DNA from: an uncultured Candidatus Saccharibacteria bacterium
GTDB taxonomy: Bacteria > Patescibacteriota > Minisyncoccia > Phycocordibacterales > UBA918
Length of the DNA: 64,000 nt
Direction of reading: 5' to 3'
Assembly (NCBI GenBank): GCA_964399295.1
Contig: CAYNQD010000001.1
Coordinates: forward strand, 527,672-591,671
Under the pieces are notes generated by a model that did not search any database, was not told the DNA's origin, and was given only the letters and a program-made list of their open reading frames with translations. The position numbers and the translations under genes were made by a program. This document shows, in pieces, positions 1 to 64,000 of the stretch. How positions within the stretch are numbered: position 1 is the stretch's first letter; every line of letters starts with the position of its first letter.

Positions 1-521
1 AATTTCATTAGAGTATTGAAGCGATTCAAGGCCTGATTTTGAATAGCGGCCACCAAGATATTGCGGTGATTTTCGGTTTGCTTTTGATTTTCCTCCAATT
101 CAATCTCCGCCCAATCAAGGGTGACTTCGCCAATTGGAACAGGGATATATTTACGGGCCTCCACTCTGACACGAGCAGAAATATCTTCCTTTGCCTCAGC
201 CACAAAATCAATCATAGTCACAAAGCTGGAAGCCAGCGGCATAGCAAAAACGACATTATTGGCTTTGACGGCTGATTCGCGTAAGACATCTACCAGGGCT
301 TGTTGCTCTTTTTTTGGTTCGAGGGCTACAGACTGGCCAATCTCCTGATCGGCATAAGGGCCAAGCTGCAATTCTCCGTAGGTGGTCAGATTTAAAACCC
401 CCGCCCTTTCTTGCACTTCCACCACTTTTATGGAAGACGAGCCAATATCAATACCAACCACTCGATCAGAGATTCCGGTTTTAGCAGTAACATCTGAGAA
501 AAAATTCTTTAGGGATTTCAT
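1..521 (-). CDS. pilM: Type IV pilus assembly protein PilM (N-terminal part; the 3' end runs off the window edge)
   Basis: The reverse-complement translation from the ATG at 521 reads MKSLKNFFSDVTAKTGISDRVVGIDIGSSSIKVVEVQERAGVLNLTTYGELQLGPYADQEIG..., with the actin-like ATPase N-terminus (VGIDIGSSSIKV) typical of PilM. The reading frame stays open to position 1. The ORF track does not list it because it is truncated by the window. Confidence 0.6.
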   Translation of the reverse strand, partial: MKSLKNFFSDVTAKTGISDRVVGIDIGSSSIKVVEVQERAGVLNLTTYGELQLGPYADQEIGQSVALEPKKEQQALVDVLRESAVKANNVVFAMPLASSFVTMIDFVAEAKEDISARVRVEARKYIPVPIGEVTLDWAEIELEENQKQTENHRNILVAAIQNQALNRFNTLMK

Positions 522-575
522 AGATCTTGTTATCTCGTATATTCTAACACGATTATATCCTATACTATACAGCAC

Positions 576-1187
576 ATGTTGAATATCTTTTCCAAAATTA
601 TTGAAGCCATTTTGCCAACCCACCACTCAGTCAGAGAAATCAGAGGGGAAACTCCGGCTGAATTTGTCCGTTTTTTCTCTCCGCGTATTTTTATAAATTA
701 TATTACCCTCTCCAGCTACAATATGCCGTTGGTCAAAGCGGCCATTCACGCCAATAAATTTCACAATTCACCACTGGCTTCTAAATTATTATCTGAACTG
801 GTTAAAGCTTGGCTAAAAACTTTGCCGCGGAAGCCGGTGATTTTTGTACCTATCCCCTTAAGTAAAAATCGTAAATTGCAAAGAGGATACAATCAGGTGA
901 CGCAAATCGTAGACCAACTTAAAAATGACGACACGATTTTGGTTAGAAATCTTTTAACCAGAAACCGCGATACCCCGCCTCAGACTAGCCTAAAGCGCAA
1001 ACAGAGACTTCACAATTTGAAAAACGCGTTTGCGTACGAAAAACAAAATATTGATTTTTCTAATTTTCGGGTGGTTATTATAGATGATGTTGTCACCACC
1101 GGTGCCACCATGAAATCAGCTTATTTGACTCTGCGGCCAAACTTACCCAAGGATTGTGAGCTACTTTGCGTGGCGGTGGCCCATTGA
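576..1187 (+). CDS. ComF-family protein / phosphoribosyltransferase-domain protein
   Basis: 203 aa. The C-terminal motif VVIIDDVVTTGATM is the PRPP-binding signature of type I phosphoribosyltransferases and ComFC. The size is typical of ComF. Confidence 0.55.
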   Translation: MLNIFSKIIEAILPTHHSVREIRGETPAEFVRFFSPRIFINYITLSSYNMPLVKAAIHANKFHNSPLASKLLSELVKAWLKTLPRKPVIFVPIPLSKNRKLQRGYNQVTQIVDQLKNDDTILVRNLLTRNRDTPPQTSLKRKQRLHNLKNAFAYEKQNIDFSNFRVVIIDDVVTTGATMKSAYLTLRPNLPKDCELLCVAVAH

Positions 1188-1280
1188 GAATTAGCACAGG
1201 GGACACTCAAAACATTCGCAGATATTAAAAAATATGTTATCTTATTGCCACTATAGTTTATTTTAAGAGACTGTAGGAAT

Positions 1281-1370
1281 GGAGACGTGGCTGAGTGGCC
1301 GAAAGCGCCTCACTGCTAACGAGGTAGGGTTTAAAAGCCCTCGGAGGTTCGAATCCTCTCGTCTCCGCCA
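1281..1370 (+). tRNA. tRNA-Ser (anticodon GCT), with encoded CCA
   Basis: The sequence is GGAGACG...CGTCTCC G CCA, a 7-bp acceptor stem. It has a D-loop GG, a T-loop GGTTCGAATCC and a long variable arm (GGGTTTAAAAGCCCT). The anticodon loop is CT-GCT-AA. It lies immediately 5' of a recombinase-bearing island. Confidence 0.85.
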
Positions 1371-1448
1371 ATAGAACTAAGTATCGGAGTGACCCGCATA
1401 CTTCAAAGACACATGAAATGATCATGTGTTTTTTGTTAGAATTAAAGT

Positions 1449-2183
1449 ATGGAAGATGAGACAAAAAAGGTATATGACAAACTCGTTGAAGTACTATCTG
1501 AGCGTAGTGGTTATTTCGGTCGTGTAAGTACATGGGGTCAGAGACCTAATAAATACGAATATATTGGTTACGAATTAGATTCTGACTTCAGTATAAACTT
1601 GAATAACTTAACTGAGGAAAGAAGGAAATCTTTAACACGAATTATTTCGTATTTTGAAATACACGCCAATCCACTTAAGAAAGTGCTTGATAGTGATAGT
1701 AAAGAAACCCTTTCTGACTTCTATTCAGATTGGGCCTGGTCACACTTTATGACAGTGATTATGTTTGGGATGTTAGAGTTTGCAGTACGAGATAATCCTT
1801 CTTGTATTGTATGGCAAGATAAAAAGAGAGATCGAATTTATAAAGCCTCAAGTATAAAGAAATTTTTGGAAACTTTTTTACCGAAAGATATCAGAGATGA
1901 TGTAACTTCACGCTATAAAACTGAAGATAATAAAACGCTTAATACATTTGAAGAGGTGATAAATCATTTGTGGGAAGAAATTAGATCCGGTTTTATCCAT
2001 GAGGCTGGTGTTCATTACAAAGGAATGGAATGGACCACGCTAAGTGGAATGGGTTCTAAAGAAGATCCAATTAGATTGGGTCAAGATGTACCAATGCAGG
2101 AGTTATTACAAATCACTTGGCTAGCAATTTTAAATTCATATGGCTACACAGGTCGCTTAGAATTACCGAAGTATAAAATTTAG
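1449..2183 (+). CDS. Hypothetical protein (first gene of the island)
   Basis: 244-aa ORF with no recognisable motifs. It sits between the tRNA-Ser and the nuclease and recombinase genes. Confidence 0.4.
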   Translation: MEDETKKVYDKLVEVLSERSGYFGRVSTWGQRPNKYEYIGYELDSDFSINLNNLTEERRKSLTRIISYFEIHANPLKKVLDSDSKETLSDFYSDWAWSHFMTVIMFGMLEFAVRDNPSCIVWQDKKRDRIYKASSIKKFLETFLPKDIRDDVTSRYKTEDNKTLNTFEEVINHLWEEIRSGFIHEAGVHYKGMEWTTLSGMGSKEDPIRLGQDVPMQELLQITWLAILNSYGYTGRLELPKYKI

Positions 2184-2222
2184 TTGATTTAGAAATTGTT
2201 TTAATTCAAAACAACCCCCTTA

Positions 2223-3587
2223 CTATTCCATGTCTCTTTCTGAGATTTGAAGTCTTAATCTGGCACCCTCAATTAACTCAGTGTAGGTTACGATATCGAT
2301 ATTTTTATATGCAGACTTCATTTCTTTATATGCGTCTGACGCATTTTTCTCATAGTCTACTTTTGATACCCCAGACTTAATGCTTGGCGATAGTTCATCG
2401 TAAGGTTTCACTATCCTTTGTATTGTTCCTATGACTATAATTGCTTTTGGTCTACAGATCGAAAGGGTTATTGTTCCACCCAATTCTTGTTCTAGATAGT
2501 CTCTAATTGTTAAATCTCCAATTTTTAAATCAGTGTCGTGTTCTCTATATAATGCTGAAATATACCTTTCGGACTGTGCTGCGGCAATGCCAAGTGATTT
2601 TGATGGATAAAATTTACCTCTACTAGAATCGTAGTCCAGTAAAAATTCATCTGGTCTTTTTAGCTCTACAATTTCAATATCTGAAAGGTAGTTTATTAGT
2701 AAAATATCAAATTGTGATCTTGAATGACCTATAGCAGAAACTACATACTTATTAGTATTAAGTAATGCAGGTACTCCAAATATTATGTGTTGACCGTATT
2801 TAGTAAGTATCTTTTCCATCAAATCCTCAGGGCCGCTTATTGATAGTTTTGAAAAACCAAAAATTTCGCTTCCTAAGGTTTGAGCTTTAGTTCTGGTTAA
2901 ATTATCATCATCAACTATTGTCTGCATTGCATCGAGTAACCATTGGGCTTGCTTGTTAATCTGTTTAGTTATTACAATTTCAATATTTTCTCCAGTTTCA
3001 AGCTGACTAGTCAGTGCAACAATGTCACTTTGAGAAATCTTCCTATTTGCAATAGCCTCTTGGAGTAAAATTGAATAGTCTCTTACAGTAGTGGCTTCGG
3101 TACTGACCAGCGAGTAACTTTCTTCTAAAAATGGAGCGATTCGATTTCTGACACGTGTAGTTCTATCTCTACCTTCCTCGCGATAAATTGTTGTGAGGAT
3201 GAGGTATAAATCTAACTTAATATACAAAATACTACCTTCGATTTTGTTTTCTGGGCCTCCAACAATAATTTTGTTTAGCTTTGGATTAAGATGTCGGACC
3301 ATGTCCAAAACCCTTTTTACACCTCTTGGAGGATTGCTGATGTTTCCAGTTAAAACCCTCTTCAGTGTTTCGTGATTTATCAATATTGTTGCCTCATAAT
3401 CTTCTTGGATAACATCTTCCTTCATTCTAGGAAAATATCTTGTCTTAGAATAGGAAATTTCAGTAGTTGAGTACTTAAACAATATTTTTCGACCAACTTT
3501 AACTTGTTTAGCGGAGATAGTTAATTTACCGTCATCTTGTAGCTTTGAAAGTTTTGTCTGTAATTTTTCTTGAATAGGCTTTTTCAC
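2223..3587 (-). CDS. PD-(D/E)xK-family nuclease, possibly Shedu (DUF4263)-like
   Basis: 454 aa. The C-terminal region FDILLINYLSDIEIVELKRPDEF shows the D...(D/E)-x-K arrangement (D, then E-L-K about 14 residues later) characteristic of PD-(D/E)xK nucleases. It is a single-gene, defence-type protein next to the recombinase. Confidence 0.35.
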   Translation of the reverse strand: MKKPIQEKLQTKLSKLQDDGKLTISAKQVKVGRKILFKYSTTEISYSKTRYFPRMKEDVIQEDYEATILINHETLKRVLTGNISNPPRGVKRVLDMVRHLNPKLNKIIVGGPENKIEGSILYIKLDLYLILTTIYREEGRDRTTRVRNRIAPFLEESYSLVSTEATTVRDYSILLQEAIANRKISQSDIVALTSQLETGENIEIVITKQINKQAQWLLDAMQTIVDDDNLTRTKAQTLGSEIFGFSKLSISGPEDLMEKILTKYGQHIIFGVPALLNTNKYVVSAIGHSRSQFDILLINYLSDIEIVELKRPDEFLLDYDSSRGKFYPSKSLGIAAAQSERYISALYREHDTDLKIGDLTIRDYLEQELGGTITLSICRPKAIIVIGTIQRIVKPYDELSPSIKSGVSKVDYEKNASDAYKEMKSAYKNIDIVTYTELIEGARLRLQISERDME

Positions 3588-3628
3588 AATTTCAGTATAA
3601 CAAAACCATTTTGTAAAGCGAGATATCG

Positions 3629-4951
3629 CTAATTCAGTAATTCTAAAGTTTTATCTTTATATACTATCCTCGATCTCAAATTCGCCAATAACTCTCTCTT
3701 CTCAACAGTCGATCCTTCTTTCAGAATGTATTTTGCGTAGTTCCTGATATCCGTTTCAGGATCAGACTTTATCTTTTCTTTAGCTCCAAGCACTGATCTC
3801 TGGAATATGTTGAATCGTGCAATCTCATCTTCGAGCTTCTTTCGCATGCCTAATTCATTGATATCTACTTTATCTAATATCTTCAGAAGTTCCAGTATTA
3901 AATCTTCTTCTCTTATATACATATTTTTGCAGTTACGGTCTCTGGCTCGTGAGCAGGAGTAGTAGATGTATCTGTTTGCGCCACCAGCTTTAAGTTGTTT
4001 CCATTTCTCTTCAGCAGAGATGCCTGATCCGCAGTATCCGCAAGTAAATAGCTTTGTAAAGGCAAATTCTTTTGTTTCCCTCACTATCTGATCACGCTTG
4101 AGCTGTGCTTTGGCTTTTTCAAATAACTCTTGGGTGATGAGTGGTGCATGTTTTCCTTGATACCAGTTGCCACTATTCTTTGGTCGTTCAAATACCCCAT
4201 AGTAGAAAGGGTTTTCGAGTATACGATAGACACCTGAGAGAGTGAGTGGTTTGTTTCCTCTAGTGTAAAAGTTTAGCTCAAATCTGAGCCAGTTATATAC
4301 CTTTCGACCAGACCATTGCTCGTAGGCGACTTTCTCAAATATCTTTTTTACTGTCGGTGCACGAAGTGTATCTACAATCAGTTGGCACTTCTTATCCATT
4401 AGTCCCTGTGTTAGATAACCTAATGGTGCTATCCCTGACCATAGCCCCATCTCCGCTCTGGTCCGCAGACCCCTCTTCACATTAATACCTCTATTGTCAT
4501 TCTCCAGCTTCGCTTGCGATCCGAGAATCATCAGGAGGAACTTCTCATTTGGATTGTTGCCGAACTTCTGTCCGAACGTTCTTATCTCTTCTAATTTTCC
4601 CGCATCCATCAGGTCTACAATCCTCCCAAGGTCGCCAGCGTTTCTACTGATACGGTCGGGTGCCCATGTCAGAATACCGTTGTATTTACCTTCGCGTATC
4701 TCCTCAACTATTTCATTGAAAACTGGTCGTTGACCTGTCTCTTTGGCAGAGTGAGATTCGCGCTTCATTTCTACTATCTCCAAGCATTCTCGATCTGCGA
4801 GCTGGAGCATTTCCTTGATCTGGCTGTCTATCGAAAGCACTTGGCGTTCCTCAGACTCTGTAGACTTTCTAGCGTATAGGCAATATTTTACTTTTACGGG
4901 TACTACCTCCTGTATTGTCGTGCCGTGTGGCATTGATATCGTTTGATTCAT
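3629..4951 (-). CDS. Large serine recombinase (resolvase/invertase N-terminal domain plus recombinase and zinc-ribbon domains)
   Basis: The N-terminus VKYCLYARKSTESEERQVLSIDSQ carries the catalytic-serine resolvase motif. The C-terminus has a CGYCGS...YYSCSRAR zinc ribbon. The ORF track gives 3629..5056, but that start would overlap the divergent gene at 5022. The internal ATG at 4951 (MNQTISMPHG...) is the likelier start. Confidence 0.8.
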   Translation of the reverse strand: MNQTISMPHGTTIQEVVPVKVKYCLYARKSTESEERQVLSIDSQIKEMLQLADRECLEIVEMKRESHSAKETGQRPVFNEIVEEIREGKYNGILTWAPDRISRNAGDLGRIVDLMDAGKLEEIRTFGQKFGNNPNEKFLLMILGSQAKLENDNRGINVKRGLRTRAEMGLWSGIAPLGYLTQGLMDKKCQLIVDTLRAPTVKKIFEKVAYEQWSGRKVYNWLRFELNFYTRGNKPLTLSGVYRILENPFYYGVFERPKNSGNWYQGKHAPLITQELFEKAKAQLKRDQIVRETKEFAFTKLFTCGYCGSGISAEEKWKQLKAGGANRYIYYSCSRARDRNCKNMYIREEDLILELLKILDKVDINELGMRKKLEDEIARFNIFQRSVLGAKEKIKSDPETDIRNYAKYILKEGSTVEKRELLANLRSRIVYKDKTLELLN

Positions 4952-5021
4952 ATAACCTATCAATGACGCAACGACCCACATAAGTCTAGGCAAAACAGCA
5001 CAAAAGAGTAGAATTCTCTTA

Positions 5022-6074
5022 ATGGCACTACGAAAGCAAAGAATACCTAAATACAAAGGTCATATAATGACTAGTATTGATGCTGCTAAATTGGGAATTG
5101 AAATGTTTAACAGAGTTGAAGGTGTTCACTCAAGACAAGCGGCTTTAATTTTCAATGCTCAAGCTTGGGAATTGTTTGCGAAAGGAGTACTTACTAAAAA
5201 GAAGATAAATATATACAAAGCTGATGGGACCTCACTTAGTGGTGAAGTGGCGGTTCATAAACTTTATAGCAGACTTCATATTTTGAATGAAGTTGAGAGT
5301 CAGACCATTCAACAAGTTTTTTCGCTCAGAAATGAAGCCATGCACCACGTCTTGTCAGATGTGCCTGATGAAATACTGACACATTTAATGTATTTTTCAC
5401 TAAAGATTTACCATAAACTATTAAAGGAACAATTTCCATCGTATTTTAAAGAATTTGATAAGAATTATTTGTCTATTGCTTTCAAGGAAAACACTTTCTA
5501 CTCTCATAGAATCAAAAAACTCTATTCATCCTCTAAAAAAACTAATACCCAGAATAATCATCTTTTATATTTACTTGACCGTGCATGTAAATATGGTGCT
5601 GAATCAGACGAAAACAAGAAAATACTTTCTTATAAAGAGTGGCAAAAAAGAATAAAAGCTAAACCAAAGAAATCAAGAATCTCGAAGCATCTCTCAGTTT
5701 ATGACTATACTCAAAAACAGGATGATGTGCGTTTTGTTCCAGTAGAAACTCCCAAAGGGCATGGGGTAAATATTGATATAAGGAAAGCAAAGAAACAATC
5801 AGAAGCTTTAAGTGTTTTTATTAAAAAAAGTAATCCAGATAATGATTACCCGTTTCTAACTTCAGACATGGCTAGTCATTTGGGCAAGACTGATTATTTT
5901 GTAAGAAAACTAGCAGAAAAACTAAAGTTTGAGGGAAACACTGAATATAAGACTGTTATCAAGACAGGTAAAAAGAGCACAACTAAAAAGTTTTCAAACA
6001 AGGCTTTGGAAAGGATGCGTAGCTGGATTAAAGATAACCCACACTGGAGTCCTTATAAAACAAAGAGTACATAA
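5022..6074 (+). CDS. Hypothetical protein with an Rx4H (HEPN-like) motif and a Lys-rich C-terminal half
   Basis: 350 aa. The motif SLRNEAMHH fits the HEPN Rx4-6H pattern. The C-terminal half is basic and Lys-rich, consistent with nucleic-acid binding. The start may instead be M16 (at 5067). Confidence 0.4.
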   Translation: MALRKQRIPKYKGHIMTSIDAAKLGIEMFNRVEGVHSRQAALIFNAQAWELFAKGVLTKKKINIYKADGTSLSGEVAVHKLYSRLHILNEVESQTIQQVFSLRNEAMHHVLSDVPDEILTHLMYFSLKIYHKLLKEQFPSYFKEFDKNYLSIAFKENTFYSHRIKKLYSSSKKTNTQNNHLLYLLDRACKYGAESDENKKILSYKEWQKRIKAKPKKSRISKHLSVYDYTQKQDDVRFVPVETPKGHGVNIDIRKAKKQSEALSVFIKKSNPDNDYPFLTSDMASHLGKTDYFVRKLAEKLKFEGNTEYKTVIKTGKKSTTKKFSNKALERMRSWIKDNPHWSPYKTKST

Positions 6075-6166
6075 GAAAAAAGATATTTTGCTTCGCAAAA
6101 CCAATAAAGTAAGCTAAGGTACTCAAATGATGATTTCACCTAGATATATAAGCGTATTTAGCCTAT

Positions 6167-9100
6167 TTGTGCTATAAATACTGTATGTACTCAGTAAATG
6201 ACTACCTTTCTGAGATAGCCAAGTACTTTGAAGATGAGAACAGTTCTGAGCACTCGTATCGGACATCATTTCAAAATTACTTAGCTACTATATTCCCCGA
6301 ATCAGAGGGCTATTTTATTCAGCAGGATCAGCGAGCAATAAACGGCAACAAACCAGACTATATTGTCCTCAAGAACAAAGTTCCACTTTTATATATTGAA
6401 GTTAAGAAGGTTGGAGAAGATTTAAATAAAATTGAAAACTCTAATCAAGCCGATCGTTATTTCGGATACACAAACTTAATCATTAGTGATTACGTTGAGT
6501 TTCGTTTTTTCAGGAATGGTCAGCGGTACGACGACTCGATATCACTTGGTGATGTTCATGCTAAAACTCGCACTATCTCCCCTAAGGCAGAGAATGCGGA
6601 GCGTCTTGTGCGTACAACTAAAGACTTCACTAATAGTCAGAAAGAGCCAATCAAGAGTGGTAGGCACTTAGCAAAAATTATGGGAGGTAAGGCTCAGCGC
6701 ATCAGAGATAACGTTATTGCTTTTCTTGAAACTGAAAGTACTGATAAAGATGAGCTAATTCGGATGCGAAGGTTTATTAAGGAGCATTTGATTGAAAACT
6801 TCTCTGATGCAGATTTTGCTGATATGTACGCCCAAACTTTGGTGTATGGACTTTTTGCAGCTCGATACAATGATGATACTCTCGAGAGCTTTAGTCGTCA
6901 GGAGGCACGAGAGTTGGTACCTGCTACCAATCCATTCTTAAAGAGTTTCTTTGATCACATCTCGGGCACTTCTTTCCCTCGCCGTTTAGAACTTATCGTT
7001 AATGAACTTTGTGAGGTATTTACCCATGCAGACGTTAAGGCATTGATGGAGGACTACTTCAAAACAACCGATTTATTTGGTACAGACCATGAGAGTCCAG
7101 ACCCTGTGATCCACTTTTATGAAGACTTCCTTCGAGAATACGACCCTTCTAAAAAGATGGAAATGGGTGTTTTTTACACACCGCTTCCTGTAGTTAGATT
7201 TATTATTCGAGGTATAGACGAGCTTCTTAAGAAGGAGTTTGGTATTGCTAAAGGTTTGGCAGACAACGAAAAGATATCTGTAACAAAAACTCATGTAGAT
7301 GATCGAGGAAAAAATATTAAAGACACTCGAGAGATTCATCGTGTACAAATGCTCGATGTGGCAGTAGGTACTGGTACGTTCCTTAATGAAACGGTGAATC
7401 ATATTCACGAGTCACAGAAATCTAACCAAGGTCGTTGGAATGCGTATGTAGAAGACGATTTATTACCTCGTCTACATGGTTTTGAACTTATGATGGCAAG
7501 TTACACTATTGCTCATCTCAAGCTTGCAATGACCCTCAAGAAGAGTGGCGTGGAAAAGTTTGGAAAACGATTAGGCGTATATCTTAGTAACACGCTCGAT
7601 GATGCTCATAACATACCGTTAACTAGCTCATTATTTGGTGTTGTAGATAGTATTGCTCAGGAAAGCCGACTTGCTTCGGAAGTAAAAAATGACACACCTA
7701 TAATGGTAGTGATGGGTAATCCTCCGTATTCAGTAGTGTCACAGAACCTTCATTATACTGATAATCAAGTTTACAAAGTAGAACCAGGCGGCTTGAAAAA
7801 GCTAAAAGAAGATAAAAATTTCCTTGATGATGATTATGTTAAGTTCATCCGTTTTGCTGAAAGTATGGTTGAGAAAAATGGCGAAGGTATAATTGGGATG
7901 ATTACAAATCATGGCTATATTGATAACCTCTCTTTTAGAGGAATGCGTTGGCATTTAAGGAATACTTTCGATGTGATTTATGTACTGGATCTTCATGGAA
8001 ATAGCACGAAGAAAGAAACTGCACCTGATGGCTCAGAGGATAAAAACGTATTCGACATTAAAACAGGTGTATCAATTATTTTTGGAGTTAAGAAGAAATC
8101 TGAACAAAAAAATAAAGAACTTGCAACTGTGTACACTGCTGACATATATGGGAAGAGGGCTGAAAAATTTGCTGAATTAAGTAGTGCGAATATCGAAGGA
8201 ATTAAATGGAATAAACTACCTGAAGTTTCTGACGTTTGGAGAGTTGAAGGAGAAGGTAAAAGCGATTATATGAAAGGCTTTTCTCTGGCAGATTTATTCC
8301 CAAAAAATACAACCGGTGTCTTTACTCTAGGTGACGGTTTTATCGTTGCTGACAACAAAGATGAACTTGAAAAAAGAATTGAAGTTTTACTCAATGAAGA
8401 TGTGTCAGAGTCACAATTGACCGAGAAATATTCACTTGGAAAAAATTATGCTAGATGGGTCATTGAAAATAAAAAAGCGGGGAAAATAATTGACTTCAGA
8501 AGTACTTTAACTTCACTGAATTACAGACCATTTGATAAACGCTACACCACCCTGACGACTAGTTTGGTTTGGCGTCCGCGTATCTCCGTGATGAAGCATT
8601 TATTGCAATCTGGGAATACGGCGTTGTTATTTAGTAGACAGGGTGGAGCTGCAAATCCCACATCATTTGACACTATTTTTATTTCAGACTCTGCAGTTGA
8701 TCTTAATTTCTTTAGAAGAGGCGGTGAGGTTGTGTGTCCTCTCTACTTGTATGAAGGTGATGACAGAGTTGCTAATCTGGATGATGAGATTGTTAATAAT
8801 ATTGAAAAGATATCGCACAAGACTAATCCAGAGGATATTGTAGATTACATTTACGCGTATCTGCACTCACCTACCTATCGCACAAAGTACAAAGAATTTT
8901 TGAATGGTGACTTTCCTCGAGTTCCTTATCCGAAAAATAAAGATTATTTTTGGAAAATTGTAGAGTCAGGTCGTCACCTAAGAGAACTGCACCTACTTAC
9001 TCATTCTTCAATACAAAATCAAATCACCTCTTTTCCAGAAACTGGAACAGATACGGTAGATAAGCCAGTATTTAAAAATAACCGTGTATATATAAATGAT

Positions 9101-9292
9101 GTTCAGTATTGGGACGGTATACCGAAGGAGGTGTGGGAATTCTATATCGGGGGTTACCAACCATTGCAGAAATATCTAAAAGACCGTAAAGGCAAAAAAC
9201 TAAGCTCAGCAGAGTTTGAGAATTATGAAAAAATGATTGTCTCATTAAATGAAACAATCATGGTTATGAAGGAAATAGATAAAATTATTTAA
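6167..9292 (+). CDS. Type IIG/IIL restriction-modification enzyme (N-terminal PD-ExK nuclease, gamma-class N6-adenine methyltransferase, C-terminal target-recognition region), MmeI/PglX-like
   Basis: 1041 aa. The N-terminus has KPDYIVL...LYIEVKK (PD...E-x-K). The methyltransferase motif IV is VVMGNPPYS, and a motif-I-like LDVAVGTGTF is upstream. The start may be the second Met at 6185. Confidence 0.75.
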   Translation: MCYKYCMYSVNDYLSEIAKYFEDENSSEHSYRTSFQNYLATIFPESEGYFIQQDQRAINGNKPDYIVLKNKVPLLYIEVKKVGEDLNKIENSNQADRYFGYTNLIISDYVEFRFFRNGQRYDDSISLGDVHAKTRTISPKAENAERLVRTTKDFTNSQKEPIKSGRHLAKIMGGKAQRIRDNVIAFLETESTDKDELIRMRRFIKEHLIENFSDADFADMYAQTLVYGLFAARYNDDTLESFSRQEARELVPATNPFLKSFFDHISGTSFPRRLELIVNELCEVFTHADVKALMEDYFKTTDLFGTDHESPDPVIHFYEDFLREYDPSKKMEMGVFYTPLPVVRFIIRGIDELLKKEFGIAKGLADNEKISVTKTHVDDRGKNIKDTREIHRVQMLDVAVGTGTFLNETVNHIHESQKSNQGRWNAYVEDDLLPRLHGFELMMASYTIAHLKLAMTLKKSGVEKFGKRLGVYLSNTLDDAHNIPLTSSLFGVVDSIAQESRLASEVKNDTPIMVVMGNPPYSVVSQNLHYTDNQVYKVEPGGLKKLKEDKNFLDDDYVKFIRFAESMVEKNGEGIIGMITNHGYIDNLSFRGMRWHLRNTFDVIYVLDLHGNSTKKETAPDGSEDKNVFDIKTGVSIIFGVKKKSEQKNKELATVYTADIYGKRAEKFAELSSANIEGIKWNKLPEVSDVWRVEGEGKSDYMKGFSLADLFPKNTTGVFTLGDGFIVADNKDELEKRIEVLLNEDVSESQLTEKYSLGKNYARWVIENKKAGKIIDFRSTLTSLNYRPFDKRYTTLTTSLVWRPRISVMKHLLQSGNTALLFSRQGGAANPTSFDTIFISDSAVDLNFFRRGGEVVCPLYLYEGDDRVANLDDEIVNNIEKISHKTNPEDIVDYIYAYLHSPTYRTKYKEFLNGDFPRVPYPKNKDYFWKIVESGRHLRELHLLTHSSIQNQITSFPETGTDTVDKPVFKNNRVYINDVQYWDGIPKEVWEFYIGGYQPLQKYLKDRKGKKLSSAEFENYEKMIVSLNETIMVMKEIDKII

Positions 9293-9295
9293 TAT

Positions 9296-10006
9296 ATGTC
9301 ACACCAACAAGCCTCAAACTGGATATCTCTCTCAGACATGATGACAGGTCTCATGCTCATCTTTTTACTGATTGCAGTATTGGTCACAATGCAAATTACT
9401 CAAGAACAAAAACAGAGACAACAGTCGGTAGCTGAATATCAAGAAATCAAAGACGATATTTACACAGACCTAAAAGATGCCTTTGGTTCAAAAGAAGATG
9501 CTTGGGGTATTGATATCACACGTGATCTTGTTATTAAGTTTGAAAATCCTGACCTTCTGTTTGGTGTTGATGAAGCTAATTTAACAGAGGGATATAAAAA
9601 CATCTTAAGTGAGTTTATTCCTCTATATATTGGTATTATTAATAAGCAGGAATATAAAGAACGGATTAAGGAGGTCCGAATCGAAGGTCACACAGCTGAT
9701 GTTTCTTCAGCCCACCCTACATACATGAGTACTATTGAACTATCTCAAGATAGATCTAATGCAGTTCTAGAATATATTTTAGAAAATAATTTCTTCAATA
9801 GCCTAGAAGGACCAGACCAAAGAAAATTACGCTTTTGGTTTAGTGCCAACGGTTTGGGTAATGGTAGAACATTAGACCAAAACAGCCAGTATACATACGT
9901 GACAAACGCTCCTATTAGCCCAAATTCGAGAAGAGTTGAATTCCGTATCCTAACGGATAGTGAGAGTTTGATTGACGAAATTTTTAAACAAGATATTAAT
10001 AACTAA
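9296..10006 (+). CDS. MotB/ZorB-like protein (N-terminal TM helix with conserved Asp, C-terminal OmpA-like peptidoglycan-binding domain)
   Basis: 236 aa. NWISLSDMMTGLMLIFLLIAVL matches the MotB TM/plug signature (W..Y/L-A/S-D-L/M-MT.LM.FF). The C-terminus VRIEGHTADVSS...LSQDRSNAVLEYIL...RRVEFRI matches the OmpA-family core. Confidence 0.7.
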   Translation: MSHQQASNWISLSDMMTGLMLIFLLIAVLVTMQITQEQKQRQQSVAEYQEIKDDIYTDLKDAFGSKEDAWGIDITRDLVIKFENPDLLFGVDEANLTEGYKNILSEFIPLYIGIINKQEYKERIKEVRIEGHTADVSSAHPTYMSTIELSQDRSNAVLEYILENNFFNSLEGPDQRKLRFWFSANGLGNGRTLDQNSQYTYVTNAPISPNSRRVEFRILTDSESLIDEIFKQDINN

Positions 10007-10009
10007 ATT

Positions 10010-11158
10010 ATGAGCGATACAACATCTATTATTTTCCTAATTTCAATTGTAGTTTCCGCTATTATTGTGTTTAGTCCTTATGTTCTAAGGTTTTGGAAGA
10101 ATTCAGCCGAAATTCAAACTACTGTTACTACAATGGGTATTGTCGGTACTTTTGTTGGTATCCTCATCAGTCTCTCTAATTTTGACGTAGAGAATATTAG
10201 CACTACCATTCCACAACTTATTGGTGGATTAAAACTTGCTTTCATTACCTCGGTTGCTGGTATTGGTACTGCACTTGTAACCAGTCTTTTTCCTAGACTC
10301 TACCTGATCAAAGCGGAAGTTGTTGATGAAAATCTTTCTGACACTGACCTACTGCGAGCAATACATGGAGAACTACAAAAACTCAATAACAATATTTCAG
10401 GTGATGATGAATCAACTCTTATATACCAGATACAAAAAATGAGGATAAGTATTGTTGATAAGCAAGACGAGCTCAAAAAAGCTTTTGATGAGTTTGCTAG
10501 CCAAATGGCAAAGAATAATATTGAACAGTTAATTGAAGCTATCAATAAAGTGATGGAGGATTTCAATGCCAAAATTAACGATCAGCTTGGTCAAAGCTTT
10601 AAGGAACTTAGTGATTCCGTTCGGTCACTAGTTGAGTGGCAACAAAACTATATAACTACAGTACAAGAAGCCACTGGAGCATTGGGGGCAGCACAAGAGA
10701 GTCTCAAGAATTCGTCAGACAGCCTTACAAATACATCCGATAAGGTTTCTGAGATTGCAGAAAATAATAAGAATATATCTGAGGTAAATCAAGAGCTTAA
10801 GGTCGTTGTCGAAAATTTGAACCAAATGCTTGAGTCAACTGTTGGGTTCTCACAAAATATGAAAGTTCTAGCTGAAAGTCTGAGTGGAAGCGGAGATACA
10901 ATTCGAACTGAAATTAAATCTCTTGTAGAAGAAAGTATACTAAACATGCAGACTCACGCAGAAGATATTTCAAAGAATATAAACGCTATTTCGGATACAG
11001 CGATGAAGAATATGCAAGAGAAAAATACTGAAACCCTACAAAACTTTGAAGAGATTAATCAGAAGACACTTCAAGACTTCGGCGGTCATTTAGCTAGTAT
11101 TGCTGGGAAGATGACTGATGACTTCAGACGTGTTCAGGAGGCCTTGTCTATTAAATAG
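10010..11158 (+). CDS. MotA/TolQ/ExbB-like proton-channel protein with a long C-terminal coiled-coil tail (ZorA-like)
   Basis: 382 aa with three N-terminal TM helices. MGIVGTFVGIL and LKLAFITSVAGIGTALV match the MotA/ExbB TM3-TM4 signatures (LGTVxG ... A.TT..Gl). Residues about 110-382 are heptad-like, Glu/Lys/Gln/Asn/Leu-rich coiled coil. Confidence 0.6.
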   Translation: MSDTTSIIFLISIVVSAIIVFSPYVLRFWKNSAEIQTTVTTMGIVGTFVGILISLSNFDVENISTTIPQLIGGLKLAFITSVAGIGTALVTSLFPRLYLIKAEVVDENLSDTDLLRAIHGELQKLNNNISGDDESTLIYQIQKMRISIVDKQDELKKAFDEFASQMAKNNIEQLIEAINKVMEDFNAKINDQLGQSFKELSDSVRSLVEWQQNYITTVQEATGALGAAQESLKNSSDSLTNTSDKVSEIAENNKNISEVNQELKVVVENLNQMLESTVGFSQNMKVLAESLSGSGDTIRTEIKSLVEESILNMQTHAEDISKNINAISDTAMKNMQEKNTETLQNFEEINQKTLQDFGGHLASIAGKMTDDFRRVQEALSIK

Positions 11159-11166
11159 AATTACAT

Positions 11167-12258
11167 ATGGGAAATAGAGAATTTGAAGAAGCGATAGCAA
11201 ACATCTCAAGTTCTTTTTCTCTGAGTAAAGAAAAAATAGGTGCTCTAAGTGTGAATTGGAAGTTGCTACCAAAAGAGTTGGTTGTAATTGCCGGTAAATT
11301 TGATCGTGGTGAACCAATCTCCGATGCAGAAATTCTTGAGTATAAAAAGGTTTGGAGATCAGACGATCCTCTCATTGATGAAAATGGGAAGCCTTTTGTG
11401 TTTTATATTCATGACTTTGCTAACTCACACTGGGGTAAGCCAAATCGAGTATTTCATGTAGCTTGGTGCACTACGCTTGAGCGGATGGATAATAACGGGC
11501 GTAAAGCAAGGTATGTAAAGAAAGGAGATCTAGATAATAATGATTTTACTGTTGACTATGGTGAAGGGAAAAAAGGTATCGAACACCTACCTGCCTGTAT
11601 AAATTGCCGAACTAAAATGCAGGGCATTGTCGCTCCATCCGATCTTTATTACGAGCGCGATGATATGGATATCAGGAAATTCTTTAATATGTACGGCAGA
11701 CAGGATCTGCTAGACGTAAGCAATCCAATGTACCCAGTTGATTACCCAGCGAACTGGAATCAAATTTCATTGTCTTTACGAGAAAGAGCTAACTGGACAT
11801 GTAGCTCGTGCGGTCTGGATTGTTCTACAAATAAAAATCTACTACACGTACATCACAAAGATGGTAGAAGAGGCGTGGTTCATGCTGGTAATTTAGAAGT
11901 TGTCTGTGTTGATTGTCATAGTAAAAAATTTGGACATTCACACATGCGTACTGGTGTTTCTTCATCTAAGAATAGAATCGTATTTACTCCTAAACAATCT
12001 ACAACTGAGACTGTAAAAGTTCCTGCTTTCACTAATGAAAATACAGTGACTAGAGTTTCAAGTTCTCAACAAAATAAACTAGATAGTTTTATAGCTAATC
12101 CAGATAGGTATGCAACTGGCTCAGAAAAGACAAAACTTAAAGTGAGAGAAGCTCAAGAAACATTTAATCTAATCAAAGAGAGTCTAAGTAAAGCAGAACA
12201 AAACAAGTTTTATGACGCTCTAAAAACTTATCAAAGAACTTTAAAAGACCGATTATGA
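11167..12258 (+). CDS. HNH endonuclease-domain protein (ZorE-like position)
   Basis: 363 aa. CSSCGLDCSTNKNLLHVHHKDGRRGVVHAGNLEVVCVDCHSK is an HNH motif with paired Cys and His-His. Its stop overlaps the next gene's start (ATGA). Confidence 0.7.
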   Translation: MGNREFEEAIANISSSFSLSKEKIGALSVNWKLLPKELVVIAGKFDRGEPISDAEILEYKKVWRSDDPLIDENGKPFVFYIHDFANSHWGKPNRVFHVAWCTTLERMDNNGRKARYVKKGDLDNNDFTVDYGEGKKGIEHLPACINCRTKMQGIVAPSDLYYERDDMDIRKFFNMYGRQDLLDVSNPMYPVDYPANWNQISLSLRERANWTCSSCGLDCSTNKNLLHVHHKDGRRGVVHAGNLEVVCVDCHSKKFGHSHMRTGVSSSKNRIVFTPKQSTTETVKVPAFTNENTVTRVSSSQQNKLDSFIANPDRYATGSEKTKLKVREAQETFNLIKESLSKAEQNKFYDALKTYQRTLKDRL

Positions 12259-13757
12259 TTCTCACAAAAACAGACTTTTTGATTTCTAAAGGATGTAATA
12301 AAAATGCTTGGCTGAAAGTACATAAGCCTGATGTCTATAGAAAAAAAGAACTATCGGCCTTTGAATTGAACATTATCGATACAGGTAATGAAATTGATGA
12401 ACTGGCGAGACAATTGTTCCCGGGTGGTGTTTTAGTTGAAGATCGTCATGATGCCACTCTTACTCAAGAGCTAATTGCTAATCGTACTCCCGTTATATAT
12501 CAGCCTGTATTTATAACTGATAAGTACTCAGCAATCGCTGACATCATTGTCTGGAACAATAATACAGAGGCGTACGACTTATACGAAGTAAAGTCCTCTA
12601 CTGCTACCCATGAAGGAGAAGGCGGCCGTCGAGCTGAAGAGTACAAAAATGACGTCGCGTTCCAGAAGGTTGTAATGGATACGTTATCTATTCCTGTCGG
12701 TAAGTTACATCTAGTTCGTCTAGATAAATCTTATGTTCGCTCTGGAGAGCTTTCAATTCAAAAGCTTTTCATAACTAAAGAAATTACGGAAGATGTAGAG
12801 GAGATTGTGTCTGATATAGAAGGTCAAATGGCAGGCGTTCATGAATATATTAATCGTGAGCAAGAGCCAACTGGTCATTGTGACTGCTGGGTGAAATCTA
12901 AGAGCAATCACTGTACAACTTTCTGGTATTCAAATCCTGATATTCCCGACTACTCTGTCCATCAAATTTCTAGAATTGGTAATAGTCCTACAAAGCTCAC
13001 TGTATTGATTGAGAGTGAAATCATAGATATCCATAAGGTCCCTCACGATTTTGAACTCTCCGATAATCAAAGGCGTCAGGTGGATGTGGCTCAGTCAGGT
13101 AGAACTGTCATCGATTCCGAGGGTGTCGATACTTTTCTTGAACGACTGGAATACCCACTAGCTTTTATTGATTACGAAACATTTCCTTCTGCAGTGCCAA
13201 GATACTCAGGCTATCATCCTTACCAACAAATACCTTTTCAGTTCTCGCTACATATCATTGAAGAAGAAGGTGGTGAAATGACTCATGCTGAATTTCTGCA
13301 TACAGAAAATTCAAATCCAGACGAAAGATTTGTAGAGGCCATAAAAGAACATTTACCACCTACGGGGACTGTTCTTGTTTGGAGTCAAAAGTTTGAGAAA
13401 GGTATCAATAATCAGGTTGCTGAAAGACTGCCTCAGTATCAAGAATTTATCACTAGCGTGCAAGATAGAATCGTTGACCTAATTGAGCCATTTGATGGAA
13501 AAACCGCAGTGTATTGGCATCCAGATTTTCTTGGAAAGTCATCTATCAAATTCGTTTTACCTGCCCTTGTGCCTAAACTTTCATATAAAGAACTAGAGAT
13601 ACAAGAAGGTGGTGCCGCTGCTGATACATGGAACAGAATCGTGTCTGGCGAATATTCAGATGAAGAGGCTCAGCGAAAGATAACTGCACTCCTAAAGTAT
13701 TGTCACTTGGACACTTTGGCGATGGTTGAGATATGGAAGGTGCTCAAGCGGTCATAA
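12255..13757 (+). CDS. Fusion of a Cas4/RecB-like PD-(D/E)xK nuclease (with a Cys cluster) and a DnaQ/DEDD-like 3'-5' exonuclease (DUF2779-like)
   Basis: 500 aa. The N-terminal half has ADIIV...YDLYEVKSS (D...E-V-K) and a GHCDCWVKSKSNHC Cys cluster like the Cas4 Fe-S cluster. The C-terminal half has AFIDYETF, which matches the DnaQ Exo I motif D-x-E-T. The 4-bp start/stop overlap with the HNH gene suggests translational coupling. Confidence 0.5.
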   Translation: MILTKTDFLISKGCNKNAWLKVHKPDVYRKKELSAFELNIIDTGNEIDELARQLFPGGVLVEDRHDATLTQELIANRTPVIYQPVFITDKYSAIADIIVWNNNTEAYDLYEVKSSTATHEGEGGRRAEEYKNDVAFQKVVMDTLSIPVGKLHLVRLDKSYVRSGELSIQKLFITKEITEDVEEIVSDIEGQMAGVHEYINREQEPTGHCDCWVKSKSNHCTTFWYSNPDIPDYSVHQISRIGNSPTKLTVLIESEIIDIHKVPHDFELSDNQRRQVDVAQSGRTVIDSEGVDTFLERLEYPLAFIDYETFPSAVPRYSGYHPYQQIPFQFSLHIIEEEGGEMTHAEFLHTENSNPDERFVEAIKEHLPPTGTVLVWSQKFEKGINNQVAERLPQYQEFITSVQDRIVDLIEPFDGKTAVYWHPDFLGKSSIKFVLPALVPKLSYKELEIQEGGAAADTWNRIVSGEYSDEEAQRKITALLKYCHLDTLAMVEIWKVLKRS

Positions 13758-13779
13758 GTCGTCTGTTATTATATTAAGT

Positions 13780-14442
13780 ATGGAATTTTCTACATCAAAC
13801 ATCATCAAAGGAATACTCTCAGGCATGTGGGAGATGAAAGAGCTATATTTCACGATGATTGGTGTAGCACTGCTCGCACTCGCACTTCGAGTGATGATTG
13901 ACCTCATGAGTCGGCGAAGTAAGATCAAATGGTTTTTAGGAAAGAAGCAAGTGCAAGATCTTCAGAAACTTACCCCTACACAATTTGAAGAATATATCGC
14001 AGTACTTTTTAAATCTCTTGGCTATGAAACTAGAGTTACGGGTGGCAAGGGTGACGGTGGTGTAGATGTTCAAGCTGAAAAAGACGGTCATGTTCACTAC
14101 ATCCAGTGTAAGAAATTCATCACCTCAAAAGTGCCAGTCAGTGCGGTACGTGATTTTTATGGAGCCATTGCAGATCGAGTAGATGGAGGAAAAGGGTATT
14201 TTATTACCACCAACGTTTTCACTCTTGATGCTGAGAAGTTTGCTGAGGATAAACCAATTGAACTCATCGACAAGTTTAAGTTAATGGAGTACATGCAGAT
14301 GGTGGATGCTGATATTCCTGAAGTAAAAGCGTCAGTTTGTCCAAAATGTGGAAGTGAGCTAGTGAGACGTCGAGGCAAGTATGGTGCTTTTCTAGGCTGT
14401 AGCACATATCCAGATTGTGACTATACAGAGAAACTTACCTAA
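13780..14442 (+). CDS. Mrr-family restriction endonuclease with a C-terminal topoisomerase-type C4 zinc ribbon and an N-terminal TM segment
   Basis: FEEYIAVLFKSLGYETRVTGGKGDGGVDVQAEKDGHVHYIQCKKF matches the Mrr_cat core (GxxDxGxD...QxK). The C-terminus is CPKCGSELVRRRGKYGAFLGCSTYPDCDY. The ORF track start at 13726 overlaps the previous gene, so the Met at 13780 is used here. Confidence 0.65.
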   Translation: MEFSTSNIIKGILSGMWEMKELYFTMIGVALLALALRVMIDLMSRRSKIKWFLGKKQVQDLQKLTPTQFEEYIAVLFKSLGYETRVTGGKGDGGVDVQAEKDGHVHYIQCKKFITSKVPVSAVRDFYGAIADRVDGGKGYFITTNVFTLDAEKFAEDKPIELIDKFKLMEYMQMVDADIPEVKASVCPKCGSELVRRRGKYGAFLGCSTYPDCDYTEKLT

Positions 14443-15914
14443 GTTCGTAGTTTACTCAACTCCTCGGTAAATACTTCTAGACCCTCATTCTGTTTTGGAA
14501 TGAGGTTTTGTATTGTAATACTTGGGTCAGGTAGGAATGTTTGTATTGGGTACTTAATATTTCTTTTAGTATAAATAACCTCTTGTATATGGTCATCTGT
14601 GTGCCGCAGGTAAAAATTTAGAGTATTGATGGAGTCTGAAATTTCAGCAAGTTGGTTTAATACTTTCTCACTCAAGTCCTCTCCAACGATTTCTGACATT
14701 CTCTCAGCAATAGCCTTGAAAGCTAGTAGATGACTGTAGCTCTCAAATACTGACGATTCATGGACTAGAAAAGCTGGATAACTGTACATCATTAAGTCAG
14801 TAATTTGATTTTGATAATCATTCACAAACGGTAGTTGTATATTTGATTGCACAAGACTTTCTCCAGTTATAAAAGTCTTGTTGAGACACACTTCAAAAAA
14901 CTTAGTCGGGCATTCTTTAAGTACTAGGTCACCAGTAGAAATATATTGCTGTAGCAGATTAACTGTTTTATCTTTAGCCTTTATCCAGCGTCGCATAATT
15001 TCATCGTGTCTGAGTTCAGTTTCGCCTTCGAAAGTCAGATGCCCCTCGCTGTTACACAGCGGTGTATATTCATCAAAAAATAGACCTTCACGTATGGAGT
15101 CCCGAACAATACCCTCAAGCTTGTATTTCAGATCAGGGAGCTTAGCCAGTTCAGCATGAAGCTCGTCTTCAGTTTTGAATAAAATATTGTTTCGACTAGC
15201 TAATCGTTTCCCGAAGTTAAGTAAAGGATAGCCAGCAAAGTGGGTTTTAAAGATAACCTCTTTAACGCTTATTTTCACCACACTAAAATTAGCCTCTTGC
15301 CCCCAAGGGATTGAGTCGATAACTATCTTAGTAAGAACGTCTACTTCTTTTTCTGAGAGTGACTGCTTACCAGTAAGGATACGAGCTAGTTGCTCTTCAG
15401 CTAAAAAGTATGAGTGGTCTGATGTTACAGAAGGATCGAGTAGTAATATATCTTGCTGAAGTTTCTTAGGTAATGAATAGAATGTATACAGATGCACCAG
15501 TCTGTCGTATTCAAAGCCAGAGTGCTGTAAAAAGAAGTCACGAAACTCTTTAGTGTGATCATCCGGGATCACTCGACTAAGAAAATGCTTACGTTGCTTT
15601 GGGCTATCCCTTTTGTAGTAAAACATTTGGGCGATCTGCTCCAAGCGAGCAATAGATAGCTGCGATACCAAGTATGAGGTCTGCATATCTATTTCTAGTC
15701 GGCCGAACATATTCCAGACCTCTAGATATTTGTTGTACTGCTCAGCCTCTCTATAATCACGAGGTTTCCAACTCGTTGTCAGGGCTACGATATCGGCTTC
15801 AGTAACAAGACCCTTCCCAGTCTTCCGCTCATGAGCTTCATTTCGTATCACTAACAAAACTCGCTCCCGAGGGGTCAGGTTTCCTTTAGCCAGTAGTTTT
15901 GTAATATCTTTCAT
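14439..15914 (-). CDS. Hypothetical protein (last gene of the minus-strand accessory operon)
   Basis: 491-aa ORF with no recognisable motif. It converges on the plus-strand defence operon, and the stops are 4 bp apart. Confidence 0.45.
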   Translation of the reverse strand: MKDITKLLAKGNLTPRERVLLVIRNEAHERKTGKGLVTEADIVALTTSWKPRDYREAEQYNKYLEVWNMFGRLEIDMQTSYLVSQLSIARLEQIAQMFYYKRDSPKQRKHFLSRVIPDDHTKEFRDFFLQHSGFEYDRLVHLYTFYSLPKKLQQDILLLDPSVTSDHSYFLAEEQLARILTGKQSLSEKEVDVLTKIVIDSIPWGQEANFSVVKISVKEVIFKTHFAGYPLLNFGKRLASRNNILFKTEDELHAELAKLPDLKYKLEGIVRDSIREGLFFDEYTPLCNSEGHLTFEGETELRHDEIMRRWIKAKDKTVNLLQQYISTGDLVLKECPTKFFEVCLNKTFITGESLVQSNIQLPFVNDYQNQITDLMMYSYPAFLVHESSVFESYSHLLAFKAIAERMSEIVGEDLSEKVLNQLAEISDSINTLNFYLRHTDDHIQEVIYTKRNIKYPIQTFLPDPSITIQNLIPKQNEGLEVFTEELSKLRT

Positions 15915-15916
15915 AG

Positions 15917-16123
15917 TTACTTTCTTTGAGTAAGCATTTGTTCCAGTACATCGATACGCTGTTTGAGTTCCATGTTAGTAATGTTTTTAGACAAGGCTAA
16001 CGCTATTCGAGATATGACCTGAGCCCGCTTAGGTGAAATCTTTCTAGCGGCTACTTGGAGCAGGGCATCAGAGAGGATTTCATTAACTTCAGCTAAGTTT
16101 AGTGTTTTCTTTATTTCTTTCAT
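15917..16123 (-). CDS. Small hypothetical protein
   Basis: 68 aa. It is tightly packed between flanking genes in the same orientation. Confidence 0.35.
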   Translation of the reverse strand: MKEIKKTLNLAEVNEILSDALLQVAARKISPKRAQVISRIALALSKNITNMELKQRIDVLEQMLTQRK

Positions 16124-16126
16124 AAG

Positions 16127-16513
16127 CTAAAAGTTTTCAATTATTTCAAACCAAGTTTTTACCTCCTTTGATTTACCGTGCTTGGTAGCATTTTTATACA
16201 AGGCCAACACTACGTTTGGTGTCAGTTTTCTGGCCCATGTATAGGTATGTTCAAGCAAGCCCTCGTCTTCAATCCGTTTATTCCAGTCAGTGAGTGTACC
16301 TAGGTCTTTGACGTTGTAGTGTGAAGCAAAGTCTTTTTGAGTTTTTATCTGCAATAGCTCAATGGTGATGTCGTCATCAATACCCATCTTTCTTAGTACA
16401 GCATCAGGCTGACCTCGCAGGAATGTCGGTAGTGATTTCCACGTCACATACGCCGCAAAGTCCTGTTTGCGATATACACCAGTATTTCTTTTTTCATTAT
16501 GATGCTCGCTCAT
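16127..16513 (-). CDS. Hypothetical protein (phage-like small protein)
   Basis: 128 aa. It overlaps the upstream methyltransferase gene by 17 nt. Confidence 0.4.
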   Translation of the reverse strand: MSEHHNEKRNTGVYRKQDFAAYVTWKSLPTFLRGQPDAVLRKMGIDDDITIELLQIKTQKDFASHYNVKDLGTLTDWNKRIEDEGLLEHTYTWARKLTPNVVLALYKNATKHGKSKEVKTWFEIIENF

Positions 16514-17270
16514 GCTTTGTGATTAATACTCGCTTCTGCTTCGTCAGCTCTTCTAGTCGCTTTAGACAGATTTCTACATACTCAGAGTCCTGTTCAATTC
16601 CAATACAAACGCGACCTAACTGAGCACAAGCAACAGCGGTACTTCCGCTTCCTAAGAATCCGTCATACACGACATCGCCAATACTGGTGACGTTTTGAAT
16701 TAGTTTCCGTAGTAGGCCAATCGGTTTTTGCGTAGGGTGGAGCTTTGACTTCTGTGGTCGAGGATGGAATATGGCACTGCTCATTTGAGCTTTTACTCGC
16801 TTGTGCTTTTTATACCAACCATAAGCAATAAGCTCTTGCTGAGGCAGATAGTCCATACGACCCATTACCGATTGGTTTTTGACCCATATCAGCATCTGAC
16901 TGAAATGTAGTCCTGCGGTGTACATGCCAGTTCTAAGAGCCAGAAACATGCTGTCGCAGTTAAAGATATGGAAGGTGTTGTATGGGTTCAGATGTGGCAA
17001 AACGGCCTCGATCCATGACTGAGTAAACCGAGCGTACTCATATTCACTTTGTATATGGTCACCCTTAATCACTTTGGCGTTTTTCTTACCAAGTTCAGCT
17101 ACGCCTACTTTATTCTCCACGTACGCTACTCCATAAGGCGGATCGGTCACAACTGATTGAATCTTTTTGGTACCAATAACCATCGCTACAAAATCTTTGT
17201 TAAGTGAGTCGCCACAGGCAACCACATGTTCGCCAACAGAGTAGATTTCTCCTGTAGTTATAGATTTCAT
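16497..17270 (-). CDS. DNA methyltransferase (beta-class N6-adenine or N4-cytosine)
   Basis: The catalytic motif is SVVTDPPYGVAY (DPPY). The SAM-binding region is HPTQKP...DGFLGSGST. This motif order is typical of beta-class amino-methyltransferases. Confidence 0.8.
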   Translation of the reverse strand: MKSITTGEIYSVGEHVVACGDSLNKDFVAMVIGTKKIQSVVTDPPYGVAYVENKVGVAELGKKNAKVIKGDHIQSEYEYARFTQSWIEAVLPHLNPYNTFHIFNCDSMFLALRTGMYTAGLHFSQMLIWVKNQSVMGRMDYLPQQELIAYGWYKKHKRVKAQMSSAIFHPRPQKSKLHPTQKPIGLLRKLIQNVTSIGDVVYDGFLGSGSTAVACAQLGRVCIGIEQDSEYVEICLKRLEELTKQKRVLITKHERAS

Positions 17271-18550
17271 ATTCGCTTAGCAGTTAGCTTGGTAAATTTC
17301 TCCCAGCGGTCAATGATGATGCTCGCGAATACGGGGTCTTGCTCTACTCCAAACCAGACACGTCGCAATTGCTCGCAAGCAATCAAATCACTACCACTAC
17401 CACCAAAACCAGAGAAGACAACGTGACCTGGAGCAGTACATCGCTTGAGTGGCTTTTCGTTTAGACCAACAGGCTTCTGGGTTGGGTGGAGGTAACTTTG
17501 CACATCATCTCGCTTCACTATCCAAAGATCGATCATGTCTAAGAGCTCGTTGTGGAGCTGGTTGCCAGTGGTGACTTCCTGATTAAGAATTTCATTTACG
17601 TTCTTAAGATTCTGGTTTAGGTAGGCTTTACCTGTCGTGCCATAGATTGCGGGCTCATGTACTCGGTTAAACGCAACCTTCGGCGTCATATTCTGATTAT
17701 TCTTTACCCAGTAACAGATTCGTCTGAAGAGTATCTTGTGTTGTTTATACAGTGCTTGAATTTCTCCCACGTACTTAGCGTCACACCAGTACAGATAGTG
17801 AGAATCGGCATGAGCTATTACTTTAGCTGTACTGATACTTGCTTCAATAAATGCATAGTACTCAGCATCACTCATCGAGTCTTTTTTACTAGAGTACTGA
17901 CCCCCGTATTCCTTAGTGTTACTAATTCCTTTGTTATATGAAAGCCCAATGTTATAGGGCATATCTTGAAAGATGAAGTGGGCTTTTGTTTCGCCCATAA
18001 ACGTTGATACGAGCTCTTTATCAGTAGAGTCTCCAACAAGTAGGCGATGTTCTCCTAATTGCCACACTTCGCCAGCCTTTGCTCGGGGTTCAACCATCTC
18101 TTCAATTGCTTTGTCGACATCGTATTCATCTTCAGCTAATTCAACGTCATCGAAGAAGTCTTGTATTTCGTCATCTTCAAATCCAACATCCAGAAGAACT
18201 GATAGATCGAAGTTCTTCAAAAGCTCTTCGTCCCATGAGCCAGTATTCTTGTTGAGCCTAAGATTCAGCTCACGCTCTTCTTCGAGTGACAGTTCCCGAG
18301 AAGGGATCATGCATTCGACTGTCTTGTACCCTAGGTCAGCGTAGATTTTTATTCTCTGCTCGCCCCCGATGATGACATCAGCCCGTGAATCAATATTGAG
18401 AACTACTGGCACTACTGCACCAAATGTCTCAATCGATTTCTGTAGGTCTTGTTTTTGGTTACCGCTAACTTTACGTGGATTGTATTCGTTAGGTGTAAGG
18501 TCTTGCACCTTACGAGTAGCGGATGACCACGTTATCTTTTTTGTTTTCAT
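17267..18550 (-). CDS. ParB-like nuclease domain fused to a DNA methyltransferase
   Basis: The N-terminus (TPNEYNPRKVSGNQKQDLQKSIETFGAVVPVVLN) is a ParB/Srx-like domain. The C-terminus has FQDMPYN (a DPPY variant) and HPTQKPVGL...SGFGGSGS methyltransferase motifs. There is a 4-bp overlap with the downstream methyltransferase gene. Confidence 0.75.
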   Translation of the reverse strand: MKTKKITWSSATRKVQDLTPNEYNPRKVSGNQKQDLQKSIETFGAVVPVVLNIDSRADVIIGGEQRIKIYADLGYKTVECMIPSRELSLEEERELNLRLNKNTGSWDEELLKNFDLSVLLDVGFEDDEIQDFFDDVELAEDEYDVDKAIEEMVEPRAKAGEVWQLGEHRLLVGDSTDKELVSTFMGETKAHFIFQDMPYNIGLSYNKGISNTKEYGGQYSSKKDSMSDAEYYAFIEASISTAKVIAHADSHYLYWCDAKYVGEIQALYKQHKILFRRICYWVKNNQNMTPKVAFNRVHEPAIYGTTGKAYLNQNLKNVNEILNQEVTTGNQLHNELLDMIDLWIVKRDDVQSYLHPTQKPVGLNEKPLKRCTAPGHVVFSGFGGSGSDLIACEQLRRVWFGVEQDPVFASIIIDRWEKFTKLTAKRI

Positions 18551-18703
18551 AAGACTTATATTTAGGCACGTTGTTATACGTGTTAAGTCTTATGGTGGCA
18601 CCTAAAAATCAACCTCCAAAATGGAGGAAATTGGAGGAAACTTTAGAAAAGGTAGAGTACGTTTAGAGTATTTGAGGCTTATCCACAGCCATTTTCCTCC
18701 ACG

Positions 18704-19849
18704 CTACTCCAGTGAGTATAAATTGTTGAATCTGATACTAGTGCGAGTGATATTAAAGATAGGCTGGCTGTCGTTCGGATGAGAATTTATGATTTTATGC
18801 TTCTTTAAAAGTTTCTCAAAGCTCGTATTACTACCGATAAGTTGGGTACGATATTTTTCAGGATCATTTTCTACTCCGTCTGGTAAGAGTTTGATGAATT
18901 CATTTATATTTAATTCAATGACACGCTCTGGCATATATCGAATAACATTCTTGAAGAGTTGTATGTACTGATAGTCTTCACCCTTGTTTGTTGTTTTGTA
19001 TAAAAGTTTACTGTTTTGAAAATATATATGGTCCTGCTTAATTTCAAACAGCTTTGCTTGTTGTATTTCAGAGAGAGTAAAGACAATGCTGTTATGAAGA
19101 CGACTCAAATCTTGTGATATCCCTGCTTGAGGGTATGCGTTTGTTGCACTAAGGGTGGCCTGTTTAATTTTATTTATATAAGTGACACGAGCTACTGGTT
19201 TCTGCATCATTTCTACAAATTCACTCAATGTGATTTTGGTGTCATCATTAAAATTCAACATTTGATGATACAGCTTCACTCCTCGCATTAATGCACCAGA
19301 TACAGACAAGGCATCCTGATCATGAAATGTTCTGTGAAGTCCTAAAAAGTCAGCTCGTTTTTCAAACGAAATTAAATTATCACTCCTCATATCTTTAGCA
19401 GGATTAAAAGTCTCGTTGAGAAATGACATTGCTTCATCATCATACCCTAGTCTTTGCAATTCTTTTACTGCATCAAGTAACTCAAGTTCATTTGAGCCTA
19501 GCGGATGTTCATTTGAACCATGGTGGTTATGAGTCGCAAATGTCCGAAGACAACTTATCCGATCAGCAAGTAGGGCATTGCTTTCTAGATCATTCTTTTC
19601 AACTATAGCTTCAAGCGTTTCAACTGCCTTACCCGCACTCTGAACAATCTCGTCGTATTTATTTTGAAGTGCTTTGAGGTCATTTTCTCTGGCTACTACT
19701 GCTGGTGCTAAATGTTCAATCAAAGCAAATCCATCAGTAACTAAAAAGCTAAAATAGTCCGCAAAGGCAGTTAGGAAAGTGTTTGTGGAGTGACTATTTT
19801 GCTGTATGGATTCATACAGCTTTTGCTCCTTATCTACCACGCTTTTCAT
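18704..19849 (-). CDS. Hypothetical protein
   Basis: 381-aa ORF and the first gene of the minus-strand accessory operon. No motif was recognised. Confidence 0.45.
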   Translation of the reverse strand: MKSVVDKEQKLYESIQQNSHSTNTFLTAFADYFSFLVTDGFALIEHLAPAVVARENDLKALQNKYDEIVQSAGKAVETLEAIVEKNDLESNALLADRISCLRTFATHNHHGSNEHPLGSNELELLDAVKELQRLGYDDEAMSFLNETFNPAKDMRSDNLISFEKRADFLGLHRTFHDQDALSVSGALMRGVKLYHQMLNFNDDTKITLSEFVEMMQKPVARVTYINKIKQATLSATNAYPQAGISQDLSRLHNSIVFTLSEIQQAKLFEIKQDHIYFQNSKLLYKTTNKGEDYQYIQLFKNVIRYMPERVIELNINEFIKLLPDGVENDPEKYRTQLIGSNTSFEKLLKKHKIINSHPNDSQPIFNITRTSIRFNNLYSLE

Positions 19850-20003
19850 AGCTAAATAGTATCACTTTGAGCGTTTTTATACAGAAAATCAAAACTCCTA
19901 GGAATTGGCATTGTTTGGCATTTGGGTCTTGAGTATCGGAACGGGGTTGATTTTTCCATATTTTATGACATTGTACTAATGGAAATAGAAACTTTGACTC
20001 GAG

Positions 20004-20195
20004 GTGAACAAGATGAACGTCTTTAAACTCTTCTTCAATTGGCTTGGCGAAAAGTTTGGCGCCTGGCTTCAAAAAGTCGGCGAGGAAAATCGCCCTATAG
20101 AGAACGACTACGATGCTCCGTTCGACGATGAACCGATGTTCAGGCGTTCAGATCTTATGCCTGACGAGCGAGGCGATTTTGACAATCGGTTCTGA
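20004..20195 (+). CDS. Small acidic hypothetical protein
   Basis: 63 aa. Its GC content (about 49%) is higher than the surroundings, and it marks the start of a compositionally foreign segment. Confidence 0.3.
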   Translation: MNKMNVFKLFFNWLGEKFGAWLQKVGEENRPIENDYDAPFDDEPMFRRSDLMPDERGDFDNRF

Positions 20196-20307
20196 AATGT
20201 GTTGACAAAGTACATTTTTTTGTGTTGAATACAAGAACTCGCAGGCTTACGAGAAGCTGTGAGCGTTCCTAGGAAACTGAAACCCTTCAACCTCATGAGG
20301 TGAAACA

Positions 20308-20796
20308 ATGCAAGCGAAAAGCAACCTTGCGGTCCTTTCGGTCCGCGCGAAACTCGCCAATGATCCGGCGCTCTTGGATCGGATGATGGCCTACGACCAC
20401 CTGGCGCTCCGTGAGCGCATGCAGGTCAAGTACGGCTGGAGTCCGGAGAAGACCGACGAGCTGTTCGGCGAGATGAAGAAGTTCATGTATCTCTGCGCGA
20501 CCAACGACGGTGCCATGGCACCGCCCGAGGACATCGACGAGATCTGGCACAACTTTATCCTGTTCACCGGCGACTATGCCGACTACTGTCAGGACACTGT
20601 CGGCATGTTCCTTCATCACCAGCCGCTCACGGTCGCCCAGCGCGCCCAAAGCGACGGCTCGATGATCACGAATACGCTGGATGCTGCCCGTCGCGCTTTC
20701 GGCGACGATGTTCCCGAGAAGTACTGGTCCTTCCAGAAGATCCCGGGGAGCTGTGGACCGGGCGTCTGTGGTGCTTCGACCAACTGCCAAAGCTGA
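20308..20796 (+). CDS. Hypothetical protein in a strongly GC-rich (about 60%) segment, possibly DUF1399/GRDP-like
   Basis: 162 aa. The composition is clearly different from the roughly 40% GC background. The DEIWHNFILFTGDYADYC region resembles the W-H-x-H...DC core of DUF1399. A hairpin plus T8 terminator follows it. Confidence 0.5.
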   Translation: MQAKSNLAVLSVRAKLANDPALLDRMMAYDHLALRERMQVKYGWSPEKTDELFGEMKKFMYLCATNDGAMAPPEDIDEIWHNFILFTGDYADYCQDTVGMFLHHQPLTVAQRAQSDGSMITNTLDAARRAFGDDVPEKYWSFQKIPGSCGPGVCGASTNCQS

Positions 20797-20877
20797 CGAT
20801 CGGCCGACGGCAATCATGAATCGCGCGTCATCCTTTCGAGGGTGACGCGCATTTTTTTTACAACCAGAGGAATCATT

Positions 20878-21381
20878 ATGGATAACTGGAGAATTGTTCC
20901 TGCTACCCCAGAAGATGCACTGAGGTTGTCGCGTCTTATGGATAGATTGGAGTTAGAAAGTGACTTCATGATGTATGAAGCTCAAGAAGTTCCAACTGGG
21001 GAGCTGCTTCGCCGACGCCTTGAAGCAGGAGTTAAAACTACGAAAGAGACCTTTCTGCTTGCAATTGCAAACGAAGATATCTATGGATACGCACTAGTAT
21101 TCCGTGGAAATTTTGCTCGCAATTGTGGTGTAGGGACTCTCGCACTGGGTGTTGCAAGGGCTGCACAAGGGTATGGCATCGGATCAGCGCTCATCGCAGA
21201 ATCGATTGCTTGGGCTAAACATCAGGGTCTGTACCGACTCCAACTACAAGTTCAAACTAGCAATACGGGGGCGTTTCGTCTTTACCAGAAGTTTGGTTTC
21301 CAAAACGAAGGCACTCTATACCGTTGCGCACTTGTGAATGGTGAGTATGTCGACAAGTACCAGATGGCCCTTCTGTTGTAA
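20878..21381 (+). CDS. GNAT-family N-acetyltransferase
   Basis: VGTLALGVARAAQGYGIGSALI...FRLYQKFGF matches the acetyl-CoA-binding motif A of GNAT. The start is taken as the internal Met (MDNWRIV). Confidence 0.7.
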   Translation: MDNWRIVPATPEDALRLSRLMDRLELESDFMMYEAQEVPTGELLRRRLEAGVKTTKETFLLAIANEDIYGYALVFRGNFARNCGVGTLALGVARAAQGYGIGSALIAESIAWAKHQGLYRLQLQVQTSNTGAFRLYQKFGFQNEGTLYRCALVNGEYVDKYQMALLL

Positions 21382-21454
21382 CTGGAACCCTGTTTTACGA
21401 ATGTATTCCAGGGTTTCTTTTTTTCTTAAGCTTCTATACAATAACTTTACTATT

Positions 21455-22051
21455 ATGAATGAAAAACAAACCAAATGGGATGAGGGATTTAAAGCTGGTC
21501 GAGACTACAATCCAATGAATGAAATTTTACTGGATCTTATTTTAAATAAAGTCGAGAACGATAAGAAGAATGCTATTGATCTAGGTTGTGGCACTGGTGA
21601 TGCTGTGATGAAGCTCGCTAAACGTGGGATGACTGTTACAGGTACTGATTGGTCGCCGGAAGCGTTACGTAAAGCGCAGGAGCGTGCCGGAGCAGTAGGT
21701 GTAGCAGAAAATATTAACTTACGAGAAGTAGATCTTAATCTTTTAGCAGAAGCTAATTTAGATAAAGATTGGGCAGATGTAATTCTGTGTAAATTAGTTA
21801 TAGCATTTGTATCTGACAAAAAAGCTTTTTGTGAAGAAGTGAAAACACTGATGAATAAGAATGGTGTTTTTGTAATACAGACACCTGTATTACATGAATC
21901 AGTAAAATACACATCAGAAGACAAACCTGGCATTGCCGTTCAATACGTTGAATTCAAAAACATGCTAGAGGAGGTATTTACAGACGTAATAGAATTTAAT
22001 CACTCCTACTATAGTGACCGTGGTGATCTGGTCACATTTTTGGTGAAGTAG
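21455..22051 (+). CDS. Class I SAM-dependent methyltransferase
   Basis: AIDLGCGTGDAVMKLAKRGMTVTGTDWS is motif I. The real start is MNEKQTKW at 21455, and the upstream extension in the ORF track is unlikely. Confidence 0.7.
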   Translation: MNEKQTKWDEGFKAGRDYNPMNEILLDLILNKVENDKKNAIDLGCGTGDAVMKLAKRGMTVTGTDWSPEALRKAQERAGAVGVAENINLREVDLNLLAEANLDKDWADVILCKLVIAFVSDKKAFCEEVKTLMNKNGVFVIQTPVLHESVKYTSEDKPGIAVQYVEFKNMLEEVFTDVIEFNHSYYSDRGDLVTFLVK

Positions 22052-22291
22052 GTCTTCTAACTTACATTTGATTATATTTTGACTCCGACCCACTTACCTA
22101 AATTGACCTAGCCAAAAGCTTCTATAATGCCCTTACAAGGCCTTATCTGTGGGGCACTTAACCCAAATAGCCCGCGAGCACAAAATAGCGCCCATAAGGG
22201 CGCGTATTTTGTTCGTGCATTTGCATTTCCAAACCATACTAAACTATAATTCAACCTAACAGCGCGCAAACCCAAAAACTTCCTTTCCTCT

Positions 22292-22855
22292 ATGCAAATA
22301 ACCTTCATAACCGGCAATCAAAATAAAGCAGACTACCTGGCAAAATACCTGGGCTATCCTGTCGATCACGTAAAACTTGATTTGGATGAGATTCAATCTC
22401 TCGATCTCAAAGAAATTGTTGAGCACAAAGTCCGCCAAGCTTACGAGAAAATAAAGAGGCCGGTCATTGTTGAGGATGTATCTCTTGAGTTTGCAGCCCT
22501 TGGTGACTTGCCCGGGCCTTTCATACGCTTCTTTGTCGAACAAGTTCCCTTTAAAACCATCTGTTCAATGATAGACGGACGAAGTCGCCGCGCAACCGCC
22601 AAATGTGTATTTGGATACTATGACGGCGAAGAGTTGAAACTTTTTGAAGGCAGTCTGGCTGGAACCATCGCCGAAATGCCCGCTGGTGACAGTGGCTACG
22701 GCTGGGACAAAATTTTTATACCCGATGGATATACGGTTACACGAGCGCAACTAAGTGAAGAAGATGACCAAAAAACGTATACGCAAATGAAGCCGTTTGC
22801 AAAGCTAAAAATGTTTTTAGAAAAAATGACCCACAAACCCCAAAAACTCGACTAA
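22292..22855 (+). CDS. Non-canonical purine NTP pyrophosphatase (Ham1/RdgB family)
   Basis: ITFITGNQNKADY...VIVEDVSLEFAALGDLPGPF corresponds to the Ham1 motifs (xTGNxxK ... DDSGLxVxAL.G.PG). Confidence 0.7.
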   Translation: MQITFITGNQNKADYLAKYLGYPVDHVKLDLDEIQSLDLKEIVEHKVRQAYEKIKRPVIVEDVSLEFAALGDLPGPFIRFFVEQVPFKTICSMIDGRSRRATAKCVFGYYDGEELKLFEGSLAGTIAEMPAGDSGYGWDKIFIPDGYTVTRAQLSEEDDQKTYTQMKPFAKLKMFLEKMTHKPQKLD

Positions 22856-22875
22856 AAAATGCTAAAATACCCCCA

Positions 22876-23505
22876 ATGACAAAAAACAAAAATCAAATTT
22901 TTATAATTCATGGCGGGATGACTTTTAAGAATAAGCGGGATTATTTGTCTTTCCTTAAAAATCGTGAAGTATCGGTTGAAAAGAGCGTGTCCTGGAGTGC
23001 ACAATGGCTAGACAAAAAACTGGGCAAGGAATACGAAATCATCCGCCCGCGCATGCCCTTATCGGATGACGCAAAATATGAAGAATGGAAAATTCACTTT
23101 GAGAGATTTATTCCCCTGCTAAGAAATGGAGTTATTCTCATTGGTTCCTCTTTGGGTGGAATTTTCCTAGCCAAATACCTGTCCGAACACAAATTTCCCA
23201 AGAAGATTCAAGGCGTGTTTTTGATCTGCCCCCCTTTCGACAACACTGTCGCCGGAGAAGATTTGGTGGGTGGTTTTAAATTAAAATCCGACCTGTCTTT
23301 ACTGGAGAAAAATACAAAAAACCTGCATCTACTTTTCTCGGAAGATGACGACGTCGTACCCGTATCTCACGCCGAAAAATACCGACAAAAATTAAAGGCC
23401 GCCAACATCGTCATCTACAAAAACAAAAACGGCCATTTCAAGATTGCTGAATTTCCAGAAATTGTGAAAATAATCAAGAGTTTTAAAAAATTAAAAAGAG
23501 CATAG
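22876..23505 (+). CDS. Alpha/beta-fold serine hydrolase (YdeN/RBBP9-like)
   Basis: IFIIHG ... LIGSSLGGIFLAKY (nucleophile elbow GxSxG) ... a catalytic His near the C-terminus (NGHF). Confidence 0.55.
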   Translation: MTKNKNQIFIIHGGMTFKNKRDYLSFLKNREVSVEKSVSWSAQWLDKKLGKEYEIIRPRMPLSDDAKYEEWKIHFERFIPLLRNGVILIGSSLGGIFLAKYLSEHKFPKKIQGVFLICPPFDNTVAGEDLVGGFKLKSDLSLLEKNTKNLHLLFSEDDDVVPVSHAEKYRQKLKAANIVIYKNKNGHFKIAEFPEIVKIIKSFKKLKRA

Positions 23506-23568
23506 TAAAGAGTTGATAAATTATGTTGAGTTGTGAAATTTCGAACGTATATATTATAATGTTGGGAT

Positions 23569-23870
23569 ATGAGTAAAGTAATAGTGGGAATAGGGTTGCC
23601 CGGTTCTGGAAAAACCACAGCCCTAAAGCCGTTTGCAGATAAAAATTCTTATATCTACATATGTCCGGACGATATACGCGCTGAGTTAACAGGCAATCCA
23701 GCCGATCAGTCAAAAAACAATGCAAAGAATGCACGCCATGCTTGAAAACGCTCCGCCGGAAATTACCGACGGGTTTGATAGTTTATTTTTTATTGATGAA
23801 TTTCAGGAATTAAAAAGAGTCAAAATTGGAGGTGAACATACCGCAATCAAAGAGTTTAAAATCACATAAT
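23569..23870 (+). pseudogene. Frameshifted P-loop kinase/ATPase remnant
   Basis: From the ATG at 23569 the frame reads MSKVIVGIGLPGSGKTTALKPFADKNSYIYICPDDIRAELTGNPADQSKNNAKNARHA* (stop at 23745). It has a Walker A motif and is only 58 aa. The +1 frame continues from 23737 as MLENAPPEITDGFDSLFFIDEFQELKRVKIGGEHTAIKEFKIT* to 23870. Confidence 0.35.
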
Positions 23871-23876
23871 TGTACC

Positions 23877-24926
23877 ATGGAAAAACTACCAACAATCCCC
23901 ACAATAGAAAAAACCGACAATTCAGAGTCTTTGCCCGAATCCAACTCTTTGCAAATTGAGCGAGCTTCAACGCATGCTTTGGAGAAAAATTTTTCTAGTC
24001 TCACTTGGAATGAAGAACTTTTGACGCGTTGGCTGCGTCGCTTTTATGCCATCGACATAGACATCAAGGAAAATCCTGATGCCACTTTTACCATTCCCGC
24101 TCCCTCCCTTCCGGAAAATTTACCCCACTTACCCAAAGGCTACGGCATGAAAGGCGGCGCGGCCAGGATTGTGCTTCGCGCGGCGCTAGGCCTGGAAATC
24201 AACGCCCCTCGAGATATTGATCTGACTTATATAGGCGTGGAAGCACCCGACGACGAGCTCTCCGATCACCTGGCACAGACTTACATGCCCGACGACTGGG
24301 CATTTGGTCATGGCATAGAAGCTCTGGAAGAAGACTACTTCGCCACCCGTGATTTTACCTGGAACGAAATATTGTACGCCGACGGCCAAATAACCTGCAG
24401 CAAACAATGTCTTTTGGATACCATTAGAAATATAGTGCGGATTGCAGATTTTGAAAAACGGGAATCCTATTACGGCGAGCCTTTTTATGTTAAGCCAAAA
24501 TTATTGGCCAAAGCGGTGCGTTTTATTGCTGAGGCTCGAGCAAATGGAAATAAAAATACCGCTCTAAGTAAAGAAACTTCTCAAGCTGTTGAAATGGGTA
24601 TCGACGACTGGCATATCGCGCTTCACCTCAATCGCGCTTTTGAGCAAGGAGATGATAAAGCTCAGGCGTACGTGGATGAACTAAATGAACGCAATCTGCT
24701 CCCAAACACCGTAAAAACCGCAGTAGACGCGCTTCACTACTTATCTGAAGCCAGCGATTTTATATTTAGAGCCGAAGCGGCGGAGATTTTGGATCGAGAA
24801 ATTAGGCTCAAAGAAGAACTTGAGGAAGAAGCGCGTCAGGAAGAAGAATTATTTAAATATGAAGAACACGATACCACGGAAGCACACCAGGGAATTATTC
24901 CTTTCTGGCGTTCACCCGGTGGGTAG
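23877..24926 (+). CDS. Hypothetical protein with a possible nucleotidyltransferase-fold motif and an acidic C-terminal tail
   Basis: KGGAARIVLRAALGLEINAPRDIDL resembles the Pol-beta-type NTase motif hG[GS]...Dh[DE]h, although the spacer is longer than usual. The C-terminus is Glu-rich. The start is chosen at MEKLPTIP, and the ORF track start at 23826 overlaps the kinase remnant. Confidence 0.4.
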   Translation: MEKLPTIPTIEKTDNSESLPESNSLQIERASTHALEKNFSSLTWNEELLTRWLRRFYAIDIDIKENPDATFTIPAPSLPENLPHLPKGYGMKGGAARIVLRAALGLEINAPRDIDLTYIGVEAPDDELSDHLAQTYMPDDWAFGHGIEALEEDYFATRDFTWNEILYADGQITCSKQCLLDTIRNIVRIADFEKRESYYGEPFYVKPKLLAKAVRFIAEARANGNKNTALSKETSQAVEMGIDDWHIALHLNRAFEQGDDKAQAYVDELNERNLLPNTVKTAVDALHYLSEASDFIFRAEAAEILDREIRLKEELEEEARQEEELFKYEEHDTTEAHQGIIPFWRSPGG

Positions 24927-25132
24927 AAAGTCGATTTTGAGTGCTCTTAGCTTTTAACGCTATATATTATTAGCGGTAAAGGCAAGAATTCTTAAAAAAT
25001 GAATAATTGAATTAAGTTGAGATTCAGGATTTGCCCTTGACTAAGATCATAAATTTTGGTACTAATTGCCAAGGATTGAGAAGATGTGTAATTTTTGTTT
25101 TTTAATTTTTTAAATTTAAAAAGGAGGACTTA

Positions 25133-25498
25133 ATGTCCCGTTTAAAAACGCGTTTAAAAGAAATTACTTCCATTGAAGAAAATATAATCTGGTCGTTGGA
25201 GGAATTATACGCTAATTTTTCCAGTTCAAGCGAGGATCAGAAGCTAGCCTTCTTTGGCGCAGCCTCTATACTGTTTTCAATAATACACGACAGCCGTTGT
25301 GAAGATATTGATAAACTCTTGGAGGTTATCGAGAGATTTGTGTCACAAGAAATGACACATCAACAAGACCGAGATTTGCAGTATTTCGCCAAAAAAGCGA
25401 AAATAACACTCTTGGAACAAAGAGTTGAGCGAGCCTCTGGGCAAGCCGGAGGCAAAAAGGCTATTAAGCCCCTCTGCAGCTGGAACAACGCGGTATAA
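25133..25498 (+). CDS. Hypothetical protein
   Basis: 121-aa ORF with a strong SD (AAAGGAGGA) 8 nt upstream. It is followed by a perfect bidirectional terminator. Confidence 0.5.
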   Translation: MSRLKTRLKEITSIEENIIWSLEELYANFSSSSEDQKLAFFGAASILFSIIHDSRCEDIDKLLEVIERFVSQEMTHQQDRDLQYFAKKAKITLLEQRVERASGQAGGKKAIKPLCSWNNAV

Positions 25499-25510
25499 AA
25501 AGATAGAAAA

Positions 25511-25541
25511 AAACGAGCTAATCAGTGATTAGCTCGTTTTG
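25511..25541. terminator. Bidirectional rho-independent terminator
   Basis: AAACGAGCTAATC-agt-GATTAGCTCGTTT is a perfect 13-bp stem. It is flanked by an A-run upstream and a T-run downstream, so it serves the convergent genes 25133..25498 (+) and 25601..26185 (-). Confidence 0.7.
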
Positions 25542-25600
25542 TAGTTGTTGGATGAAGTGAAGAAACTGCCAACCAAGACAGTTTCTTTGGGCCAAAGAAT

Positions 25601-26185
25601 TTATTTCTTGGCCTCCATTTCGAGGAGATGGTCCCTCCACCAAGGGGGTAGTTCATTCAATTCGTGCTCCCACTCCGCACAAAACACTTCCTCGAATTTT
25701 TCTTGCAGCCTTGCTGTTAGCGACTTGTCCACCACGGGATGTGCGTGATAACAAGATTTAGCTGCAATCTCTACCCACCTAAATACTGCAGAGGATGCCG
25801 ATATCCTGGCCGCTGACTTATTTTCACGATATCCTACTAGTGAAGAAATAAGTGTCTCCAATTCAGTTTTTGTTATTTTTCCTAACAGGTATTCCCTGTG
25901 AAGAGAGTTTATCTTTTTTGCTATTCCAGTCCTATCAAGACCCTGGCACACCTCAGCACAGAAGAGAGCAAACTCCCTCTTCTGTCTGTTGTTGTTTTTC
26001 ATTTGCTCTAGGACCCACAGGGTGTCCCACCAGCCGCACAGGTTAAATACCGTTTTTATCGGTATAGGTGGGTCCTCACGAAAGACCGGATGGATCGCTC
26101 TTACTATACGATCCTGAGTATCAAACCTACTATGTTGATACATCAGGTCGCTTAAGTATATATACATCTTCCTCTCCACTCCCAC
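25601..26185 (-). CDS. Hypothetical protein
   Basis: 194-aa ORF with no motif recognised. Confidence 0.4.
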   Translation of the reverse strand: MGVERKMYIYLSDLMYQHSRFDTQDRIVRAIHPVFREDPPIPIKTVFNLCGWWDTLWVLEQMKNNNRQKREFALFCAEVCQGLDRTGIAKKINSLHREYLLGKITKTELETLISSLVGYRENKSAARISASSAVFRWVEIAAKSCYHAHPVVDKSLTARLQEKFEEVFCAEWEHELNELPPWWRDHLLEMEAKK

Positions 26186-26440
26186 ACCTCACTCCGCGAT
26201 GCAGGAAACGTTTTTTAAAAGCGCGGGTACGCTTGGTTTTTTTCAAAGAACCAACCTCCACCAACTTTCAAATTTTCTTAAAAGTTGAGTAACAAGGTGG
26301 CGAAGCAAAGCTTCGCCACCCCTTTTGTATATACAAAAGCTTATTTTCTAAGCTTTTGTTCACTTATTATTTTAGCATAGTTTTGGAGGTTTGTCAATTA
26401 TATTGTGTAGTTTTTCAATAATTCTCCCTGAAGTCCTTTA

Positions 26441-27613
26441 TCATTTTCTCACCGCACCAGCCACCGCTTTCACCAAACCTGCGCTCATTACCGGTGGAAT
26501 AATCATGTCGGCGGTTGGTTTTTTTACTAGACTGGCAATCTTTTTGGCGACCGCGATTTTTGTCGCGTCGGTTATTTCCTTTATTCCTTTATCCAAAGTG
26601 CCGCGAAACAAGCCGGGGAAAGCCAGGGAGTTATTTACCTGATTGGAAAAATCAGACCGTCCGGTAGCCACGACCAGCGCTCCAGCACGAAGCGCATCTT
26701 CGGGCATAATCTCCGGAATGGGATTGGCCATCGCGAAAACAATCGCCTTTTCTGCCATCGCCGAAATATGAGCTTGAGCAATCGTCCCCGGGCCGGACAC
26801 GCCAATTATCACATCTGCGCCAGTAGCCGCCGCCATGACATCACCCTGAAGGCGGTCTGGGTTTGTTATTTCAGACAAATGACGTTTGTACCCATCCAAA
26901 TCACTGCGCCCTCTATATATAATCCCTTTGGTGTCGGTGATGATGAGATTATTTATTCCGGCCAGCTTGAGCAAAAGAGCAATCGCTCGGCCGGCAGCAC
27001 CCGCGCCCACGATCACGACTTTTAGATTTTCAAATTTCTTCCCCACCACTTTGGCGGCATTTATCAAACCAGCCAAAACCACAATCGCCGTCCCATGCTG
27101 ATCGTCATGAATGACCGGAATATCAAGCTCCTTTTTCAAGCGTTCTTCAATCACAAAACATTTAGGAGCGGAAATATCTTCCAGATTTATTCCGCCAAAA
27201 GTCGGCGCAATGGCTTTGATGACGGCAATGATTTCTTCAGTTCCTTGCGTATTCAAAACAATCGGAAAAGCATCGATATCGGCCATCTCTTTAAAAATCG
27301 CGCACTTTCCTTCCATCACCGGCAAAGCCGCTAGGGGGCCAATGTTTCCCAAACCCAGCACCGCCGACCCATCAGAAATGACAGCCACCGTATTATTTTT
27401 TATTGTATACAAACGCGCGTCTTTGGGATTTTTGGCCAAGTGAGCAGACACCGCCCCCACCCCTGGAGTATACATCGTGCTCCAGTCGTCTTTGGATTTT
27501 AGCGGACTTTTGCTGTTGACTGTTAGTTTGCCTTTTAATTTTTTATGGAGAGTGAGGGCTAGTTTGTTGTAATCTTTCTTTGGTTCTTTTTTGTCTTTTT
27601 TTGAGGCTGGCAT
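26441..27613 (-). CDS. NAD(P)-dependent malic enzyme (malate dehydrogenase, oxaloacetate-decarboxylating)
   Basis: ALPVMEGKCAIFKEMADIDAFPIVL and the Rossmann motif VVIVGAGAAGRAIALLL are characteristic of the malic-enzyme family. There is a Lys-rich N-terminal extension. Confidence 0.8.
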   Translation of the reverse strand: MPASKKDKKEPKKDYNKLALTLHKKLKGKLTVNSKSPLKSKDDWSTMYTPGVGAVSAHLAKNPKDARLYTIKNNTVAVISDGSAVLGLGNIGPLAALPVMEGKCAIFKEMADIDAFPIVLNTQGTEEIIAVIKAIAPTFGGINLEDISAPKCFVIEERLKKELDIPVIHDDQHGTAIVVLAGLINAAKVVGKKFENLKVVIVGAGAAGRAIALLLKLAGINNLIITDTKGIIYRGRSDLDGYKRHLSEITNPDRLQGDVMAAATGADVIIGVSGPGTIAQAHISAMAEKAIVFAMANPIPEIMPEDALRAGALVVATGRSDFSNQVNNSLAFPGLFRGTLDKGIKEITDATKIAVAKKIASLVKKPTADMIIPPVMSAGLVKAVAGAVRK

Positions 27614-27671
27614 AATTTTTTAAAAGTGATTAGGAACACCTAGTATACACCAAATTAAATTATGAAAATAT

Positions 27672-27718
27672 AGAAAATAAAAAAGAGCCCCATTCCAAAA
27701 ATCTGGAAGGGGGCTCTT
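27672..27718 (-). terminator. Rho-independent terminator downstream of the gene at 27737..28393
   Basis: The stem is AAGAGCCCC ... GGGGCTCTT. On the minus strand it is followed by a U-rich run, the reverse complement of the A-rich 27671-27682. Confidence 0.5.
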
Positions 27719-27736
27719 GAGCTATACCTGAGTGGC

Positions 27737-28393
27737 CTAGGTAGAGCCTGGGTCGATATATTCCGGGTTTAGGCGTTTGGGGCCTACACCCAGAATAAAC
27801 AACCCTAAGGACATAAGTACCAATGTTCCCGGTTCTGGAACGTTGGTGGTGTTTACCTTGCTGATGGTGAACACCCAGTCTGGATCGGCATTACTACTAC
27901 CGTTCCAGTAAAACTGGTTAAGCAGTCCACCATCATCCATGGCGGTGACAAGCCATTCTACCTCTGATATAGGTAGAAAAGGACTTGCCGTAAAAGTATC
28001 GCCCACCATCCACGTGTTGTAAAACACGTTAAAAGTTGACCTGGCCTGGGCCAAGATATCTGTACCGGCATCTATCGCCAGAACAAGACTATCGAGCCCC
28101 CATCCAGGGGAGGAAGTGACGGCGCTATGAACGCCCCACGCCCCAAACAACTGATACTCTCCCTCAGCCAAGCTGAGGAAAGGCCCAGTGCGAGCAGTCG
28201 GGTCGTCATGCAAGCTTTGAAAGTGGTATTCACCACTTTCAACGATTTCCAGGTGTCCGGGATGTCCTGCCCTGACACTCATCCCGTTGCCTGTCTGTTC
28301 CCCTCCTACAAACTCGTAGAAAGGAATCGCCGCCGCGAACGACGACAAAGAAAGAGCGGTAGCAAAAACTAAAGACTTAACCACAGTATTCAT
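27737..28393 (-). CDS. Secreted protein with a PEP-CTERM-like C-terminal sorting signal
   Basis: The N-terminal signal peptide is MNTVVKSLVFATALSLSSFAAA. The C-terminus is NVPEPGTLVLMSLGLFILGVGPKRL, that is VPEP, then a hydrophobic helix, then a basic cluster. Confidence 0.5.
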   Translation of the reverse strand: MNTVVKSLVFATALSLSSFAAAIPFYEFVGGEQTGNGMSVRAGHPGHLEIVESGEYHFQSLHDDPTARTGPFLSLAEGEYQLFGAWGVHSAVTSSPGWGLDSLVLAIDAGTDILAQARSTFNVFYNTWMVGDTFTASPFLPISEVEWLVTAMDDGGLLNQFYWNGSSNADPDWVFTISKVNTTNVPEPGTLVLMSLGLFILGVGPKRLNPEYIDPGST

Positions 28394-28513
28394 TAGAATA
28401 CCTCCTAAAAGTTATTAAAAAAACAAAGATGGCCAAAAAATAACCAGACCGTGTTTACTTATAACATGTTTTATAAAAAATGCAAATTTTTCTAAATCTG
28501 TTAGGATAATACA

Positions 28514-30715
28514 ATGAACCTATTTGACAACCTCACTCTCCATTTCCGCATCAACAGCGACCAACAAAAAGCTCTGAAAAAATTAAATTTAATTACCGTT
28601 GAAGATTTGCTTTATCACCTGCCCGTCCGCTACGAAAATATCAGCGACATCCAATCCATCAGCGGACTGATGAAAGACCAGGAAGCGGTAGTATACGGCC
28701 AGCTCACCAATCTCAAGACCCGCAAGGCTTGGAAAAGCAAAGTCCCCATTGCCGAAGCCTTCATTGAGGACGGTTCGGCGCGCATGAAAGTGCTGTGGTT
28801 CCACCAGCCCTACCTAGCCAAAATGTATCAAGAAGGAGCTTATGTAAAATTAGCGGGCAAGGTAGCCGGTGGTGAAGGTAAGCTCTATCTGTCCAACCCC
28901 GAAATAGAATTATTAAGCCACCTCCCCATCGACCGCCACGATTCGATTTTTAGAAATAGTGAAATCGAGGAAGACACTCTTTTTCCAGTTTACCGCGAGA
29001 CCAAAGGCATCACCAGCAAATGGTTCTACCACACGATTTTGAAATGTTTTGAAAAAGGAATCCTCGAACAAATCGAAGACCCACTGCCGGTAAAAATTAC
29101 AAAAACTTATAATTTACCCGAACTAAAAACCGCTCTCATCTGGATACATTCTCCCAAAAAAGTTTCTCACGCCGAAAGTGCCAGAAAACGTTTTGCCTTT
29201 GAGGAAGTGTTTTACATTCAAGTACAAAAAGCCCGCGAACGAGCCGAAGCCAATATAGCAAACACCTATCAAATCAACACCGACAAAAAACACCTAGCGG
29301 CTTTTACTCAGCGTTTTCCTTTCTCTTTGACAGAAGCGCAAAATAAAGCCATTGAAGCCATTACCAAAAATTTTACCGGCCGGCACGCCATGTCTCGCTT
29401 ACTGGAAGGCGATGTCGGTAGCGGCAAGACAGCGGTAGCAGCGACGACAGCTTACGCGGTGGTAACATCGCGCCCACCCGAAGGGCTTAAGGATAATTCT
29501 GGTAATCCGGCAAAATTATCAGAATTGCAATACGGCAACCTGCAAACAGCCTACATGGCCCCAACCGAGATTTTAGCCAAGCAACATTTCCAGAGTTTTA
29601 TTGAGTATTTCAAACACCTACCAATCCAAATCGGCTTACTCACCGGAAGCGGCTGCCAAAAATTTCCTTCAAAATCCAATCCCGACAAAGCCACGCCCAT
29701 TTCCAAAGCCCAGCTGCTGAAGTGGGTCAAAAATGGCGAAATTCCAATCCTAATCGGCACACATTCACTCATCTATAAAAGCGTGGAATTCAAACACCTC
29801 GCTTACGTCATAATAGACGAACAACACCGCTTCGGCACCAACCAGCGCAAACTACTCGCCAAGAAAAACGACTATCTGCCGCACCTGCTTTCCATGACAG
29901 CCACACCCATTCCCCGCACCCTCGCCCTCACCATTTATGGAGACTTGGATATCACTCTACTCGACCAAATGCCGAGCGGCCGCAAGCCAGTCATCACCAA
30001 AGTCGTCGGCCCGGGACAATCCAAAGACATGTACAAACACGTGCAAGCGGAATTAAAAGCTGGCCGCCAAGCGTACGTAATTTGCCCACGCATAGATGAG
30101 CCAGACCCAGATAAAGCCAATGTTTTGAATTTAAAAAACGTCACCACCGAAGCCGAGCGTCTGAAAAAAAATGAATTTGCCGGCTACAAAATCGGTATCA
30201 TGCACAGCAAAATGACTCCGGCAGAAAAAGATAAAATCATGGCCGCTTTTTCCGCTCACAAGCTTGATATTTTGGTTTCTACTTCCGTGGTAGAAGTGGG
30301 CGTAAATGTCCCCAACGCCACCAACATAATTATTGAAGGCGCGGAACGCTTTGGTTTGTCGCAATTGCACCAATTGCGCGGCCGCGTGATTCGTGGCAAT
30401 CATCAAGCCTATTGTTTTGCCGTGACCGACAGCAAAAGCGAAAAAACCAAAGACCGCCTTAAAGCTCTGACCACCGCTAAAAATGGCTTTGAGCTCTCTG
30501 AATACGATTTGCAATTCCGTGGCACAGGCGACCTCTACGGACAAAAACAATCCGGCTTATCTGACATAGGTATGGAAGCGATAAAAAATCTAAAGTTGGT
30601 TGCAGCCGCTCGTGCTGAAGCCAAAAAAATAATCGCGGCTGATTCCACCTTGCAAGCCAACCCTCTCATTGCCAAAAAAGTTTCTCTGCTTGATAAAAAT
30701 CTGCATTTGGAGTAG
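28514..30715 (+). CDS. recG: ATP-dependent DNA helicase RecG
   Basis: 733 aa. It has a wedge domain followed by a superfamily-2 helicase: Walker A LEGDVGSGKT, DEQHRFG (DEAH-like) and QLHQLRGRVIRG (motif VI). Confidence 0.85.
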   Translation: MNLFDNLTLHFRINSDQQKALKKLNLITVEDLLYHLPVRYENISDIQSISGLMKDQEAVVYGQLTNLKTRKAWKSKVPIAEAFIEDGSARMKVLWFHQPYLAKMYQEGAYVKLAGKVAGGEGKLYLSNPEIELLSHLPIDRHDSIFRNSEIEEDTLFPVYRETKGITSKWFYHTILKCFEKGILEQIEDPLPVKITKTYNLPELKTALIWIHSPKKVSHAESARKRFAFEEVFYIQVQKARERAEANIANTYQINTDKKHLAAFTQRFPFSLTEAQNKAIEAITKNFTGRHAMSRLLEGDVGSGKTAVAATTAYAVVTSRPPEGLKDNSGNPAKLSELQYGNLQTAYMAPTEILAKQHFQSFIEYFKHLPIQIGLLTGSGCQKFPSKSNPDKATPISKAQLLKWVKNGEIPILIGTHSLIYKSVEFKHLAYVIIDEQHRFGTNQRKLLAKKNDYLPHLLSMTATPIPRTLALTIYGDLDITLLDQMPSGRKPVITKVVGPGQSKDMYKHVQAELKAGRQAYVICPRIDEPDPDKANVLNLKNVTTEAERLKKNEFAGYKIGIMHSKMTPAEKDKIMAAFSAHKLDILVSTSVVEVGVNVPNATNIIIEGAERFGLSQLHQLRGRVIRGNHQAYCFAVTDSKSEKTKDRLKALTTAKNGFELSEYDLQFRGTGDLYGQKQSGLSDIGMEAIKNLKLVAAARAEAKKIIAADSTLQANPLIAKKVSLLDKNLHLE

Positions 30716-30924
30716 AGGCAGGTCTAGTATAAATAAATTGAGCAGCTATCCATGGACAGATAGCTGCTCATACAAAGCATCGAGGCTTGACGTCCTGCGA
30801 TTGGTCGGTTGCTAAACAAGCCCCGATGCTAGGTAGATCAATCTCACCCCCTTTACAAGTTGATCTATCAATATTAAATACCAATCCGACAAAAATTACA
30901 AGAAGATGCGCCTGAAAAAGCATG

Positions 30925-30953
30925 TTGAGTTACTGGCAAAATTACGGTATAGT
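30925..30953 (+). promoter_or_regulatory. Candidate sigma70-type promoter for the downstream tRNA
   Basis: TTGAGT (30925-30930), a 17-nt spacer, then TATAGT (30948-30953). The tRNA begins about 25 nt downstream. Confidence 0.3.
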
Positions 30954-30978
30954 TTTGACACTCTTACGTCAAGAGGTT

Positions 30979-31051
30979 CCGCCAATAGCTCAGTTGGTAG
31001 AGCGCAGAGCTTATACCTCTGTGGTCCTTGGTTCGAGTCCAAGTTGGCGGA
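30979..31051 (+). tRNA. tRNA with anticodon TAT (AUA-decoding tRNA-Ile, UAU)
   Basis: The cloverleaf is CCGCCAA/TTGGCGG for the acceptor, U8, GCTC/GAGC for the D-stem, CAGAG-CTTATAC-CTCTG for the anticodon arm (U33, A37), a 5-nt variable loop, CTTGG-TTCGAGT-CCAAG for the T-arm, and an A73 discriminator. CCA is not encoded. Confidence 0.7.
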
Positions 31052-31096
31052 CTTTGTTTTGAATTTCATATCCTTCTAGTGTTATAATCAAAAGTA

Positions 31097-32599
31097 ATGC
31101 GCTTCTTTAAATTCAGCTTTCTAAATCTAGGCTTAGCCTTGCTGGTGATTTTTATTTTGGTTTTTGGGTATAAATTTTTTAATCCCAAAGCGCCAGAGTG
31201 GGTAATGGCCACGGTTGAGCGCGGTGATGTTACCGAACTGGTCTCAGTTTCCGGTTTTGTGGAAGCCAAACAAATCGCAAATATTGCCTTCCCCACCACT
31301 GGCAGAGTTACCGACGTTTTTGTGGAGGAAGGATCGATCGTGCAAGCCGGTGAAGTCTTGGCGACTCTGGCCAGCACCCAGCTAGTCGCGGAAAGAAATG
31401 AAGCTTCAGCGTCGCTCGCTATCGCTCGCGCCGCCTACCAAGAAACAGCCGCCGGCCCGCGTACTGAAACCATTGCTCTGGCTGAAGCTAATATCAGCGG
31501 TGCCGAAGCTAATTTGGAAAGGGTAAAAGCAGAAGAAAGTCGTAAGGTTGAAAACGCACGAGCAGCCCTGTATTCGACAGGACTAACAGCCACCGCCATC
31601 GACCCCAATGAAGCCAGCATTCCGCCAATTGTCAGCGGTAGTTATCGTTGCGAGACCGAAGGAAAATACATGATAGAAGTTTACCGCTCTTCCAGTGACT
31701 CCGGCTATTCCTACCACTACAGCGGACTTGAGACTGGAACGGCCTTGGTAAGTGTCGTTCAGCCGGCAGCTATCGGCAATTGCGGTTTGTATTTGCACTT
31801 TACCGGCGGAAATTCATACACTGATTCAAAGTGGCAAATCGAAATTCCCAATACCCGCAGCAACAACTACAACGCTCTAAACAATGCTTATATCCTAGCT
31901 TCCACCCAAGCCAAAAACACCATCGCCGCCGCTGAAAATTCTCTGAATCTGGCCAGAAAAGAAGCCGGCTTATCGACTGCGCCGGCTCGTAGCGAATCCA
32001 TTCGGCAAGCAGAAGCCAGCATCGCCCAAGCCGAAGCTAGAGTGAGGACGATTGATGCTCGTCTGACTGATCGTTCTGTCGTCGCTCCCTTTGCCGGTAT
32101 TGTCACCAAGGTTTCTATTACTGCCGGAGAAACAGCGCCGGCGACACCGGTAATCTCAGTTTTGGCGGACAACACCTTTACCCTCAAGGCGCGAATTCCG
32201 GAAATTGACATCACGAAAATTTCTGTAAGCCAATCCGTGGAAACAATCTTTGACGCCAAAAGTGACGAAACCCTAACCGGTAAAATTACCAACATCTCAC
32301 CGGTAGCCACCCAGATTGATGGTGTCGCCTACTTTGAAGTAATTATCGCTCTCGACCAAAATCCCAGCTGGTTGCGCGCCGGACTAAATGCTGATGTCGA
32401 TATTATTATTGAAAAAAGAGAGAATGTTTTACGAATTCCCAAGCGTTATCTTATGAAAACTGATCAAAATGAATACCTGGTAGCGCAACCCCGAGGAAAC
32501 AAAACCGCCAGCACCAGTATCGAGGTACTATTTTCCGGCAATGACGGCTTTGTGGAAATCGGCGGTTTGAGTGAGGGTGAGGTTGTAATTATCCCTTAG
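31097..32599 (+). CDS. HlyD/MacA-family periplasmic adaptor (membrane fusion protein)
   Basis: It has an N-terminal TM anchor and a biotinyl/lipoyl-like hairpin (GRVTDVFVEEGSIVQAGEVLATL). There is a coiled-coil region and a C-terminal beta-barrel. It lies upstream of the ABC permease and ATPase. Confidence 0.7.
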   Translation: MRFFKFSFLNLGLALLVIFILVFGYKFFNPKAPEWVMATVERGDVTELVSVSGFVEAKQIANIAFPTTGRVTDVFVEEGSIVQAGEVLATLASTQLVAERNEASASLAIARAAYQETAAGPRTETIALAEANISGAEANLERVKAEESRKVENARAALYSTGLTATAIDPNEASIPPIVSGSYRCETEGKYMIEVYRSSSDSGYSYHYSGLETGTALVSVVQPAAIGNCGLYLHFTGGNSYTDSKWQIEIPNTRSNNYNALNNAYILASTQAKNTIAAAENSLNLARKEAGLSTAPARSESIRQAEASIAQAEARVRTIDARLTDRSVVAPFAGIVTKVSITAGETAPATPVISVLADNTFTLKARIPEIDITKISVSQSVETIFDAKSDETLTGKITNISPVATQIDGVAYFEVIIALDQNPSWLRAGLNADVDIIIEKRENVLRIPKRYLMKTDQNEYLVAQPRGNKTASTSIEVLFSGNDGFVEIGGLSEGEVVIIP

Positions 32600-32603
32600 T
32601 AAT

Positions 32604-33851
32604 ATGCGCAGTCTTCGCATCGGTCTTCTTTTAGGGCTTCGCCAAATTCAAAGGGCCAGCATTTGGACAACTTCCCTCATCATCTTCGTGATGATGTTGA
32701 CGTTTTTAAACCTGATTGCCGTGTCGGGCGTGCTGGTCGGATTGATTGAAGGCGCTGAACGAGCCGTGCGTGAAAGCGCACTTGGCGACATAGTGATTAC
32801 CAAACTCGACGAAGAAGACCGAATTTTGGAGACCGAGGCCTTTGTTCGGGAAATGGCAGCCTATCCCGAAATATCCACCTACTCAGTCCGCTACAAAGCC
32901 GGCGGCACCTTGGAAGCAAACTACAAAGAACGCCGCGACTTAAAAGGCGAACGAGATATAGCGGCCGTTAATGTAACCGGTATCAATCCCGCCCAAGAAC
33001 ACGCCATGACCGGCCTCGGTGATTTGATAGTTGAAGGCGAATATCTGGACCCCAATGAAGAAGGTTATATTTTAATCGGTGTCTATTATATTGAAGAATA
33101 CGCCATTCAGTTTGGTGATTTTTTCCCGTCTCTGGCCAATATCCATCCGGGTGACACTGTGAGGCTGACTCACGGCAATGTTTCCAAAGAATTTATCGTC
33201 AAAGGCATAATCGAATCTAAAGTTGATGAAGTAAATCTTTCTACCTACATTCCCGATCGAGAATTCAGACGTTTATTCAACCGTCTTGATAGAAATGCCG
33301 ATCAGATTGTGATTCGCACCACGAAACCAGGAGACAATCTCTCAGTAGCAGCCTCCATGAAAGCCAGCGGCCTCGACTCCTACGCCAAAATCCTTACCTT
33401 TGAAGAAAACCTGCCAAAATTTTTAATTGATATCAAGAATACTTTTAACGTTCTCGGGACTTTCATTGGCTCCATCGGCATCGTCGTCGCCTCCATTACC
33501 ATCTTCATCATTATCTTCATCAATGCTCTAGCCAGAAGACGACATATCGGTATTCTAAAAGGAATCGGCATAGACCGCAAAGTGATAGAAATTGCCTATG
33601 TTATTCAGGCCGCTTTTTACGCACTTGGCGGTTCTTTGCTTGGTGCTTTGTTGACTTATGGATTTTTGGTTCCCTACTTTGAGAAAAATCCGATTCAGTT
33701 TCCTTTTAGCGACGGCATTCTTTCGGCCGATCCTGAAGCCACTTTTTATAAGTTTGTAGTATTATTTATAATCACCTTAATTGCCGGTTTTGTTCCCGCT
33801 TGGCTTATCGCCAAACAAAACACCTTAAACGCCATTTTGGGCAGAAAATAA
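32604..33851 (+). CDS. ABC transporter permease (FtsX/MacB-like)
   Basis: 415 aa with an N-terminal TM, a large periplasmic domain and a C-terminal four-TM FtsX-like bundle. It is co-oriented with the adaptor and ATPase and separated from them by 4 and 1 bp. Confidence 0.7.
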   Translation: MRSLRIGLLLGLRQIQRASIWTTSLIIFVMMLTFLNLIAVSGVLVGLIEGAERAVRESALGDIVITKLDEEDRILETEAFVREMAAYPEISTYSVRYKAGGTLEANYKERRDLKGERDIAAVNVTGINPAQEHAMTGLGDLIVEGEYLDPNEEGYILIGVYYIEEYAIQFGDFFPSLANIHPGDTVRLTHGNVSKEFIVKGIIESKVDEVNLSTYIPDREFRRLFNRLDRNADQIVIRTTKPGDNLSVAASMKASGLDSYAKILTFEENLPKFLIDIKNTFNVLGTFIGSIGIVVASITIFIIIFINALARRRHIGILKGIGIDRKVIEIAYVIQAAFYALGGSLLGALLTYGFLVPYFEKNPIQFPFSDGILSADPEATFYKFVVLFIITLIAGFVPAWLIAKQNTLNAILGRK

Positions 33852-33852
33852 C

Positions 33853-34554
33853 ATGTCAATTATTAAAGCAAAAAATATTACACGCTCTTTCGGCAAAGAC
33901 AATTTAGTAACGCATGTTTTGCGCGGGATTGATATTGATATTTCTGAAGGTGAATTTGTCGCCATTATGGGTAAATCCGGTGCTGGAAAATCCACTCTCA
34001 TGTATCAGCTTTCCGTATTGGACACCCCGTCCTCCGGCCAGATTATGGTTGATGAAACCGACATTATAAACCTCACTGAAAAAGAAAAAACAGAATTTCG
34101 CTTAAACACATTGGGATATGTTTTCCAAGATTATGCGCTGGTTCCCGATTTATCGGCTCGCGAAAATATAATGATGCCGCTTTTGATGCGTGGTGAAGAT
34201 TGGACTAAATCCAGCCAAAAGGCTGACCACGCTCTTGACAGTGTAGGTCTTGAAGGAAAATATCTAAATCTCCCAGCTGAGCTTTCCGGCGGCGAACAGC
34301 AAAGAGTAGCCATTGCCCGAGCCATTGCCAGCAATCCGAAAATTATTTTTGCCGACGAACCAACCGCCAATCTCGATAGTATCTCCGGCAGTCAAGTCAT
34401 AGCCCTGCTCACCAAGCTCAATCGTGAACAACACCAGACCGTGGTCATGGTAACTCACGAACGCGAATACGCCCTAAACGTGCACCGCATAATTCACATG
34501 GAAGACGGCGTTATTGTGGGTGAGGAAAAATTACGAGAATTAAAAAGCGATTAA
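33853..34554 (+). CDS. ABC transporter ATP-binding protein (MacB/LolD-type)
   Basis: Walker [13 protein letters not shown] signature [14 protein letters not shown], Walker B IIFADEP and H-loop VTHE. Confidence 0.85.
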
Positions 34555-36684
34555 ACCTGGATTGGTGGGATCGGCTACTTTTTCATCTTCTTCCCGTTGC
34601 TTCTTATAAACATCTTGGATTTCCACTCCTTCCCGCTTAAGCAGCGCTTCATATTCTTCACGCTCCAAAGTCTCCACCTCCGCCAAGCGTTTAGAAATAA
34701 CATCAAGCGCGCTTCTGTACTTGGTCAAAATTTCCCGCGCGCGATTTTTTCCATCATCAATAATTTTTTGTACCTCATCGTCAATCGCCTTGGCTACCTG
34801 CGGTGAAAATCCACGGTCTTCACTCAGTCCGCCGCCGATCATTCTGCCGCCGGTGCCTTCAAAAGCAATCGGGCCAAGCGAACTCATGCCGTATTTAGTC
34901 ACCATATCACGAGCTAGATTGGCTACCACCTGAAGGTCGTTGCTAGGGCCGGTCGTCAAATCACCAAATACCATTTCCTCGGTCACATATCCTCCAAGCG
35001 TCATCGCAATATCATCAAGAAATTCTTTCCGGCTGTGCATGCGACGATCTTCATCCGGAAGCTTGAGCGTGTATCCAGCCGCTCGTCCGCGCGAAATAAT
35101 AGAAATCTTTTGCACCGGATCAGCGTACGGCAAAGCCGAAGCGACCAAAGCATGCCCGACCTCATGATAGGCGGTAAGTAGTTTTTCACGCGCTGACAAA
35201 ACATGACTCTTGCGCTCCGGACCGAGCATTACTTTCTCAATCGAACGAATAACATCAAATTGTCCCACTTTCTTGCGTTTTTCGCGCGCCGCCAAAATGG
35301 CCGCCTCGTTCATAAGTGAATACAAATCCGCTCCGGAAAAACCAGGCGTGCGCTGAGCCACAATTTCCAGATTGACATCCTCTTGCAAAGGCTTTTTGCG
35401 GGCATGAATTTTTAGAATTTCCTCACGGTCTTTTCGATCCGGCAAATCAATTGTCACTCGCCGATCAAAACGTCCCGGGCGAAGCAGAGCCGGATCAAGC
35501 ACGTCAGGGCGATTAGTGGCCGCCATCACGATCACCTTGGCGTTTGGCTCAAAACCATCCATCTCCACCAATATTTGATTGAGGGTTTGTTCACGCTCAT
35601 CATTTCCGCCGCCAACTCCGGTCCCGCGCACTCGTCCCACCGCGTCGATTTCATCAACAAAAATAATCGCCGGCGCTGCTTTCTTAGCCAAACCAAACAA
35701 ATCACGAACCCGAGAAGCACCCACCCCCACAAACATCTCCACAAATTCCGAACCGGAAATCGAGAAAAACGGCACCCCAGCTTCCCCGGCCACAGCCCTA
35801 GCCAAGAGCGTTTTACCGGTACCGGGCGCGCCCATCATCATTACTCCCTTGGGAATTTCAGCGCCGATATCAAGAAACTTCTTTGGATTTTTAAGAAAGT
35901 CTACAATTTCTTCCAGCTCCTGCTTAGCTTCCTTGGCTCCGGCCACGTCTTTGAAAGTAACTTTCTGAGCGGTGTCATTAGGATCAATCATGCGCGCCTT
36001 ACTAGAGCCAAAATTAAGCGCCTGCATTCCCGCCCCCTTAACCGAACGCATAAAAAACCAGATAATTATACCTAAAAACAGAAGCGGAAATATGAATGGC
36101 GCAAACTGCCCCAACCAGAAAGCAAAACCAGTCTCGCGTTGCACATCAATTTTGATAGTATTTAATTGCTCAGCAGTGACTCCGAGATTGGTTAGAGATT
36201 CGGTTACCGACGCATCCACTTCTCTTTTGGTTTCGGCAGAATTACGAGTTTCATCGTTGTAGCTGATTTCCAGCTGACTGCCACGAACGATAATTTCTTT
36301 AACCTCACCCGACCTTATCTGCTCCACCACTTCAGACAAGGAAAGCTGTTCTGGTTTTGGTTTGGTGTCAGTCAAATGACTGAAAACTAAAGTTATCAGG
36401 ATTAGTAAAAAAATCGTTGACAGCATGTTGTTCCAGAAGTTACCCGGCCCGATTGGCATTTGCTGGCCAACACCACGCAACTTGGTCATAGCTGAGTCTT
36501 TTTCTTCTTCAACTTTTTTTGGCTCCTGAACCTCAGGTTTGGTGTTTGAATCTTCGGCTTCATTTTTATCCACGTAAATAATAGTATCAGCAGACTTTTC
36601 CGTGTTTTCTTTTTCTGATTTTGACATATTACCCTGCATTATACATAAAAAAGCGAGTATTGCGAGAGTTTTAGTAAAGAACAT
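34540..36684 (-). CDS. ftsH: ATP-dependent zinc metalloprotease FtsH
   Basis: AAA+ Walker A GAPGTGKT, Walker B IIFVDEID, second region of homology, and the zinc-binding HEVGHAL. There is a Lys/Glu-rich N-terminal cytoplasmic extension. The true start may be the internal Met (MSKSEK, about 36627), because 36684 is 8 bp from divergent smpB. Confidence 0.85.
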
Positions 36685-36728
36685 AAGGATATTTGCCGAA
36701 ATCCGATATAAACCCTATAGTTAGGATC

Positions 36729-37175
36729 ATGACCGATTTTATACGCAACAAAAAAGCTACCTTTGATTTTGAAATTCTGGAAACTTTTGAAGCCGGAGTG
36801 GTTTTGACTGGCAGTGAAGTCAAGGCCCTTCGGGTTGGCAAAGCCAGTTTAAACGGCGCTTATGTGGTGATTCGTGGTGGTGAAGCTTGGCTACTTGGAG
36901 CTTCCATCAGCCCCTTTCAAGTCGCCAACACGCCCAAAAATTACGATCCGGAGCGCACACGCAAACTCCTTTTGACCAAAAAGCAGCTAGCCGAGCTTGG
37001 ACGTTATGGAGAACAGCCTGGTTTGACAATTGTGGCAATGAAGTGGTATAATGAAAAAAGACATATCAAGCTCCAAATCGCCCTGGCGCGCGGCAAGAAA
37101 AAAGCCGACAAACGCGAGAAGCTCAAAGAGCGAGACACCAAGCGCGATATTGAACGTATTTTGAAAAATCAGTAA
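36729..37175 (+). CDS. smpB: SsrA-binding protein SmpB
   Basis: KKATFDFEILETFEAGVVLTGSEVKALR ... KKQLAELG matches SmpB throughout. The start is placed at MTDFIRN, and the ORF track start at 36693 is 8 bp from divergent ftsH. Confidence 0.85.
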   Translation: MTDFIRNKKATFDFEILETFEAGVVLTGSEVKALRVGKASLNGAYVVIRGGEAWLLGASISPFQVANTPKNYDPERTRKLLLTKKQLAELGRYGEQPGLTIVAMKWYNEKRHIKLQIALARGKKKADKREKLKERDTKRDIERILKNQ

Positions 37176-37398
37176 CTACTCTCATCAGGGGAAAATAATG
37201 GATGATTTACACGTTTTAGGGATTACAAAAATAATTTTATTGTTATTGATTATATTTTAATGGTACAATGTGAGGAGTAGATAATTGACATATTTTATAC
37301 AATACACCATTCCCTGAAAGCGTCTGGGTCTGTAGGCTAGGGTTTCCCTTCCCTGCAATTCCCTCTTTCTCCACCGAAAATGTCTCCGGACATTTTCA

Positions 37399-37794
37399 GG
37401 GGATGCTAGGCATCGACGGTGAGTCGTGCTTTTTGTGTGCAGTGTGAGAGCTGCTCGAGACTCTCCAAAAACTCGAGTACTTTGTATGTGCAAAGAAAAG
37501 CATACCAAGTCCTTACGCTAACGCGTTTGGATTCGCTCCCGCTTTTGCGTAATCTTTTACGCAGGCCGTAGCGATGCTCTGCTTTCCGAGGTCTCATAAG
37601 GAAGTTGGAGTAGAATAGCCATGAGGCTTTGGCGACGAGGGCTGTTTCCCCTCGTTGCCGAGATTCTTGAAACTCGATTACTTTGCGTTTGGTCTCCCTT
37701 CTAGCTTAGTAATTTAAACCCAAAGCGAGACTACACACTGTAGATTCACAAAGACACCCTCATTCGGACGCGGGTTCAATTCTCGCCATCTCCA
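37399..37794 (+). ncRNA. ssrA: tmRNA (ssrA)
   Basis: The 5' end GGGGATGCTAGGCATCGACGG matches the conserved tmRNA start (GGGGnTG...TTCGACGG). The 3' tRNA-like domain is GGACGCGGGTTCAATTCTCGCCATCTCC-A, and its acceptor strand CATCTCC pairs with the 5' GGGGATG. A tag-like reading frame GCA AAG AAA AGC ATA CCA AGT CCT TAC GCT AAC GCG TTT GGA TTC GCT CCC GCT TTT GCG TAA encodes AKKSIPSPYANAFGFAPAFA*. It lies immediately downstream of smpB. Confidence 0.75.
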
Positions 37795-37896
37795 CAACAG
37801 TAACCACCTAAGGCCCAAGCATTGCTTTGGGCCTTAGGTGTATGGCTTTGAGCGGGTTCTAATATTTTTAGATCTCGGCAGAGATCCCGAGACTAC

Positions 37897-38304
37897 TTAT
37901 TGTGCATCCAGATAGTCTCTGAATCTGATCTTCAAAGCATCAATAACATCAGAGCGCTGGAAAAAATCTTCTACTGATATCAAGTCCCATTTATGGCCCT
38001 CGGTAAGAACAACAGAGTCCACGTCTTGTTTCACGATGCGAGCTACCATAAACAACGCTCTTTGAGTCGGATCTTTTTGAGCAGGATACTCCTTCTCCCA
38101 AATAAAAGATTGCTCCGTAAGGATAATTCCTAATTCTTCTTGAACTTCACGTATCGCGCATTCGTACGGAGTCTCTTCCCCCTCTCTGCCTCCTCCCGGG
38201 AAATCCCACATGTTCGCATTGAAAAGACCGGGCTTATTATCTCTCAAATGCATGAGAAGTTTGTCTTCATGTAAAAGTGCTACTTTGACACCGTGAAAAT
38301 TCAT
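37897..38304 (-). CDS. NUDIX hydrolase
   Basis: The Nudix box is GGGREGEETPYECAIREVQEELGI (GX5EX7REUXEEXGU). Confidence 0.75.
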   Translation of the reverse strand: MNFHGVKVALLHEDKLLMHLRDNKPGLFNANMWDFPGGGREGEETPYECAIREVQEELGIILTEQSFIWEKEYPAQKDPTQRALFMVARIVKQDVDSVVLTEGHKWDLISVEDFFQRSDVIDALKIRFRDYLDAQ

Positions 38305-38790
38305 ACACTAATTCTAGCATGTTCTAATATTTTACTCTCGTATGAAACTTTTTGTATTCGTAGCTAAATCATGTATTAAGCACAAATATGCCCATACTTT
38401 TTTTGGGGGAAATTTTCTTTAAATCCCCTTTGGGCTATCCTGTCAAATCTATTGCTTTTACAGGAAAAAAGAGTAAAGTGTATGTATCTCATCTGCCTAG
38501 GTAGAAGGAGTCCGAGAACTTGCCCCTTACGGGGCTGTTTTTGATTTAGACTTTTGGCTTCGCACCGTATTTCTTATATTCTCTATTATCTAGCACGGCG
38601 TCTAGTGAATCCTTGAGATTTAGATTCTTGGTATTTGGCAACTGAGGCACAGTGACTTCATACCCTCGTTGTTCTAGATTATATTTAATATAAGGAATCC
38701 AGTATGACTCTGATTACTACCTGTTCCGTGAAAAATGATTGCTCTCATGTGTTTGATTATAACTTTTCTGATTGAAATAAAAAATCCAAA

Positions 38791-40296
38791 CTACCACCGA
38801 CTCACGCCGCTGAATTCCGCCAAACGATAGGAAAAATTACGCCACCAGCTGGTATCCTCGTACTTTTGGTAATCGGTAGAATAGTAGCGATTTTGTTCCG
38901 GTTCATTTTGCCAGTTGGCATTGAAAAAATAATCCAGGTCGGCAAAAATAGCGGCTTCGGGGTGGCCAGTGATGGCGAGGTTGGTTTCTAGGTTGAAGTT
39001 ATCAAGATTGCGCTTGGTGAGATTGGCAGAACCTTGTATCGCCACCGTGCGGTCGGCGGTTTTTATCAGCACCAGCTTGCTGTGACACTGTTCACCATGA
39101 GTGTCGCACCAGCGAACGGTAGTGTTGCCGGAGGTATTTGTCAGCAACTCATGCGCGACCGAGCGATTGGGCTTGCCATCTTTCTCGCGACCAAAGGCAT
39201 CTTTATTGGGATCGAGCAGTAGGCGGATTTTCGCGCCGCGGTCGTCGGCTCTTTTCAAAGCTTCAATTACCGTGCGGTCGGATAGGTAAAACATAGCCAA
39301 GTCAATTTGCGCGCCGGTGGTGGCGGCATCTATCTCAGCGACAATTCGTCTTTCAATGGCGTTTTCGGTTAGGAGCTGGACTTGCAGGGTGGTGGTGGCC
39401 GAATTTTCCGGCGGCAGAGCGGCCGCCCACGCGGCCTGCGATTGCGTAGCCGCGGCTAACAAATCCTCTGCTGGCCACAAAAACTCGCCGCCAGAAAATT
39501 CGGCCACTTTCGATTCGGTCTCCAAAACATCCCGCCATAAGCCAAGGTCCTCACGAATGGCGATATTGCTGTGCGCGCTGGAACCATCGTGCGGATTGGC
39601 GGAAGTCACCAGAGTTGAAAAACCAATCTGTTCCCCGCTCTGATAATCAGCCAAAATAATTTTACGATGATTGGCTTTATAATTAAGCGTGGCCAGATAA
39701 GTCCGTAAGCCAAGTTTTTGTTTGCGCGAATCCAGGATATTTGGCAAGTAACCCTCATCAGAACTATTACCAAAAGCTGAGAAAAAAGTACGCCAAACCG
39801 AACTATAAATCGGATTGCTGTCACGCAAAGCCGATAAATCGGTAATAAAGACAGGAATCCCCGCCACGCGCAAACGAGACAAATGCTCCGGCTCATAACC
39901 ACCATAGACAGTATTGATAGGATCGGTAATGACTTGGATAACAATATTAGGCGAGTCAATCTTTTTCTGTACCAAGGCCGTGGTCAGCTCATCAGACAAT
40001 TGCCGATAAGAAGAAGTCGCCGCGCCTAAAAAGTCGCTATAGAAAAACATATCAACCAAAATATACCGCTCAGCGTCCGCTATCATTCGCATGATCTCGT
40101 CAAAAATCTGCTGGTCAAAGTGACGTTCGCCGGTCGAGTCGGTGTAGGTCAAGTCGCGAAAAAAATGTATGGATTCGGCCGGCACGACATAATCAGCGCT
40201 TTGATAATCAAGACCAGCCGGCAGTTTTTTATGCGCGTGAAAGACGCCATTGATGGCAACAATCAGAAATAAAATTATAAATAATCTTCTAAACAT
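38791..40296 (-). CDS. Secreted phospholipase D-family protein (two HKD motifs; cardiolipin synthase/PLD-like)
   Basis: There is a signal peptide. The HKD motifs are HRKIILADYQSGE...S and HSKLVLIKTADRTVAIQGSANLTKRN (HxKx4Dx6GSxN). Confidence 0.65.
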   Translation of the reverse strand: MFRRLFIILFLIVAINGVFHAHKKLPAGLDYQSADYVVPAESIHFFRDLTYTDSTGERHFDQQIFDEIMRMIADAERYILVDMFFYSDFLGAATSSYRQLSDELTTALVQKKIDSPNIVIQVITDPINTVYGGYEPEHLSRLRVAGIPVFITDLSALRDSNPIYSSVWRTFFSAFGNSSDEGYLPNILDSRKQKLGLRTYLATLNYKANHRKIILADYQSGEQIGFSTLVTSANPHDGSSAHSNIAIREDLGLWRDVLETESKVAEFSGGEFLWPAEDLLAAATQSQAAWAAALPPENSATTTLQVQLLTENAIERRIVAEIDAATTGAQIDLAMFYLSDRTVIEALKRADDRGAKIRLLLDPNKDAFGREKDGKPNRSVAHELLTNTSGNTTVRWCDTHGEQCHSKLVLIKTADRTVAIQGSANLTKRNLDNFNLETNLAITGHPEAAIFADLDYFFNANWQNEPEQNRYYSTDYQKYEDTSWWRNFSYRLAEFSGVSRW

Positions 40297-40301
40297 ATTT
40301 A

Positions 40302-41381
40302 CTAACTTTTGGATAATTGCTTGTGATATTTTTCTTCAAACATCGCCCACAACGATAAAAAGAAAGCGGCAATAATCGGACCGACCACCAGCCCAGAGAT
40401 ACCAAACGAAGTAATACCGCCGATAGTAGCCAAAAGAATAATCGGGTCCGGTATCTGAGCATTGCGACCAACTAAAATCGGCCTTAAAAATTCATCCACC
40501 AAACTCACGAGCAGCGCGCCCGTAGCCAAAATCATCACCCCCTGCCAAATAGAGCCGGTAGCAATCAAAATAACCCCGACCGGCCCCCACACCAAAAACG
40601 GCCCGACAGCGGGAATGATGGACAAAATACCCATCACCACTCCCCACAAAACCGGCGCCGACACTCCAGCGATAAAAAAGACCAGCCCGCCAATCGCTCC
40701 CTGTATGACCGCGATGGTAAAAGTACCCTTGACCACCGCCCGCGTCGTACCAGCAAAACGTGCAAACAAACGATCTTCCTTTTCTTCACCCAAGGGTAGG
40801 TAGCGCTTAAGCTTATTCTTTATCAACACACCGTCACGCAGCAGAAAAAATAATAAGTAAAGTGTTATGACGGTATAGACAATAAGCGAAAAAGTTATTT
40901 GTCCAAAAGTAATGAAAGAAGAAGCCAGTGCCTGCGACACATTCACTACGCCCGAGCGCAATCGTTCTTCTATCGCGTCTGGCGAAACCCCAAATATTTC
41001 CAAACCAGACAAGAGCTCACTGGCTTGATTGACTAAATTTTGACTGTTTTCCAGATGATTGCCATTGGTTAGACTTTTGTAAACACCAACGGATTCTTGC
41101 ACCACCAAACTACCCACCAAAACTGTCGGCACCACCACAATCAAAACAATGGCGAGAATGGTAGTAAGCGAAGCCAAGCTACTACGCCCGCGAAAAAGCT
41201 TAGCAAAACGCTGATAGAGCGGGAAAAAAATAATCGCAAACACAATCGCCCAGAAAAGCGGAAGCAGGTACTTGCCAATCATCACCAGAAATATAAAAGT
41301 AGTGGCAATCAGCAGTCCTAAAAATACAGATTGTTGAATAATACTAAACCTCATGGAATTTAGTATAGCAGACAAATCCAA
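40302..41381 (-). CDS. AI-2E family transporter (PerM/YhhT-like permease)
   Basis: 359 aa and polytopic. The N-terminal LLIATTFIFLVMIGKYLLPLFWAIVFAIIFFPLYQRF and the C-terminal GGITSFGISGLVVGPIIAAFFLSLW fit the family. Confidence 0.65.
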   Translation of the reverse strand: MDLSAILNSMRFSIIQQSVFLGLLIATTFIFLVMIGKYLLPLFWAIVFAIIFFPLYQRFAKLFRGRSSLASLTTILAIVLIVVVPTVLVGSLVVQESVGVYKSLTNGNHLENSQNLVNQASELLSGLEIFGVSPDAIEERLRSGVVNVSQALASSFITFGQITFSLIVYTVITLYLLFFLLRDGVLIKNKLKRYLPLGEEKEDRLFARFAGTTRAVVKGTFTIAVIQGAIGGLVFFIAGVSAPVLWGVVMGILSIIPAVGPFLVWGPVGVILIATGSIWQGVMILATGALLVSLVDEFLRPILVGRNAQIPDPIILLATIGGITSFGISGLVVGPIIAAFFLSLWAMFEEKYHKQLSKS

Positions 41382-41386
41382 TCAAT

Positions 41387-42019
41387 TTAATCAAATAAAA
41401 CAGATTTCATCACCTCCTTGAAAGCCACGTTCAGCAAATCCCCTTCTGCTAGGTACTGCCCAACAAACAAGTACATTAAGTCACCATATTTTACGACGTA
41501 AACATCCTGAAGATAAAGCCCGTCGGCACTATAGCTGATAGCCTGAATACCATCAACCAAGGTATCCACCACCGGAGTACGCGCCAAAGCCAAACTGGTT
41601 AGAGGATTATTTTCTGCCCATTGTTTTATTTTTTCGATTTCAAGCGTAGAGTCTTCCGTCGCTTCGTCGCCAGCCACCCGCTCAAAAACCAAAACCGTAA
41701 TCGCGGGTGGGGTTTCACTTTCTTCTGAAGTAACGTAGTAGTCATTAAGGGCTTTTGTTTCCATCAGCACGTACATCCGCAATAATCCCTGATCGTTTGT
41801 TTCTTCCAAGGGCGACTCAATCGAACTCAAAGCGCTCTCTCCGCTTTTGTAGGCAAAAGAAAACTTTAAGTCGCTGTTGTAAATACGCTCAACCACATCC
41901 GTCACCACCATGCGATCTTTGGCTTGCGGGCCAAACAGATAATAACCAGCTCCCACTAACCCCGCCACCACTAAGGCCAAGGCCGCTAGTGTTATTTTTT
42001 TAAAATTACTCATGCTCAT
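41387..42019 (-). CDS. Membrane-anchored hypothetical protein
   Basis: 210 aa with a single N-terminal TM helix. Confidence 0.4.
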   Translation of the reverse strand: MSMSNFKKITLAALALVVAGLVGAGYYLFGPQAKDRMVVTDVVERIYNSDLKFSFAYKSGESALSSIESPLEETNDQGLLRMYVLMETKALNDYYVTSEESETPPAITVLVFERVAGDEATEDSTLEIEKIKQWAENNPLTSLALARTPVVDTLVDGIQAISYSADGLYLQDVYVVKYGDLMYLFVGQYLAEGDLLNVAFKEVMKSVLFD

Positions 42020-42113
42020 ATTTTACCCTGATTTTAGAAATAATGAAAACAAATTAAGATTTTAGAAATTTTGAGGTACACATCATTGCGTAAATGAGAT
42101 ATAATTAAGGGAT

Positions 42114-42494
42114 ATGCAAAAGACTATTCTCATAATAGAAGACTCGGTTGATTTGGCTGAGTCACTGGAAGACATGCTGAGACTTAAAGGCTACCAGACC
42201 CTAAAGGCAGTTGATGGAAAAACCGGACTGGAGCTGGCTCTAACCACCCACCCGGATTTGATTTTACTAGACCTCAGATTGCCTGATATTGACGGACTGA
42301 AGATTTTGGAAGAAATTAGAAAAGACTCTTGGGGCAAAGCGGTTAAAATACTGATTTTGACCGCCTCCGACTTCACGGAAAAAACCGCCCCCGAACTAAA
42401 CATTACCGCTAAGGATATTATCTATAAATCTCACTGGGGAATAGAGGAATTGGCCAACCGCGTTGCCAGCGAAGTTTCTCCACGCGTGAGCTAA
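42114..42494 (+). CDS. Response regulator, receiver domain only (CheY-like)
   Basis: IEDS...DLILLDLRLPDIDGL...KILILTA has the phospho-acceptor Asp context. Confidence 0.75.
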   Translation: MQKTILIIEDSVDLAESLEDMLRLKGYQTLKAVDGKTGLELALTTHPDLILLDLRLPDIDGLKILEEIRKDSWGKAVKILILTASDFTEKTAPELNITAKDIIYKSHWGIEELANRVASEVSPRVS

Positions 42495-42496
42495 AC

Positions 42497-43798
42497 CTAA
42501 ATCACAATCGGAATCACAATCGTGAAAGTGGTGCCCACATCTTCCGTGGAAACAAAAGTGACACGACCTTTCAAAACCTGCACCGCTTTCTTAACAATAT
42601 AAAGACCAAGACCGGTACCATCGGGCACTTCTTTGGCGGCATTGCTGGCTCTGAAAATTTTGGTAAAAATTCTTGACTGCTCGACAATCGGAATCCCCAT
42701 ACCCGTATCTCTGATATCAAATATCAAATCATCACCTTCCCGACGATAGGATATTTCAACTTCCCCATCCAGGCGAGAATACTTGAGAGCGTTGGAATAA
42801 ATATTGGTAATAATCATTCGGAGGAGATTTTGGTCGGACACGATTTCTTTCAAACTGTCGTCAAATTTCTTGTGGATTTTTAACTTCTTACTATTGGAAA
42901 CAATCACCTGTTCGCCAACAATGTCTTCTATCAGAGTTTGCAGATTTACGACTTCCGGTTGGATGGTTCTGGTTCCGAGGTCAAATCTGGACACCTGCAA
43001 AAAGTCGTCTATCAGATTACCCATGCGCTGAATGTTTGAGAGCAAGCGGCTGATGTAGCGTCTTTGCTGTTTGGTAAGCGAATCTGCGCCGTCCATCAAT
43101 AATAACTCCGCACTCCAACGCATGCCAGCAATCGGCGTGCGAAGCTGGTGCGAGGCCAAAGACACAAATTCTGATTTCGCGACATCGACTTCTTTTTGTT
43201 TAGTGATATCAAGCAGAGTCACCAAGCTAACCTTTTCTCCCTTATCTCCCCTGAATTGAAAAATTGACATAGTAGCCCACACAATGCTGTTTGCGTGATT
43301 GATTTCAATTTCTTCATTGGCGATTGTCACTCCGTTGCGAAACTTTTCCTTCAGCAAAACTAGGTGCTCGGTTTTGTTTGTATCAATGCACGAAAAAAAT
43401 GAATTGCCGTTTAGTCTTATGGCCGATCGCCCCAAAAGTCTGGCGGCGGAAGTGTTTGAAGAAATAATAAAACCGTCTTTGTCCAAAATCAGGTAAGCGA
43501 CCAAGCTATTGCTATAAACTTCTGAAAATAACTTTTGTGAAGAGTCAGACAAAATACTCAAAGACCTTTTTTCGCTGCGACTTTGGCTTTGCCCGTCTTC
43601 ATTAGCCACGTGGTAAATGGTTTTTGCTACCAGCACTATCGCCGTCAAGGCTAAAATAAAAGATAATATGCCTAAATTTGTTTTTGAAAAATCATAAAAC
43701 AAAACCAAAGCCGCCAGCATGGCCACCAAAACCAAAAACACAAACACGGACTGTGTCATGGCCAGAAATGAATCTTTACTGTCGTTTAGCTGAGACAT
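42497..43798 (-). CDS. Sensor histidine kinase (TM, PAS-like and HisKA-HATPase_c domains)
   Basis: The H-box is ASHQLRTPIAGM. G-boxes are DTGMGIP and GTGLGLYIVKKAV. It is convergent and adjacent to the receiver gene. Confidence 0.8.
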   Translation of the reverse strand: MSQLNDSKDSFLAMTQSVFVFLVLVAMLAALVLFYDFSKTNLGILSFILALTAIVLVAKTIYHVANEDGQSQSRSEKRSLSILSDSSQKLFSEVYSNSLVAYLILDKDGFIISSNTSAARLLGRSAIRLNGNSFFSCIDTNKTEHLVLLKEKFRNGVTIANEEIEINHANSIVWATMSIFQFRGDKGEKVSLVTLLDITKQKEVDVAKSEFVSLASHQLRTPIAGMRWSAELLLMDGADSLTKQQRRYISRLLSNIQRMGNLIDDFLQVSRFDLGTRTIQPEVVNLQTLIEDIVGEQVIVSNSKKLKIHKKFDDSLKEIVSDQNLLRMIITNIYSNALKYSRLDGEVEISYRREGDDLIFDIRDTGMGIPIVEQSRIFTKIFRASNAAKEVPDGTGLGLYIVKKAVQVLKGRVTFVSTEDVGTTFTIVIPIVI

Positions 43799-43827
43799 AA
43801 TTAAAACTTTTGTATCATCATAGTATA

Positions 43828-45009
43828 TTACACAACTTGGCTTATTTTTAATATTTCACCCGCTTCATCAGCCTTAATCACAGCCACTTTCACCTCAGCC
43901 CCAGACAAACTTATCATTCCGTCCTTACTAACGCACAAGTCATTTTTTTCGGAATCAATTTTTATGCCCAGACCATTTAATTCATCGGTGATTAAGGAGC
44001 GTAGGACAGGGCTTCTCTCCGCGGCAGTGGCGGTAAAAACCAACAAGTCCAAACCACCCATGATTGCCATATACCCGCCAATCTTTTTTTGGATTTGGTA
44101 AACAAAACTACTGATAGCTTTTTTTGCTTTGGCGTCACCGCCCATTTGCCTTTCCAGCAAGATACGTAAATCAATTTCTCCAGTCAGCCCAAACAGGCCG
44201 CCTTGGGTTTGGATATAGGTATTGGCGTCAATTGGCTTGAGGTTTTTAATTTGCATCAGCCTCAGCAAAGCGCCGGTGTCCACATCTCCGGCTCGACTGC
44301 CCATAATCAGTCCGCTGCTAGGACCATAGCCCATGGAAGTATCAAAACATTTACCATCTTTGATAGCTGTTACGCTAACTCCGCTGCCAATATGACAAAC
44401 AACCACCCGAGCTGGCTCCTGCCCCGTCACGGCATGAATTCGCCTTATCACCGAAGCCGTAGCCAAGCCATGATAGCCAAACCTCAGAATTTCATGTTTG
44501 GAAACATCTTCCTTAGGCAATGAATATTCTCTGATGTAATCCGGCATCGTAATATGAAAAGCACTGTCTGAAGCACCGATCAGCCGCGCTTGCGGTAAAA
44601 TTTCCTTCACAAAAATAATCTCTTTCAGCAAATGAGGTATTCTAAGAGGAGCAGCGGCTTCTGCTTGTTGCAATTTTTTTATGTATTCATCCGTAATCTC
44701 GCTATGAGCTTGAAAAAACGTGCCCGGGGCCACCACCCTAAAAGCTACAGTCCCAATCTCCGCCAATCCATTTATAATACCCAACCCCTCAGCATACTCT
44801 AAAAAATCACGCAGACTTTCTTGAAAGCGATGGCGATTTATGGATTGTCTGGATTGCTGTATTCCTTTTAAAAAAATACAGAGATTAAATCCCTCACCGT
44901 CACTGCCCACGTAAGCGCTAATCAATAGCACATCATCTTTATATAAAAAGAATTTTTTTGAAGAACTGCCAGGATTTATTATTAGGGTGATGCCCATGTC
45001 TGGATTCAT
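43828..45009 (-). CDS. ackA: Acetate kinase
   Basis: VVCHIGSGVSVTAIKDGKCFDTSMGYGPSSGLIMGSRAGDVD matches the acetokinase signature-2 region. There is an N-terminal ASKHG-fold glycine loop. Confidence 0.8.
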   Translation of the reverse strand: MNPDMGITLIINPGSSSKKFFLYKDDVLLISAYVGSDGEGFNLCIFLKGIQQSRQSINRHRFQESLRDFLEYAEGLGIINGLAEIGTVAFRVVAPGTFFQAHSEITDEYIKKLQQAEAAAPLRIPHLLKEIIFVKEILPQARLIGASDSAFHITMPDYIREYSLPKEDVSKHEILRFGYHGLATASVIRRIHAVTGQEPARVVVCHIGSGVSVTAIKDGKCFDTSMGYGPSSGLIMGSRAGDVDTGALLRLMQIKNLKPIDANTYIQTQGGLFGLTGEIDLRILLERQMGGDAKAKKAISSFVYQIQKKIGGYMAIMGGLDLLVFTATAAERSPVLRSLITDELNGLGIKIDSEKNDLCVSKDGMISLSGAEVKVAVIKADEAGEILKISQVV

Positions 45010-45126
45010 GTTATATAAGTTATGATAACAAATAATTGGGCTGATAAAACTATTTTTTATACACGACTTAAAAATCTGGTCGTTCTCTACTTTATGATAG
45101 AATTACTTTCTTGTTATTTACGAAAT

Positions 45127-45528
45127 ATGAAAAACGAAAAGGTTAAGACTAAGAAAAGTAAAAGCGGATTTGGTTTATTCGCCAATCATGATTTTAAAAA
45201 AGGAGAATTGATTATCGAATACACTGGCGAAAAAATTACTGAAGCGGAAGCCAATCGTCGCGGTGGGAAATATTTGTTTGAATTAAATGATGAGTGGACG
45301 ATAGACGGAAAAGGAAGAGACAATCTAGCCAGATACATCAACCACGCCTGCAAACCAAATTGTTATCCGGAATTGGATAAAAAAGAAGAGCATATTTATA
45401 TTTATGCGAAAAGAAATATCAAAGCCGAAGAAGAACTCACTTACGATTACGGCAAAGTGTACTTTGACGACTTGATCGGTAAGGATAATTGTCGCTGTTC
45501 TAGCTGCGAAAAGCAAAGGGACGAGTAG
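45127..45528 (+). CDS. SET-domain protein (putative protein-lysine methyltransferase)
   Basis: GFGLFA...IIEYTGE...RYINHACKPNC...EELTYDYG shows the SET motifs (GxG, NHxCxPN, ELxxDY). The C-terminal CRCSSCEK resembles a post-SET Cys cluster. The start is placed at MKNEKVK. Confidence 0.7.
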   Translation: MKNEKVKTKKSKSGFGLFANHDFKKGELIIEYTGEKITEAEANRRGGKYLFELNDEWTIDGKGRDNLARYINHACKPNCYPELDKKEEHIYIYAKRNIKAEEELTYDYGKVYFDDLIGKDNCRCSSCEKQRDE

Positions 45529-45682
45529 ACGATATCGAGGTAGAAGTAGTTGCTTATTAGTATTTATATGGTAAATTTTTGTTACCAATAAATAATTACC
45601 TGAAGTTGGTGTTGTCCGCGCAAAGCAGTTTGCCAGCACAACTCACAAAAAGACCGTTTATTATTAAATAAGTCAAAATTTC

Positions 45683-46348
45683 TTGTCAAAACAATATACA
45701 ATCCAGAAGCAAATAAAGACTCGTATCAACCACGCCATTAGGGCTGAAGCCTTGCGAGTAATCGGGCCGGAGGGGGAAAATTTGGGTTTGCTCAGCGTGC
45801 CGGAAGCTTTAAAAATAGCCGAAGCCAACAACCTGGATTTAATCGAAATCTCACCCAACGCCAATCCGCCGGTAGCCAAGATCATGGACTACGGCAAGTA
45901 CCGCTACCAGACCGGCCGCAAAGCGCGGGAAGTAAAAGCTAAGTCCCATGTCACCGAAACCAAGAGTGTGCAGGTAAAAATCGGCACCGGCGAACACGAC
46001 CAACAGCTAAAAGCCAGCCGAGCGGCTGATTGGCTAGAAGAGGGTCATCGCGTCAAAATCGACCTCTTTCTCTGGGGACGATACAAATATATGGACGAAA
46101 CCTTCCTCAAAGAGCGTTTAGACCGCTTTATGAAGATTATTCCCACTGAATACAAAGTAGCCGACGACATCAAGCGCAGCCCAAAAGGGTTTACTATCAC
46201 GATAGAAAGGGTATCCGCGCAAAAAGCCAGTGTTCCCAAAGTCATAGTCAAAACCGAAGAAAAGAAACCAGCCGTAAAAGAAAAACAGACCGGTATAAAA
46301 TCCAAGAAAAAGAGTCTGGACGACTTACTGGACTCAGGCATGATTTAA
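45683..46348 (+). CDS. infC: Translation initiation factor IF-3, with a Lys-rich C-terminal extension
   Basis: RVIGPEGENLGLLSVPEALKIAEANNLDLIEISPNANPPVAKIMDYGKYRYQ matches IF-3. The ORF track start is a TTG, and IF-3 commonly uses a non-AUG start, so the exact start is uncertain. Confidence 0.8.
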   Translation: MSKQYTIQKQIKTRINHAIRAEALRVIGPEGENLGLLSVPEALKIAEANNLDLIEISPNANPPVAKIMDYGKYRYQTGRKAREVKAKSHVTETKSVQVKIGTGEHDQQLKASRAADWLEEGHRVKIDLFLWGRYKYMDETFLKERLDRFMKIIPTEYKVADDIKRSPKGFTITIERVSAQKASVPKVIVKTEEKKPAVKEKQTGIKSKKKSLDDLLDSGMI

Positions 46349-46423
46349 TGGCCAAAATCTTTGACAGCCAAGCTCGTTTACGCTATAGTTGCGGGACTTC
46401 AGCTCCAGAGCAAGTAAATAATT

Positions 46424-46615
46424 ATGAAGACAAATAAATCATTCACGAAAAGAATAAAGGTCACTAAGAACGGTAAGCTCGTGGCTCGCAAGCCTGGCCA
46501 GAACCACTTCAACGCTCGCCAGACCGGTCAACAAAGACTACGTCGCAAGCGAACCCAGACCCTTACCCTTAGCAAGCGCATTACTCGTCGTTTTCTACCT
46601 GGAACAGGCGCGTAA
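46424..46615 (+). CDS. rpmI: 50S ribosomal protein L35
   Basis: MKTNKSFTKRIKVTKNGKLVARKPGQNHF... is the classic L35. Confidence 0.9.
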   Translation: MKTNKSFTKRIKVTKNGKLVARKPGQNHFNARQTGQQRLRRKRTQTLTLSKRITRRFLPGTGA

Positions 46616-46645
46616 TTCTTTTTTAATAGTAATTAAGCAAACAAT

Positions 46646-46990
46646 ATGGCAAGAGTAAAAGGTGGCCTAATGGCCCAAAAAAGACGACGTAATATCCTTG
46701 ATGAAGTTAAGGGTTATCGTCTGCAAAGATCAAAGAAGAAGCGCGTGGCTCGCGAGGCTATCTATCATGCCCAGTTGCACGCTTTTGCTCACCGCAAGGA
46801 CAAGAAAAATGATTTTCGACGCTTGTGGACAGTTCGTATCAACGCCGCTTTGATGGCTTTTGGTCTTAAGTACAGCCGTTTCATCAAAACCCTGAAAGAC
46901 AAAAACATCGAAGTTGACCGCAAGATTTTAGCTACTTTAGCTAAAGATCGACCGGAAGCTTTCACCCGCTTGGTGGAAAGCGTGAAGTAA
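46646..46990 (+). CDS. rplT: 50S ribosomal protein L20
   Basis: MARVKGG...RRRNILDEVKGYRLQRSK...FRRLWTVRINAA matches L20. Confidence 0.9.
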   Translation: MARVKGGLMAQKRRRNILDEVKGYRLQRSKKKRVAREAIYHAQLHAFAHRKDKKNDFRRLWTVRINAALMAFGLKYSRFIKTLKDKNIEVDRKILATLAKDRPEAFTRLVESVK

Positions 46991-47003
46991 AAGTTTACAA
47001 AGC

Positions 47004-47044
47004 AAAAAAAAGCTGCGTGACCTTCGGTTGTGTAGCTTTTTTCG
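47004..47044 (+). terminator. Rho-independent terminator of the infC-rpmI-rplT operon
   Basis: AAAAGCTGCGTGACC-ttcg-GGTTGTGTAGCTTTT forms a stem with G-U pairs, a GNRA-like loop and a T-run. Confidence 0.6.
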
Positions 47045-47103
47045 TAACCGGCGGTTGATAACCAAGTTCTTAACAAGCCAAAGCTTCTAACACACATCAA
47101 TCC

Positions 47104-48465
47104 CTAAAACTCAATTATCACCTCCTGATTTAACTCCGGTACCAAAGCATCAAGTCCGAGGTAATCGTGTAGTCGCTGGGTGAGAAACAAGGAAGACCTT
47201 TCTTCTCCCATGGCGACAAACACTTGTTTGGCCTTGTCGCCACCATACGCCACCAGTTCCAAAAGCTGATCGCGATCAGCGTGGCCGGAATAACCTTGAA
47301 TCTGCGCGATTTTTGCTTTCACTTTCACTTTTTCTCCGTTTAGATTTAGGCTCTTGGCTCCATCTTGCAATAATCTGCCCACACTGCCAACTGACTGATA
47401 ACCAACCAAAAGCAGAGTGGTGGTCGGATCGTCAAGATACTCTCTTTCGTGTTTTAAAATCCGGCCGCCGTGACTCATTCCCGAGCCGGCGATAATTATT
47501 TTTGCCCCTTTAACTTTAGAAATGGCATCTGAATCGCGATTGGTTTCGGTAAACTTCAAGCCGGGAAAATCAAAAATATCATCTCCAGCCTTAATTTGAT
47601 TTTGAATTTCCGGCCGCAGATAGGAATTAAACTGGCGATAAATTTCCGTGACGGCGATGGCTAATGGTGAATCAAGAAAGACCGGCAACGGCTTGATTTC
47701 TCCCGCCTCGACCAAATTGTTAATTTCAAACAACATCGACTGTGTTCGCTCCAAGGAAAATGCCGGAATGATAAGCGTGCCGGCTTTGGCTGCCGTGTCT
47801 TCTATATAATACTTCAGTAGAGCGGTGCGTTCGGATACTTGCTCGTGCAACCTGTCACCATAGACACTCTCCATCACCAAATAATCATAATCTTTGGGTA
47901 TAATCGGTGCGCGCAAAAGCGGCTGCGGAACATTGCCCACATCGCCCGTGAAGACGATTTTTTTATCCCCGCGACGCAAATGCACCATACCCGAACCAAG
48001 GATATGTCCGGCATCGGTAAACCAAGCCTGAATATTGTCTTCCAAGCTTATTTCAACTTCATAATCAACTGTCTGCCACAAGGCCAAGCTTTTGTTTATA
48101 TCTTCTTCTTTGTATAAAACCTCGTGTCCGTAGCGCTTGGCTTCATATTGCATTACTTTCAAAGCATCTCTCATCATCACATTGGCCAATTCTTTGGTGG
48201 GCGTGGTGCTGTATATTTTGCCAGCAAAACCATCTCGGACTAATTTTGGAATCCTGCCGATATGATCGGCGTGAGCGTGAGTTACCAAAAGCACATCCAC
48301 TTCCGCCGGATTATAAACAAAAGGGGCGGCGTTTTTGCTCATGGCAAACTTATCTCCTTGCTCCAAGCCACAATCCACCAAAATCGCCACCTTCCCCGTA
48401 TCAAGCATAAAATTGGCTCCCGTCACCGAACCAACACCACCATAAAATCCTAGAGTTGAAGACAT
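47104..48465 (-). CDS. MBL-fold beta-CASP ribonuclease (RNase J / CPSF-like)
   Basis: VDVLLVTHAHADHIG is the HxHxDH motif. The length and later conserved D/H positions are consistent with the beta-CASP family. Confidence 0.65.
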   Translation of the reverse strand: MSSTLGFYGGVGSVTGANFMLDTGKVAILVDCGLEQGDKFAMSKNAAPFVYNPAEVDVLLVTHAHADHIGRIPKLVRDGFAGKIYSTTPTKELANVMMRDALKVMQYEAKRYGHEVLYKEEDINKSLALWQTVDYEVEISLEDNIQAWFTDAGHILGSGMVHLRRGDKKIVFTGDVGNVPQPLLRAPIIPKDYDYLVMESVYGDRLHEQVSERTALLKYYIEDTAAKAGTLIIPAFSLERTQSMLFEINNLVEAGEIKPLPVFLDSPLAIAVTEIYRQFNSYLRPEIQNQIKAGDDIFDFPGLKFTETNRDSDAISKVKGAKIIIAGSGMSHGGRILKHEREYLDDPTTTLLLVGYQSVGSVGRLLQDGAKSLNLNGEKVKVKAKIAQIQGYSGHADRDQLLELVAYGGDKAKQVFVAMGEERSSLFLTQRLHDYLGLDALVPELNQEVIIEF

Positions 48466-48761
48466 GAAATTTAAATTTTATCTACTCATTGTACGTGATT
48501 AAAACTACAAAAAAACCACTATCCACTGGTATGAAAAAACACCTCATTTAGAGGCGTGCTTTCAAGGGAACCACCACGTATGCTCCTAGAATCCCTAGGT
48601 GGGCACCATTTCTAGATAAGGTCTGAAATCTCTTGCGAGTTCTCATATTCATCTACGACTGCTGGCAACCCTGCATTTGTGTTTAATCGGAACATACGTT
48701 TTTTGTGGTTCCTCCCTAATTGTACTACCAAATGTTGATTCGGACAAATTCCGATTTGAGG

Positions 48762-48818
48762 GAAAAAAGAAAAAGAAAAGGCGGGCGCGAAGCGCCCGCC
48801 TTTTCTTTTTCTTTTTCT
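48762..48818. terminator. Bidirectional rho-independent terminator (downstream of ndk)
   Basis: The palindrome is GAAAAAGAAAAGGCGGGCGC-gaa-GCGCCCGCCTTTTCTTTTTC. The GC-rich stem is flanked by A-runs and T-runs on both sides. Confidence 0.7.
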
Positions 48819-48827
48819 TCCAAAAAC

Positions 48828-49433
48828 CTACTCCTGCGTCCCGTCCAAATTCACATCGTACATGATGCGTTCCTGTGCGGTCTTGTATTTCATGATTTCA
48901 TTCTCCTTAAACCAGATGGCGATTTCGCGCTCAGCCTCAGCTGGAGCATCAGAACAATGAATAAGATTTCGTACTGATCGATTTTCAAAAGAAGCGTGTC
49001 CGTATGAGTCGATAGTGTAATCTCCGCGAATAGTACCGACATCTGAGGTGGCTGGCTCCGTAGTACCCACAATCTTCATCACCACCTGCACTGCCTGATT
49101 ACCCTCCCAAACCATAGCCACCACCGGCCCAGCCGTCATGTATTTTACAATCATACGAATAATGTCACGACCATATTCAACCGGCTCCTTGTCAATCGGC
49201 AAACCCTGCGCCATCAAATCGCTCACGACATTAGTGCCTTTTTTTAAAAACCATTCTTCGGTTTTGTTGTAGTGCTGCACCAATCTTTCTTCATCCGGTG
49301 TAAACATTTTCATAGCCGTACACTTAAGGCCGGTTTGCTCAATGCGCTTTGTAACCTCCCCAACCAAACCTCTCTGCACGGTATCTGGCTTTAAGATAAT
49401 AAAAGTTCGTTCCTGATGTGGATATTTTTTCAT
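48828..49433 (-). CDS. ndk: Nucleoside diphosphate kinase
   Basis: ERTFIILKPDTVQRGLVGEV..., the catalytic-His context NLIHCSDA and RGDY. Confidence 0.85.
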   Translation of the reverse strand: MKKYPHQERTFIILKPDTVQRGLVGEVTKRIEQTGLKCTAMKMFTPDEERLVQHYNKTEEWFLKKGTNVVSDLMAQGLPIDKEPVEYGRDIIRMIVKYMTAGPVVAMVWEGNQAVQVVMKIVGTTEPATSDVGTIRGDYTIDSYGHASFENRSVRNLIHCSDAPAEAEREIAIWFKENEIMKYKTAQERIMYDVNLDGTQE

Positions 49434-49503
49434 AATAATTATATTGATTTAAAATAGTTTAGGCAGTATAGCGGTTTAAGGCTTAATATTCAAGCTCTAT
49501 CCT

Positions 49504-50109
49504 CTACTCATCCCACTTCTTCTTGAAAGTTATTACCCGATAAAAATAAGTAGCAAAAATAAGTGCCACTATCGCGTTTGATATTGGGTCTAGGTAATTA
49601 CCAATTTTGTCATGCTGGCTCTGCAAAAAATAACCCGTCAAAGCCAGCAAGGTAGACCAGAGAAGACTACCGATAAAAGAATATAGCAAAAATGACCACA
49701 CCGGCATCTTGGCAATACCGGCCGGTACTGAAATGAGGGTGCGAATGGTAGGAATCATCCGCCCAAACAACACCGCCTTGCGGCCATAACGATGAAACCA
49801 CACCTCGGCCGCGTCGATATCTTCCGGTGTCAGGGTCAAAGCACGGCCATAACGCAACGACAACCGCTTCAACCTCTTAATCCCAAACATCCTCCCCAAA
49901 ATATACCAAGGCAAAACTCCCGCCACCGTACCCAAAGACACCACCAATATCACCAAAAAAATATTCATCTCTCCCGCCGCGGCCGCGTATCCAGCTAGAG
50001 GAATAATCACCTCCGACGGTATCGGCGGAAAAATATTTTCCAAAACCATCAAAAAGAAAATACCGGCGTATCCGCCAGTTTCAATAATGTGAAGCGTCCA
50101 ATCAAACAT
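49504..50109 (-). CDS. DedA/SNARE-associated family membrane protein
   Basis: Polytopic, with the DedA signature region FGRMIPTIRTLISVPAG. Confidence 0.75.
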   Translation of the reverse strand: MFDWTLHIIETGGYAGIFFLMVLENIFPPIPSEVIIPLAGYAAAAGEMNIFLVILVVSLGTVAGVLPWYILGRMFGIKRLKRLSLRYGRALTLTPEDIDAAEVWFHRYGRKAVLFGRMIPTIRTLISVPAGIAKMPVWSFLLYSFIGSLLWSTLLALTGYFLQSQHDKIGNYLDPISNAIVALIFATYFYRVITFKKKWDE

Positions 50110-50129
50110 AATGGCTACATTCTAGCAGA
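50074..50129. repeat. Direct repeat copy 1 (56 bp; covers the dedA start codon, 12 codons and about 20 bp upstream)
   Basis: GCCAGTTTCAATAATGTGAAGCGTCCAATCAAACATAATGGCTACATTCTAGCAGA is identical to 51006..51061. Confidence 0.9.
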
Positions 50130-50338
50130 TAGCGGACAAAAGACCTCATGGTTTGGGTTTGATAATTGGAAGCGCACATGGAGAAACTGACTAAAGAAAA
50201 AAGACTAACGCGACAAAAGACCGTATTTATAGCCTCTTCAAAAGAATTTATATGTCAGTTGGATCAATCATATGTACTTATTGTATCAATATATATAAAT
50301 ATTATCAATCATTTAGGTATTGAAACGACCTTGACTCC

Positions 50339-50374
50339 ATCTACAAAAATAGAAATTGAATATATTGATTAAAC
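50339..50374 (-). repeat. Solitary CRISPR-type repeat, a near-identical copy of the 53.2-kb array repeat (1 mismatch)
   Basis: ATCTACAAAAATAGAAATTGAATATATTGATTAAAC differs from the array repeat ATCTACAAAAGTAGAAATTGAATATATTGATTAAAC by one G-to-A change (a G-U wobble in the hairpin). No second repeat lies within 2.7 kb. Confidence 0.7.
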
Positions 50375-50471
50375 CTGTGTGCCATCATCTTTAACAAGTA
50401 CAATTTGTAGATGACCCCGATTGAGTGCAGTAAGATTTCCTGCAAGACGAAGCTCAGCCATTCTAATCTCC

Positions 50472-50954
50472 TTATAATCTTGTTTTTATTATTCTAAGAT
50501 CGTGAATAATAATTCGTTCAATCTCAGTATATAAAATTTCAATACTTACGCTATGTACAAGTATTTTTGATTCTAGGTTAAGAAGCCAGCCATGCGCAAA
50601 AATGATGCCTTGTTTTTCAGTATTCCAGTATGCTGCAACAGAAAACGCAGGATTATTTATACCGTATATTCTCGTTGAATTTTCGCTTAATAAAGCTGAC
50701 TTTACTTCTAAACCTTGTGCAATCAACCAGGCTTCAGCTTCTTCCCAGCTGTCAAAATTAGAAGAGAGAAAATCTTTAAGTTGAGCCTTTGCTTCTTCTT
50801 CTGAAATACTATTCGACCATGCGACAAAATCAAAATCAGCATCAGTAGATAGTGTTTCTTTCTTTTGCATAAGTTGTTCTGCTGCAGTAATAGTACCCAA
50901 AAGAATTACTAAAGTTGATATTGTTATTAGTGTGATTTTAAAAGCATTTTTCAT
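50472..50954 (-). CDS. Secreted hypothetical protein (paralog of 51997..52500)
   Basis: It has a signal peptide. The first 80 residues are about 80% identical to the N-terminus of the 52015 gene (TITAAEQLMQKKETLS..FDFVAWSNSISEEEAKAQLKDFLSS). The duplicated dedA promoter lies directly upstream. Confidence 0.5.
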   Translation of the reverse strand: MKNAFKITLITISTLVILLGTITAAEQLMQKKETLSTDADFDFVAWSNSISEEEAKAQLKDFLSSNFDSWEEAEAWLIAQGLEVKSALLSENSTRIYGINNPAFSVAAYWNTEKQGIIFAHGWLLNLESKILVHSVSIEILYTEIERIIIHDLRIIKTRL

Positions 50955-51005
50955 ATCTTAATTAACTGCTTTGCTGTCATCATTTAAAAGCCAAGACAGC
51001 TTTAT

Positions 51006-51061
51006 GCCAGTTTCAATAATGTGAAGCGTCCAATCAAACATAATGGCTACATTCTAGCAGA
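51006..51061. repeat. Direct repeat copy 2 (56 bp)
   Basis: Identical to 50074..50129. On the minus strand it fuses the first 12 dedA codons to a 27-aa ORF that ends immediately upstream of the 50954 gene. Confidence 0.9.
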
Positions 51062-51202
51062 ATGCCGGCAAAAACACGATTTGGTTGTGTGGTGGAGGTG
51101 GCAAAAGAAAGATTAAACATAGCTAGGCAAGTTTGGAGTACAAAGAAGAACGCCGAGATTAGAGCTGGATATTTTATTTCGTTTTATTGGAAAATAATAA
51201 AA

Positions 51203-51826
51203 TTAGAACTCTCCAAACCGTTGATCAAGATTTATCACATAGTCTCTGAGGCGCAAAGTTCTTTCAGACGCAAGAGTTAAAGAACATCGCGTACTTTCCG
51301 TATTTCCTATAACCCTGTTGTGCAGCCAATAGGTGCTTGTTAACGAACATTCGGCATCAAAATACTGTTCCCATAAATTTTGAGAGGATTTAAGCGGTTC
51401 TGATAATTCATCAATACCATAAAGCGTGTCTAGGTATTTTTTCATTAAATCAAACCAAGCCTCTACTTCATAATTACCACAATTAACTTCTGTACATTCA
51501 AAAGCATAGGTTCCCACGCACTTTTCTGAAGAAATTCCAGTTTTCTTTTGATCCAAACAAGATTCGATGATTGAGACCGCCTTAGCAATTTCTACCTCGT
51601 TACGATCTGATAAGGCAATTTTTTGTCCACGGGGCGTATCTTCCTGAAATGATTCAGAGATTTCTTGGTTTTGGTAGTATTGAGATAAAGTTTTTTCTTC
51701 TCTTGAAATGCCAGAGTCATTATCAACACTTAACTGTTTACCACTTTCAACTATTTCTAAAAAATAAAAAGTTAGTCCGAAACCAACCAACATAACTAGG
51801 GCAATGATTTTCATTGATTTATTCAT
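51203..51826 (-). CDS. Membrane-anchored or secreted Cys-containing hypothetical protein (possibly DUF1311/LprI-like)
   Basis: 207 aa with an N-terminal TM/signal helix. The C-terminus carries conserved Cys and Tyr (EQYFDAECSL...RCSLTLASERTLRLRDYV). Confidence 0.35.
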   Translation of the reverse strand: MNKSMKIIALVMLVGFGLTFYFLEIVESGKQLSVDNDSGISREEKTLSQYYQNQEISESFQEDTPRGQKIALSDRNEVEIAKAVSIIESCLDQKKTGISSEKCVGTYAFECTEVNCGNYEVEAWFDLMKKYLDTLYGIDELSEPLKSSQNLWEQYFDAECSLTSTYWLHNRVIGNTESTRCSLTLASERTLRLRDYVINLDQRFGEF

Positions 51827-52014
51827 AATATGAAATAGAATATCATATAATTTAAGAGGTATGAATAAATTGCTTGAAAAAAATTGTACATAAGCACAAT
51901 TGATTCCGGTTAAATTTTCCTTGTGTTTTTGTCAGCGCAAGTGTTATTGCAAAAGAATTGTTGTGAAGAGTCAGGAAGTTTACATAAGTATCGAGTGTGG
52001 TATTATTCATTAAT

Positions 52015-52500
52015 ATGAAAAGTGTTTTAAAAAGTACGCTTATAACAATATCGGCCCTAGTCATTCTTTTGGCCACCATTACTGTAGCAGAACAACTTAT
52101 GCAAAAGAAGGAAACGCTCTCTGTTGAGGCTAATTTTGATTTTGTTGCTTGGTCAAATAGTATTTCAGAAGAAGAAGCAAAAGCTCAGCTTAAGGATTTC
52201 CTATCTTCTTTTAATAATTGGGAAGAGGTTGAAAGCTGGCTGGGTGCACAGGGTTTCCGGGTAGAGAAACCTTTATTAACTCCTGAGAATACAGCAGAAA
52301 TTTACGGTATTGATAATAAACCTATATTATTTACTGCGGTAGCAGGCTGGTCTCCAAAAAGGCAAGGCATTATTTTTGCAAATAATTTGATTATTAAAAT
52401 TGAATCAAAGTTGTTTGTATATGGTGTAAATATTGGATTTTTATATTCTGAGGATCCTTTCTTAATTCAGCGAATTAATATAACAAAAACACGACAATAA
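52015..52500 (+). CDS. Secreted hypothetical protein (paralog of 50472..50954)
   Basis: See the paralog entry. It is the first gene of a three-gene plus-strand cassette that ends in the CRISPR mini-array. Confidence 0.5.
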   Translation: MKSVLKSTLITISALVILLATITVAEQLMQKKETLSVEANFDFVAWSNSISEEEAKAQLKDFLSSFNNWEEVESWLGAQGFRVEKPLLTPENTAEIYGIDNKPILFTAVAGWSPKRQGIIFANNLIIKIESKLFVYGVNIGFLYSEDPFLIQRINITKTRQ

Positions 52501-52505
52501 GGAGA

Positions 52506-52802
52506 GTGGGTATGGCAGAACTTCGTTTGGCATCTAGTTACGCCAGCATAGACACGTTCCAAGCTTGGTTAGAGTTTCAGGGTTTTGAAGTCACTGCTCG
52601 TTTTGAACACCAGAATGCAGATCCCATGGGGGCATGGATTGGTCTCAGTGGTAGCCGTAATCATGCTGAGAATAATGGTCGCTTGTTTAGCGTAAGCGTG
52701 TTTCAGAAATTTTTAGGTCAGGATCATAGTATGTCGGTTTTTGCGCAGTTCGATCATACCGATAACGTAATCGGCATACAAACTGCATTTAACACTAAAT
52801 AG
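52506..52802 (+). CDS. Small hypothetical protein
   Basis: 98 aa (MGMAELRLASSY...). Its N-terminus is echoed in the 30-aa remnant on the minus strand at 50368..50460. Confidence 0.45.
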   Translation: MGMAELRLASSYASIDTFQAWLEFQGFEVTARFEHQNADPMGAWIGLSGSRNHAENNGRLFSVSVFQKFLGQDHSMSVFAQFDHTDNVIGIQTAFNTK

Positions 52803-52813
52803 GGGGAAATGAA

Positions 52814-53164
52814 GTGGCGACAGTAAATTTGGCAGGTAATTTGATTACTGGAATTAGTGTACTGGGTGTTGGTCACCTACAGCTCGTTCGGATTGATGGA
52901 ACAAATCAATTGGAAATTGAAGTTCAGGCGCCCACTGATTTTGGGATGTTTGGAGGTGAATGGGTATATCATCAAAGGGATCATACAGATCCCAATCACA
53001 CGAGCGCATTCATACCTAATGCCAACGGCGTGTCCCCCAATCCAAACGAATATGCGATTACAGAAATAGACGTTGGGAATCGTAATCCAGACGAAGTATG
53101 GCAAGTATTAACTAGGATATATGATGAATTTCGTTTGAAAGGAGACTTTGAATATATTGATTAA
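52814..53164 (+). CDS. Small hypothetical protein whose last 6 codons lie inside the terminal CRISPR repeat
   Basis: 116 aa (MATVNLAGNLITG...GHLQLVRIDGTNQ...). The C-terminus ...GDFEYID* is encoded by TTTGAATATATTGATTAA, which is the 3' 18 nt of the repeat. Its homologous N-terminus is found in the 50.4-kb remnant. Confidence 0.45.
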   Translation: MATVNLAGNLITGISVLGVGHLQLVRIDGTNQLEIEVQAPTDFGMFGGEWVYHQRDHTDPNHTSAFIPNANGVSPNPNEYAITEIDVGNRNPDEVWQVLTRIYDEFRLKGDFEYID

Positions 53165-53352
53165 ACCTCCTTGCGGATAAGCAGGTGCTCGTATCTACAA
53201 AAGTAGAAATTGAATATATTGATTAAACACACGCGTCAACGAATCTTTGGCGGTATCTACAAAAGTAGAAATTGAATATATTGATTAAACTCAACACTAA
53301 AGGACGAATACGCCTGATCTACAAAAGTAGAAATTGAATATATTGCAGCCAA
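53148..53352 (-). CRISPR. Orphan CRISPR mini-array: 3 spacers (26 nt each) and 36-nt repeats of Cas12a/type V-A-like sequence
   Basis: Identical 36-nt repeats at 53193-53228 and 53255-53290 (ATCTACAAAAGTAGAAATTGAATATATTGATTAAAC on the plus strand). A third copy at 53317-53352 matches for 29 nt and then diverges. A truncated 19-nt copy lies at 53148-53166. Unique spacers sit at 53167-53192 (CTCCTTGCGGATAAGCAGGTGCTCGT), 53229-53254 (ACACGCGTCAACGAATCTTTGGCGGT) and 53291-53316 (TCAACACTAAAGGACGAATACGCCTG). The minus-strand repeat is GTTTAATCAATATATTCAATTTCTACTTTTGTAGAT, which ends in the Cas12a crRNA handle AAUUUCUACU-UUU-GUAGAU. Confidence 0.7.
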
Positions 53353-53446
53353 TTTCCAAATAAGATTTATACACAATAATGGTACTATGTGGTTCTTGTG
53401 GTGTTAATAATTTTTTATAATAGAGAAGACACAAAAAACGAAACTT

Positions 53447-54379
53447 ATGATAAAAAATAATACACATGTCGTACTGGGAGCTTCGGGTGCTATTGGCCAA
53501 GGAGTAGTCAAGGCCTTGCAGGAAAAAGGTCTGGTGATAAGAGCTGTTGAGAGATCAAAACAAGTTGCGGGCATAGAGACGGTTTTGGCTGATCTCAGCG
53601 ATGAAAAGCAAGCGCGGGAGGCGATAGTGGGCGCGAGCCATGTTTATCTTTGCGTCGGCCTACCGTACAACACTAAAATTTGGCAAAGCGGATGGCCGCG
53701 GCTTATGCGCTCCGTCATCAATGCCTGTGCAGAGGCAAACGCCAAGTTGATTTTCTTTGATAATGTATATATGTACGGACCTTCTCTGTCGGTGCCATTT
53801 ACTGAAAATCACCCACAAAACCCAACAACAAAGAAAGGGATGGTGAGGAAACAGGTAGCGGATTTGTTACTGCAAGCGCACAATTCCAGCCAGGTGCAAG
53901 CGGTTATCGGGCGGTCGGCTGATTTTTACGGCCCTAAAGCCGTCAACAGCCAGCTTTACATAAAATTTATCGAACGCATCAAACAAGGGAAAAATCCACA
54001 ATGGCTCGGCCAGCCAGACCAGCCACACACCTACTCCTACACACTAGACAATGGGCGAGCGCTAGTAGAGCTGGCGCTTGACGACACCGCTTACGGACAA
54101 GTCTGGCATTTGCCAGTTGGTAAGCCCATTGCGATTGGAGAAATCCTTGGCCTCATCAATAAGAAGCTCGGGACTTCATACAAAGTTTCTTATTTACCCC
54201 GACCTTTACTCGGTCTAATGTCACTCTTTATTCCACCAATTAAAGAGGTCAAAGAAATGCTGTATCAATTTGACAATCCATACATCATGTCTGACCAAAA
54301 ATTTCGAGATCGCTTTCCGGATTTTAAAACGACCAGCTATGAGGAGGGTTTGGCTGCCATGATTGAGAGTTTTGAGTAA
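53447..54379 (+). CDS. NAD-dependent epimerase/dehydratase-family (SDR) protein
   Basis: The N-terminal Rossmann motif is VLGASGAIGQGVVKAL. It is 310 aa. Confidence 0.7.
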   Translation: MIKNNTHVVLGASGAIGQGVVKALQEKGLVIRAVERSKQVAGIETVLADLSDEKQAREAIVGASHVYLCVGLPYNTKIWQSGWPRLMRSVINACAEANAKLIFFDNVYMYGPSLSVPFTENHPQNPTTKKGMVRKQVADLLLQAHNSSQVQAVIGRSADFYGPKAVNSQLYIKFIERIKQGKNPQWLGQPDQPHTYSYTLDNGRALVELALDDTAYGQVWHLPVGKPIAIGEILGLINKKLGTSYKVSYLPRPLLGLMSLFIPPIKEVKEMLYQFDNPYIMSDQKFRDRFPDFKTTSYEEGLAAMIESFE

Positions 54380-54533
54380 GGAGATGAGCTTTATTTAGCT
54401 GAAGTATTAAAGCAGCCAGATACGCGTGCGTTTCTTTTTCGTTTGACTTTTGCGATGAAAATTGTAGGATAATCGAGCAATGATGTTGCTTTGGCAACAC
54501 TGGTTATTGAGTTATTTTACAAAGGAGAAAAAG

Positions 54534-55001
54534 ATGAGTTCCACCACAGAAGTAGAAGAAGATACTTTTTTCAATGCGACTTTCAGCAACTCCATTACGG
54601 AAGCGGTTGCTTTCGTGTCGTGTCTGGTAAATGGAAAACTGCCATTTGACATAAAGACCCTTCTGGAAACGCATGAAGAGTATATGGAAAATCACCCGAC
54701 AACCTATGATGAATATTGGCTGTTTGGGAAAGCTTTTATCAAAAAAACATCCCAGATAAGGAGAGTCCTGAAACACAAACGTATATCCGAAATAAAGGGT
54801 GGTCGGGTTATCGCAAAATTGGACAAAAGATCAAAAGATGGTCAAATCTTGACGCGTACTATCTATATTACTTTCACAGACGGTACTCACGTCCAGCTTG
54901 ATTATGCTTTCAATATTTTCGACAATGATAAGTGGAGTGTTTCACAACTCACTTACAAAGATGTCGAAAATAAAAAATCGCTTGTCCTAATAATGTATTA
55001 A
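54534..55001 (+). CDS. Hypothetical protein
   Basis: The start is taken at MSSTTEVEED, with SD AAAGGAG 6 nt upstream. No motif was recognised. Confidence 0.4.
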   Translation: MSSTTEVEEDTFFNATFSNSITEAVAFVSCLVNGKLPFDIKTLLETHEEYMENHPTTYDEYWLFGKAFIKKTSQIRRVLKHKRISEIKGGRVIAKLDKRSKDGQILTRTIYITFTDGTHVQLDYAFNIFDNDKWSVSQLTYKDVENKKSLVLIMY

Positions 55002-55261
55002 TATCTATTAGGGACAAAAAAACAGCACGTCATTATCGACATGCTGTTTTATTTTTTAGAACTACAGAAACCAAGTGGGTTCATCGCACAAAAATGCGTT
55101 CTACCCTAGCAAATTTTGCAGAGTCACCACCAAAGCCGCCTGCGCCAACAGCATTCCCGCCACCCACTTAATCATATCAACCCGTTGATTTTTCATCTCC
55201 AATTTTAGTTCTTGGATATTTTCTTGGAGTATGCTTTTCATAGGATTTTAATATTCCAGCT

Positions 55262-56032
55262 CTACTTAGTCAAAATCACTGGCCCCTTTTCGGTAATCGC
55301 TACGGTGTGCTCAAAGTGCGCCGAGATGGAGCCGTCTTTGGTGTAGACACTGTAGCCATCGCCTTCGTCATCGAAATAGACATCTTTCTTTCCCAAATTT
55401 ACAATCGGCTCAATAGCATACACGTGCCCCACTTCAATCTTTGGCCCAGTGCCGGCTTTGCCAAAATTTGGAATTGTTGGTTCTTCATGCACGGCATAGC
55501 CCACCCCATGCCCACACAAAACTTCCACTACCGAAAATCCACGTGCTTCCACAAATTCCTGAATGGCAGCGCTAATATCACCAATCCTGTTGCCCGCTTT
55601 GGCCATTTTTATGCCGTGAGCTAGGGCTTCTTGCGTAGTGCTGAGTAGCTTCTTAGCTTCCGCGGAAATTTTTCCCACGCCCACTGTGATTCCCGAATCA
55701 ACAATCATTCCCTTGTAGCCAATCGACATGTCGATATTGACGACGTCACCTTCTTTCAAAACCACCCCCTCACTGGGAATGCCATGCTGCACACAATCAT
55801 TGACCGACACACACACGGCCGCCGGATAAGGATAATCGGCAAAAGTCGGATGATAACCTAGCAGTACCGGCTCAGCGCCGTATTTTTCAACCAGTTCCAT
55901 CGCCTTATCATCAATATCAAGAGTGGTGTTGCCCACCACCGCTTCCTTGGCTAATTCTTTCAAGCACTTAGCCAGAATAGCACCAGCCTCTTTTAAAATT
56001 TCAATTTCCTCAGGAGTTTTTTTTGTTATCAT
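55262..56032 (-). CDS. map: Type I methionine aminopeptidase
   Basis: The pita-bread fold metal ligands sit in ...DVVNIDMS..., HGVGYAVHEEP, and EPIVN/EHT. Confidence 0.85.
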   Translation of the reverse strand: MITKKTPEEIEILKEAGAILAKCLKELAKEAVVGNTTLDIDDKAMELVEKYGAEPVLLGYHPTFADYPYPAAVCVSVNDCVQHGIPSEGVVLKEGDVVNIDMSIGYKGMIVDSGITVGVGKISAEAKKLLSTTQEALAHGIKMAKAGNRIGDISAAIQEFVEARGFSVVEVLCGHGVGYAVHEEPTIPNFGKAGTGPKIEVGHVYAIEPIVNLGKKDVYFDDEGDGYSVYTKDGSISAHFEHTVAITEKGPVILTK

Positions 56033-56034
56033 AG

Positions 56035-56631
56035 TTATTTTAATTTAAGCGCGGAAATGATTTGCTCATGCACACCATCAATCGTGTCGTCGCCTTTTAT
56101 ATCATGTACGGTTACATTGGCGATATTTTTATAATATGCAATTACCGGCAAGGTGTCTTCACGATACCATCGTAAGCGATTCTCGATTGATTCTAAAGTA
56201 TCATCGTCTCTGGCTCTTTCCAACATCCGCGCTTTTACCACCTCTTCCGGAGTATCGAGATTGATAACGTGAATATTTTTCCTTTCAAAAAAATCGAAAG
56301 CGCCGGCTAGAGTTTCGGCTTGGGCTACGGTCCGGGGGAAACCATCAATCAACAAATGACTTCCCGGATCAAGCTCACTGAGCATTTGTTGACCCCACAG
56401 AGCATAAGTAAGGAAATCAGGCTGCAAAACACCCGCTTGCAAGGAGTCGGCGATTTTGTTTTGCGCGAAAGTTTGGCGGGGGGCGGTCAAGCTTCTAAAT
56501 AAGCTGCCAGTCTGTACATCCACCAGCTTTCTATCACCATCAAGCGCGGTGATGATATTTTTAATCTTGCTAATCTGAGTGCCTTTGCCGCTGCCTTGCG
56601 GCCCGACAAAAATTAAAGTTAGTGGTTGCAT
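56035..56631 (-). CDS. adk: Adenylate kinase
   Basis: The P-loop is FVGPQGSGKGTQ, and LIDGFPRTVAQAE is the NMP-binding motif. Confidence 0.85.
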   Translation of the reverse strand: MQPLTLIFVGPQGSGKGTQISKIKNIITALDGDRKLVDVQTGSLFRSLTAPRQTFAQNKIADSLQAGVLQPDFLTYALWGQQMLSELDPGSHLLIDGFPRTVAQAETLAGAFDFFERKNIHVINLDTPEEVVKARMLERARDDDTLESIENRLRWYREDTLPVIAYYKNIANVTVHDIKGDDTIDGVHEQIISALKLK

Positions 56632-56646
56632 ATTTTTACTGGAAAG

Positions 56647-57243
56647 TTATGATGAATAAACTCGATTTTTTAGCGATTCAATCAACCGGCAAAATTCTTC
56701 TTTTGCTGGGGTGAAATCATTGGTGGAATTATCAATAATAATATCAGCAATGTCTTTTGAGGCTACTTCCACCAAATAGCGTTCATAGCGGGAATTGAGC
56801 TCATCTTCACTCATCGGCGCGCGCCCAAGGGCGCGCGCCTTTAACACCTCCCAACCACCGGCATCTATAAAAACAGTCGTGATGTGCTCCGCAAGAATAA
56901 GCTGGTGAAGCTGCTCCACTCCCTGCACGTCTATTTCCGCAATAACAATCTGGCCATTTTCCAAGCGCTGGACAATTTCGCTTTTCAGAGTCCCGTATTT
57001 ATTGGCTCCAAATACCGCCCACTCCAAAAAATCTCCAGCCGCAACTTTTTGTTCAAATTCAGCTGGTGTTAGAAAATAATAATCCTTACCCTCAATCTCA
57101 CCTGGGCGCATGGCTCTAGTGGTACAAGAAACCGTCACGTACAAATCGGGAATCGTAGCCAAAGCCTCTTTTATTAAAGTGCCTTTGCCGCTACCCATTG
57201 GAGCCATTACCACCAAGACATGTCCTTTTATATTGCCTATCAT
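56647..57243 (-). CDS. gmk: Guanylate kinase
   Basis: VVMAPMGSGKGTL...VSCTTRAMRPGEIEGKDYYFL...EWAVFGANKYGT matches the Gmk family. The start is placed at the internal Met (MIGNIKG). Its position between secY and adk is unusual. Confidence 0.75.
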   Translation of the reverse strand: MIGNIKGHVLVVMAPMGSGKGTLIKEALATIPDLYVTVSCTTRAMRPGEIEGKDYYFLTPAEFEQKVAAGDFLEWAVFGANKYGTLKSEIVQRLENGQIVIAEIDVQGVEQLHQLILAEHITTVFIDAGGWEVLKARALGRAPMSEDELNSRYERYLVEVASKDIADIIIDNSTNDFTPAKEEFCRLIESLKNRVYSS

Positions 57244-57304
57244 GCCATCCGAGAGTAGCAGTTTTTTGTCTATTTCGCAACACAATTTATGTTATGCTTG
57301 GGCC

Positions 57305-57363
57305 GGAGGGAGAAAATTAAAGAGGCGTGCCCAAAGGGCACGCCTCTTTAATTTTCTCCCTCC
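57305..57363. repeat. Perfect 28-bp-stem inverted repeat (hairpin) between secY and gmk
   Basis: GGAGGGAGAAAATTAAAGAGGCGTGCCC-aaa-GGGCACGCCTCTTTAATTTTCTCCCTCC has arms that are exactly reverse-complementary. No U-run follows on the secY transcript strand. Confidence 0.85.
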
Positions 57364-57371
57364 TTTACCTT

Positions 57372-58643
57372 CTAATACTCCCGCATCGACACCTGCGCGT
57401 CCAAACGACGAATCAAGTCTAGTACCACCTGTACCACGATCAAGACCGCTGTTCCGCCCATGGCTAAAGCCGCGATACCGGTAACCGCCTGCATACCAAT
57501 CGGAATCACCGCCACTATACCCAAGAAAGTAGCGCCAACCAGAGTAAGTCTGGTAATCAAACCACCTAAATATTCAGAAGTCTGTGTTCCCGGACGAATA
57601 CCCGGAATATACGAACCATTACGCTGCAGATTTTTGGCGACGGAATCCGGATCGAAAGTAATTGCTGTATAAAAGAAAGTAAACAGAAATACCAAGACAA
57701 AATACACTCCTCCGTATACCCATTGATTCGCCAGAATGGCGGTCACGGTTTCGTTTGCTCCAGCTACCCAAGGCAGATTGAAAGCCGATAGAATATTCAA
57801 CACCATCTGTGGCAACAATAGAATCGACAGCGCAAAGATGATCGGAATTACACCAGCCTGATTGATGCGCAGCGGCAGGTATGAAGAGCTGCCACCGTAA
57901 GTCATTCCGCCTCGACTTTGCTTGGCTGAGGTTATTGGCACCGGACGTTCAGCTTCAGTCATCAGCACCACCGCGTAAATAATGAGCAAGGCCACAATCA
58001 CAAATCCAACATAAAGCGGGAGTTGTGATGGGTCAAATGAAAACGCCAATTGACTCACGGTTGAAGGTAGCGTTGCCACGATACCGGCAAAGATGATGAT
58101 TGACACACCGTTTCCAATACCATATTCAGTTATGAGTTCACCAATCCACATCAAAAGCACCGAACCAGCTACAATCAAAACGACGTTAACAGCAAAGTCA
58201 AAAGTGGATAGCCCTACAATCACGCCTTGGCTTTGCAAAAGAGTCAAAAAACCAAACCCTTGCAAAATCGCCAAAGGCAAAGTCAAAAGCCGACTGTATT
58301 GAGTAAATTTAGCCCTTCCAGCCTCACCTTCTTCAGTGTACAAGCTCTTGACCTTCGGTGACATCACCGTCATAAGCTGCATGATAATGGAAGCGGTAAT
58401 GAAAGGCCCAACACCCAACATCACGATTGAGAGATTGGCCAAGCCGCCTCCGGAAAAGATATTCAAGAGACCGAGAAATTGATTGTCTGAGAAGAACTGT
58501 TGTAGCACAGCCTGATCAACTCCAGGAATTGGAATTGAAGCCAAGAGTCTAAAAACTACCAAAGCCCCCAAGATAATCAAAACTCGATTACGGATGGACG
58601 GTTCGGTAAAAATTAGAGTGAGCTTACGAAAAAATGTTTGCAT
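57372..58643 (-). CDS. secY: Preprotein translocase subunit SecY
   Basis: 423 aa with 10 TM helices and a conserved SecY N-terminus and plug region. Confidence 0.9.
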   Translation of the reverse strand: MQTFFRKLTLIFTEPSIRNRVLIILGALVVFRLLASIPIPGVDQAVLQQFFSDNQFLGLLNIFSGGGLANLSIVMLGVGPFITASIIMQLMTVMSPKVKSLYTEEGEAGRAKFTQYSRLLTLPLAILQGFGFLTLLQSQGVIVGLSTFDFAVNVVLIVAGSVLLMWIGELITEYGIGNGVSIIIFAGIVATLPSTVSQLAFSFDPSQLPLYVGFVIVALLIIYAVVLMTEAERPVPITSAKQSRGGMTYGGSSSYLPLRINQAGVIPIIFALSILLLPQMVLNILSAFNLPWVAGANETVTAILANQWVYGGVYFVLVFLFTFFYTAITFDPDSVAKNLQRNGSYIPGIRPGTQTSEYLGGLITRLTLVGATFLGIVAVIPIGMQAVTGIAALAMGGTAVLIVVQVVLDLIRRLDAQVSMREY

Positions 58644-58655
58644 ACCCTATATTAC

Positions 58656-59108
58656 CTATTTTGTAACAACTCCACCAGCTTTTTCAAGCTTTTCCTGGGC
58701 CGACTTTGATACCTGACAATTCTCAATCGTTAATTTCTTGGTTATTTCTCCATTTCCTAAAACCTTCACACTTGGAGCCTTTTTGCCCACGGCAGAAATT
58801 ACTTTTTTGGCTACCAAAGTCTTTGGTGAAACCACCTCTCCGGCTGAGAAGATGGTTTCGAGTTTGGACAGATTTACCACTACCACTACCTCTTTCTCGC
58901 TATTTACGGTACGAGCGCGATTCTTTCCGTGTCCGCGCAATTTAGGAAGTTTCTTAATCTGATCGCGCATTTCCGGACGCATACTGTTTCCAGCTCTGGC
59001 AGTCTGTCCTTTACCGCCACGACCTGAGGTCTTGCCTCGTTTTCCGCCGCGACCAATGCGCTTGGTTTCTTTGCGCGGTGAAGTTGGTTTTAATTCATGT
59101 AGCTGCAT
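58656..59108 (-). CDS. rplO: 50S ribosomal protein L15
   Basis: The Gly/Arg-rich N-terminus RIGRGGKRGKTSGRGGKGQ is typical of L15. Confidence 0.85.
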   Translation of the reverse strand: MQLHELKPTSPRKETKRIGRGGKRGKTSGRGGKGQTARAGNSMRPEMRDQIKKLPKLRGHGKNRARTVNSEKEVVVVVNLSKLETIFSAGEVVSPKTLVAKKVISAVGKKAPSVKVLGNGEITKKLTIENCQVSKSAQEKLEKAGGVVTK

Positions 59109-59109
59109 A

Positions 59110-59760
59110 CTAATTTTTTCTTAGAAGTTTAAGTGCTTCGACAGCGGCACGGGCGTTGTTAAGCTTGTTCTTGCTGCGTGAAAATATCTTCGCGGTTACG
59201 TCTTTTACACCAGCGTGTTCTAGCACGGTACGGACTGAAGACCCCGCCACGAGTCCCCGACCAGGAGCCGGCATAATCATGACTTCACTGGAAGCATATT
59301 TGGTATGAACATCGTGAGGAATATGACTGTCTTTGTTTATAGTGACAATAATCATATTCTTCTTAGCGTCACGCACAGCCTTTTCAATGGCCATTTGCGT
59401 GTCGCCAGCCTTACCGATACCAACTCCCACTCGACCTTTCTTGTCACCAATAACTATCGCCACCGAAAAACTGAAACGACGACCTCCAGCCATCACGCGA
59501 GTCACGCGACGAATGCTGATAATTTTTTGATCAAATTCCGGACGAACCCGCTCTGGGCGGCCACCGCGTCGTGGTCGTCGTTGATTTCTTCGATCTCCTC
59601 CCCCCTGACCTCTGCGACTATGCCCGCCGCGTTCACTGGAAACGGCTTCAGTTTTTGTCTCTGATTCTGGCACAGCTGGTGCATCGGTTGAAGCCACTAT
59701 GGCTTCAGTTTCTGATGTTACGTCATCAGTTGTAGCTTCCGGCTGTTTTGTTTCTGACAT
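59110..59760 (-). CDS. rpsE: 30S ribosomal protein S5, with an acidic/Arg-rich N-terminal extension
   Basis: RRVTRVMAGGRRFSFSVAIVIGDKKGRVGVGIGKAGD...VMIMPAPGRGLVAG matches S5. Its stop is 1 bp from the rplO start, so no L30 gene lies between them. Confidence 0.85.
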   Translation of the reverse strand: MSETKQPEATTDDVTSETEAIVASTDAPAVPESETKTEAVSSERGGHSRRGQGGGDRRNQRRPRRGGRPERVRPEFDQKIISIRRVTRVMAGGRRFSFSVAIVIGDKKGRVGVGIGKAGDTQMAIEKAVRDAKKNMIIVTINKDSHIPHDVHTKYASSEVMIMPAPGRGLVAGSSVRTVLEHAGVKDVTAKIFSRSKNKLNNARAAVEALKLLRKN

Positions 59761-59793
59761 TGTTATTTTCTTACACTTCTTATAAACCTCTCC

Positions 59794-60144
59794 TTAAAAT
59801 ACCAATCCCCCGCCACGTGCGCTTTCAGCAAGCGACGCGACAGTTCCTTGATAACGAAAACCTCCGCGGTCAAAGACCACTTTCTCTACTCCCAGCGCCT
59901 TAGCCTTCTTGGCGATATCAACACCAACCGTGCCGGCGCGTTCAGTCAAAGTCTTGCCCTCGGCCTTTCTGGAATCAGCAGCGGCTAAAGTCTTGCCCGC
60001 CACGTCGTCTATCAATTGCGCGTAGATGAATTGATTGCTTCTAAAGACCGCCAAACGCGGACGCTCAGCCGTTCCAGACACCTTAGCTCGAATTCGATTG
60101 TGACGAGAAACTCGCTTCTTATTTTTATACTGTGTTTTTTCCAT
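59794..60144 (-). CDS. rplR: 50S ribosomal protein L18
   Basis: [34 protein letters not shown] matches L18. Confidence 0.85.
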
Positions 60145-60165
60145 AGCTCAAATAGAATTACGGGC

Positions 60166-60696
60166 TTACGCAGCCTTTTTACCTTGTTTGCGAATAATAA
60201 ACTCTCCTCGATATCGAATTCCCTTACCTTTGTACGGTTCCGGTTTTCGGACTTTGCGCACATTAGCCGCAAACTGTCCGAGCAAATCCTTGTCCGCTCC
60301 AGTCAAGGTAATCGCGCTCTTTTCCACCACCGCTGAAATTCCTTCCGGAATATCAAGTGGCACCGGATGCGAATAACCCATGTTGAGCACCAGCGCATTG
60401 CCTTTTACCTCAGCCTTATAACCAACTCCTTCAATATCAAGAATCTTGGTAAAGCCTTCGGTTACGCCTTTTATCATGTTGCGCACATGTGAGGCGTAGG
60501 TTCCCCACAAAGCCGGGGCGTTTGGAGTTTTTTCTGGAGACAGAGTCAAAATATTACCTTCAATTTTGAAAGTCACGTCTGATCTTACTTCTCTTTTAAG
60601 AATACCTTTTGTTCCGGTTACCGTTAGTAATCCATCATCACAGGTTACTGTGACACCGGCAGGGATGGTTACTGGTTGTTTTCCTAATCGACTCAT
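60166..60696 (-). CDS. rplF: 50S ribosomal protein L6
   Basis: MSRLGKQPVTIPAGVTVT... has the two-domain L6 fold. Confidence 0.9.
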   Translation of the reverse strand: MSRLGKQPVTIPAGVTVTCDDGLLTVTGTKGILKREVRSDVTFKIEGNILTLSPEKTPNAPALWGTYASHVRNMIKGVTEGFTKILDIEGVGYKAEVKGNALVLNMGYSHPVPLDIPEGISAVVEKSAITLTGADKDLLGQFAANVRKVRKPEPYKGKGIRYRGEFIIRKQGKKAA

Positions 60697-60699
60697 ATC

Positions 60700-61092
60700 T
60701 TACCAAATAATAAAGAGCTGTTCTCCGCCCACGTTTTGCGCTCGGGCTTCCTCGTTGGTGAGAATACCGGCTGGCGTAGAAAGAAGCATATGCCCTTTAC
60801 CAAATTTTACTTTGTGAATATTTGCGACCTTTGTGTACAAGCGGCGACCTGGCTTTGAGATACGCTTGACACCATCAATGCGGTGCCGTCCGTCCTCATA
60901 CTTTAGAGTTACCACTAGTGACTTCTGTATTTTTTTTCCTTGCGGTTCGGCTTTTTCTATATAGCCAGACGCGACCAACTTATCTGCAATAGCATGACGA
61001 AGCTTGGAATAAGGCATTTCTACCTCTTTCTTTCCCACGGCTCCGGCATTTTTCAAGCGGATAATCATGTCGCCAATAATGTCTCCTACCAT
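60700..61092 (-). CDS. rpsH: 30S ribosomal protein S8
   Basis: [16 protein letters not shown]...LSTPAGILT matches S8. Confidence 0.9.
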
Positions 61093-61271
61093 GATGATTT
61101 CTTTATTCCTGGTATATGTCCCTCATGTGCCATCTCGCGAAAACAGATTCGGCAGGCATCGAAGTCCCGCATGTATCCGTGTTTGCGACCGCACAGCTTG
61201 CAGCGTCTCACGACTCTGGAAGCAAATTTTGGTTCGCGCGAAGCGCGAACCTTCACTGAAATTTTCGCCAC
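61086..61271 (-). CDS. rpsZ: 30S ribosomal protein S14 type Z (zinc-binding)
   Basis: 61 aa with a [23 protein letters not shown] zinc-ribbon. It overlaps rpsH by 7 nt. Confidence 0.85.
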
Positions 61272-61607
61272 TTTATTATTGCTGTTTATGGGATAGTATC
61301 ACGTAGTCTTTCGTGACTTACCCCCTGATAATCGCCCAAGCTCAGCTCCCGGACAGAATTGACAAAAGCGAACTTTGCGCCAAATCTGTACCAAAAGTGA
61401 GCCTAAGCAGCGCGGAATTGGATTTTCCAAAGAGATTACCCAAAACCCCCGCCTTGCCCGCAAGAGTACAGAAATTTTAAGATAAAGTCAATGTTTTGTC
61501 CCTGCCAGCTCTTGACATAGAGTTATATATATACTAGTCTTAAAAGAGGTTCGGGGATTGAAAATCAATTTCACTCCCCTATTTTTGTGTTTTTTGGAGA
61601 AATAAAA

Positions 61608-62018
61608 ATGAAAAAAGTTATTTTTATAGCAATCACGGTTATTATTTTTCACTCACCAGCAACCTATGCTGCTGAGTGGAGCAATACTCGAGAAGAAGGT
61701 GTGTCTATACACACCCATAAATACGAAAACTCTGCCGGCTGGTGCAGAGTTAGACACAATCTAAAAGAACACACGATAGAGATCTTGGTTCGAGATAACA
61801 ATCTCAACCTGAATCAACATATAGTCATACAAAAAAACACATGGGTTCAGAGAAAACACATGTGGATTACAAAAACCTCCAAAACATGGAGAGGTGACCG
61901 TTTAGACAGTAGAACAGAGGGCCCGGTAGACTTGTTCTACCTGGCCTGTAGAGAGCCAGCAAAAAACCTCCCCAAAGAGGTCAGATCCCTTTTTGGAGGG
62001 CACTGGGGCATCAAATGA
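61608..62018 (+). CDS. Secreted hypothetical protein
   Basis: A GGAG SD is followed by MKKVIFIAITVIIFHSPATYA (signal peptide). It is 136 aa. Confidence 0.45.
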   Translation: MKKVIFIAITVIIFHSPATYAAEWSNTREEGVSIHTHKYENSAGWCRVRHNLKEHTIEILVRDNNLNLNQHIVIQKNTWVQRKHMWITKTSKTWRGDRLDSRTEGPVDLFYLACREPAKNLPKEVRSLFGGHWGIK

Positions 62019-62067
62019 AAAAGGTGTGGGATTTATCAAAATCCCACACCTTTATTTTTTTATTCAG
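62019..62067. terminator. Bidirectional rho-independent terminator
   Basis: AAAGGTGTGGGAT-ttatcaaa-ATCCCACACCTTT is followed by TATTTTTTTATT. It lies between the convergent genes 61608..62018 (+) and 62074..62622 (-). Confidence 0.7.
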
Positions 62068-62073
62068 GTTCTT

Positions 62074-62622
62074 TTACCGATAAAAATCAGGTTCCTCGTA
62101 ATAGTATGACTGCTCAATTCCTTTCATAAATACGTTGCGGTCGTCTACATTTTTCGTGAGGGCGTGGCGTAAAAGTTCTCGAATTTCGAGCGCGTTTACC
62201 GGACTGCGCTCCATGGCATTCATATAATCCATTTTATCTATCTTCTCCCAGTCAATACACTGTTGTAAGTTCTTCTTTAGAATTAAATCCAGCCAAATAC
62301 GCATACTACGACCATTACCCTCCATAAAGGGGTGGGCGACATTCATTTCTACATATTTTGCCACAATGTCTTCAAACGTGTATTCCGGAAGGGTGTCAAT
62401 TGCCGCCAAACTTTCAACGAGATACAGATGCGACGCAAAACGGAACCCACCCTTGCTGATATCTTTTGAACGGATACTGCCGGCAAAATCATACAGCTCT
62501 TCAAACAAGTATTGGTGTATTTGTTGCAAACCACGCGTAGTACCCACTTCAAACGTAGCGAGTTCGTGGCTATCGAAAAGCTTAAGAGCACGCTCCTTGC
62601 TCTGTTCATCAAGATTTTTCAC
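62074..62622 (-). CDS. Fic/Doc-family protein (putative AMPylase/toxin)
   Basis: [15 protein letters not shown] is the Fic motif HPFx(D/E)GNGR. Confidence 0.75.
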
Positions 62623-62734
62623 CCTCTGATTATAACACGATTTCCGTCATATTTTGGACTCAATTCACCCACCCAAACAAACAGTCCCAAATCTAAATGG
62701 GGCTGTTTGCTGATATTTTTGTGTTCTTAATTAC

Positions 62735-64000
62735 CTACTCCGTCGCCATCAAACCATGCGCCTTAGCCCTTGAGTAACCGGCAAAGATACCGGTGCCTTG
62801 CTGTGCATTTATCGGTACGAGGATGTCTGTGGAATATTGCTCTTGGAAGCGGATGACTGAGGTACGGGTACGGTCGACGAAGTAGCTGGTTTCTTCACCA
62901 GGCGCTCCTGGGCCACTGGTTGCTAGTTGGAAGCCGGCGCAGTTGAGGAAGCGTTGGAGAGCGCGGACGTCTTCGCCTTGGTCGCCGAAGCGGAGATCGT
63001 GGGTGAAGGTGTATCTTGGGCAGAGACCGGGAGTGGTTGAAGTACCAGCGGTAGTACCGGTGCCGGTTCCGATCAAGGCCTTCATTTCAGCGGTTGGGGT
63101 TCCTCCCATAGAAATAAACTGTGTGATAAGAGTCTTGAGCTGAGATAATAAGGTGGTGGTATCGGTACTGATTGTTGGGGTAGTAGCTTCGGTACGAGGT
63201 GAACAGAAGGTGGTGACGGTGTCGGTGCAGTATGTGCGACCACTACCACCAGAAGATGAACTCCCACTACCACCCGAACTAGTGCCTCCACCACCACTGC
63301 CGGCGGTGGTAAAGTTCCAGAAGGATTTGTTTCCCAAGGTATCTGAGGTAGATTCATCATCAGCATAGGCAAAGGCTTCATCTAATTCGATGTAGTATCT
63401 GGTACTTGGCTTCAGAAGTTCTGAAGGAAGGTGGAGAGTGACGGTAAGTCCTCCGTTTGAGATGGTAATACTTTCGTCCTCATCACCTGCCCAGAATTCA
63501 TACACTTCTTCTTCCTCGTTATATAACTTTAGGTAAGCGGTAGCTGATTCGTGGAGGGATACGGCTTTGTTGAAGGTAAGGGTGAAGTTGGTGGTGTTTG
63601 CTGGTACGTTGGTGGAACCGGCGGTTGGGGTGAGGGTGGTTATTTCTAGGGGGTCGCCGTTAGTATAAGGAAGGAGTTCAAAGACGTGTTCGCCGTTTGG
63701 ATATTCATCAAAGAGCCAGTTGGTAACAAAACCTTCCGCCCATTCTTCGAGCGTGGTGGCGTTGTAGTCTCCAAAGACGATGTCGATATCTTGTATTGGC
63801 GTAATCGTGTAATAACCACTTGCGCTAAAGTGAATGCCAAAGAAGCTCTCTCCGTCATCAGCACAGCCCCTGGTTTCGAGGCTGGCAAGGAAATCTGCGA
63901 AGCTAAGGGTAAATACTCCGTTTGAGTCAGTGGTGGCGACTATAGTGCCGTGATTAACGTTGTCACAGGACACATCCATAATAACTTCAGCGCCAGCGAT
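62735..64000 (-). CDS. Cell-surface protein with Ig-like/SbsA-type repeats, a Gly/Ser/Thr linker and a C-terminal peptidoglycan-binding domain (the N-terminus extends beyond the window)
   Basis: The C-terminus GDQGEDVRALQRFLNCAGF...VDRTRTSVIRFQEQY matches PG_binding_1. A low-complexity GSGGGGTSSGGSGSSSSGG linker is present. The frame is open to the window end. Confidence 0.6.
   Translation of the reverse strand: MAGAEVIMDVSCDNVNHGTIVATTDSNGVFTLSFADFLASLETRGCADDGESFFGIHFSASGYYTITPIQDIDIVFGDYNATTLEEWAEGFVTNWLFDEYPNGEHVFELLPYTNGDPLEITTLTPTAGSTNVPANTTNFTLTFNKAVSLHESATAYLKLYNEEEEVYEFWAGDEDESITISNGGLTVTLHLPSELLKPSTRYYIELDEAFAYADDESTSDTLGNKSFWNFTTAGSGGGGTSSGGSGSSSSGGSGRTYCTDTVTTFCSPRTEATTPTISTDTTTLLSQLKTLITQFISMGGTPTAEMKALIGTGTGTTAGTSTTPGLCPRYTFTHDLRFGDQGEDVRALQRFLNCAGFQLATSGPGAPGEETSYFVDRTRTSVIRFQEQYSTDILVPINAQQGTGIFAGYSRAKAHGLMATE

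Follow-up and report, generated by a model that had tools for sequence, protein, structure and literature searches.

Large serine integrases such as SPbeta SprA/YokA and the A118, Bxb1 and phiC31 enzymes combine a resolvase catalytic domain, a recombinase domain and a zinc ribbon with coiled coil, and their attP and attB are distinct sites of about 40–50 bp with a central dinucleotide alone in common. The 64,000-nucleotide stretch of DNA analysed here (the window) encodes an enzyme of this layout, and the two junctions of its element, which have a very short core in common and conserved arms of about 25–30 bp, may correspond to sites of this kind. The element is unlike those of the described integrases in that it is inserted at a tRNA gene's 3' end, where theirs occupy protein-coding genes or intergenic sites. 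The enzyme is also short at 440 aa, there is little inverted symmetry in the att arms and no directionality factor was identified; in addition, the integrase gene lies 2.2 kb inside the element and not at its edge, because cargo stands between it and attL.

The use of tRNA genes by serine recombinases is rare (PMC3218068). The closest parallels to the window are the Ralstonia filamentous phage phiRSM, at a tRNA-Ser 3' end, and eight Mycobacterium AICEs, at tRNA-Leu, in which a serine recombinase is likewise found at a tRNA gene. The phiRSM enzyme is small and of the resolvase type, and its 13-nt core matches the tRNA end exactly, whereas the window has a large serine recombinase and a shared core of 4 nt. 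The element types also differ, phiRSM being a filamentous phage and the AICEs conjugative actinomycete elements, while the present family has a terminase/ParB-methylase backbone; the hosts are Proteobacteria and Actinobacteria in the former cases and CPR bacteria in the latter, the window's own host being a tiny-genome CPR bacterium.

P2/P4-like phages and satellites and PICIs have defence hotspots with fixed slots in which anti-phage systems are exchanged, and PICIs typically carry TerS only. The present family resembles them as a compact integrative element at a tRNA gene with a conserved backbone and fixed slots, where copies that are otherwise almost identical have swapped unrelated anti-phage systems, and most of its members, like PICI-type satellites, have packaging genes without capsid or tail genes. 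It differs from them in that its integrase is of the serine and not the tyrosine type, in that most members have both TerS and TerL, and in that the window's own copy has no recognisable terminases. For this family we know of neither a helper phage nor a replication module or an induction circuit.

The best explanation of the locus as a whole, with a probability of about 0.8, is that positions 1369–22175 form a single integrated mobile element of about 20.8 kb that belongs to a very large and apparently undescribed family, mostly of CPR/Patescibacteria. Following tRNA-Ser(GCU), the genes run in the order 244-aa protein, Shedu, large serine recombinase, DUF3644/PDC-S19, type IIG restriction-methylase, Zorya II, DUF2779 and Mrr, beyond which lies a convergent operon that includes two phage-type methylases, one of them a ParB fusion. 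An initial annotation had described an integrated island of about 19 kb at this tRNA with a large serine recombinase and defence genes; the tRNA-Ser association and both ends described below support the island, with a different far boundary.

The tRNA-Ser gene and the left end

The left end consists of the following features.

1281–1370, plus strand: tRNA-Ser(GCU) (ARAGORN, Rfam), whose 3' end is the attL-side arm of the attachment site
1365–1368, plus strand: shared core CCGC, tRNA side, within the tRNA 3' end
1369–1396, plus strand: P' arm, the element end at attL, CAATAGAACTAAGTATCGGAGTGACCCG, a conserved motif at fixed spacing from the tRNA
1409–1435, plus strand: hairpin and T-run just within attL, read from the sequence and compared with relatives

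The adjacency of ComF and tRNA-Ser(GCU) is kept in the related complete genome CP060227 and in several metagenome loci. Among recombinase relatives at least 66% identical, tRNA-Ser is convergent to the recombinase gene in 47 of the 48 loci with a downstream tRNA, with a gap as short as 112–148 nt and five anticodon calls (gct, gga, cga, tga and 'act'). In 42 of these 47 tRNA-Ser loci adjoining a related recombinase, the P' motif stands at a fixed distance after the tRNA; it is absent from tRNA-Ser genes that do not adjoin an element, and hairpins like that at 1409–1435 occupy the same position in many relatives. More distant recombinase relatives are placed in the same way beside tRNA-Asp, Glu, Gln, Trp and Asn. 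The window's P' motif scores 32.8 bits against the family matrix, compared with 13 bits for the next best match in the window and 18.7 bits reached by shuffles, and the same scan found no second P' motif inside the island. As the initial annotation had reported for the far boundary, there is no duplicated tRNA 3' segment, here across the whole 64 kb. In one relative (L018), a 21-nt tRNA 3' fragment occurs at the far end of the element; it could reflect a T-loop crossover in some members.

The large serine recombinase

3629–4951, minus strand: large serine recombinase (integrase), 440 aa, with Resolvase, Recombinase and Zn_ribbon_recom domains (phrog_95 integrase, 1e-58)

The resolvase catalytic domain (PF00239, 1.9e-18) covers residues 25–170 and is followed C-terminally by the Recombinase domain (PF07508, 2.5e-13) and a zinc ribbon (PF13408, 2.1e-9). 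The protein aligns to the SPbeta integrase 9dxh over residues 26–411, including the catalytic YxRxS, which reads YARKS in the recombinase and YLRRS in the SPbeta integrase. Related recombinase clusters number at least 7912 at E ≤ 1e-100. The protein is 100% identical in several samples and 92–98% identical in copies with different cargo.

The recombinase could also be a host gene, such as an invertase or resolvase, that has been domesticated, is inherited vertically and is unrelated to the insertion of its neighbours. Relatives carry the JGI annotation 'DNA invertase Pin-like', and the recombinase remnant in CP060227 has a nucleotide identity (79%) resembling that of neighbouring core DNA (74%); both points favour this reading. 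This explanation is scarcely credible, since relatives lie beside tRNA-Ser of five anticodon calls and other subfamilies beside other tRNAs, single contigs can have several copies in tandem, 34 copies are on viral-collection contigs, the enzyme has the full three-domain architecture of a large serine integrase, and it is 94–95% identical between elements whose u491 proteins share just 52–55%. The remnant itself, with 91% protein identity, is part of a decayed copy that occupies the same tRNA and has different cargo; an IS200 element interrupts it, and the ComF next to it is just 57% identical.

The right end and the integrity of the element

22086–22175, plus strand: P arm, the element end at attR, a 90-nt conserved block ending ...TGGGGCACTTAACCCAAATAGCCCGC, with core CCGC at 22172–22175
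22188–22203, no strand assigned: two-way terminator hairpin outside the element; L073 has a similar hairpin after the core

The P block ends in the consensus ...TGGGGyACTTAACCCAnnnnGCCCGC and is present in nine independent copies, in which CCGC is invariant and different, unrelated DNA follows; the count is limited to these nine loci because the sequence retrieved for most loci ends 10 kb from the recombinase. In L203, which is 92% identical over 13779–22175, the sequence is unrelated past 22175. The block is 90–92% identical in L205 and L206, though their backbones are just 75–81% identical, so that all three of these loci have block and backbone with unrelated DNA past the core. It also occurs in the same orientation in L018, L028, L043, L073 and L096, in each case followed by unrelated DNA. 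L096 has elements in tandem, and there the P' motif of the older one directly adjoins the P block of another, an arrangement that insertion at the tRNA end would produce. The hairpin beyond the core in the window is probably the original terminator of the tRNA.

The element end therefore lies at 22175, about 1.9 kb further out than the boundary near 20.3 kb proposed initially. The two junctions have CCGC alone in common, and each conserved arm is about 25–30 bp. The initial annotation had suggested that a short serine-recombinase core explains the missing tRNA repeat, which agrees with this finding; such a core was expected at the tRNA 3' end, where it is found, and near 19.9–20.3 kb, where its partner is not, the latter being at 22172–22175. 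Inverted symmetry between the att arms is weak (9–10 of 30 positions), with the outer GGGnCACT motif matching at 7 of 8. Both hallmarks of an integrative element, an integrase gene and defined attL and attR, are present, and the P' motif and the P block are both kept across independent copies.

The GC content of the element is 0.39 against 0.44 in the flanks; it is 0.34–0.37 in the cargo, 0.42 in the recombinase and backbone, and 0.515 at 19991–21381. The composition jump at 20.0–20.8 kb that had been taken to mark the distal end is real, but the high-GC patch at 20.0–21.4 kb is cargo within the element and not its edge. The patchy GC (0.34 to 0.515) is also what a chromosomal defence hotspot built by several independent insertions might produce, in which the recombinase moves a small unit such as itself and Shedu. 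Short units do exist, as in L068 and L075, where the recombinase with downstream cargo only is flanked by two P' motifs, and single genes such as PDC-S19 are gained or lost between strains. Against this stand the absence of a second P' motif from the window's island, the joint movement of the P block and the backbone from ParB-methylase to recombinase in at least nine copies with different flanks, and the similarity between copies, which is unbroken from the Mrr gene to the P block and halts exactly at the core. Piecemeal assembly of the island consequently has a slim chance of being correct.

The backbone and the proposed mode of movement

In recombinase orientation, the family backbone consists of the P arm, ParB-methylase, second methylase, TerS, TerL, recombinase and P' arm. 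The backbone genes of the window besides the recombinase are as follows.

14439–15914, minus strand: u491, backbone gene in the terminase position (clustering)
15917–16123, minus strand: u68, backbone gene in the terminase position (clustering)
16127–16513, minus strand: u128, backbone gene in the terminase position (clustering)
16497–17270, minus strand: DNA methylase (N6_N4_Mtase, phrog_498)
17267–18550, minus strand: ParB-methylase fusion (N6_N4_Mtase and ParB_N, phrog_498)

The ParB-methylase and methylase upstream of the recombinase on the same strand are kept in 36 loci, and TerS and TerL (phrog_38, 6e-74) as well as an S24/CI-like repressor were identified in relatives. In the window's sub-lineage, u128, u68 and u491 stand in place of the terminases of most relatives; hhalign found no relation of the three to terminases, and the predicted model of u491 (pLDDT 86.8, all-alpha) gave no fold match. 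All seven copies of this sub-lineage have the Mrr gene directly beside u491.

No capsid, portal, tail or lysis gene was matched within the window, which does not fit a prophage. In L018, L043 and L096, under 1.1 kb separates the ParB-methylase from the P block upstream of it, so the space there is also too small for structural genes; the whole L018 element, from P block to tRNA, is about 13 kb, and none of the L043 genes that lie downstream of its recombinase matched a structural gene. The relatives with TerS and TerL have the PICI-like content of integrase and packaging genes, no virion module and a size of about 10–20 kb. We suspect satellite-like transfer between cells that depends on a helper phage, because phage packaging genes are present and capsid and tail genes absent.

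Insertion would be catalysed by the recombinase. The site on the element would be the P arm, with the consensus end given above, joined to the P' arm cAaGACAATTTAgTATCGGnGtgACCC, and the tRNA target would read ...CTCCGC|CA, at the discriminator/CCA position. Strand exchange may take place within or beside the shared CCGC, which would keep the tRNA intact and make no tRNA-derived repeat.

Excision at the present day appears plausible for a single mobile element of this kind, but the window's copy may instead be a fixed prophage or satellite remnant that entered by the same route, can no longer excise or transfer, and changes its cargo by ordinary hotspot recombination. This copy has no recognisable terminase or capsid gene, the element yielded no identifiable gene for replication, transfer or a recombination directionality factor, and the copy at the same site in CP060227 has decayed outright. 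Moreover, no circular form was seen, and the empty site that comparison with relatives was expected to yield, an uninterrupted tRNA-Ser-terminator-Ham1 junction, was not found in any strain by genome scans and contig look-ups, in which contigs of the same species either end inside the tRNA or contain the island, and the nearest genome otherwise is the one 57% identical in ComF. Fixation is nevertheless unlikely, given that the recombinase is full-length and conserved across samples and differently loaded copies to the extent described above, that both ends are as well conserved as those of other copies, and that the same backbone is found with different right flanks.

Cargo slots and exchanged defence systems

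Three slots gather and exchange cargo, mostly defence genes: slot 1 extends from P' to the recombinase 3' end, slot 2 from the recombinase 5' end to u491/TerL, and slot 3 from the ParB-methylase to the P arm.

Slot 1
1449–2183, plus strand: 244-aa protein without Pfam, PHROG or PADLOC match; present in L009, replaced in L203, L011 and L007
2223–3587, minus strand: Shedu nuclease SduA (SduA_C PF14082, 1.7e-8; PADLOC SduA, 2e-13)

Slot 2
5022–6074, plus strand: DUF3644/PDC-S19 candidate defence protein (PDC-S19, 1e-20) with R-x4-H motif (RNEAMH)
6167–9292, plus strand: type IIG restriction-methylase (PADLOC REase_MTase_IIG, 3e-257; Type_ISP_C specificity domain, 3e-74)
9296–10006, plus strand: ZorB (PADLOC ZorB2, 2e-67)
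10010–11158, plus strand: ZorA (PADLOC ZorA2, 2e-58)
11167–12258, plus strand: ZorE (PADLOC ZorE2, 4e-37)
12255–13757, plus strand: DUF2779 protein (profile match)
13726–14442 (or from about 13780), plus strand: Mrr_cat and Zn_ribbon_Top1 nuclease (profile match)

Slot 3 (18704–22051 as a whole; set also in L203)
18704–19849, minus strand: u381
20014–20196, plus strand: 60-aa ORF
20308–20796, plus strand: UCP032817-like protein, 162 aa
20878–21381, plus strand: GNAT acetyltransferase
about 21455–22051, plus strand: SAM methyltransferase

The genes named in the initial annotation (recombinase, Shedu, a HEPN-type motif, the restriction-modification/Zorya/nuclease operon and two methylases, one fused to ParB_N) are real. 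Shedu is defined by SduA with its DUF4263 nuclease domain, and the slot 1 nuclease matches PF14082 and seven PADLOC SduA profiles, the best being that listed. Similarly, type II Zorya is defined by a MotA-like ZorA, a MotB/OmpA-like ZorB and an HNH protein ZorE encoded together; the three are together here, and all match the PADLOC type II profiles nearly end to end. Their order in the window and in L009 is ZorB-ZorA-ZorE, unlike the canonical type II order, which is reportedly zorA-zorB-zorE (Doron et al. 2018), and the trio stands amid nuclease and methylase genes (type IIG, DUF2779, Mrr).

Invariant synteny among relatives would have spoken against an integrated island, and the cargo does vary. 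The 95% identical copy L009 is without the PDC-S19 gene and its type IIG segment at 8316–8824 does not align, L011 is without Zorya, and CP060227 differs as noted above. In L203, an IetA-like AAA/HSP70-like gene set and AbiEii replace Zorya/IIG/S19 and Shedu, and in L204–L206 a 1360-aa SNF2 helicase is found at the Zorya position.

We tentatively suggest, at somewhat less than even odds, that these are members of a CPR-wide family of thousands of compact satellite-like elements with a ParB-methylase, a terminase pair and a highly conserved integrase recognising the tRNA-Ser acceptor/CCA end, with sister clades at other tRNAs. If so, the family would be a principal vehicle by which anti-phage systems pass between these bacteria with small genomes, for which its integrase and att sites could also provide a genetic tool.

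Slot 3 varies in the same manner, holding the same gene set as the window in L203 (92% nucleotide identity), Tmk/RNR/CYTH in L205 and two other genes in L206.

Gene content and extent of the island

The stretch 3′ of tRNA-Ser(GCU), which the initial annotation described as an integrated island with a large serine recombinase (LSR) and stacked defence genes, is a real island of an ordinary kind, a tRNA-linked defence island, and every gene named in that description was matched in profile searches. Its carrier is unusual and belongs to a very abundant family of serine-integrase elements, of which no description was found in the literature (full texts) searched.

Features of the island (window positions; PS, profile search)
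1281-1370: tRNA-Ser(GCU) (ARAGORN, Rfam)
1449-2183: ORF of 244 aa, unknown
2223-3587, minus: Shedu SduA (PS)
3629-4951, minus: LSR of 440 aa with Resolvase, Recombinase and zinc-ribbon domains (PS)
5022-6074: DUF3644/PDC-S19 protein with R-x4-H motif (PS)
6167-9292: type IIG restriction-methylase with Type_ISP_C domain (PS)
9296-12258: type II Zorya in the order ZorB, ZorA, ZorE (PS)
12255-13757: DUF2779 protein (PS)
ends 14442: Mrr nuclease with Top1-type zinc ribbon (PS)
14439-18550, minus: convergent operon of u491, u68, u128, a DNA methylase and a ParB-methylase fusion (PS)
18704-19849, minus: u381, also in the convergent operon

The distal boundary, previously placed near 20.3 kb, moves to 22175, where similarity to a related element (L203) stops; the composition shift reported at the distal end does exist as a GC patch (19991-21381, 0.515), but the true end is at 22175. 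GC content is 0.34–0.37 in the cargo, 0.42 in the recombinase and backbone, and 0.44 in the flanks, as in the genome. The GC-rich patch, which probably came from a higher-GC donor, holds a 60-aa ORF, a UCP032817-like protein of 162 aa and a GNAT acetyltransferase; in one public assembly an antisense ORF of 174 aa (20293-20817) was called there instead. In public short-read assemblies of the same species, several contigs stop at 21376 or begin at 22021; a SAM-methyltransferase gene lies between these points, suggestive of a repeat there or of variation among strains. The ZorA of the window is short (382 aa), and its system is ordered ZorB-ZorA-ZorE rather than ZorA-ZorB-ZorE.

Recombinase family and association with tRNA genes

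The window enzyme is a large serine integrase, with SPbeta integrase as its nearest solved relative. Scans with the recombinase recovered more than 554 relatives in metagenomes (67–98% identity), 34 in a viral-contig collection and at least 7912 clusters in the protein database at E≤1e-100, the named sources being Patescibacteria, Minisyncoccia and Giovannonibacteria. Taking the recombinase strand as plus in every locus, the nearest tRNA downstream was a minus-strand tRNA-Ser in 47 of the 48 loci that had a downstream tRNA and a recombinase of at least 66% identity; the tRNA-Ser loci gave five anticodon calls (gct, gga, cga, tga and ‘act’), and the gap between recombinase and tRNA was 112 nt at the shortest and about 6 kb at the longest. 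Relatives at 45–62% identity likewise lie beside tRNA-Asp, Glu, Gln, Trp or Asn. The family matters by its scale, a single LSR family of this size being consistently associated with tRNA-Ser, with sister clades beside other tRNAs.

Type IV pilus genes lie upstream, and comparison of the flanking ComF with its counterpart in CP060227, a complete ‘Candidatus Nomurabacteria’ genome, gives 57% protein identity. Together with the named sources of recombinase relatives, this makes the host a CPR bacterium. In CP060227 (locus L007), the same ComF-adjacent tRNA-Ser(GCU) is followed by another cargo gene (AlbA_2/PDC-S65-like) and a recombinase remnant (12951-13999), which is truncated with loss of the catalytic domain and split by an IS200/Y1 transposase gene (13094-13555). 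The remnant is 91% identical to the window gene in protein and only 79% in DNA.

Element ends and the putative crossover site

At the left end, a motif termed P′ (cAaGACAATTTAgTATCGGnGtgACCC) lies at fixed spacing directly 3′ of the tRNA in 42/47 tRNA-Ser loci, with constant orientation across loci, and reads CAATAGAACTAAGTATCGGAGTGACCCG in the window (1369-1396); it is missing from tRNA-Ser genes of the same contigs that have no element beside them. The family matrix detected no second P′ motif in the window (best other score 13 bits, shuffled sequence up to 18.7) and no inverted or second copy in the window or the loci, so neither att arm is simply an inverted version of the other. A duplicated tRNA 3′ segment, which the initial annotation had already failed to find, occurs nowhere in the window, and direct repeats, inverted repeats and tRNA 3′ duplicates considered there as att sites gave nothing above chance.

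The right end was located through L203, which was obtained by look-up of a 93%-identical homologue of the backbone gene u491. This contig matches window 13779-22175 at 92% identity and the recombinase at 92.7%, it also has the attL motif, and past 22175 it is unrelated at both the DNA and the protein level. The final 90 nt (22086-22175, ending ...CCCTTACAAGGCCTTATCTGTGGGGCACTTAACCCAAATAGCCCGC) form a conserved P block, also present 5′ of the ParB-methylase gene and identically oriented in L018, L028, L043, L073, L096, L203, L205 and L206; with that of the window this makes nine copies only, most of the loci extending no more than 10 kb from the recombinase. Different, unrelated DNA follows GCCCGC in every copy. 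The P blocks of L205 and L206 are 90–92% identical to that of the window, whereas the backbones are only 75–81% identical, which fits a site bound by the recombinase, itself 94–95% identical. Past the core, the window and L073 have a terminator hairpin, as expected 3′ of a tRNA gene prior to insertion; L096 has there the P′ motif belonging to an older element, the arrangement expected when a second element enters at the tRNA end.

The junctions read ...CGTCTCCGC/CAATAG at attL and ...ATAGCCCGC/GAGCAC at attR; because they have only CCGC in common (1365-1368 and 22172-22175), the element spans approximately 1369-22175, or 20.8 kb. These alignments place the putative crossover at the discriminator/CCA end of the tRNA, with GGAGGTTCGAATCCTCTCGTCTCCGC/GAGCACAAAATAGCGCCC as candidate attB and GGGGCACTTAACCCAAATAGCCCGC/CAATAGAACTAAGTATCGGAGTGACCC as candidate attP, giving a concrete hypothesis on how an LSR reads the end of a tRNA gene. 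We infer a directionality factor and a transfer route for the element.

About 150 nt past the P block of L018, a 21-nt tRNA-Ser 3′ fragment (TTCGAATCCCTCCGTCTCCGC, 439-459) is followed by a P′-type motif, perhaps left over from an older tandem element or else pointing to another crossover point. A crossover in the T-loop, as this fragment could imply, was rejected, with no other locus alike and the tandem junction of L096 free of any tRNA fragment. No circular form was seen, and an empty site was not found among contigs or in genome-collection scans with ComF, where a single-protein scan gave no match and an alignment scan gave distant ComF genes only (identity ≤34%). Contig breaks at 1329, 21376 and 22021 were rejected as empty-site evidence; the break within the tRNA (1329) recurs in a contig of another species and is better explained by shared tRNA k-mers.

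Backbone architecture

Clustering of ORFs across 115 loci gave a backbone on the recombinase strand of the ParB-methylase, often a second methylase, a ∼140-aa protein, a ∼510-aa protein and the recombinase, with an S24/CI-like repressor recurrent upstream. The ∼140-aa and ∼510-aa proteins are the small and large terminase subunits (phrog_4044; phrog_38, 6e-74; Terminase_6N/6C). In L018, L043 and L096, the ParB-methylase lies <1.1 kb downstream of the P block, which therefore leaves no space there for virion genes, and the entire L018 element measures ∼13 kb from P block to tRNA. Structural genes were also sought 3′ of the L043 recombinase and rejected, with only unknown-function and ATPase PHROGs matched.

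In the sub-lineage of the window, u128, u68 and u491 occupy the place of the terminase genes. Their reading as diverged subunits (u128 as TerS, u491 as TerL) was rejected at hhalign probabilities <1%, and the confident all-alpha model of u491 (pLDDT 86.8) has no fold match in PDB or BFVD. One sub-lineage carries ∼600 nt of conserved non-coding sequence 5′ of the ParB-methylase (L014 6300-6930, L074 6290-6915, L089 6320-6945). This sequence includes a GGTCGAyAT motif along with two strong hairpins, and might serve as an origin, a packaging site or a regulatory RNA.

Exchange of cargo genes

Exchangeable, mostly defence, genes sit in three slots of the backbone.

Contents of the cargo slots
Slot 1 (attL to recombinase 3′ end), window: unknown gene, Shedu
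Slot 1, other copies: AbiEii (L203); AlbA_2-like (CP060227)
Slot 2 (recombinase 5′ end to u491/TerL), window: PDC-S19, IIG, Zorya, DUF2779, Mrr
Slot 2, L009: window set without PDC-S19; IIG segment 8316-8824 non-aligning
Slot 2, L011: without Zorya
Slot 2, L203: IetA-like AAA and HSP70-like set
Slot 2, L204-L206: Mrr, DUF2779, SNF2 helicase, Type_ISP_C methylase
Slot 2, many other copies: type I or type III RM
Slot 3 (ParB-methylase to P block), window: u381, UCP032817-like, GNAT, SAM methyltransferase; same set in L203
Slot 3, other copies: thymidylate kinase, RNR, CYTH (L205); two different genes (L206)

Such slot-wise exchange of defence genes resembles that of P2/P4-like hotspots and PICI-type satellites. 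Comparison of the window with the 95%-identical L009 shows clean presence/absence of the PDC-S19/DUF3644 gene (4991-6080). Within the IIG gene, the segment that fails to align with L009, a copy otherwise 87–95% identical, may reflect exchange of the target-recognition region, which would confer a new specificity. In L204-L206, a 1360-aa SNF2 helicase takes the exact place of Zorya, flanked by the Type_ISP_C methylase and by DUF2779/Mrr, and together these genes resemble a type ISP-like restriction system in split form. Slot 2 of L203 (12777-15269 and neighbours) holds five genes, including an 830-aa HSP70/MreB-like protein and the IetA-like AAA ATPase; no PADLOC model matched the remaining three proteins, and the set may be an undescribed defence system.

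Relation to known elements

Defence islands are well known from tRNA genes, where tyrosine integrases almost always move them. The use of tRNA genes by serine-recombinase elements is described as rare, with phiRSM and a few mycobacterial elements as examples (PMC3218068); the phiRSM enzyme is small, of the resolvase type, and uses a 13-nt core at the 3′ end of tRNA-Ser, and the mycobacterial examples are eight AICEs in tRNA-Leu (PMC3816273, PMC3218068). No paper joining Patescibacteria, prophage and serine recombinase was found within the full texts searched. CRISPR is infrequent in CPR bacteria (PMC6509639). The family offers a handle on the movement of anti-phage systems (Zorya, Shedu, RM, AbiE and others) among these bacteria. 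Almost no genetics is at hand for CPR organisms, and the LSR with its att sites is a candidate tool for site-specific integration in them.

Downstream in the window lie a tRNA-Ile with anticodon TAT (30979-31052) and a tmRNA (37399-37795, tag AKKSIPSPYANAFGFAPAFA), with no related recombinase beside either. A second low-GC patch (0.346) at 50000-52000 contains four short minus-strand ORFs of 160–207 aa and may be another accessory region.

Follow-up and report, generated by a model that had tools for sequence, protein, structure and literature searches.

Six genes packed end to end on one strand raise the question of whether a restriction enzyme, a Zorya motor and several nucleases form one defence system or a row of separable ones. 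The genes lie in a stretch of 64,000 nucleotides (the window), and an earlier note on this DNA had described them as a translationally coupled super-operon whose products might be functionally integrated. Because the array is broken precisely between genes in related loci, it is probably a mosaic of swappable cassettes rather than one integrated system. There are four of these: a self-contained restriction-modification (RM) enzyme, Zorya type II, a DUF2779 exonuclease and an Mrr zinc-ribbon nuclease (Table 1).

Table 1. Features in and around the gene array.
Feature	Position	Strand	Basis or context
tRNA-Ser	1281-1370		Near the island border with the serine recombinase
Large serine recombinase, island border	3629..5056	-	Resolvase, Recombinase and Zn_ribbon_recom, precomputed for an identical gene
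DUF3644 protein, PADLOC candidate PDC-S19	5022..6074	+	Pfam DUF3644, 7e-10; PDC-S19, 1e-20
Type IIG/IIL RM enzyme, single-chain, DrdV/MmeI-like	6185..9292	+	PADLOC, Pfam, PDB, motifs
ZorB (type II)	9296..10006	+	ZorB2 HMM, 1.7e-67; 8VVI_A, 2.6e-35
ZorA (type II, short form, 382 aa)	10010..11158	+	ZorA2 HMM, 2e-58; 8VVI_F, 1e-28
ZorE, HNH nuclease effector, long form	11167..12258	+	ZorE2 HMMs, 3.6e-37; Pfam DUF8245 (precomputed)
DUF2779 Cas4-like and DEDDy exonuclease fusion	12255..13757	+	Pfam PF11074, 1e-37
Mrr-type (type IV-like) endonuclease with C-terminal topoisomerase-type C4 zinc ribbon	13780..14442	+	Mrr_cat, 4e-27; Zn_ribbon_Top1, 2e-17
Terminator-like hairpin	14483-14505	+	Consensus scan, pattern match only; 41 nt past the Mrr stop
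Backbone block, convergent with the array	14439..18550	-	Conserved beside the Mrr zinc-ribbon gene in L004 and L162, partly in L163

Packing and transcription signals

An open reading frame check places all six defence genes on the + strand at 6185-14442, in agreement with the earlier note. From 5' to 3', the intergenic gaps are 3, 3, 8, -4 and 22 nt: the RM stop lies 3 nt from the ZorB ATG, ZorB lies 3 nt from ZorA and ZorA 8 nt from ZorE, while ZorE and the DUF2779 gene share a 4-nt ATGA overlap. The single strand and the first three spacings are as previously described, whereas the number of true overlaps falls from two to one. The Mrr start is more likely the ATG at 13780 (220 aa): it is the start annotated in relatives, and full-length homologs agree with it. 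The last junction is therefore a 22-nt gap. The first gene had been given as a Type IIG enzyme of 1041 aa with an NPPY motif; its identity and motif hold, and its start is more likely ATG 6185 (1035 aa) than TTG 6167, since the ATG is the annotated start on identical contigs.

No other tight run in the window is as long as these six genes; the next has five and lies on the opposite strand. Among same-strand neighbour pairs in the rest of the window, gaps of at most 10 nt account for 30% and gaps of at most 25 nt for 43%; the array is packed more tightly than this local norm, though the genome is compact. The convergent backbone block is the window's second tightest directon and encodes proteins of 491, 68 and 128 aa, an N6_N4 MTase (257 aa) and a ParB_N-MTase (427 aa). 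The array is a defence island on an element bearing a serine recombinase in a probable Patescibacteria genome, and a homolog of this recombinase in the related locus L004 is 95% identical.

Inspection of the array by consensus scan (pattern match only) reveals no + strand terminator-like hairpin within it. The sole such site nearby follows Mrr and is situated within the 3' end of the convergent gene. Because internal terminator-like sites are absent and the junctions are tight, the co-expression suggested earlier is plausible, and spacing and scan together suggest that the six genes are probably co-transcribed as one unit. Separate promoters had been named as evidence that would speak against a single operon; a crude scan finds no sigma-70 consensus site in the array's intergenic gaps, but a -10-like hexamer is visible by eye 6-9 nt 5' of the Mrr ATG. 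Mrr may have its own promoter, since this hexamer precedes its ATG in every context, including the stand-alone copy of L163.

Domain content of the cassettes

As expected of Type IIG/IIL enzymes, the RM enzyme combines in one polypeptide a PD-ExK nuclease at its N-terminus, an NPPY methyltransferase (gamma-class, N6-adenine) and a target-recognition domain (TRD) of the Type_ISP_C kind. It matches PADLOC REase_MTase_IIG at 2.7e-257 and Pfam Type_ISP_C at 3e-74, with further matches to N6_Mtase, Eco57I and HSDR_N (the HSDR_N-like region spans residues 57-120), and its translation shows NPPY and D...EVK motifs. PDB sequence matches comprise 7LO5 at 6e-40 and the MTase-TRD parts of LlaBIII/LlaGI. 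The enzyme thus shares its one-polypeptide composition with the Type IIL/IIG enzymes (DrdV 7LO5, MmeI family), while its likeness to the Type ISP enzymes LlaGI and LlaBIII lies in the MTase-TRD part. Compared with known Type IIL/IIG enzymes it is ordinary, and is notable only as a swappable first cassette. The co-directional DUF3644 gene lies 110 nt upstream. A DUF3644 gene is flanked by DUF2779 and an IIG-type RM or MTase in L025 and L066, and none is present in L004 or L162; DUF3644 may belong with the IIG RM as its partner and not with the six-gene run.

The next three genes, previously read as a MotAB-like pair and an HNH nuclease of a Zorya-like module, are identified by HMM and 8VVI matches as a real Zorya type II set, with ZorA, ZorB and ZorE encoded together. 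ZorB has a MotB-like TM helix with a conserved Asp (WISLSDMMT) and an OmpA-like peptidoglycan-binding domain (Pfam OmpA, 4e-8), and the SDMMT motif aligns with type II ZorB of S. kujiense (8VVI_A). In ZorA, three hydrophobic segments identified by eye at the N-terminus precede a helical tail of ~280 aa; the ZorA2 HMM match spans nearly all of the protein, Pfam MotA_ExbB covers residues 33-102, and the match to the 378-aa S. kujiense ZorA (8VVI_F) covers residues 31-357. ZorE bears a C-terminal extension of ~100 aa, and its HNH residues H229/H230...N242...H251 are invariant (alignment A2). The order of the genes is zorB-zorA-zorE (B-A-E), in contrast to the canonical zorA-zorB-zorE (A-B-E). ZorB lies directly upstream of ZorE in 49/49 more distant metagenomic loci, among which the ZorA-ZorB-ZorE order was read where the contig is complete. 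On its sequence matches, the set is Zorya type II in an order variant, gene order being a convention rather than a functional requirement. It shares all three components, strong HMM matches and a similar ZorA length with known Zorya II (E. coli systems, S. kujiense 8VVI), and differs from them in its order, in its probable Patescibacteria host and in the Cas4-like/exonuclease gene that is often part of the B-A-E directon.

Within the DUF2779 protein, the N-terminal half is a Cas4/RecB-like PD-(D/E)xK nuclease in which D96, E111 and K113 are invariant, as are four Cys (C14, C209, C211 and C220). The C-terminal half is a predicted DEDDy-type 3'-5' exonuclease domain with invariant D306, E308, D408, Y482 and D486 (alignment A1 throughout; DEDD residues assigned by comparison with a published alignment, PMC13621843). 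An AF2 model (pLDDT 79) has MGME1, Cas4 Pcal_0546, RecE and Cas4-Cas1 as best Foldseek matches (probability ~1, E ~4e-3 or weaker), and the C-terminal half matches ERI2 and 3'hExo (E ~4e-3 or weaker). Published domain analysis of DUF2779 agrees (PMC3985635, PMC13621843): PF11074 solo-Cas4-DEDD fusions (MMSYN1_0389, PMC13621843; RNase H-like F.17, PMC3985635) have the same two-domain architecture and catalytic residues. CPR DUF2779 proteins retain the complete set of four Fe-S module Cys, in contrast to the Mycoplasma protein, which lacks them (PMC13621843).

No cas genes occur among the Pfam-scanned ORFs of window positions 576-24926, nor in the annotations, precomputed or scanned, that were consulted for related loci. 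A CRISPR-associated Cas4 identity is rejected, as DUF2779 carries a solo Cas4-like domain and these ORFs and annotations contain no cas1/cas2 adaptation module. Solo-Cas4 is common in CPR, and an ancillary role in several defence systems has been suggested for Cas4-like nucleases (PMC5704561). UvrD-Cas4/solo-Cas4 genes likewise lie beside defence genes, Type III Mod/Res among them, and are read as ancillary DNA processors (PMC5704561); compared with UvrD-Cas4, DUF2779 belongs to a different Pfam family and pairs its Cas4-like domain with a 3'-5' exonuclease instead of a helicase. The literature searched does not describe DUF2779 at defence-operon ends or linked with Zorya.

The Mrr protein has the Mrr_cat core in common with Mrr type IV enzymes, is probably modification-dependent and weakly matches the C-terminal Mrr-like nuclease of ZorD from Zorya I (1e-15). 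It differs from both in its small size, its Topo I-type zinc ribbon and the membrane helix that it probably has at its N-terminus, and it has no Zorya link outside this island lineage. The hydrophobic stretch LYFTMIGVALLALALRVMIDLM, read from the translation by eye, suggests that Mrr is probably membrane-anchored through this helix. Overall, Pfam and PADLOC bear out the gene identities proposed earlier, those of the Cas4-like/DnaQ-like fusion and of the Mrr zinc-ribbon protein among them.

Breakpoints and neighbourhoods in related loci

Each module of the array is found separately in relatives, which argues against functional integration of the six genes. Blastn similarity between the window and L004 extends through RM to 9283 and resumes from 12258, with an SNF2 helicase in the place of ZorBAE (RM-SNF2 helicase-DUF2779-Mrr). 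For L162, where Mrr directly follows RM, similarity extends to 9298 and resumes from 13779; ZorB-ZorA-ZorE-DUF2779 is therefore a 4.5-kb block that is present or absent between RM and Mrr. In L006/L157 the six-gene order recurs between other flanks, with one additional gene separating DUF2779 from Mrr. Their RM is only 41% identical to that of the window, as against 63-78% for ZorB, ZorA, ZorE, DUF2779 and Mrr, which points to exchange of the RM allele in place. ZorBAE stands alone in L152, L153 and L087, and L154 combines DUF2779 and ZorBAE without RM or Mrr. Mrr occurs without ZorBAE or DUF2779 in L160, L162 and L163, and by itself in the last. The Mrr homologs of L162 and L163 adjoin the same downstream gene block as in the window, and this arrangement places Mrr in the mobile element's conserved backbone.

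The exonuclease behaves differently. A Cas4-like/exonuclease fusion lies in the same gene run in six of ten distinct B-A-E lineages and in 0/39 assessable canonical A-B-E loci (Fisher p = 1.5e-5, the lineages being non-independent). These ~10 B-A-E lineages are interrelated and come nearly all from one phylum where DUF2779 is common in defence islands, and a common island history could account for part of the association. DUF2779 adjoins ZorBAE in the window, L006/L157, L008, L086, L088 (with ZorA assigned from a 129-aa coiled-coil fragment, E = 6e-6) and L154, where it lies upstream of ZorB and is only 42% identical. In L164, ZorB-ZorA-ZorE is followed by a 598-aa protein and then by a 500-aa Cas4/PDDEXK_1 and RNase_H_2 (PF13482) protein that has no significant BLASTP similarity to DUF2779. 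Fusions beside B-A-E thus occur in two gene orders and come once from a different Pfam family. The Zorya-linked DUF2779 proteins fall in three distant branches of the family tree; adjacency is kept while ZorE identity varies over 32-75% and that of DUF2779 over 36-84%, and the ATGA overlap is present in four lineages. ZorBAE does not require the exonuclease, since 3-4 lineages lack it.

Gene-neighbourhood analysis had been proposed for the exonuclease fusion and the Mrr zinc-ribbon protein: the former recurs with this Zorya clade, while the latter, like RM, does so only in one close lineage. The suggestion that the extra nucleases are independent systems survives largely for RM and Mrr.

Zorya is not nearby for most DUF2779 genes. 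In a CPR clade of ~60% identity, 22/36 DUF2779 genes have a co-directional upstream neighbour at most 60 nt away, which is at least 300 aa long in 16 of the 22. Neighbours include a Type II RM with AAA_13, Type III Mod/Res, a HerA-like ATPase, an SF1 helicase-nuclease, RmuC, a Gabija-like OLD and UvrD pair and an IIG RM with DUF3644. Elsewhere, DUF2779 is the last gene of Type II, III and IIG RM, Gabija-like, helicase-nuclease and RmuC arrays, and it occupies defence contexts on Campylobacterota plasmids too. One CPR copy adjoins rpoC, and a homolog is quasi-essential in JCVI-syn3.0 (PMC13621843); both fit a housekeeping repair role.

Competing readings of the array

Work in E. coli and S. kujiense indicates that the ion-driven ZorA5B2 complex brings the ZorE nickase to the membrane upon infection. 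For the array, we find it reasonably likely that one probable transcription unit holds separable cassettes and that DUF2779 is an accessory that degrades nicked or cut DNA downstream of ZorE or other systems. RM would act alone, through sequence-specific restriction and methylation, and Mrr would act on its own. The ZorAB complex would recruit the ZorE nickase to the membrane upon infection, and DUF2779 could widen the ZorE nicks and degrade DNA from both polarities, 5'-3' via its Cas4-like domain and 3'-5' via its DEDDy domain. It might likewise process DNA after other DNA-cutting systems in these bacteria have acted. Such a role has precedents: ZorE is a nickase recruited by ZorAB (PMC11890865), and Zorya II function and synergy rely on RecBCD-processed DNA intermediates (PMC13192584). 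The reliance of E. coli Zorya II on this exonuclease hub offers a model, by analogy, for DUF2779. In the Zorya II-Druantia III synergy (PMC13192584), Zorya II is likewise coupled to an adjacent second DNA-processing enzyme; the putative partner in the array is a helicase-less two-nuclease fusion rather than DruH/DruE. If this reading is true, DUF2779 would be a promiscuous accessory that destroys DNA downstream of other systems, in a role comparable to that of the RecBCD hub needed by E. coli Zorya II.

Alternatively, the four modules could be independent, with DUF2779 a stand-alone repair or defence nuclease that adjoins ZorBAE through shared island ancestry and hitch-hiking. The persistence of the B-A-E adjacency in two gene orders, over the identity ranges and three branches given above, makes this rather unlikely, as do the four lineages with the ATGA overlap and the one lineage in which another Pfam family with the same two-nuclease architecture replaces DUF2779. 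It does account for the presence of DUF2779 beside at least eight system types and sometimes housekeeping genes, for the quasi-essential Mycoplasma member of its family (PMC13621843), for the apparent completeness of ZorBAE alone and for PADLOC having no model that includes DUF2779. A single multi-nuclease system in which RM, the Zorya motor, ZorE, DUF2779 and Mrr are mutually dependent is highly improbable and largely refuted by the comparative data: every sub-combination is seen in other loci, broken at gene boundaries, the RM allele was swapped independently, and extra genes stand between DUF2779 and Mrr in relatives. RM, Zorya II and Mrr are also each known as autonomous kinds of system. 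What speaks for mutual dependence is the very tight packing with a single terminator-like site after Mrr, together with the recurrence of the six-gene order, with one insertion, in L006/L157 between other flanks.

Finally, DUF2779 and the Mrr zinc-ribbon protein might form a two-gene nuclease system, upstream of which ZorBAE or the SNF2 helicase was merely inserted. Within the DUF2779 clade of at least 69% identity, the Mrr gene is always within one gene: directly downstream in the window, L004 and L008, one gene away in L006 and L157, and directly upstream in L010. We nonetheless hold such a pair to be quite unlikely, as Mrr homologs of 65-81% identity lack DUF2779 in L160, L162 and L163, none of the ~60%-identity DUF2779 genes is accompanied by one, and the exonuclease-Zorya link persists without Mrr in L154, L088 and L164. 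Mrr instead tracks the backbone MTase block.

Organisation of the array and its enzymes

Six plus-strand open reading frames (ORFs) make up the array: a restriction-modification (RM) gene, zorB, zorA, zorE, a DUF2779 gene and an Mrr gene. Inspection of ORF coordinates and junctions confirms the tight packing described in the earlier note, in a genome that is itself compact: elsewhere in the window, 30% of same-strand neighbours lie at most 10 nt apart and 43% at most 25 nt apart. The array is the longest tight run in the window, with a run of five opposite-strand genes in second place. One of the two overlaps initially reported is retained, that between ZorE and DUF2779. Gene calls on identical public contigs place the RM start at an ATG that gives 1035 aa and the Mrr start at an ATG that gives 220 aa, the latter in agreement with full-length Mrr homologs. 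Because of this Mrr start, the last junction is a 22-nt gap with no overlap.

A consensus scan for promoters and terminators between the genes identified no plus-strand terminator-like hairpin within the array and no sigma-70-like site in its gaps. The RM and Mrr genes may share a transcript with the rest of the array. By eye, a -10-like hexamer (TATTAT, TATCAT, TAAAAT or the like, in many cases after TG) ends 6-9 nt 5' of the Mrr ATG in the window, with an equivalent site in the related loci L004, L008, L006, L157, L160, L162 and L163, including the stand-alone L163 gene. Read this way, the hexamer is a candidate promoter of Mrr itself and may yield a leaderless or short-leader mRNA.

Coordinates of features in the window
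Feature	Position	Strand	Remarks
tRNA-Ser	1281-1370		flanks island
Large serine recombinase			in island
Shedu SduA_C protein, 454 aa	2223-3587	-	SduA_C domain 1.7e-8; adjoins serine recombinase
DUF3644/PDC-S19 gene	5022-6074	+	directly upstream of RM
Six-gene array	6167-14442	+
RM start (ATG)	6185	+
RM to ZorB gap		+	3 nt (junction sequence)
ZorB to ZorA gap		+	3 nt (junction sequence)
ZorA to ZorE gap		+	8 nt (junction sequence)
ZorE/DUF2779 junction		+	4-nt ATGA overlap (junction sequence)
Gap holding -10-like hexamer	13758-13779		hexamer read by eye
Mrr start (ATG)	13780	+
First terminator-like hairpin	14483-14505	+	consensus scan
Tight five-gene block	14439-18550	-	491, 68 and 128 aa, N6_N4 MTase, ParB_N-MTase
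High-GC segment	20000-21500		GC 0.50-0.53
Long ORF	20293-20817	-	overlaps next
Long ORF	20308-20796	+	overlaps previous
tRNA-Ile, anticodon TAT	30979-31052
tmRNA	37399-37795		tag peptide AKKSIPSPYANAFGFAPAFA

The RM, Zorya and Mrr enzymes are of known kinds. The RM protein hits the PADLOC model for Type IIG enzymes (2.7e-257) and carries Type_ISP_C, N6_Mtase and Eco57I domains, an HSDR_N-like N-terminus and the NPPY motif, in keeping with its first assignment as Type IIG. Further matches are to the MTase-TRD portions of LlaBIII and LlaGI and to a solved enzyme of 1029 aa, 7LO5, namely Type IIL DrdV. The sixth protein was likewise correctly recognised as Mrr-like with a topoisomerase-type zinc ribbon (Mrr_cat and Zn_ribbon_Top1 domains; Mrr-ZnR below), and by eye its N-terminus consists of one hydrophobic helix followed by a basic stretch. 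What had been described as a Zorya-like motor with an HNH nuclease proves to be more, namely a real Zorya type II set: genes 2, 3 and 4 match ZorB2 (1.7e-67), ZorA2 (2e-58) and ZorE2 (3.6e-37), and matches to 8VVI, the solved type II ZorAB complex of S. kujiense, are 2.6e-35 for ZorB and 1e-28 for ZorA, with an alignment that spans the ZorB motif WISLSDMMT. The short ZorA of 382 aa is ordinary, since that of S. kujiense has 378 aa (PMC11890865); the native zor gene order of S. kujiense is not stated in its paper.

The DUF3644 gene, a PADLOC candidate (PDC-S19), has counterparts in two other genomes, where it lies between a Type IIG RM or MTase gene and DUF2779 (L025, 8694-9665; L066, 8205-9176), which suggests a recurring trio of DUF3644, IIG RM and DUF2779.

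Cassette structure among relatives

Nucleotide similarity between the window and L004, a Patescibacteria UBA661 locus, runs through RM to 9283 and resumes at 12258; where the window has ZorB-ZorA-ZorE, L004 has a 1360-aa SNF2 helicase. For L162, similarity extends to 9298 and resumes at 13779, with Mrr following RM after 3 nt; the 4.5-kb stretch ZorB-ZorA-ZorE-DUF2779 is therefore a unit that one locus has and the other lacks. Breakpoints in these comparisons coincide with gene boundaries. L006, L157 and L158 retain RM-ZorB-ZorA-ZorE-DUF2779 and have an extra 390-aa or 208-aa gene before Mrr, different flanks (xseA) and, in L157 and L158, a GIY-YIG gene after Mrr; their RM is 41% identical to that of the window, versus 63-78% for the other five proteins. 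In L152, L153 and L087 the zorB-zorA-zorE (B-A-E) set occurs by itself, with housekeeping or unrelated genes on either side, and Mrr-ZnR stands alone beside the MTase block in L163 and last in an Hsp70-like/AAA array in L160. Junctions remain tight irrespective of the neighbouring gene.

Because breakpoints fall at gene boundaries and the modules occur separately in relatives, RM, Zorya and Mrr are, by sequence comparison, separable cassettes, and Mrr with the opposite-strand block is on the same comparison part of the backbone of the element. The functional integration that the earlier note had raised as a possibility from tight packing is not supported by these relatives, which split RM, Zorya and Mrr at gene boundaries. 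Cassette swaps at exact boundaries between RM and Mrr show how very small genomes rebuild defence islands, and they caution against equating tight packing with functional integration. We also considered whether RM-SNF2-Mrr of L004 is a split Type ISP enzyme; this was ruled out because the RM carries its own N-terminal nuclease and resembles complete IIL enzymes.

Two further arrangements were observed. In L162 (3-3783), a Hachiman-like pair (HamA and a DEAD/ResIII helicase) lies upstream of the same IIG RM, in the slot held by DUF3644 in the window, and is a further cassette variant. The co-directional array of L160 (645-7663) comprises an HTH protein, an 830-aa Hsp70-like protein, proteins of 486 and 197 aa and a 351-aa AAA ATPase, with Mrr-ZnR last, and may represent an undescribed defence module.

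An exonuclease fusion and its Zorya neighbours

The fifth gene encodes a PF11074 (DUF2779) protein. Residues invariant in an alignment of 14 homologs include D96/E111/K113 (PD-ExK), C14, C209, C211 and C220, and D306/E308/D408/Y482/D486 (DEDD-type), which bears out the proposed fusion of Cas4/RecB-like and DnaQ-like nucleases. Foldseek matches to its AlphaFold model (pLDDT 79) lie in the expected direction and are statistically weak, at E ~4e-3 or weaker: MGME1, Cas4 Pcal_0546, RecE and Cas4-Cas1 at the top, and ERI2 and 3'hExo for the C-terminal half. A sequence search of the PDB returned no match for DUF2779 or ZorE. Published sequence analyses had already described this pairing of a Cas4-like nuclease and a DEDD exonuclease (PMC3985635, PMC13621843). 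Cas4 proteins are 5'-3' ssDNA exonucleases, and PF11074 falls within a 3'-5' exonuclease clade (PMC3985635, PMC5704561). That solo Cas4-like nucleases, common in CPR, are ancillary to RM and other defences is an idea from 2017 (PMC5704561). One member of the DUF2779 family is quasi-essential in the minimal cell (PMC13621843).

A scan of GTDB genomes yielded 77 DUF2779 loci, among which Zorya genes and Mrr-ZnR adjoin DUF2779 solely in a clade of at least 69% identity (tblastn). Of the 36 DUF2779 genes in the CPR clade at ~60% identity, 22 follow a co-directional gene at a distance of no more than 60 nt, and 16 of these 22 neighbours are at least 300 aa long; on the downstream side, only 3/35 have a large close neighbour. 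Upstream partners are an EcoRI-type MTase with a GmrSD_N/HNH REase and AAA_13 (PDC-S06); Type III Mod and Res, at times with a HerA-like ATPase; a 1600-aa SF1 helicase-MTES_1575 nuclease (PDC-S37/Hhe-like); RmuC; an OLD-family ATPase-TOPRIM with a UvrD-like helicase (Gabija-like); a Schlafen-type helicase; and a IIG RM with DUF3644. One CPR copy directly follows rpoC, and some genomes have two copies. On Campylobacterota plasmids (L190, L191, L192), DUF2779 adjoins a PDC-S26 PD-(D/E)XK nuclease across a 2-nt gap, lies inside an array of AAA ATPases, an MkoC-like helicase and a dGTPase, and also occurs beside another AAA ATPase, so its habit of residing in defence islands extends beyond Patescibacteria. 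Given such varied upstream partners, DUF2779 often comes last in defence arrays that target DNA, with no specificity for Zorya. A Hydrogenimonas plasmid offered a candidate short Zorya II 3.7 kb from DUF2779 (genes for a 382-aa "ATP-binding protein", a 226-aa protein and an HNH protein); it was rejected, as PADLOC identifies it as PDC-M25 plus HNH.

ZorE has just 22 homologs at word level in the protein collection, and a metagenome scan with the ZorE alignment yielded 67 loci. ZorB, labelled like ZorA by iteratively built HMMs where distant, directly precedes ZorE in 49 of them, with a ZorA of 401-762 aa where complete; none of the 49 carries DUF2779. Only a small clade shows the B-A-E order, and its ZorA proteins measure 350-390 aa.

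Gene orders of the distinct B-A-E lineages observed (B, A, E: zorB, zorA, zorE; L numbers: related loci; x: extra gene)
Locus	Order	Remarks
Window	RM-B-A-E-DUF2779-Mrr
L006/L157 (L086 probably the same)	RM-B-A-E-DUF2779-x-Mrr
L008	E-DUF2779-Mrr	ZorE 45% vs DUF2779 84% identical
L154-156	DUF2779-B-A-E	DUF2779 upstream, 42% identical; without RM or Mrr
L088	A-E-DUF2779	A a probable tail fragment; E 32%, DUF2779 36%
L164-167	HTH-B-A-E, 598-aa protein, 500-aa protein
L152, L153, L087	B-A-E alone
L168	A-E, 56 aa, AAA ATPase

The disparity between its two proteins marks L008 as a recombinant. The 500-aa protein of L164 matches Cas4 HMMs, PDDEXK_1 and RNase_H_2 (PF13482) and has no significant BLASTP similarity to the DUF2779 protein of the window; a different family thus supplies the same two-nuclease architecture. 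Zorya-linked DUF2779 proteins occupy three distant positions in a neighbour-joining tree, a simple distance tree. Counting both families, a Cas4-like/exonuclease fusion accompanies 6/10 B-A-E lineages versus 0/39 assessable loci of the canonical zorA-zorB-zorE order (Fisher p = 1.5e-5, or 1.3e-4 for DUF2779 only, with lineages that are few and related). The pairing is suggestive, nearly all of these lineages belonging to one phylum whose islands often carry DUF2779. The neighbourhoods sampled come from a single scan each of genomes and metagenomes, plus twelve contigs, with locus ORFs called mechanically. The co-occurrence sought by the earlier note is therefore seen in part: the exonuclease fusion recurs with B-A-E Zorya, and Mrr-ZnR is found apart from Zorya (L160, L162, L163). 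Judged by the searchable literature, the B-A-E clade, the recurrent pairing with its replacement by an analogous family, and the exact-boundary RM-Mrr cassette exchange appear to be new.

We considered whether DUF2779 docks on a C-terminal extension of ZorE. ZorE of the long form is in most cases followed by a partner gene, but the idea was rejected because the correlation is imperfect: the short forms of L088 and L154 also accompany DUF2779 and the partner of long-form L168 is an AAA ATPase.

ZorA5B2 is an ion-driven 5:2 complex, and ZorE, mainly a nickase, is brought to the membrane by ZorAB upon infection (PMC11890865). What follows ZorE nicking is the subject of continuing work. In E. coli it relies on the host's RecBCD and on adjacent systems; both Zorya II and the synergy between Zorya II and Druantia III require RecBCD and common DNA intermediates (PMC13192584). 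In B-A-E Zorya, DUF2779 would widen ZorE nicks into gaps and degrade DNA from both polarities; elsewhere it would act as a finisher after the cutting or nicking systems that precede it, and RM and Mrr would act independently. We tentatively propose, as a possibility we rate below even, that a Cas4-like nuclease fused to a DEDD exonuclease and lacking a helicase (DUF2779, or its PF13482 analogue) serves Patescibacteria and certain other bacteria as a shared fourth component, finishing DNA in which ZorE, Gabija-like OLD nucleases or Type II/III/IIG enzymes have made nicks or cuts, a portable substitute for RecBCD/AddAB, and that zorB-zorA-zorE is a distinct Zorya subtype whose normal effectors are ZorE and this exonuclease. 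If so, a Zorya II lineage repeatedly equipped with its own two-polarity exonuclease would offer a compact four-gene unit for asking how nicks kill phage DNA, and DUF2779, a widespread uncharacterised family, would gain a role.

Among the canonical metagenome loci, a ~970-aa SNF2-like gene often flanks Zorya, downstream in L100, L101, L118, L124 and L140 and upstream in L123 and L135; a ~1500-1700-aa gene lies beside it in L100, L101, L123 and L135. These are probably Druantia III DruH/DruE, as in E. coli (PMC13192584). L145 (~10001-20630) carries tandem Zorya: ZorA-ZorB-ZorE is followed by ZorA (688 aa), ZorB (218 aa), a 767-aa protein and a 1184-aa SNF2 protein, and this second set resembles type I.

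Island and host context

The closest relatives of the array genes are in Patescibacteria MAGs. The surrounding island of ~19 kb lies between tRNA-Ser and a GC jump near 20-21 kb, where GC rises sharply from ~0.38 and two long ORFs overlap on opposite strands; this segment probably marks the border of the island, or else represents a structural RNA or further foreign DNA. The SduA_C protein is a further candidate defence gene. The opposite-strand five-gene block is conserved next to Mrr-ZnR in L004 and L162, and L163 retains part of it; the block has the look of a mobile-element backbone in Patescibacteria. A search for att direct repeats flanking the island, from tRNA-Ser to the GC jump near 20 kb, found short chance repeats only. 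A phage origin was set aside: an IMG/VR scan with the ZorE and DUF2779 alignments found no island copy; its ZorE matches were all remote, reaching 41% identity at best over short segments, and DUF2779 gave two remote hits. Beyond the island, tRNA-Ile and tmRNA are housekeeping markers of the host chromosome.

Follow-up and report, generated by a model that had tools for sequence, protein, structure and literature searches.

The window analysed here is a stretch of 64,000 nucleotides taken whole, and it carries three co-directional open reading frames on the + strand, ORF1 at 9296-10006, ORF2 at 10010-11158 and ORF3 at 11167-12258, which encode proteins of 236, 382 and 363 aa and are separated by gaps of 3 and 8 nt. 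A sequence-only reading of this DNA had pointed to three consecutive genes with this spacing, in the order MotB-like, MotA-like, HNH nuclease, and both the spacing and the order are seen in the ORF coordinates. The genes are referred to below as zorB, zorA and zorE; they are adjacent on one strand, as in type II Zorya, and depart from the canonical zorA-zorB-zorE order. Their features are as follows.

9296-10006, + strand: zorB, type II ZorB, a MotB-like stator subunit of 236 aa (PADLOC, structure match, NCBIfam)
9323-9400, + strand: N-terminal TM helix of ZorB with the putative ion-binding aspartate D14, codon 9335-9337 (alignment)
9557-9889, + strand: OmpA-like peptidoglycan-binding domain of ZorB, residues 88-198 (Pfam OmpA, E 4.4e-8)
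10010-11158, + strand: zorA, type II ZorA of 382 aa (PADLOC, structure match)
10019-10288, + strand: membrane motor of ZorA, three TM helices, residues 4-93 (AF2, Pfam)
10340-11152, + strand: cytoplasmic helical tail of ZorA, residues 111-381 (AF2, periodicity, conservation)
11167-12258, + strand: zorE, type II Zorya effector of 363 aa, DUF8245 and HNH nuclease (PADLOC, NCBIfam, Pfam)
11800-11943, + strand: HNH active-site region of ZorE, residues 212-259 (CxxC...HVHH...N242...CxxCH...H257)
11956-12255, + strand: C-terminal extension of ZorE, residues 264-363, with a helical hairpin after a linker of low confidence (AF2)

The first protein was expected to be a MotB-type subunit with an aspartate in its TM helix and an OmpA domain, and it has this architecture, with D14 in the helix and the Pfam OmpA match towards its C-terminus. 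The PADLOC ZorB2 model PDLC00641 matches residues 3-232 over positions 11-236 of its 238 (226 bits, E 1.7e-67), and the top match among solved structures is the type II ZorB of Sulfuricurvum kujiense (8vvi_A, E 2.6e-35). A ZorB alignment of 21 sequences, spanning the clade with zorB-zorA-zorE order (B-A-E), the clade with zorA-zorB-zorE order (A-B-E) and E. coli ZorB2, shows no variation at W9 and D14, and D14 is aligned to D21 of S. kujiense ZorB, named there as the critical aspartate (PMC11890865). The EGHT, LSQxR and SRRVEF motifs of the OmpA-like domain are conserved in this alignment, and ORF1 also has a weak Pfam MotB_plug match. As the PADLOC 'ZorB1' model PDLC00609 gives 175 bits with the protein, a type I/II intermediate was considered, and it was rejected because E. 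coli ZorB2 reaches 188 bits on the same model.

The second protein is a MotA/ExbB-type subunit, as had been proposed, with a Pfam MotA_ExbB match at residues 33-102 (E 5.7e-7) and AF2-predicted TM helices at residues 4-26, 32-56 and 63-93. The PADLOC ZorA2 model PDLC00637 matches it over model positions 16-362 of 420 (E 2e-58), and five further ZorA2 models match as well, against E-values no better than 6e-14 for the ZorA1 and ZorA3 models; the best scores of the ZorA3 and ZorB3 models are no better than E 1e-8. Its top match among solved structures is the type II ZorA of S. kujiense (8vvi_F, E 9.9e-29, residues 31-357). T47, in a GTF motif, and S81, in a TS motif, are nearly invariant, and from the structural description in PMC11890865 we infer that they would form a polar ring around the ZorB aspartate. 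The C-terminal 270 residues had been described as a continuous coiled coil, which is roughly right because AF2 predicts helices at 111-129, 138-290 and 296-381 (monomer model of moderate confidence, mean pLDDT 66.6), and the tail has zero prolines and a hydrophobic periodicity of 3.5 to 3.67 residues that beats 1000 shuffles (<=0.4%). The tail is thus helical throughout and probably of the bundle type, with three predicted breaks. Conservation within the ZorA family is highest in its proximal part, residues 141-215, where L174, V181, F185, N186, N190, W210 and Q211 are invariant. The suggestion that the tail is unusually short for ZorA fails on comparison with the S. kujiense protein, whose 378 aa include a tail that spans residues 100-378 (PMC11890865).

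That the third gene encodes an HNH endonuclease is supported by the PADLOC ZorE2 model PDLC00642 ('HNH endonuclease', E 3.6e-37), by NCBIfam ZorE and by the conservation of the HNH residues H230, N242 and H251/H257 and of the CxxC pairs. A local Pfam scan of ORF3 gave no HNH match, and the precomputed Pfam annotation of the exact protein carries PF26739 (DUF8245). The window ZorE is 34% identical to E. coli ZorE (E 6e-30), to whose C-terminus its own C-terminal extension is unrelated. In the AF2 monomer model, of moderate confidence (pLDDT 69.3), pLDDT falls below 50 at residues 265-293 and exceeds 90 in the helices at 299-362. The extension varies across the clade and is missing from five ZorE proteins of 256-274 aa (L087, L088, L095, L096 and L097). 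No match to ZorE was obtained among solved structures by sequence search, nor a significant one in the Protein Data Bank by Foldseek of the model.

With the ZorB2, ZorA2 and ZorE models and the 8VVI structure as best matches, the proposal of a Zorya type II-like module holds, and the locus is very probably a complete, intact type II Zorya system of a divergent sub-lineage that has zorB ahead of zorA. The assignment is by sequence homology, with E-values far beyond chance. PADLOC coverage is near full length for ZorB and ZorA, and in the profile searches that had been suggested as a check, the ZorA2, ZorB2 and ZorE models of both PADLOC and NCBIfam were the top matches; the NCBIfam scores lie far below the equivalog cut-offs (138 bits against 700 for ZorA2, 103 against 400 for ZorB2, and 107 bits, E 8.8e-31, against 600 for ZorE), and the proteins share only 24-39% identity with characterised type II ones. 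To our knowledge, detection tools do not demand the canonical zorA-zorB-zorE order, and PADLOC-type tools would probably label the locus Zorya type II. Evidence for the other Zorya types was not found: PADLOC gave no ZorC (EH-signature) match in the window, the sole ZorD model match falls on the Mrr domain of another ORF, of 238 aa, that has no SNF2 helicase, and neither ZorF (DUF3348) nor ZorG (DUF2894) was detected by Pfam and PADLOC in eight neighbouring ORFs. The module is thus a variant of a known anti-phage system and introduces no new defence principle.

The low identity to characterised systems and a gene order unlike every described Zorya type would also be expected if a MotAB/ExbBD-type motor had been recruited independently beside an unrelated HNH nuclease and had become Zorya-like by convergence, an option that the sequence-only reading had left standing. 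Yet all three proteins, the effector included, match type II Zorya profiles specifically, and the window and E. coli ZorE proteins have in common the DUF8245 and HNH architecture and the essential residues. The flagellar NCBIfam models MotB, MotD and MotS score 23-26 bits with ZorB, against 103 for ZorB2 and 226 for PADLOC ZorB2, and in type I-rooted trees the outgroups are split from all type II sequences, B-A-E and A-B-E together, in 200/200 replicates. As zorB, zorA and zorE are together homologues of the canonical type II Zorya genes, independent recruitment is not supported and is barely credible. Just as improbable is a housekeeping Tol-Pal, Ton or flagellar-stator motor that lies beside a nuclease by chance, to which the generic Pfam MotA_ExbB and OmpA matches could be assigned: the examined B-A-E loci contain no flagellar genes and none for TonB, Pal or TolA, a long helical tail and strict linkage to ZorE are characteristic of Zorya, and the module sits within a low-GC mobile island beside other defence genes. 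The flagellar MotAB, ExbBD and TolQR 5:2 motors do resemble the window proteins in their MotA_ExbB channel domain and in a partner with a TM aspartate, but they have neither a long helical tail nor a linked nuclease, and their profiles score far below the Zor models. The observations named beforehand as refuting the Zorya proposal are therefore absent, as the proteins do not belong to the Exb, Tol or Mot families, the tail is conserved and the B-A-HNH triplet recurs in other genomes.

The closest structural reference is the type II Zorya of S. kujiense, known from a ZorA5B2 cryo-EM structure (PDB 8VVI; Mariano et al. 2025, PMC11890865), with which the window proteins share their sizes (378 aa for ZorA and about 235 aa for ZorB there, 382 and 236 aa here), a compact 3-TM ZorA whose helical tail has about 280 residues, and a ZorB with the aspartate (D21 there, D14 here) and an OmpA-like domain. 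Pairwise identity is low, and the S. kujiense host is a diderm member of the Campylobacterota, while that of the window belongs to the Patescibacteria. For the E. coli type II system, defence has been shown experimentally and ZorE is a nickase (PMC11890865, PMC13192584). It comprises the same three families, its ZorB2 and ZorA2 have the same best PADLOC families as the window proteins, and the essential residues of the ZorE core are conserved. It differs in its A-B-E order, in passing the NCBIfam equivalog cut-offs that the window proteins miss, and in a ZorA2 of 550 aa, whose tail is therefore longer than that of the window ZorA. The type I systems (zorABCD; Hu et al. 2025, PMC11946911) appear analogous in their 5:2 ZorAB motor logic, peptidoglycan-anchoring ZorB and tail-mediated effector control, and the window proteins have weak PADLOC matches to ZorA1 and ZorB1; type I ZorA is a protein of about 730 aa with an extra cytoplasmic domain.

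A mechanism can be predicted from the homologous systems of E. coli and S. kujiense. Five copies of ZorA and two of ZorB would make up an ion-driven rotary motor in the inner membrane, anchored to peptidoglycan by the OmpA-like domain of ZorB and powered by ion flow past D14 of ZorB and the Thr/Ser ring made by T47 and S81 of ZorA. When a phage perturbs the envelope, the bundled ZorA tail may recruit or activate the soluble HNH nickase ZorE, by which DNA would then be nicked.

Type II Zorya has been described as zorA-zorB-zorE (PMC13192584, PMC11946911), an order found in 76 of the 80 species-representative loci sampled and in all four plasmid loci whose annotation was read, from E. coli, Spirosoma, Vibrio and Pseudomonas, the E. 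coli one being named zorA2-zorB2-zorE by PGAP. The inversion reported for the window is real, and it recurs in relatives: the B-A-E order occurs in 14 independent loci, the window included, across which ZorA identity to the window protein ranges from 93% down to about 28-33%. The most distant of them, a Gracilibacteria locus (L080), requires genetic code 25 to be read through, and its ZorA is 28% identical over the full-length code-25 protein and 33% over the tblastn segment. Neighbour-joining bootstrap for the B-A-E clade is 100/100 with nine loci and no outgroup, and 75-88% with 14 loci and type I outgroups. When the trees are rooted with type I ZorAB, A-B-E monophyly is recovered in only 2-44% of replicates, and the B-A-E clade is either sister to the A-B-E lineages or nested inside them. 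The zorB-zorA swap is derived and is the hallmark of a clade. Hu et al. kept only zorABE-ordered loci, excluding non-canonical arrangements, and used only RefSeq genomes (PMC11946911); the B-A-E form probably escaped published surveys of Zorya diversity.

By its SecY sequence, 85-90% identical to proteins of Nomurabacteria, Pacebacteria and Parcubacteria MAGs, the host of the window is assigned to the Patescibacteria (CPR). Among the 13 other B-A-E loci, three carry a Patescibacteria label (L001 and L007 are Kaiserbacteria, L080 is Gracilibacteria) and one more is labelled only 'bacterium'; all five named groups fall within the NCBI 'Patescibacteria group'. Every labelled B-A-E host is thus a member of the Patescibacteria, on the basis of the window and these three loci, and the clade extends Zorya into this group. 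A scan of viral contigs with ZorB returned no relative, and one unannotated 6.5-kb record of a phage collection shows 33% identity.

The module lies in a low-GC island, with 35-40% GC over about 2-16 kb compared with about 45% elsewhere. The island adjoins a tRNA gene, includes a serine recombinase and also carries Shedu, a type IIG RM enzyme, a DUF2779 gene and an Mrr-type nuclease. The flanking features referred to here are the following.

1281-1370: tRNA-Ser
3629-5056: serine recombinase
13726-14442, + strand: Mrr-like nuclease, an ORF of 238 aa with a PADLOC ZorD-model match over about 120 residues

A direct-repeat search for the integration site of the island found none that was convincing, and among the phage-like neighbours PHROGs recognised only methyltransferase and ParB families, with no terminase match for the 491-aa ORF of the window. 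Seven genes from 5022 to 14442 are co-directional, the gaps between them range from -4 to about 92 nt, with a 4-nt overlap between zorE and the DUF2779 gene, and the sole + strand terminator-like hairpin downstream lies at 14483-14505, just past the Mrr gene. This arrangement raises the question of whether RM, ZorB-A-E, DUF2779 and Mrr form one co-transcribed system, in which, for example, sensing by Zorya would feed the extra nucleases or Zorya would act in synergy with RM; in E. coli, Zorya II has been documented to act synergistically with systems next to it (PMC13192584), the RM - ZorBAE - DUF2779 - (x) - Mrr block is kept in two loci (L084 and L085), and DUF2779 is again found beside the module in a third (L095). 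Such a system is unlikely, given that 10 of the 14 B-A-E loci are without any such neighbours (L087-L089, L094, L096, L097, L001, L002, L007 and L080), that the 80 species-representative loci, of which 76 are A-B-E, have no match to the flanking genes at E<1e-4, and that operon structure is suggested by gene spacing alone, since scans for promoters and terminators were no richer than shuffles. Even the RM enzymes of L084 and L085 share only 41-42% identity with that of the window, compared with 93-94% for ZorB and ZorA of L084, and the block has an additional gene of 390 aa inserted, which points to shuffling of the island. The larger fused operon that had been included in the description of the system does not hold up, the RM-DUF2779-Mrr set being present only in these closest relatives. 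No neighbour is conserved across the B-A-E clade, and in L087, L088 and L089 the triplet is surrounded by housekeeping genes only. The zorB-zorA-zorE triplet is thus an autonomous unit, and the type IIG RM, DUF2779 and Mrr genes are island neighbours and no core parts.

The position of the module in a shuffled island, and two ORFs inserted between zorB and zorA in L080, would suit an inactive, decaying Zorya remnant. This is very improbable for the window, whose three ORFs are full length and whose catalytic and ion-path residues are invariant, with no loss-of-function substitutions seen; sizes are kept in the 12 other standard-code B-A-E loci, with ZorA at 323-388 aa and ZorB called at 219-262 aa.

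Within this type II Zorya lineage, recombination has left a mosaic, the breakpoint of which falls inside zorA.

10200-10650, + strand: recombination breakpoint zone around the motor/tail junction of zorA (DNA identity profiles)

Compared with L095, the DNA of the window is 72-85% identical up to about 10196 and 32-40% after about 10646, while the comparison with L085 gives 55-69% as far as about 10346 and 70-82% from there on. This reciprocity is seen again in the protein segments: against L095, identity is 86% for ZorB and 77% for the motor, about 30% for the tail and about 40% for ZorE, and against L085 the tail and ZorE are closer than ZorB and the motor. The mosaic splits the module into zorB plus the zorA motor on one side and the zorA tail plus zorE on the other, two cassettes that are each contiguous in the B-A-E order only. 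Patescibacteria have small genomes and single-membrane envelopes. Zorya is reported to be under-represented in single-membrane bacteria (PMC11946911), and it is conceivable, though doubtful, that B-A-E is a Patescibacteria-adapted branch of type II Zorya, with a motor able to function in ultra-small CPR cells and their single-membrane envelope, and with a gene order that is itself adaptive. If so, the zorB/motor and tail/zorE cassettes would be a sensor core and a tail-plus-effector unit swapped independently, with which the mosaics observed between the window and L095 and between the window and L085 are consistent. The mosaic also provides independent, sequence-based support for the couplings of ZorB with the ZorA motor and of the ZorA tail with ZorE that have been proposed from structures, and it suggests natural chimera junctions for tail-effector specificity.

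Three consecutive genes of the window form a compact unit on one strand, and their reading frames and domains are recovered as follows:

9296-10006, + strand: ORF1, zorB, 236 aa; Pfam places an OmpA domain at residues 88-198 and matches MotB_plug weakly
10010-11158, + strand: ORF2, zorA, 382 aa, with a Pfam MotA_ExbB domain at residues 33-102
11167-12258, + strand: ORF3, zorE, 363 aa, with PF26739 (DUF8245) precomputed on the exact protein

The gaps measure 3 nt (zorB/zorA) and 8 nt (zorA/zorE), and the sequence-only reading was accurate in describing a triplet of MotB-like/OmpA, MotA-like and HNH proteins. The local Pfam copy gives no HNH match for ORF3; an HNH family is found in the precomputed annotation of two ZorE relatives, PF01844 in P0290 and PF13392 in P0297, and PF13392 weakly matches a third. 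Among PADLOC models, the ZorB2 profile matches ORF1 with an E-value of 1.7e-67 (protein residues 3-232, model positions 11-236 of 238), ZorA2 matches ORF2 at 2e-58, together with five more ZorA2 models, and ZorE2 matches ORF3 at 3.6e-37, while the ZorA1 and ZorA3 models reach 6e-14 at best on ORF2. The same three families are the top NCBIfam matches, with scores far under the equivalog cut-offs (ZorB2 103 of 400 bits, ZorA2 138 of 700, ZorE 107 of 600), so that the NCBI pipeline would leave the three proteins unnamed. The nearest solved structures are the type II ZorA (E 9.9e-29) and ZorB (E 2.6e-35) of Sulfuricurvum kujiense (8VVI). An Exb, Tol or Mot identity for ZorB and ZorA is rejected, since the top profile and structure matches are type II Zor proteins. 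The type II identity first proposed is thus borne out, and the alternative of a stator-like motor recruited independently falls, because all three proteins match ZorB2, ZorA2 and ZorE profiles. The module is a genuine type II Zorya from a divergent lineage that is associated with Patescibacteria and has its gene order swapped; what is new is this swapped-order variant of a known system.

Residues linked to motor function are retained. ZorB W9 and D14 are invariant, the latter corresponding in the alignment to D21, a critical residue of S. kujiense ZorB, and the OmpA motifs EGHT, LSQxR and SRRVEF are conserved. ZorA shows hardly any variation at T47 (GTF motif) or S81 (TS motif), and we infer that these two residues would form the polar ring round the Asp described in PMC11890865. 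The predicted ZorA structure (AF2, 23-sequence alignment, pLDDT 66.6) has three transmembrane helices followed by helices at residues 111-129, 138-290 and 296-381. Proline is absent from this cytoplasmic tail, and its hydrophobic periodicity, 3.67 residues at 138-215 and 296-381 and 3.5 at 216-290, exceeds that of 1000 shuffles (<=0.4%); residues 141-215 are the most conserved stretch in the family. S. kujiense ZorA has 378 aa, with the tail at residues 100-378, its ZorB has ~235 aa, and protein sizes are well conserved inside each Zorya type (PMC11890865). The window proteins, at 382 and 236 aa, approximately match these sizes, so the window ZorA is of normal type II size and its tail, previously thought much shorter than the canonical one, has no special feature in length. 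Type II ZorA lengths among the collected loci run from 323 to ~817 aa.

Over residues 49-257, the window ZorE is 34% identical to its E. coli counterpart (E 6e-30). Mutations that abolish E. coli Zorya II defence affect H90, Y189, H226, K231, N238, L239, H247 and H253 (PMC13192584), and the window counterparts are, respectively, H97, Y193, H230, R235, N242, L243, H251 and H257. The window ZorE also bears a C-terminal extension of ~100 aa (11956-12255), for which the model gives a disordered linker and then a helical hairpin of high confidence (pLDDT >90). This extension is present in the related loci L084, L085, L089 and L094 and missing in L087, L088 and L095-L097, and has no relation to the extension at the C-terminus of E. 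coli ZorE.

The data show homology to Zorya, intact motifs, a tail predicted to be helical and conservation of the triplet. A mechanism can be proposed from the characterised systems (PMC11890865, PMC11946911 and PMC13192584): ZorA5B2 would form an ion-driven motor that ZorB tethers to peptidoglycan and that is activated by phage-induced envelope perturbation, after which the ZorA tail would recruit the ZorE nickase, and DNA nicking would lead to immunity.

A scan with the ZorA alignment, using one genome per GTDB species, gave 80 loci, and tblastn with the window proteins shows that 76 of them have the order zorA-zorB-(zorE), or A-B-(E). Only four (L001, L002, L007 and L080) share the zorB-zorA-zorE (B-A-E) order, and their ZorB proteins are the closest to that of the window (44-59% identity, versus 28-39% for the rest). 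ZorA homologues led to nine more loci from metagenomes or MAGs (L084, L085, L087, L088, L089, L094-L097), and all nine are B-A-E as well. The suggested departure from the described zorA-zorB order is therefore real, and the triplet recurs in 13 loci besides the window, giving 14 independent loci whose ZorA identity to the window falls from 93% to about 28-33%. For L080, from Gracilibacteria, the value is 33% within the tblastn segment and 28% when the full-length protein is compared; this locus reads through with genetic code 25 only, under which two ORFs (133 and 230 aa) lie between zorB and zorA (6805-7955) and ZorA has 481 aa. The order is A-B-E in all four plasmid-borne relatives whose annotation was read, including an E. 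coli locus named zorA2-zorB2-zorE by PGAP.

In neighbour-joining trees of nine loci without outgroup, the B-A-E bipartition has 100/100 bootstrap support for ZorA, ZorB and the concatenation; when 14 loci are analysed together with two type I outgroups, the clade receives 75% (ZorB), 88% (ZorA) and 86% (concatenated). A-B-E monophyly is poorly supported (2-44%), so the B-A-E loci may branch from inside the A-B-E lineages. In both type I loci read, zorA comes before zorB. The A component likewise precedes B in motAB, exbBD and tolQR. Published orders of Zorya types I-III have zorB immediately preceded by zorA (PMC11946911), and with A before B in all these systems, parsimony favours B-A as the derived order. 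Hu et al. limited their phylogeny and tail-length analyses to canonical-order RefSeq genomes, dropping non-canonical arrangements (PMC11946911), so that the B-A-E clade would be missing from them; our literature search found no description of it.

The window SecY is 85-90% identical to MAG proteins of Candidatus Nomurabacteria, Pacebacteria and Parcubacteria, while L001 and L007 are labelled Kaiserbacteria, L080 Gracilibacteria and L002 only 'bacterium'. All five named groups belong to the NCBI 'Patescibacteria group', and the link of the clade to Patescibacteria comes from the window and three labelled loci among the 13 others. Labelled A-B-E hosts include Bacteroidota, Poribacteria, Latescibacterota, Alpha- and Gammaproteobacteria, Helicobacter and Nitrospina, among others. 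Patescibacteria envelopes are single-membrane. According to Hu et al. (PMC11946911), Zorya is under-represented in single-membrane bacteria.

Nine A-B loci (L058, L059, L061, L068, L071, L073, L074, L076 and L078) carry ZorA2-like and ZorB2-like genes, have no tblastn match to ZorE downstream and group together in the ZorAB tree; they may use a different effector and be a possible further Zorya subtype.

The triplet belongs to a run of seven closely packed + strand genes (5022 to 14442). The other members and their surroundings are:

1281-1370: tRNA-Ser(GCT), flanking the island
2223-3587, - strand: Shedu SduA, upstream of the run
3629-5056, - strand: large serine recombinase, upstream of the run
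5022-6074, + strand: DUF3644/PDC-S19, first gene of the run
6167-9292, + strand: type IIG restriction-modification (RM) enzyme (N6_Mtase and Type_ISP_C), directly upstream of zorB
12255-13757, + strand: DUF2779, ~500 aa, overlapping zorE by 4 nt
ending at 14442, + strand: Mrr-type nuclease (Mrr_cat and zinc ribbon), last gene of the run
14439-18550, - strand: a 491-aa ORF, a small ORF and two N6_N4 methyltransferases, one fused to ParB

A low-GC island beside the tRNA-Ser(GCT) spans 1281-20200, with GC of 35-40% over ~2-16 kb versus ~45% elsewhere in the window, and the 493-aa L085 homologue of the 491-aa ORF has a weak Terminase_6C match. The island resembles the remains of a prophage or an integrative island of defence genes, and a search for integration-site repeats gave none. 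The block of RM, zorB-zorA-zorE, DUF2779 and Mrr genes is retained in L084 and L085, with an extra 390-aa gene there, and the RM gene keeps its position upstream of zorB (window 6167-9292, L084 6216-9281, L085 5127-8198). These RM enzymes are only 41-42% identical to that of the window, against 93-94% for L084 ZorB and ZorA, which indicates that the RM gene was replaced while the frame of the island was conserved. The triplet stands alone amid housekeeping genes in L087, L088 and L089, and an all-against-all comparison of flanking ORFs found no neighbour conserved across the B-A-E clade. Membership of a larger fused operon, mentioned earlier, is thus no special feature: by its distribution, zorB-zorA-zorE is an autonomous unit and the remaining genes are a shuffled defence island. 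DUF2779 occurs near the module in four of the 14 B-A-E loci (window 12255-13757, L084 12250-13755, L085 11149-12654, L095 9245-10714), separated from it by a serine recombinase gene in L095, and is absent from all 76 loci of A-B-E order; the gene may be an accessory of the module or may simply travel on the same mobile element.

Identity to the window proteins changes within zorA:

Table. Amino acid identity between the window and two B-A-E loci
Window vs L095: ZorB 86%; ZorA 1-100 77%; ZorA 221-382 ~30%; ZorE ~40%
Window vs L085: ZorB 64%; ZorA 1-100 40%; ZorA 221-382 80-89%; ZorE 86-90%

ZorA 141-220 is 48% identical in L095 and 91% in L085, L087 and L088 follow the L085 pattern, and in DNA identity profiles the changeover falls at about 10200-10650, in the region of the junction between the membrane motor and the tail. 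Across the 14 B-A-E loci, Spearman correlations of pairwise distances are 0.73 (ZorB/motor), 0.82 (tail/ZorE) and 0.33 (motor/tail). By taxon bootstrap, tail/ZorE exceeds motor/tail by a median of 0.45 (95% CI 0.08-0.93; <=0 in 0.7% of replicates), and ZorB/motor exceeds it by a median of 0.33 (<=0 in 5.1%). Motor/tail is again weakest (0.34) in 43 A-B-E loci, where correlation tracks physical adjacency (ZorB/ZorE 0.62, tail/ZorB 0.53). Whichever the gene order, zorA thus seems to recombine where motor and tail meet, a correlative result from a small, phylogenetically non-independent sample. The cassettes appear, again correlatively, to coincide with the proposed partners (ZorB with motor, tail with ZorE) only in the B-A-E order, which fits ZorAB-dependent ZorE recruitment (PMC11890865).

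Elsewhere, the window carries a tRNA-Ile with anticodon TAT (30979-31052) and a tmRNA (37399-37795) with the tag peptide AKKSIPSPYANAFGFAPAFA. A beta-CASP metallo-beta-lactamase nuclease (47104-48465) scores 409 bits on the NCBIfam model 'type VII CRISPR Cas14' (cut-off 800) and is interpreted as an RNase J/CPSF-type enzyme with a housekeeping role, not as a Cas protein, and a 501-aa PLD-family protein (38791-40296) has weak NucT and DrmC matches.
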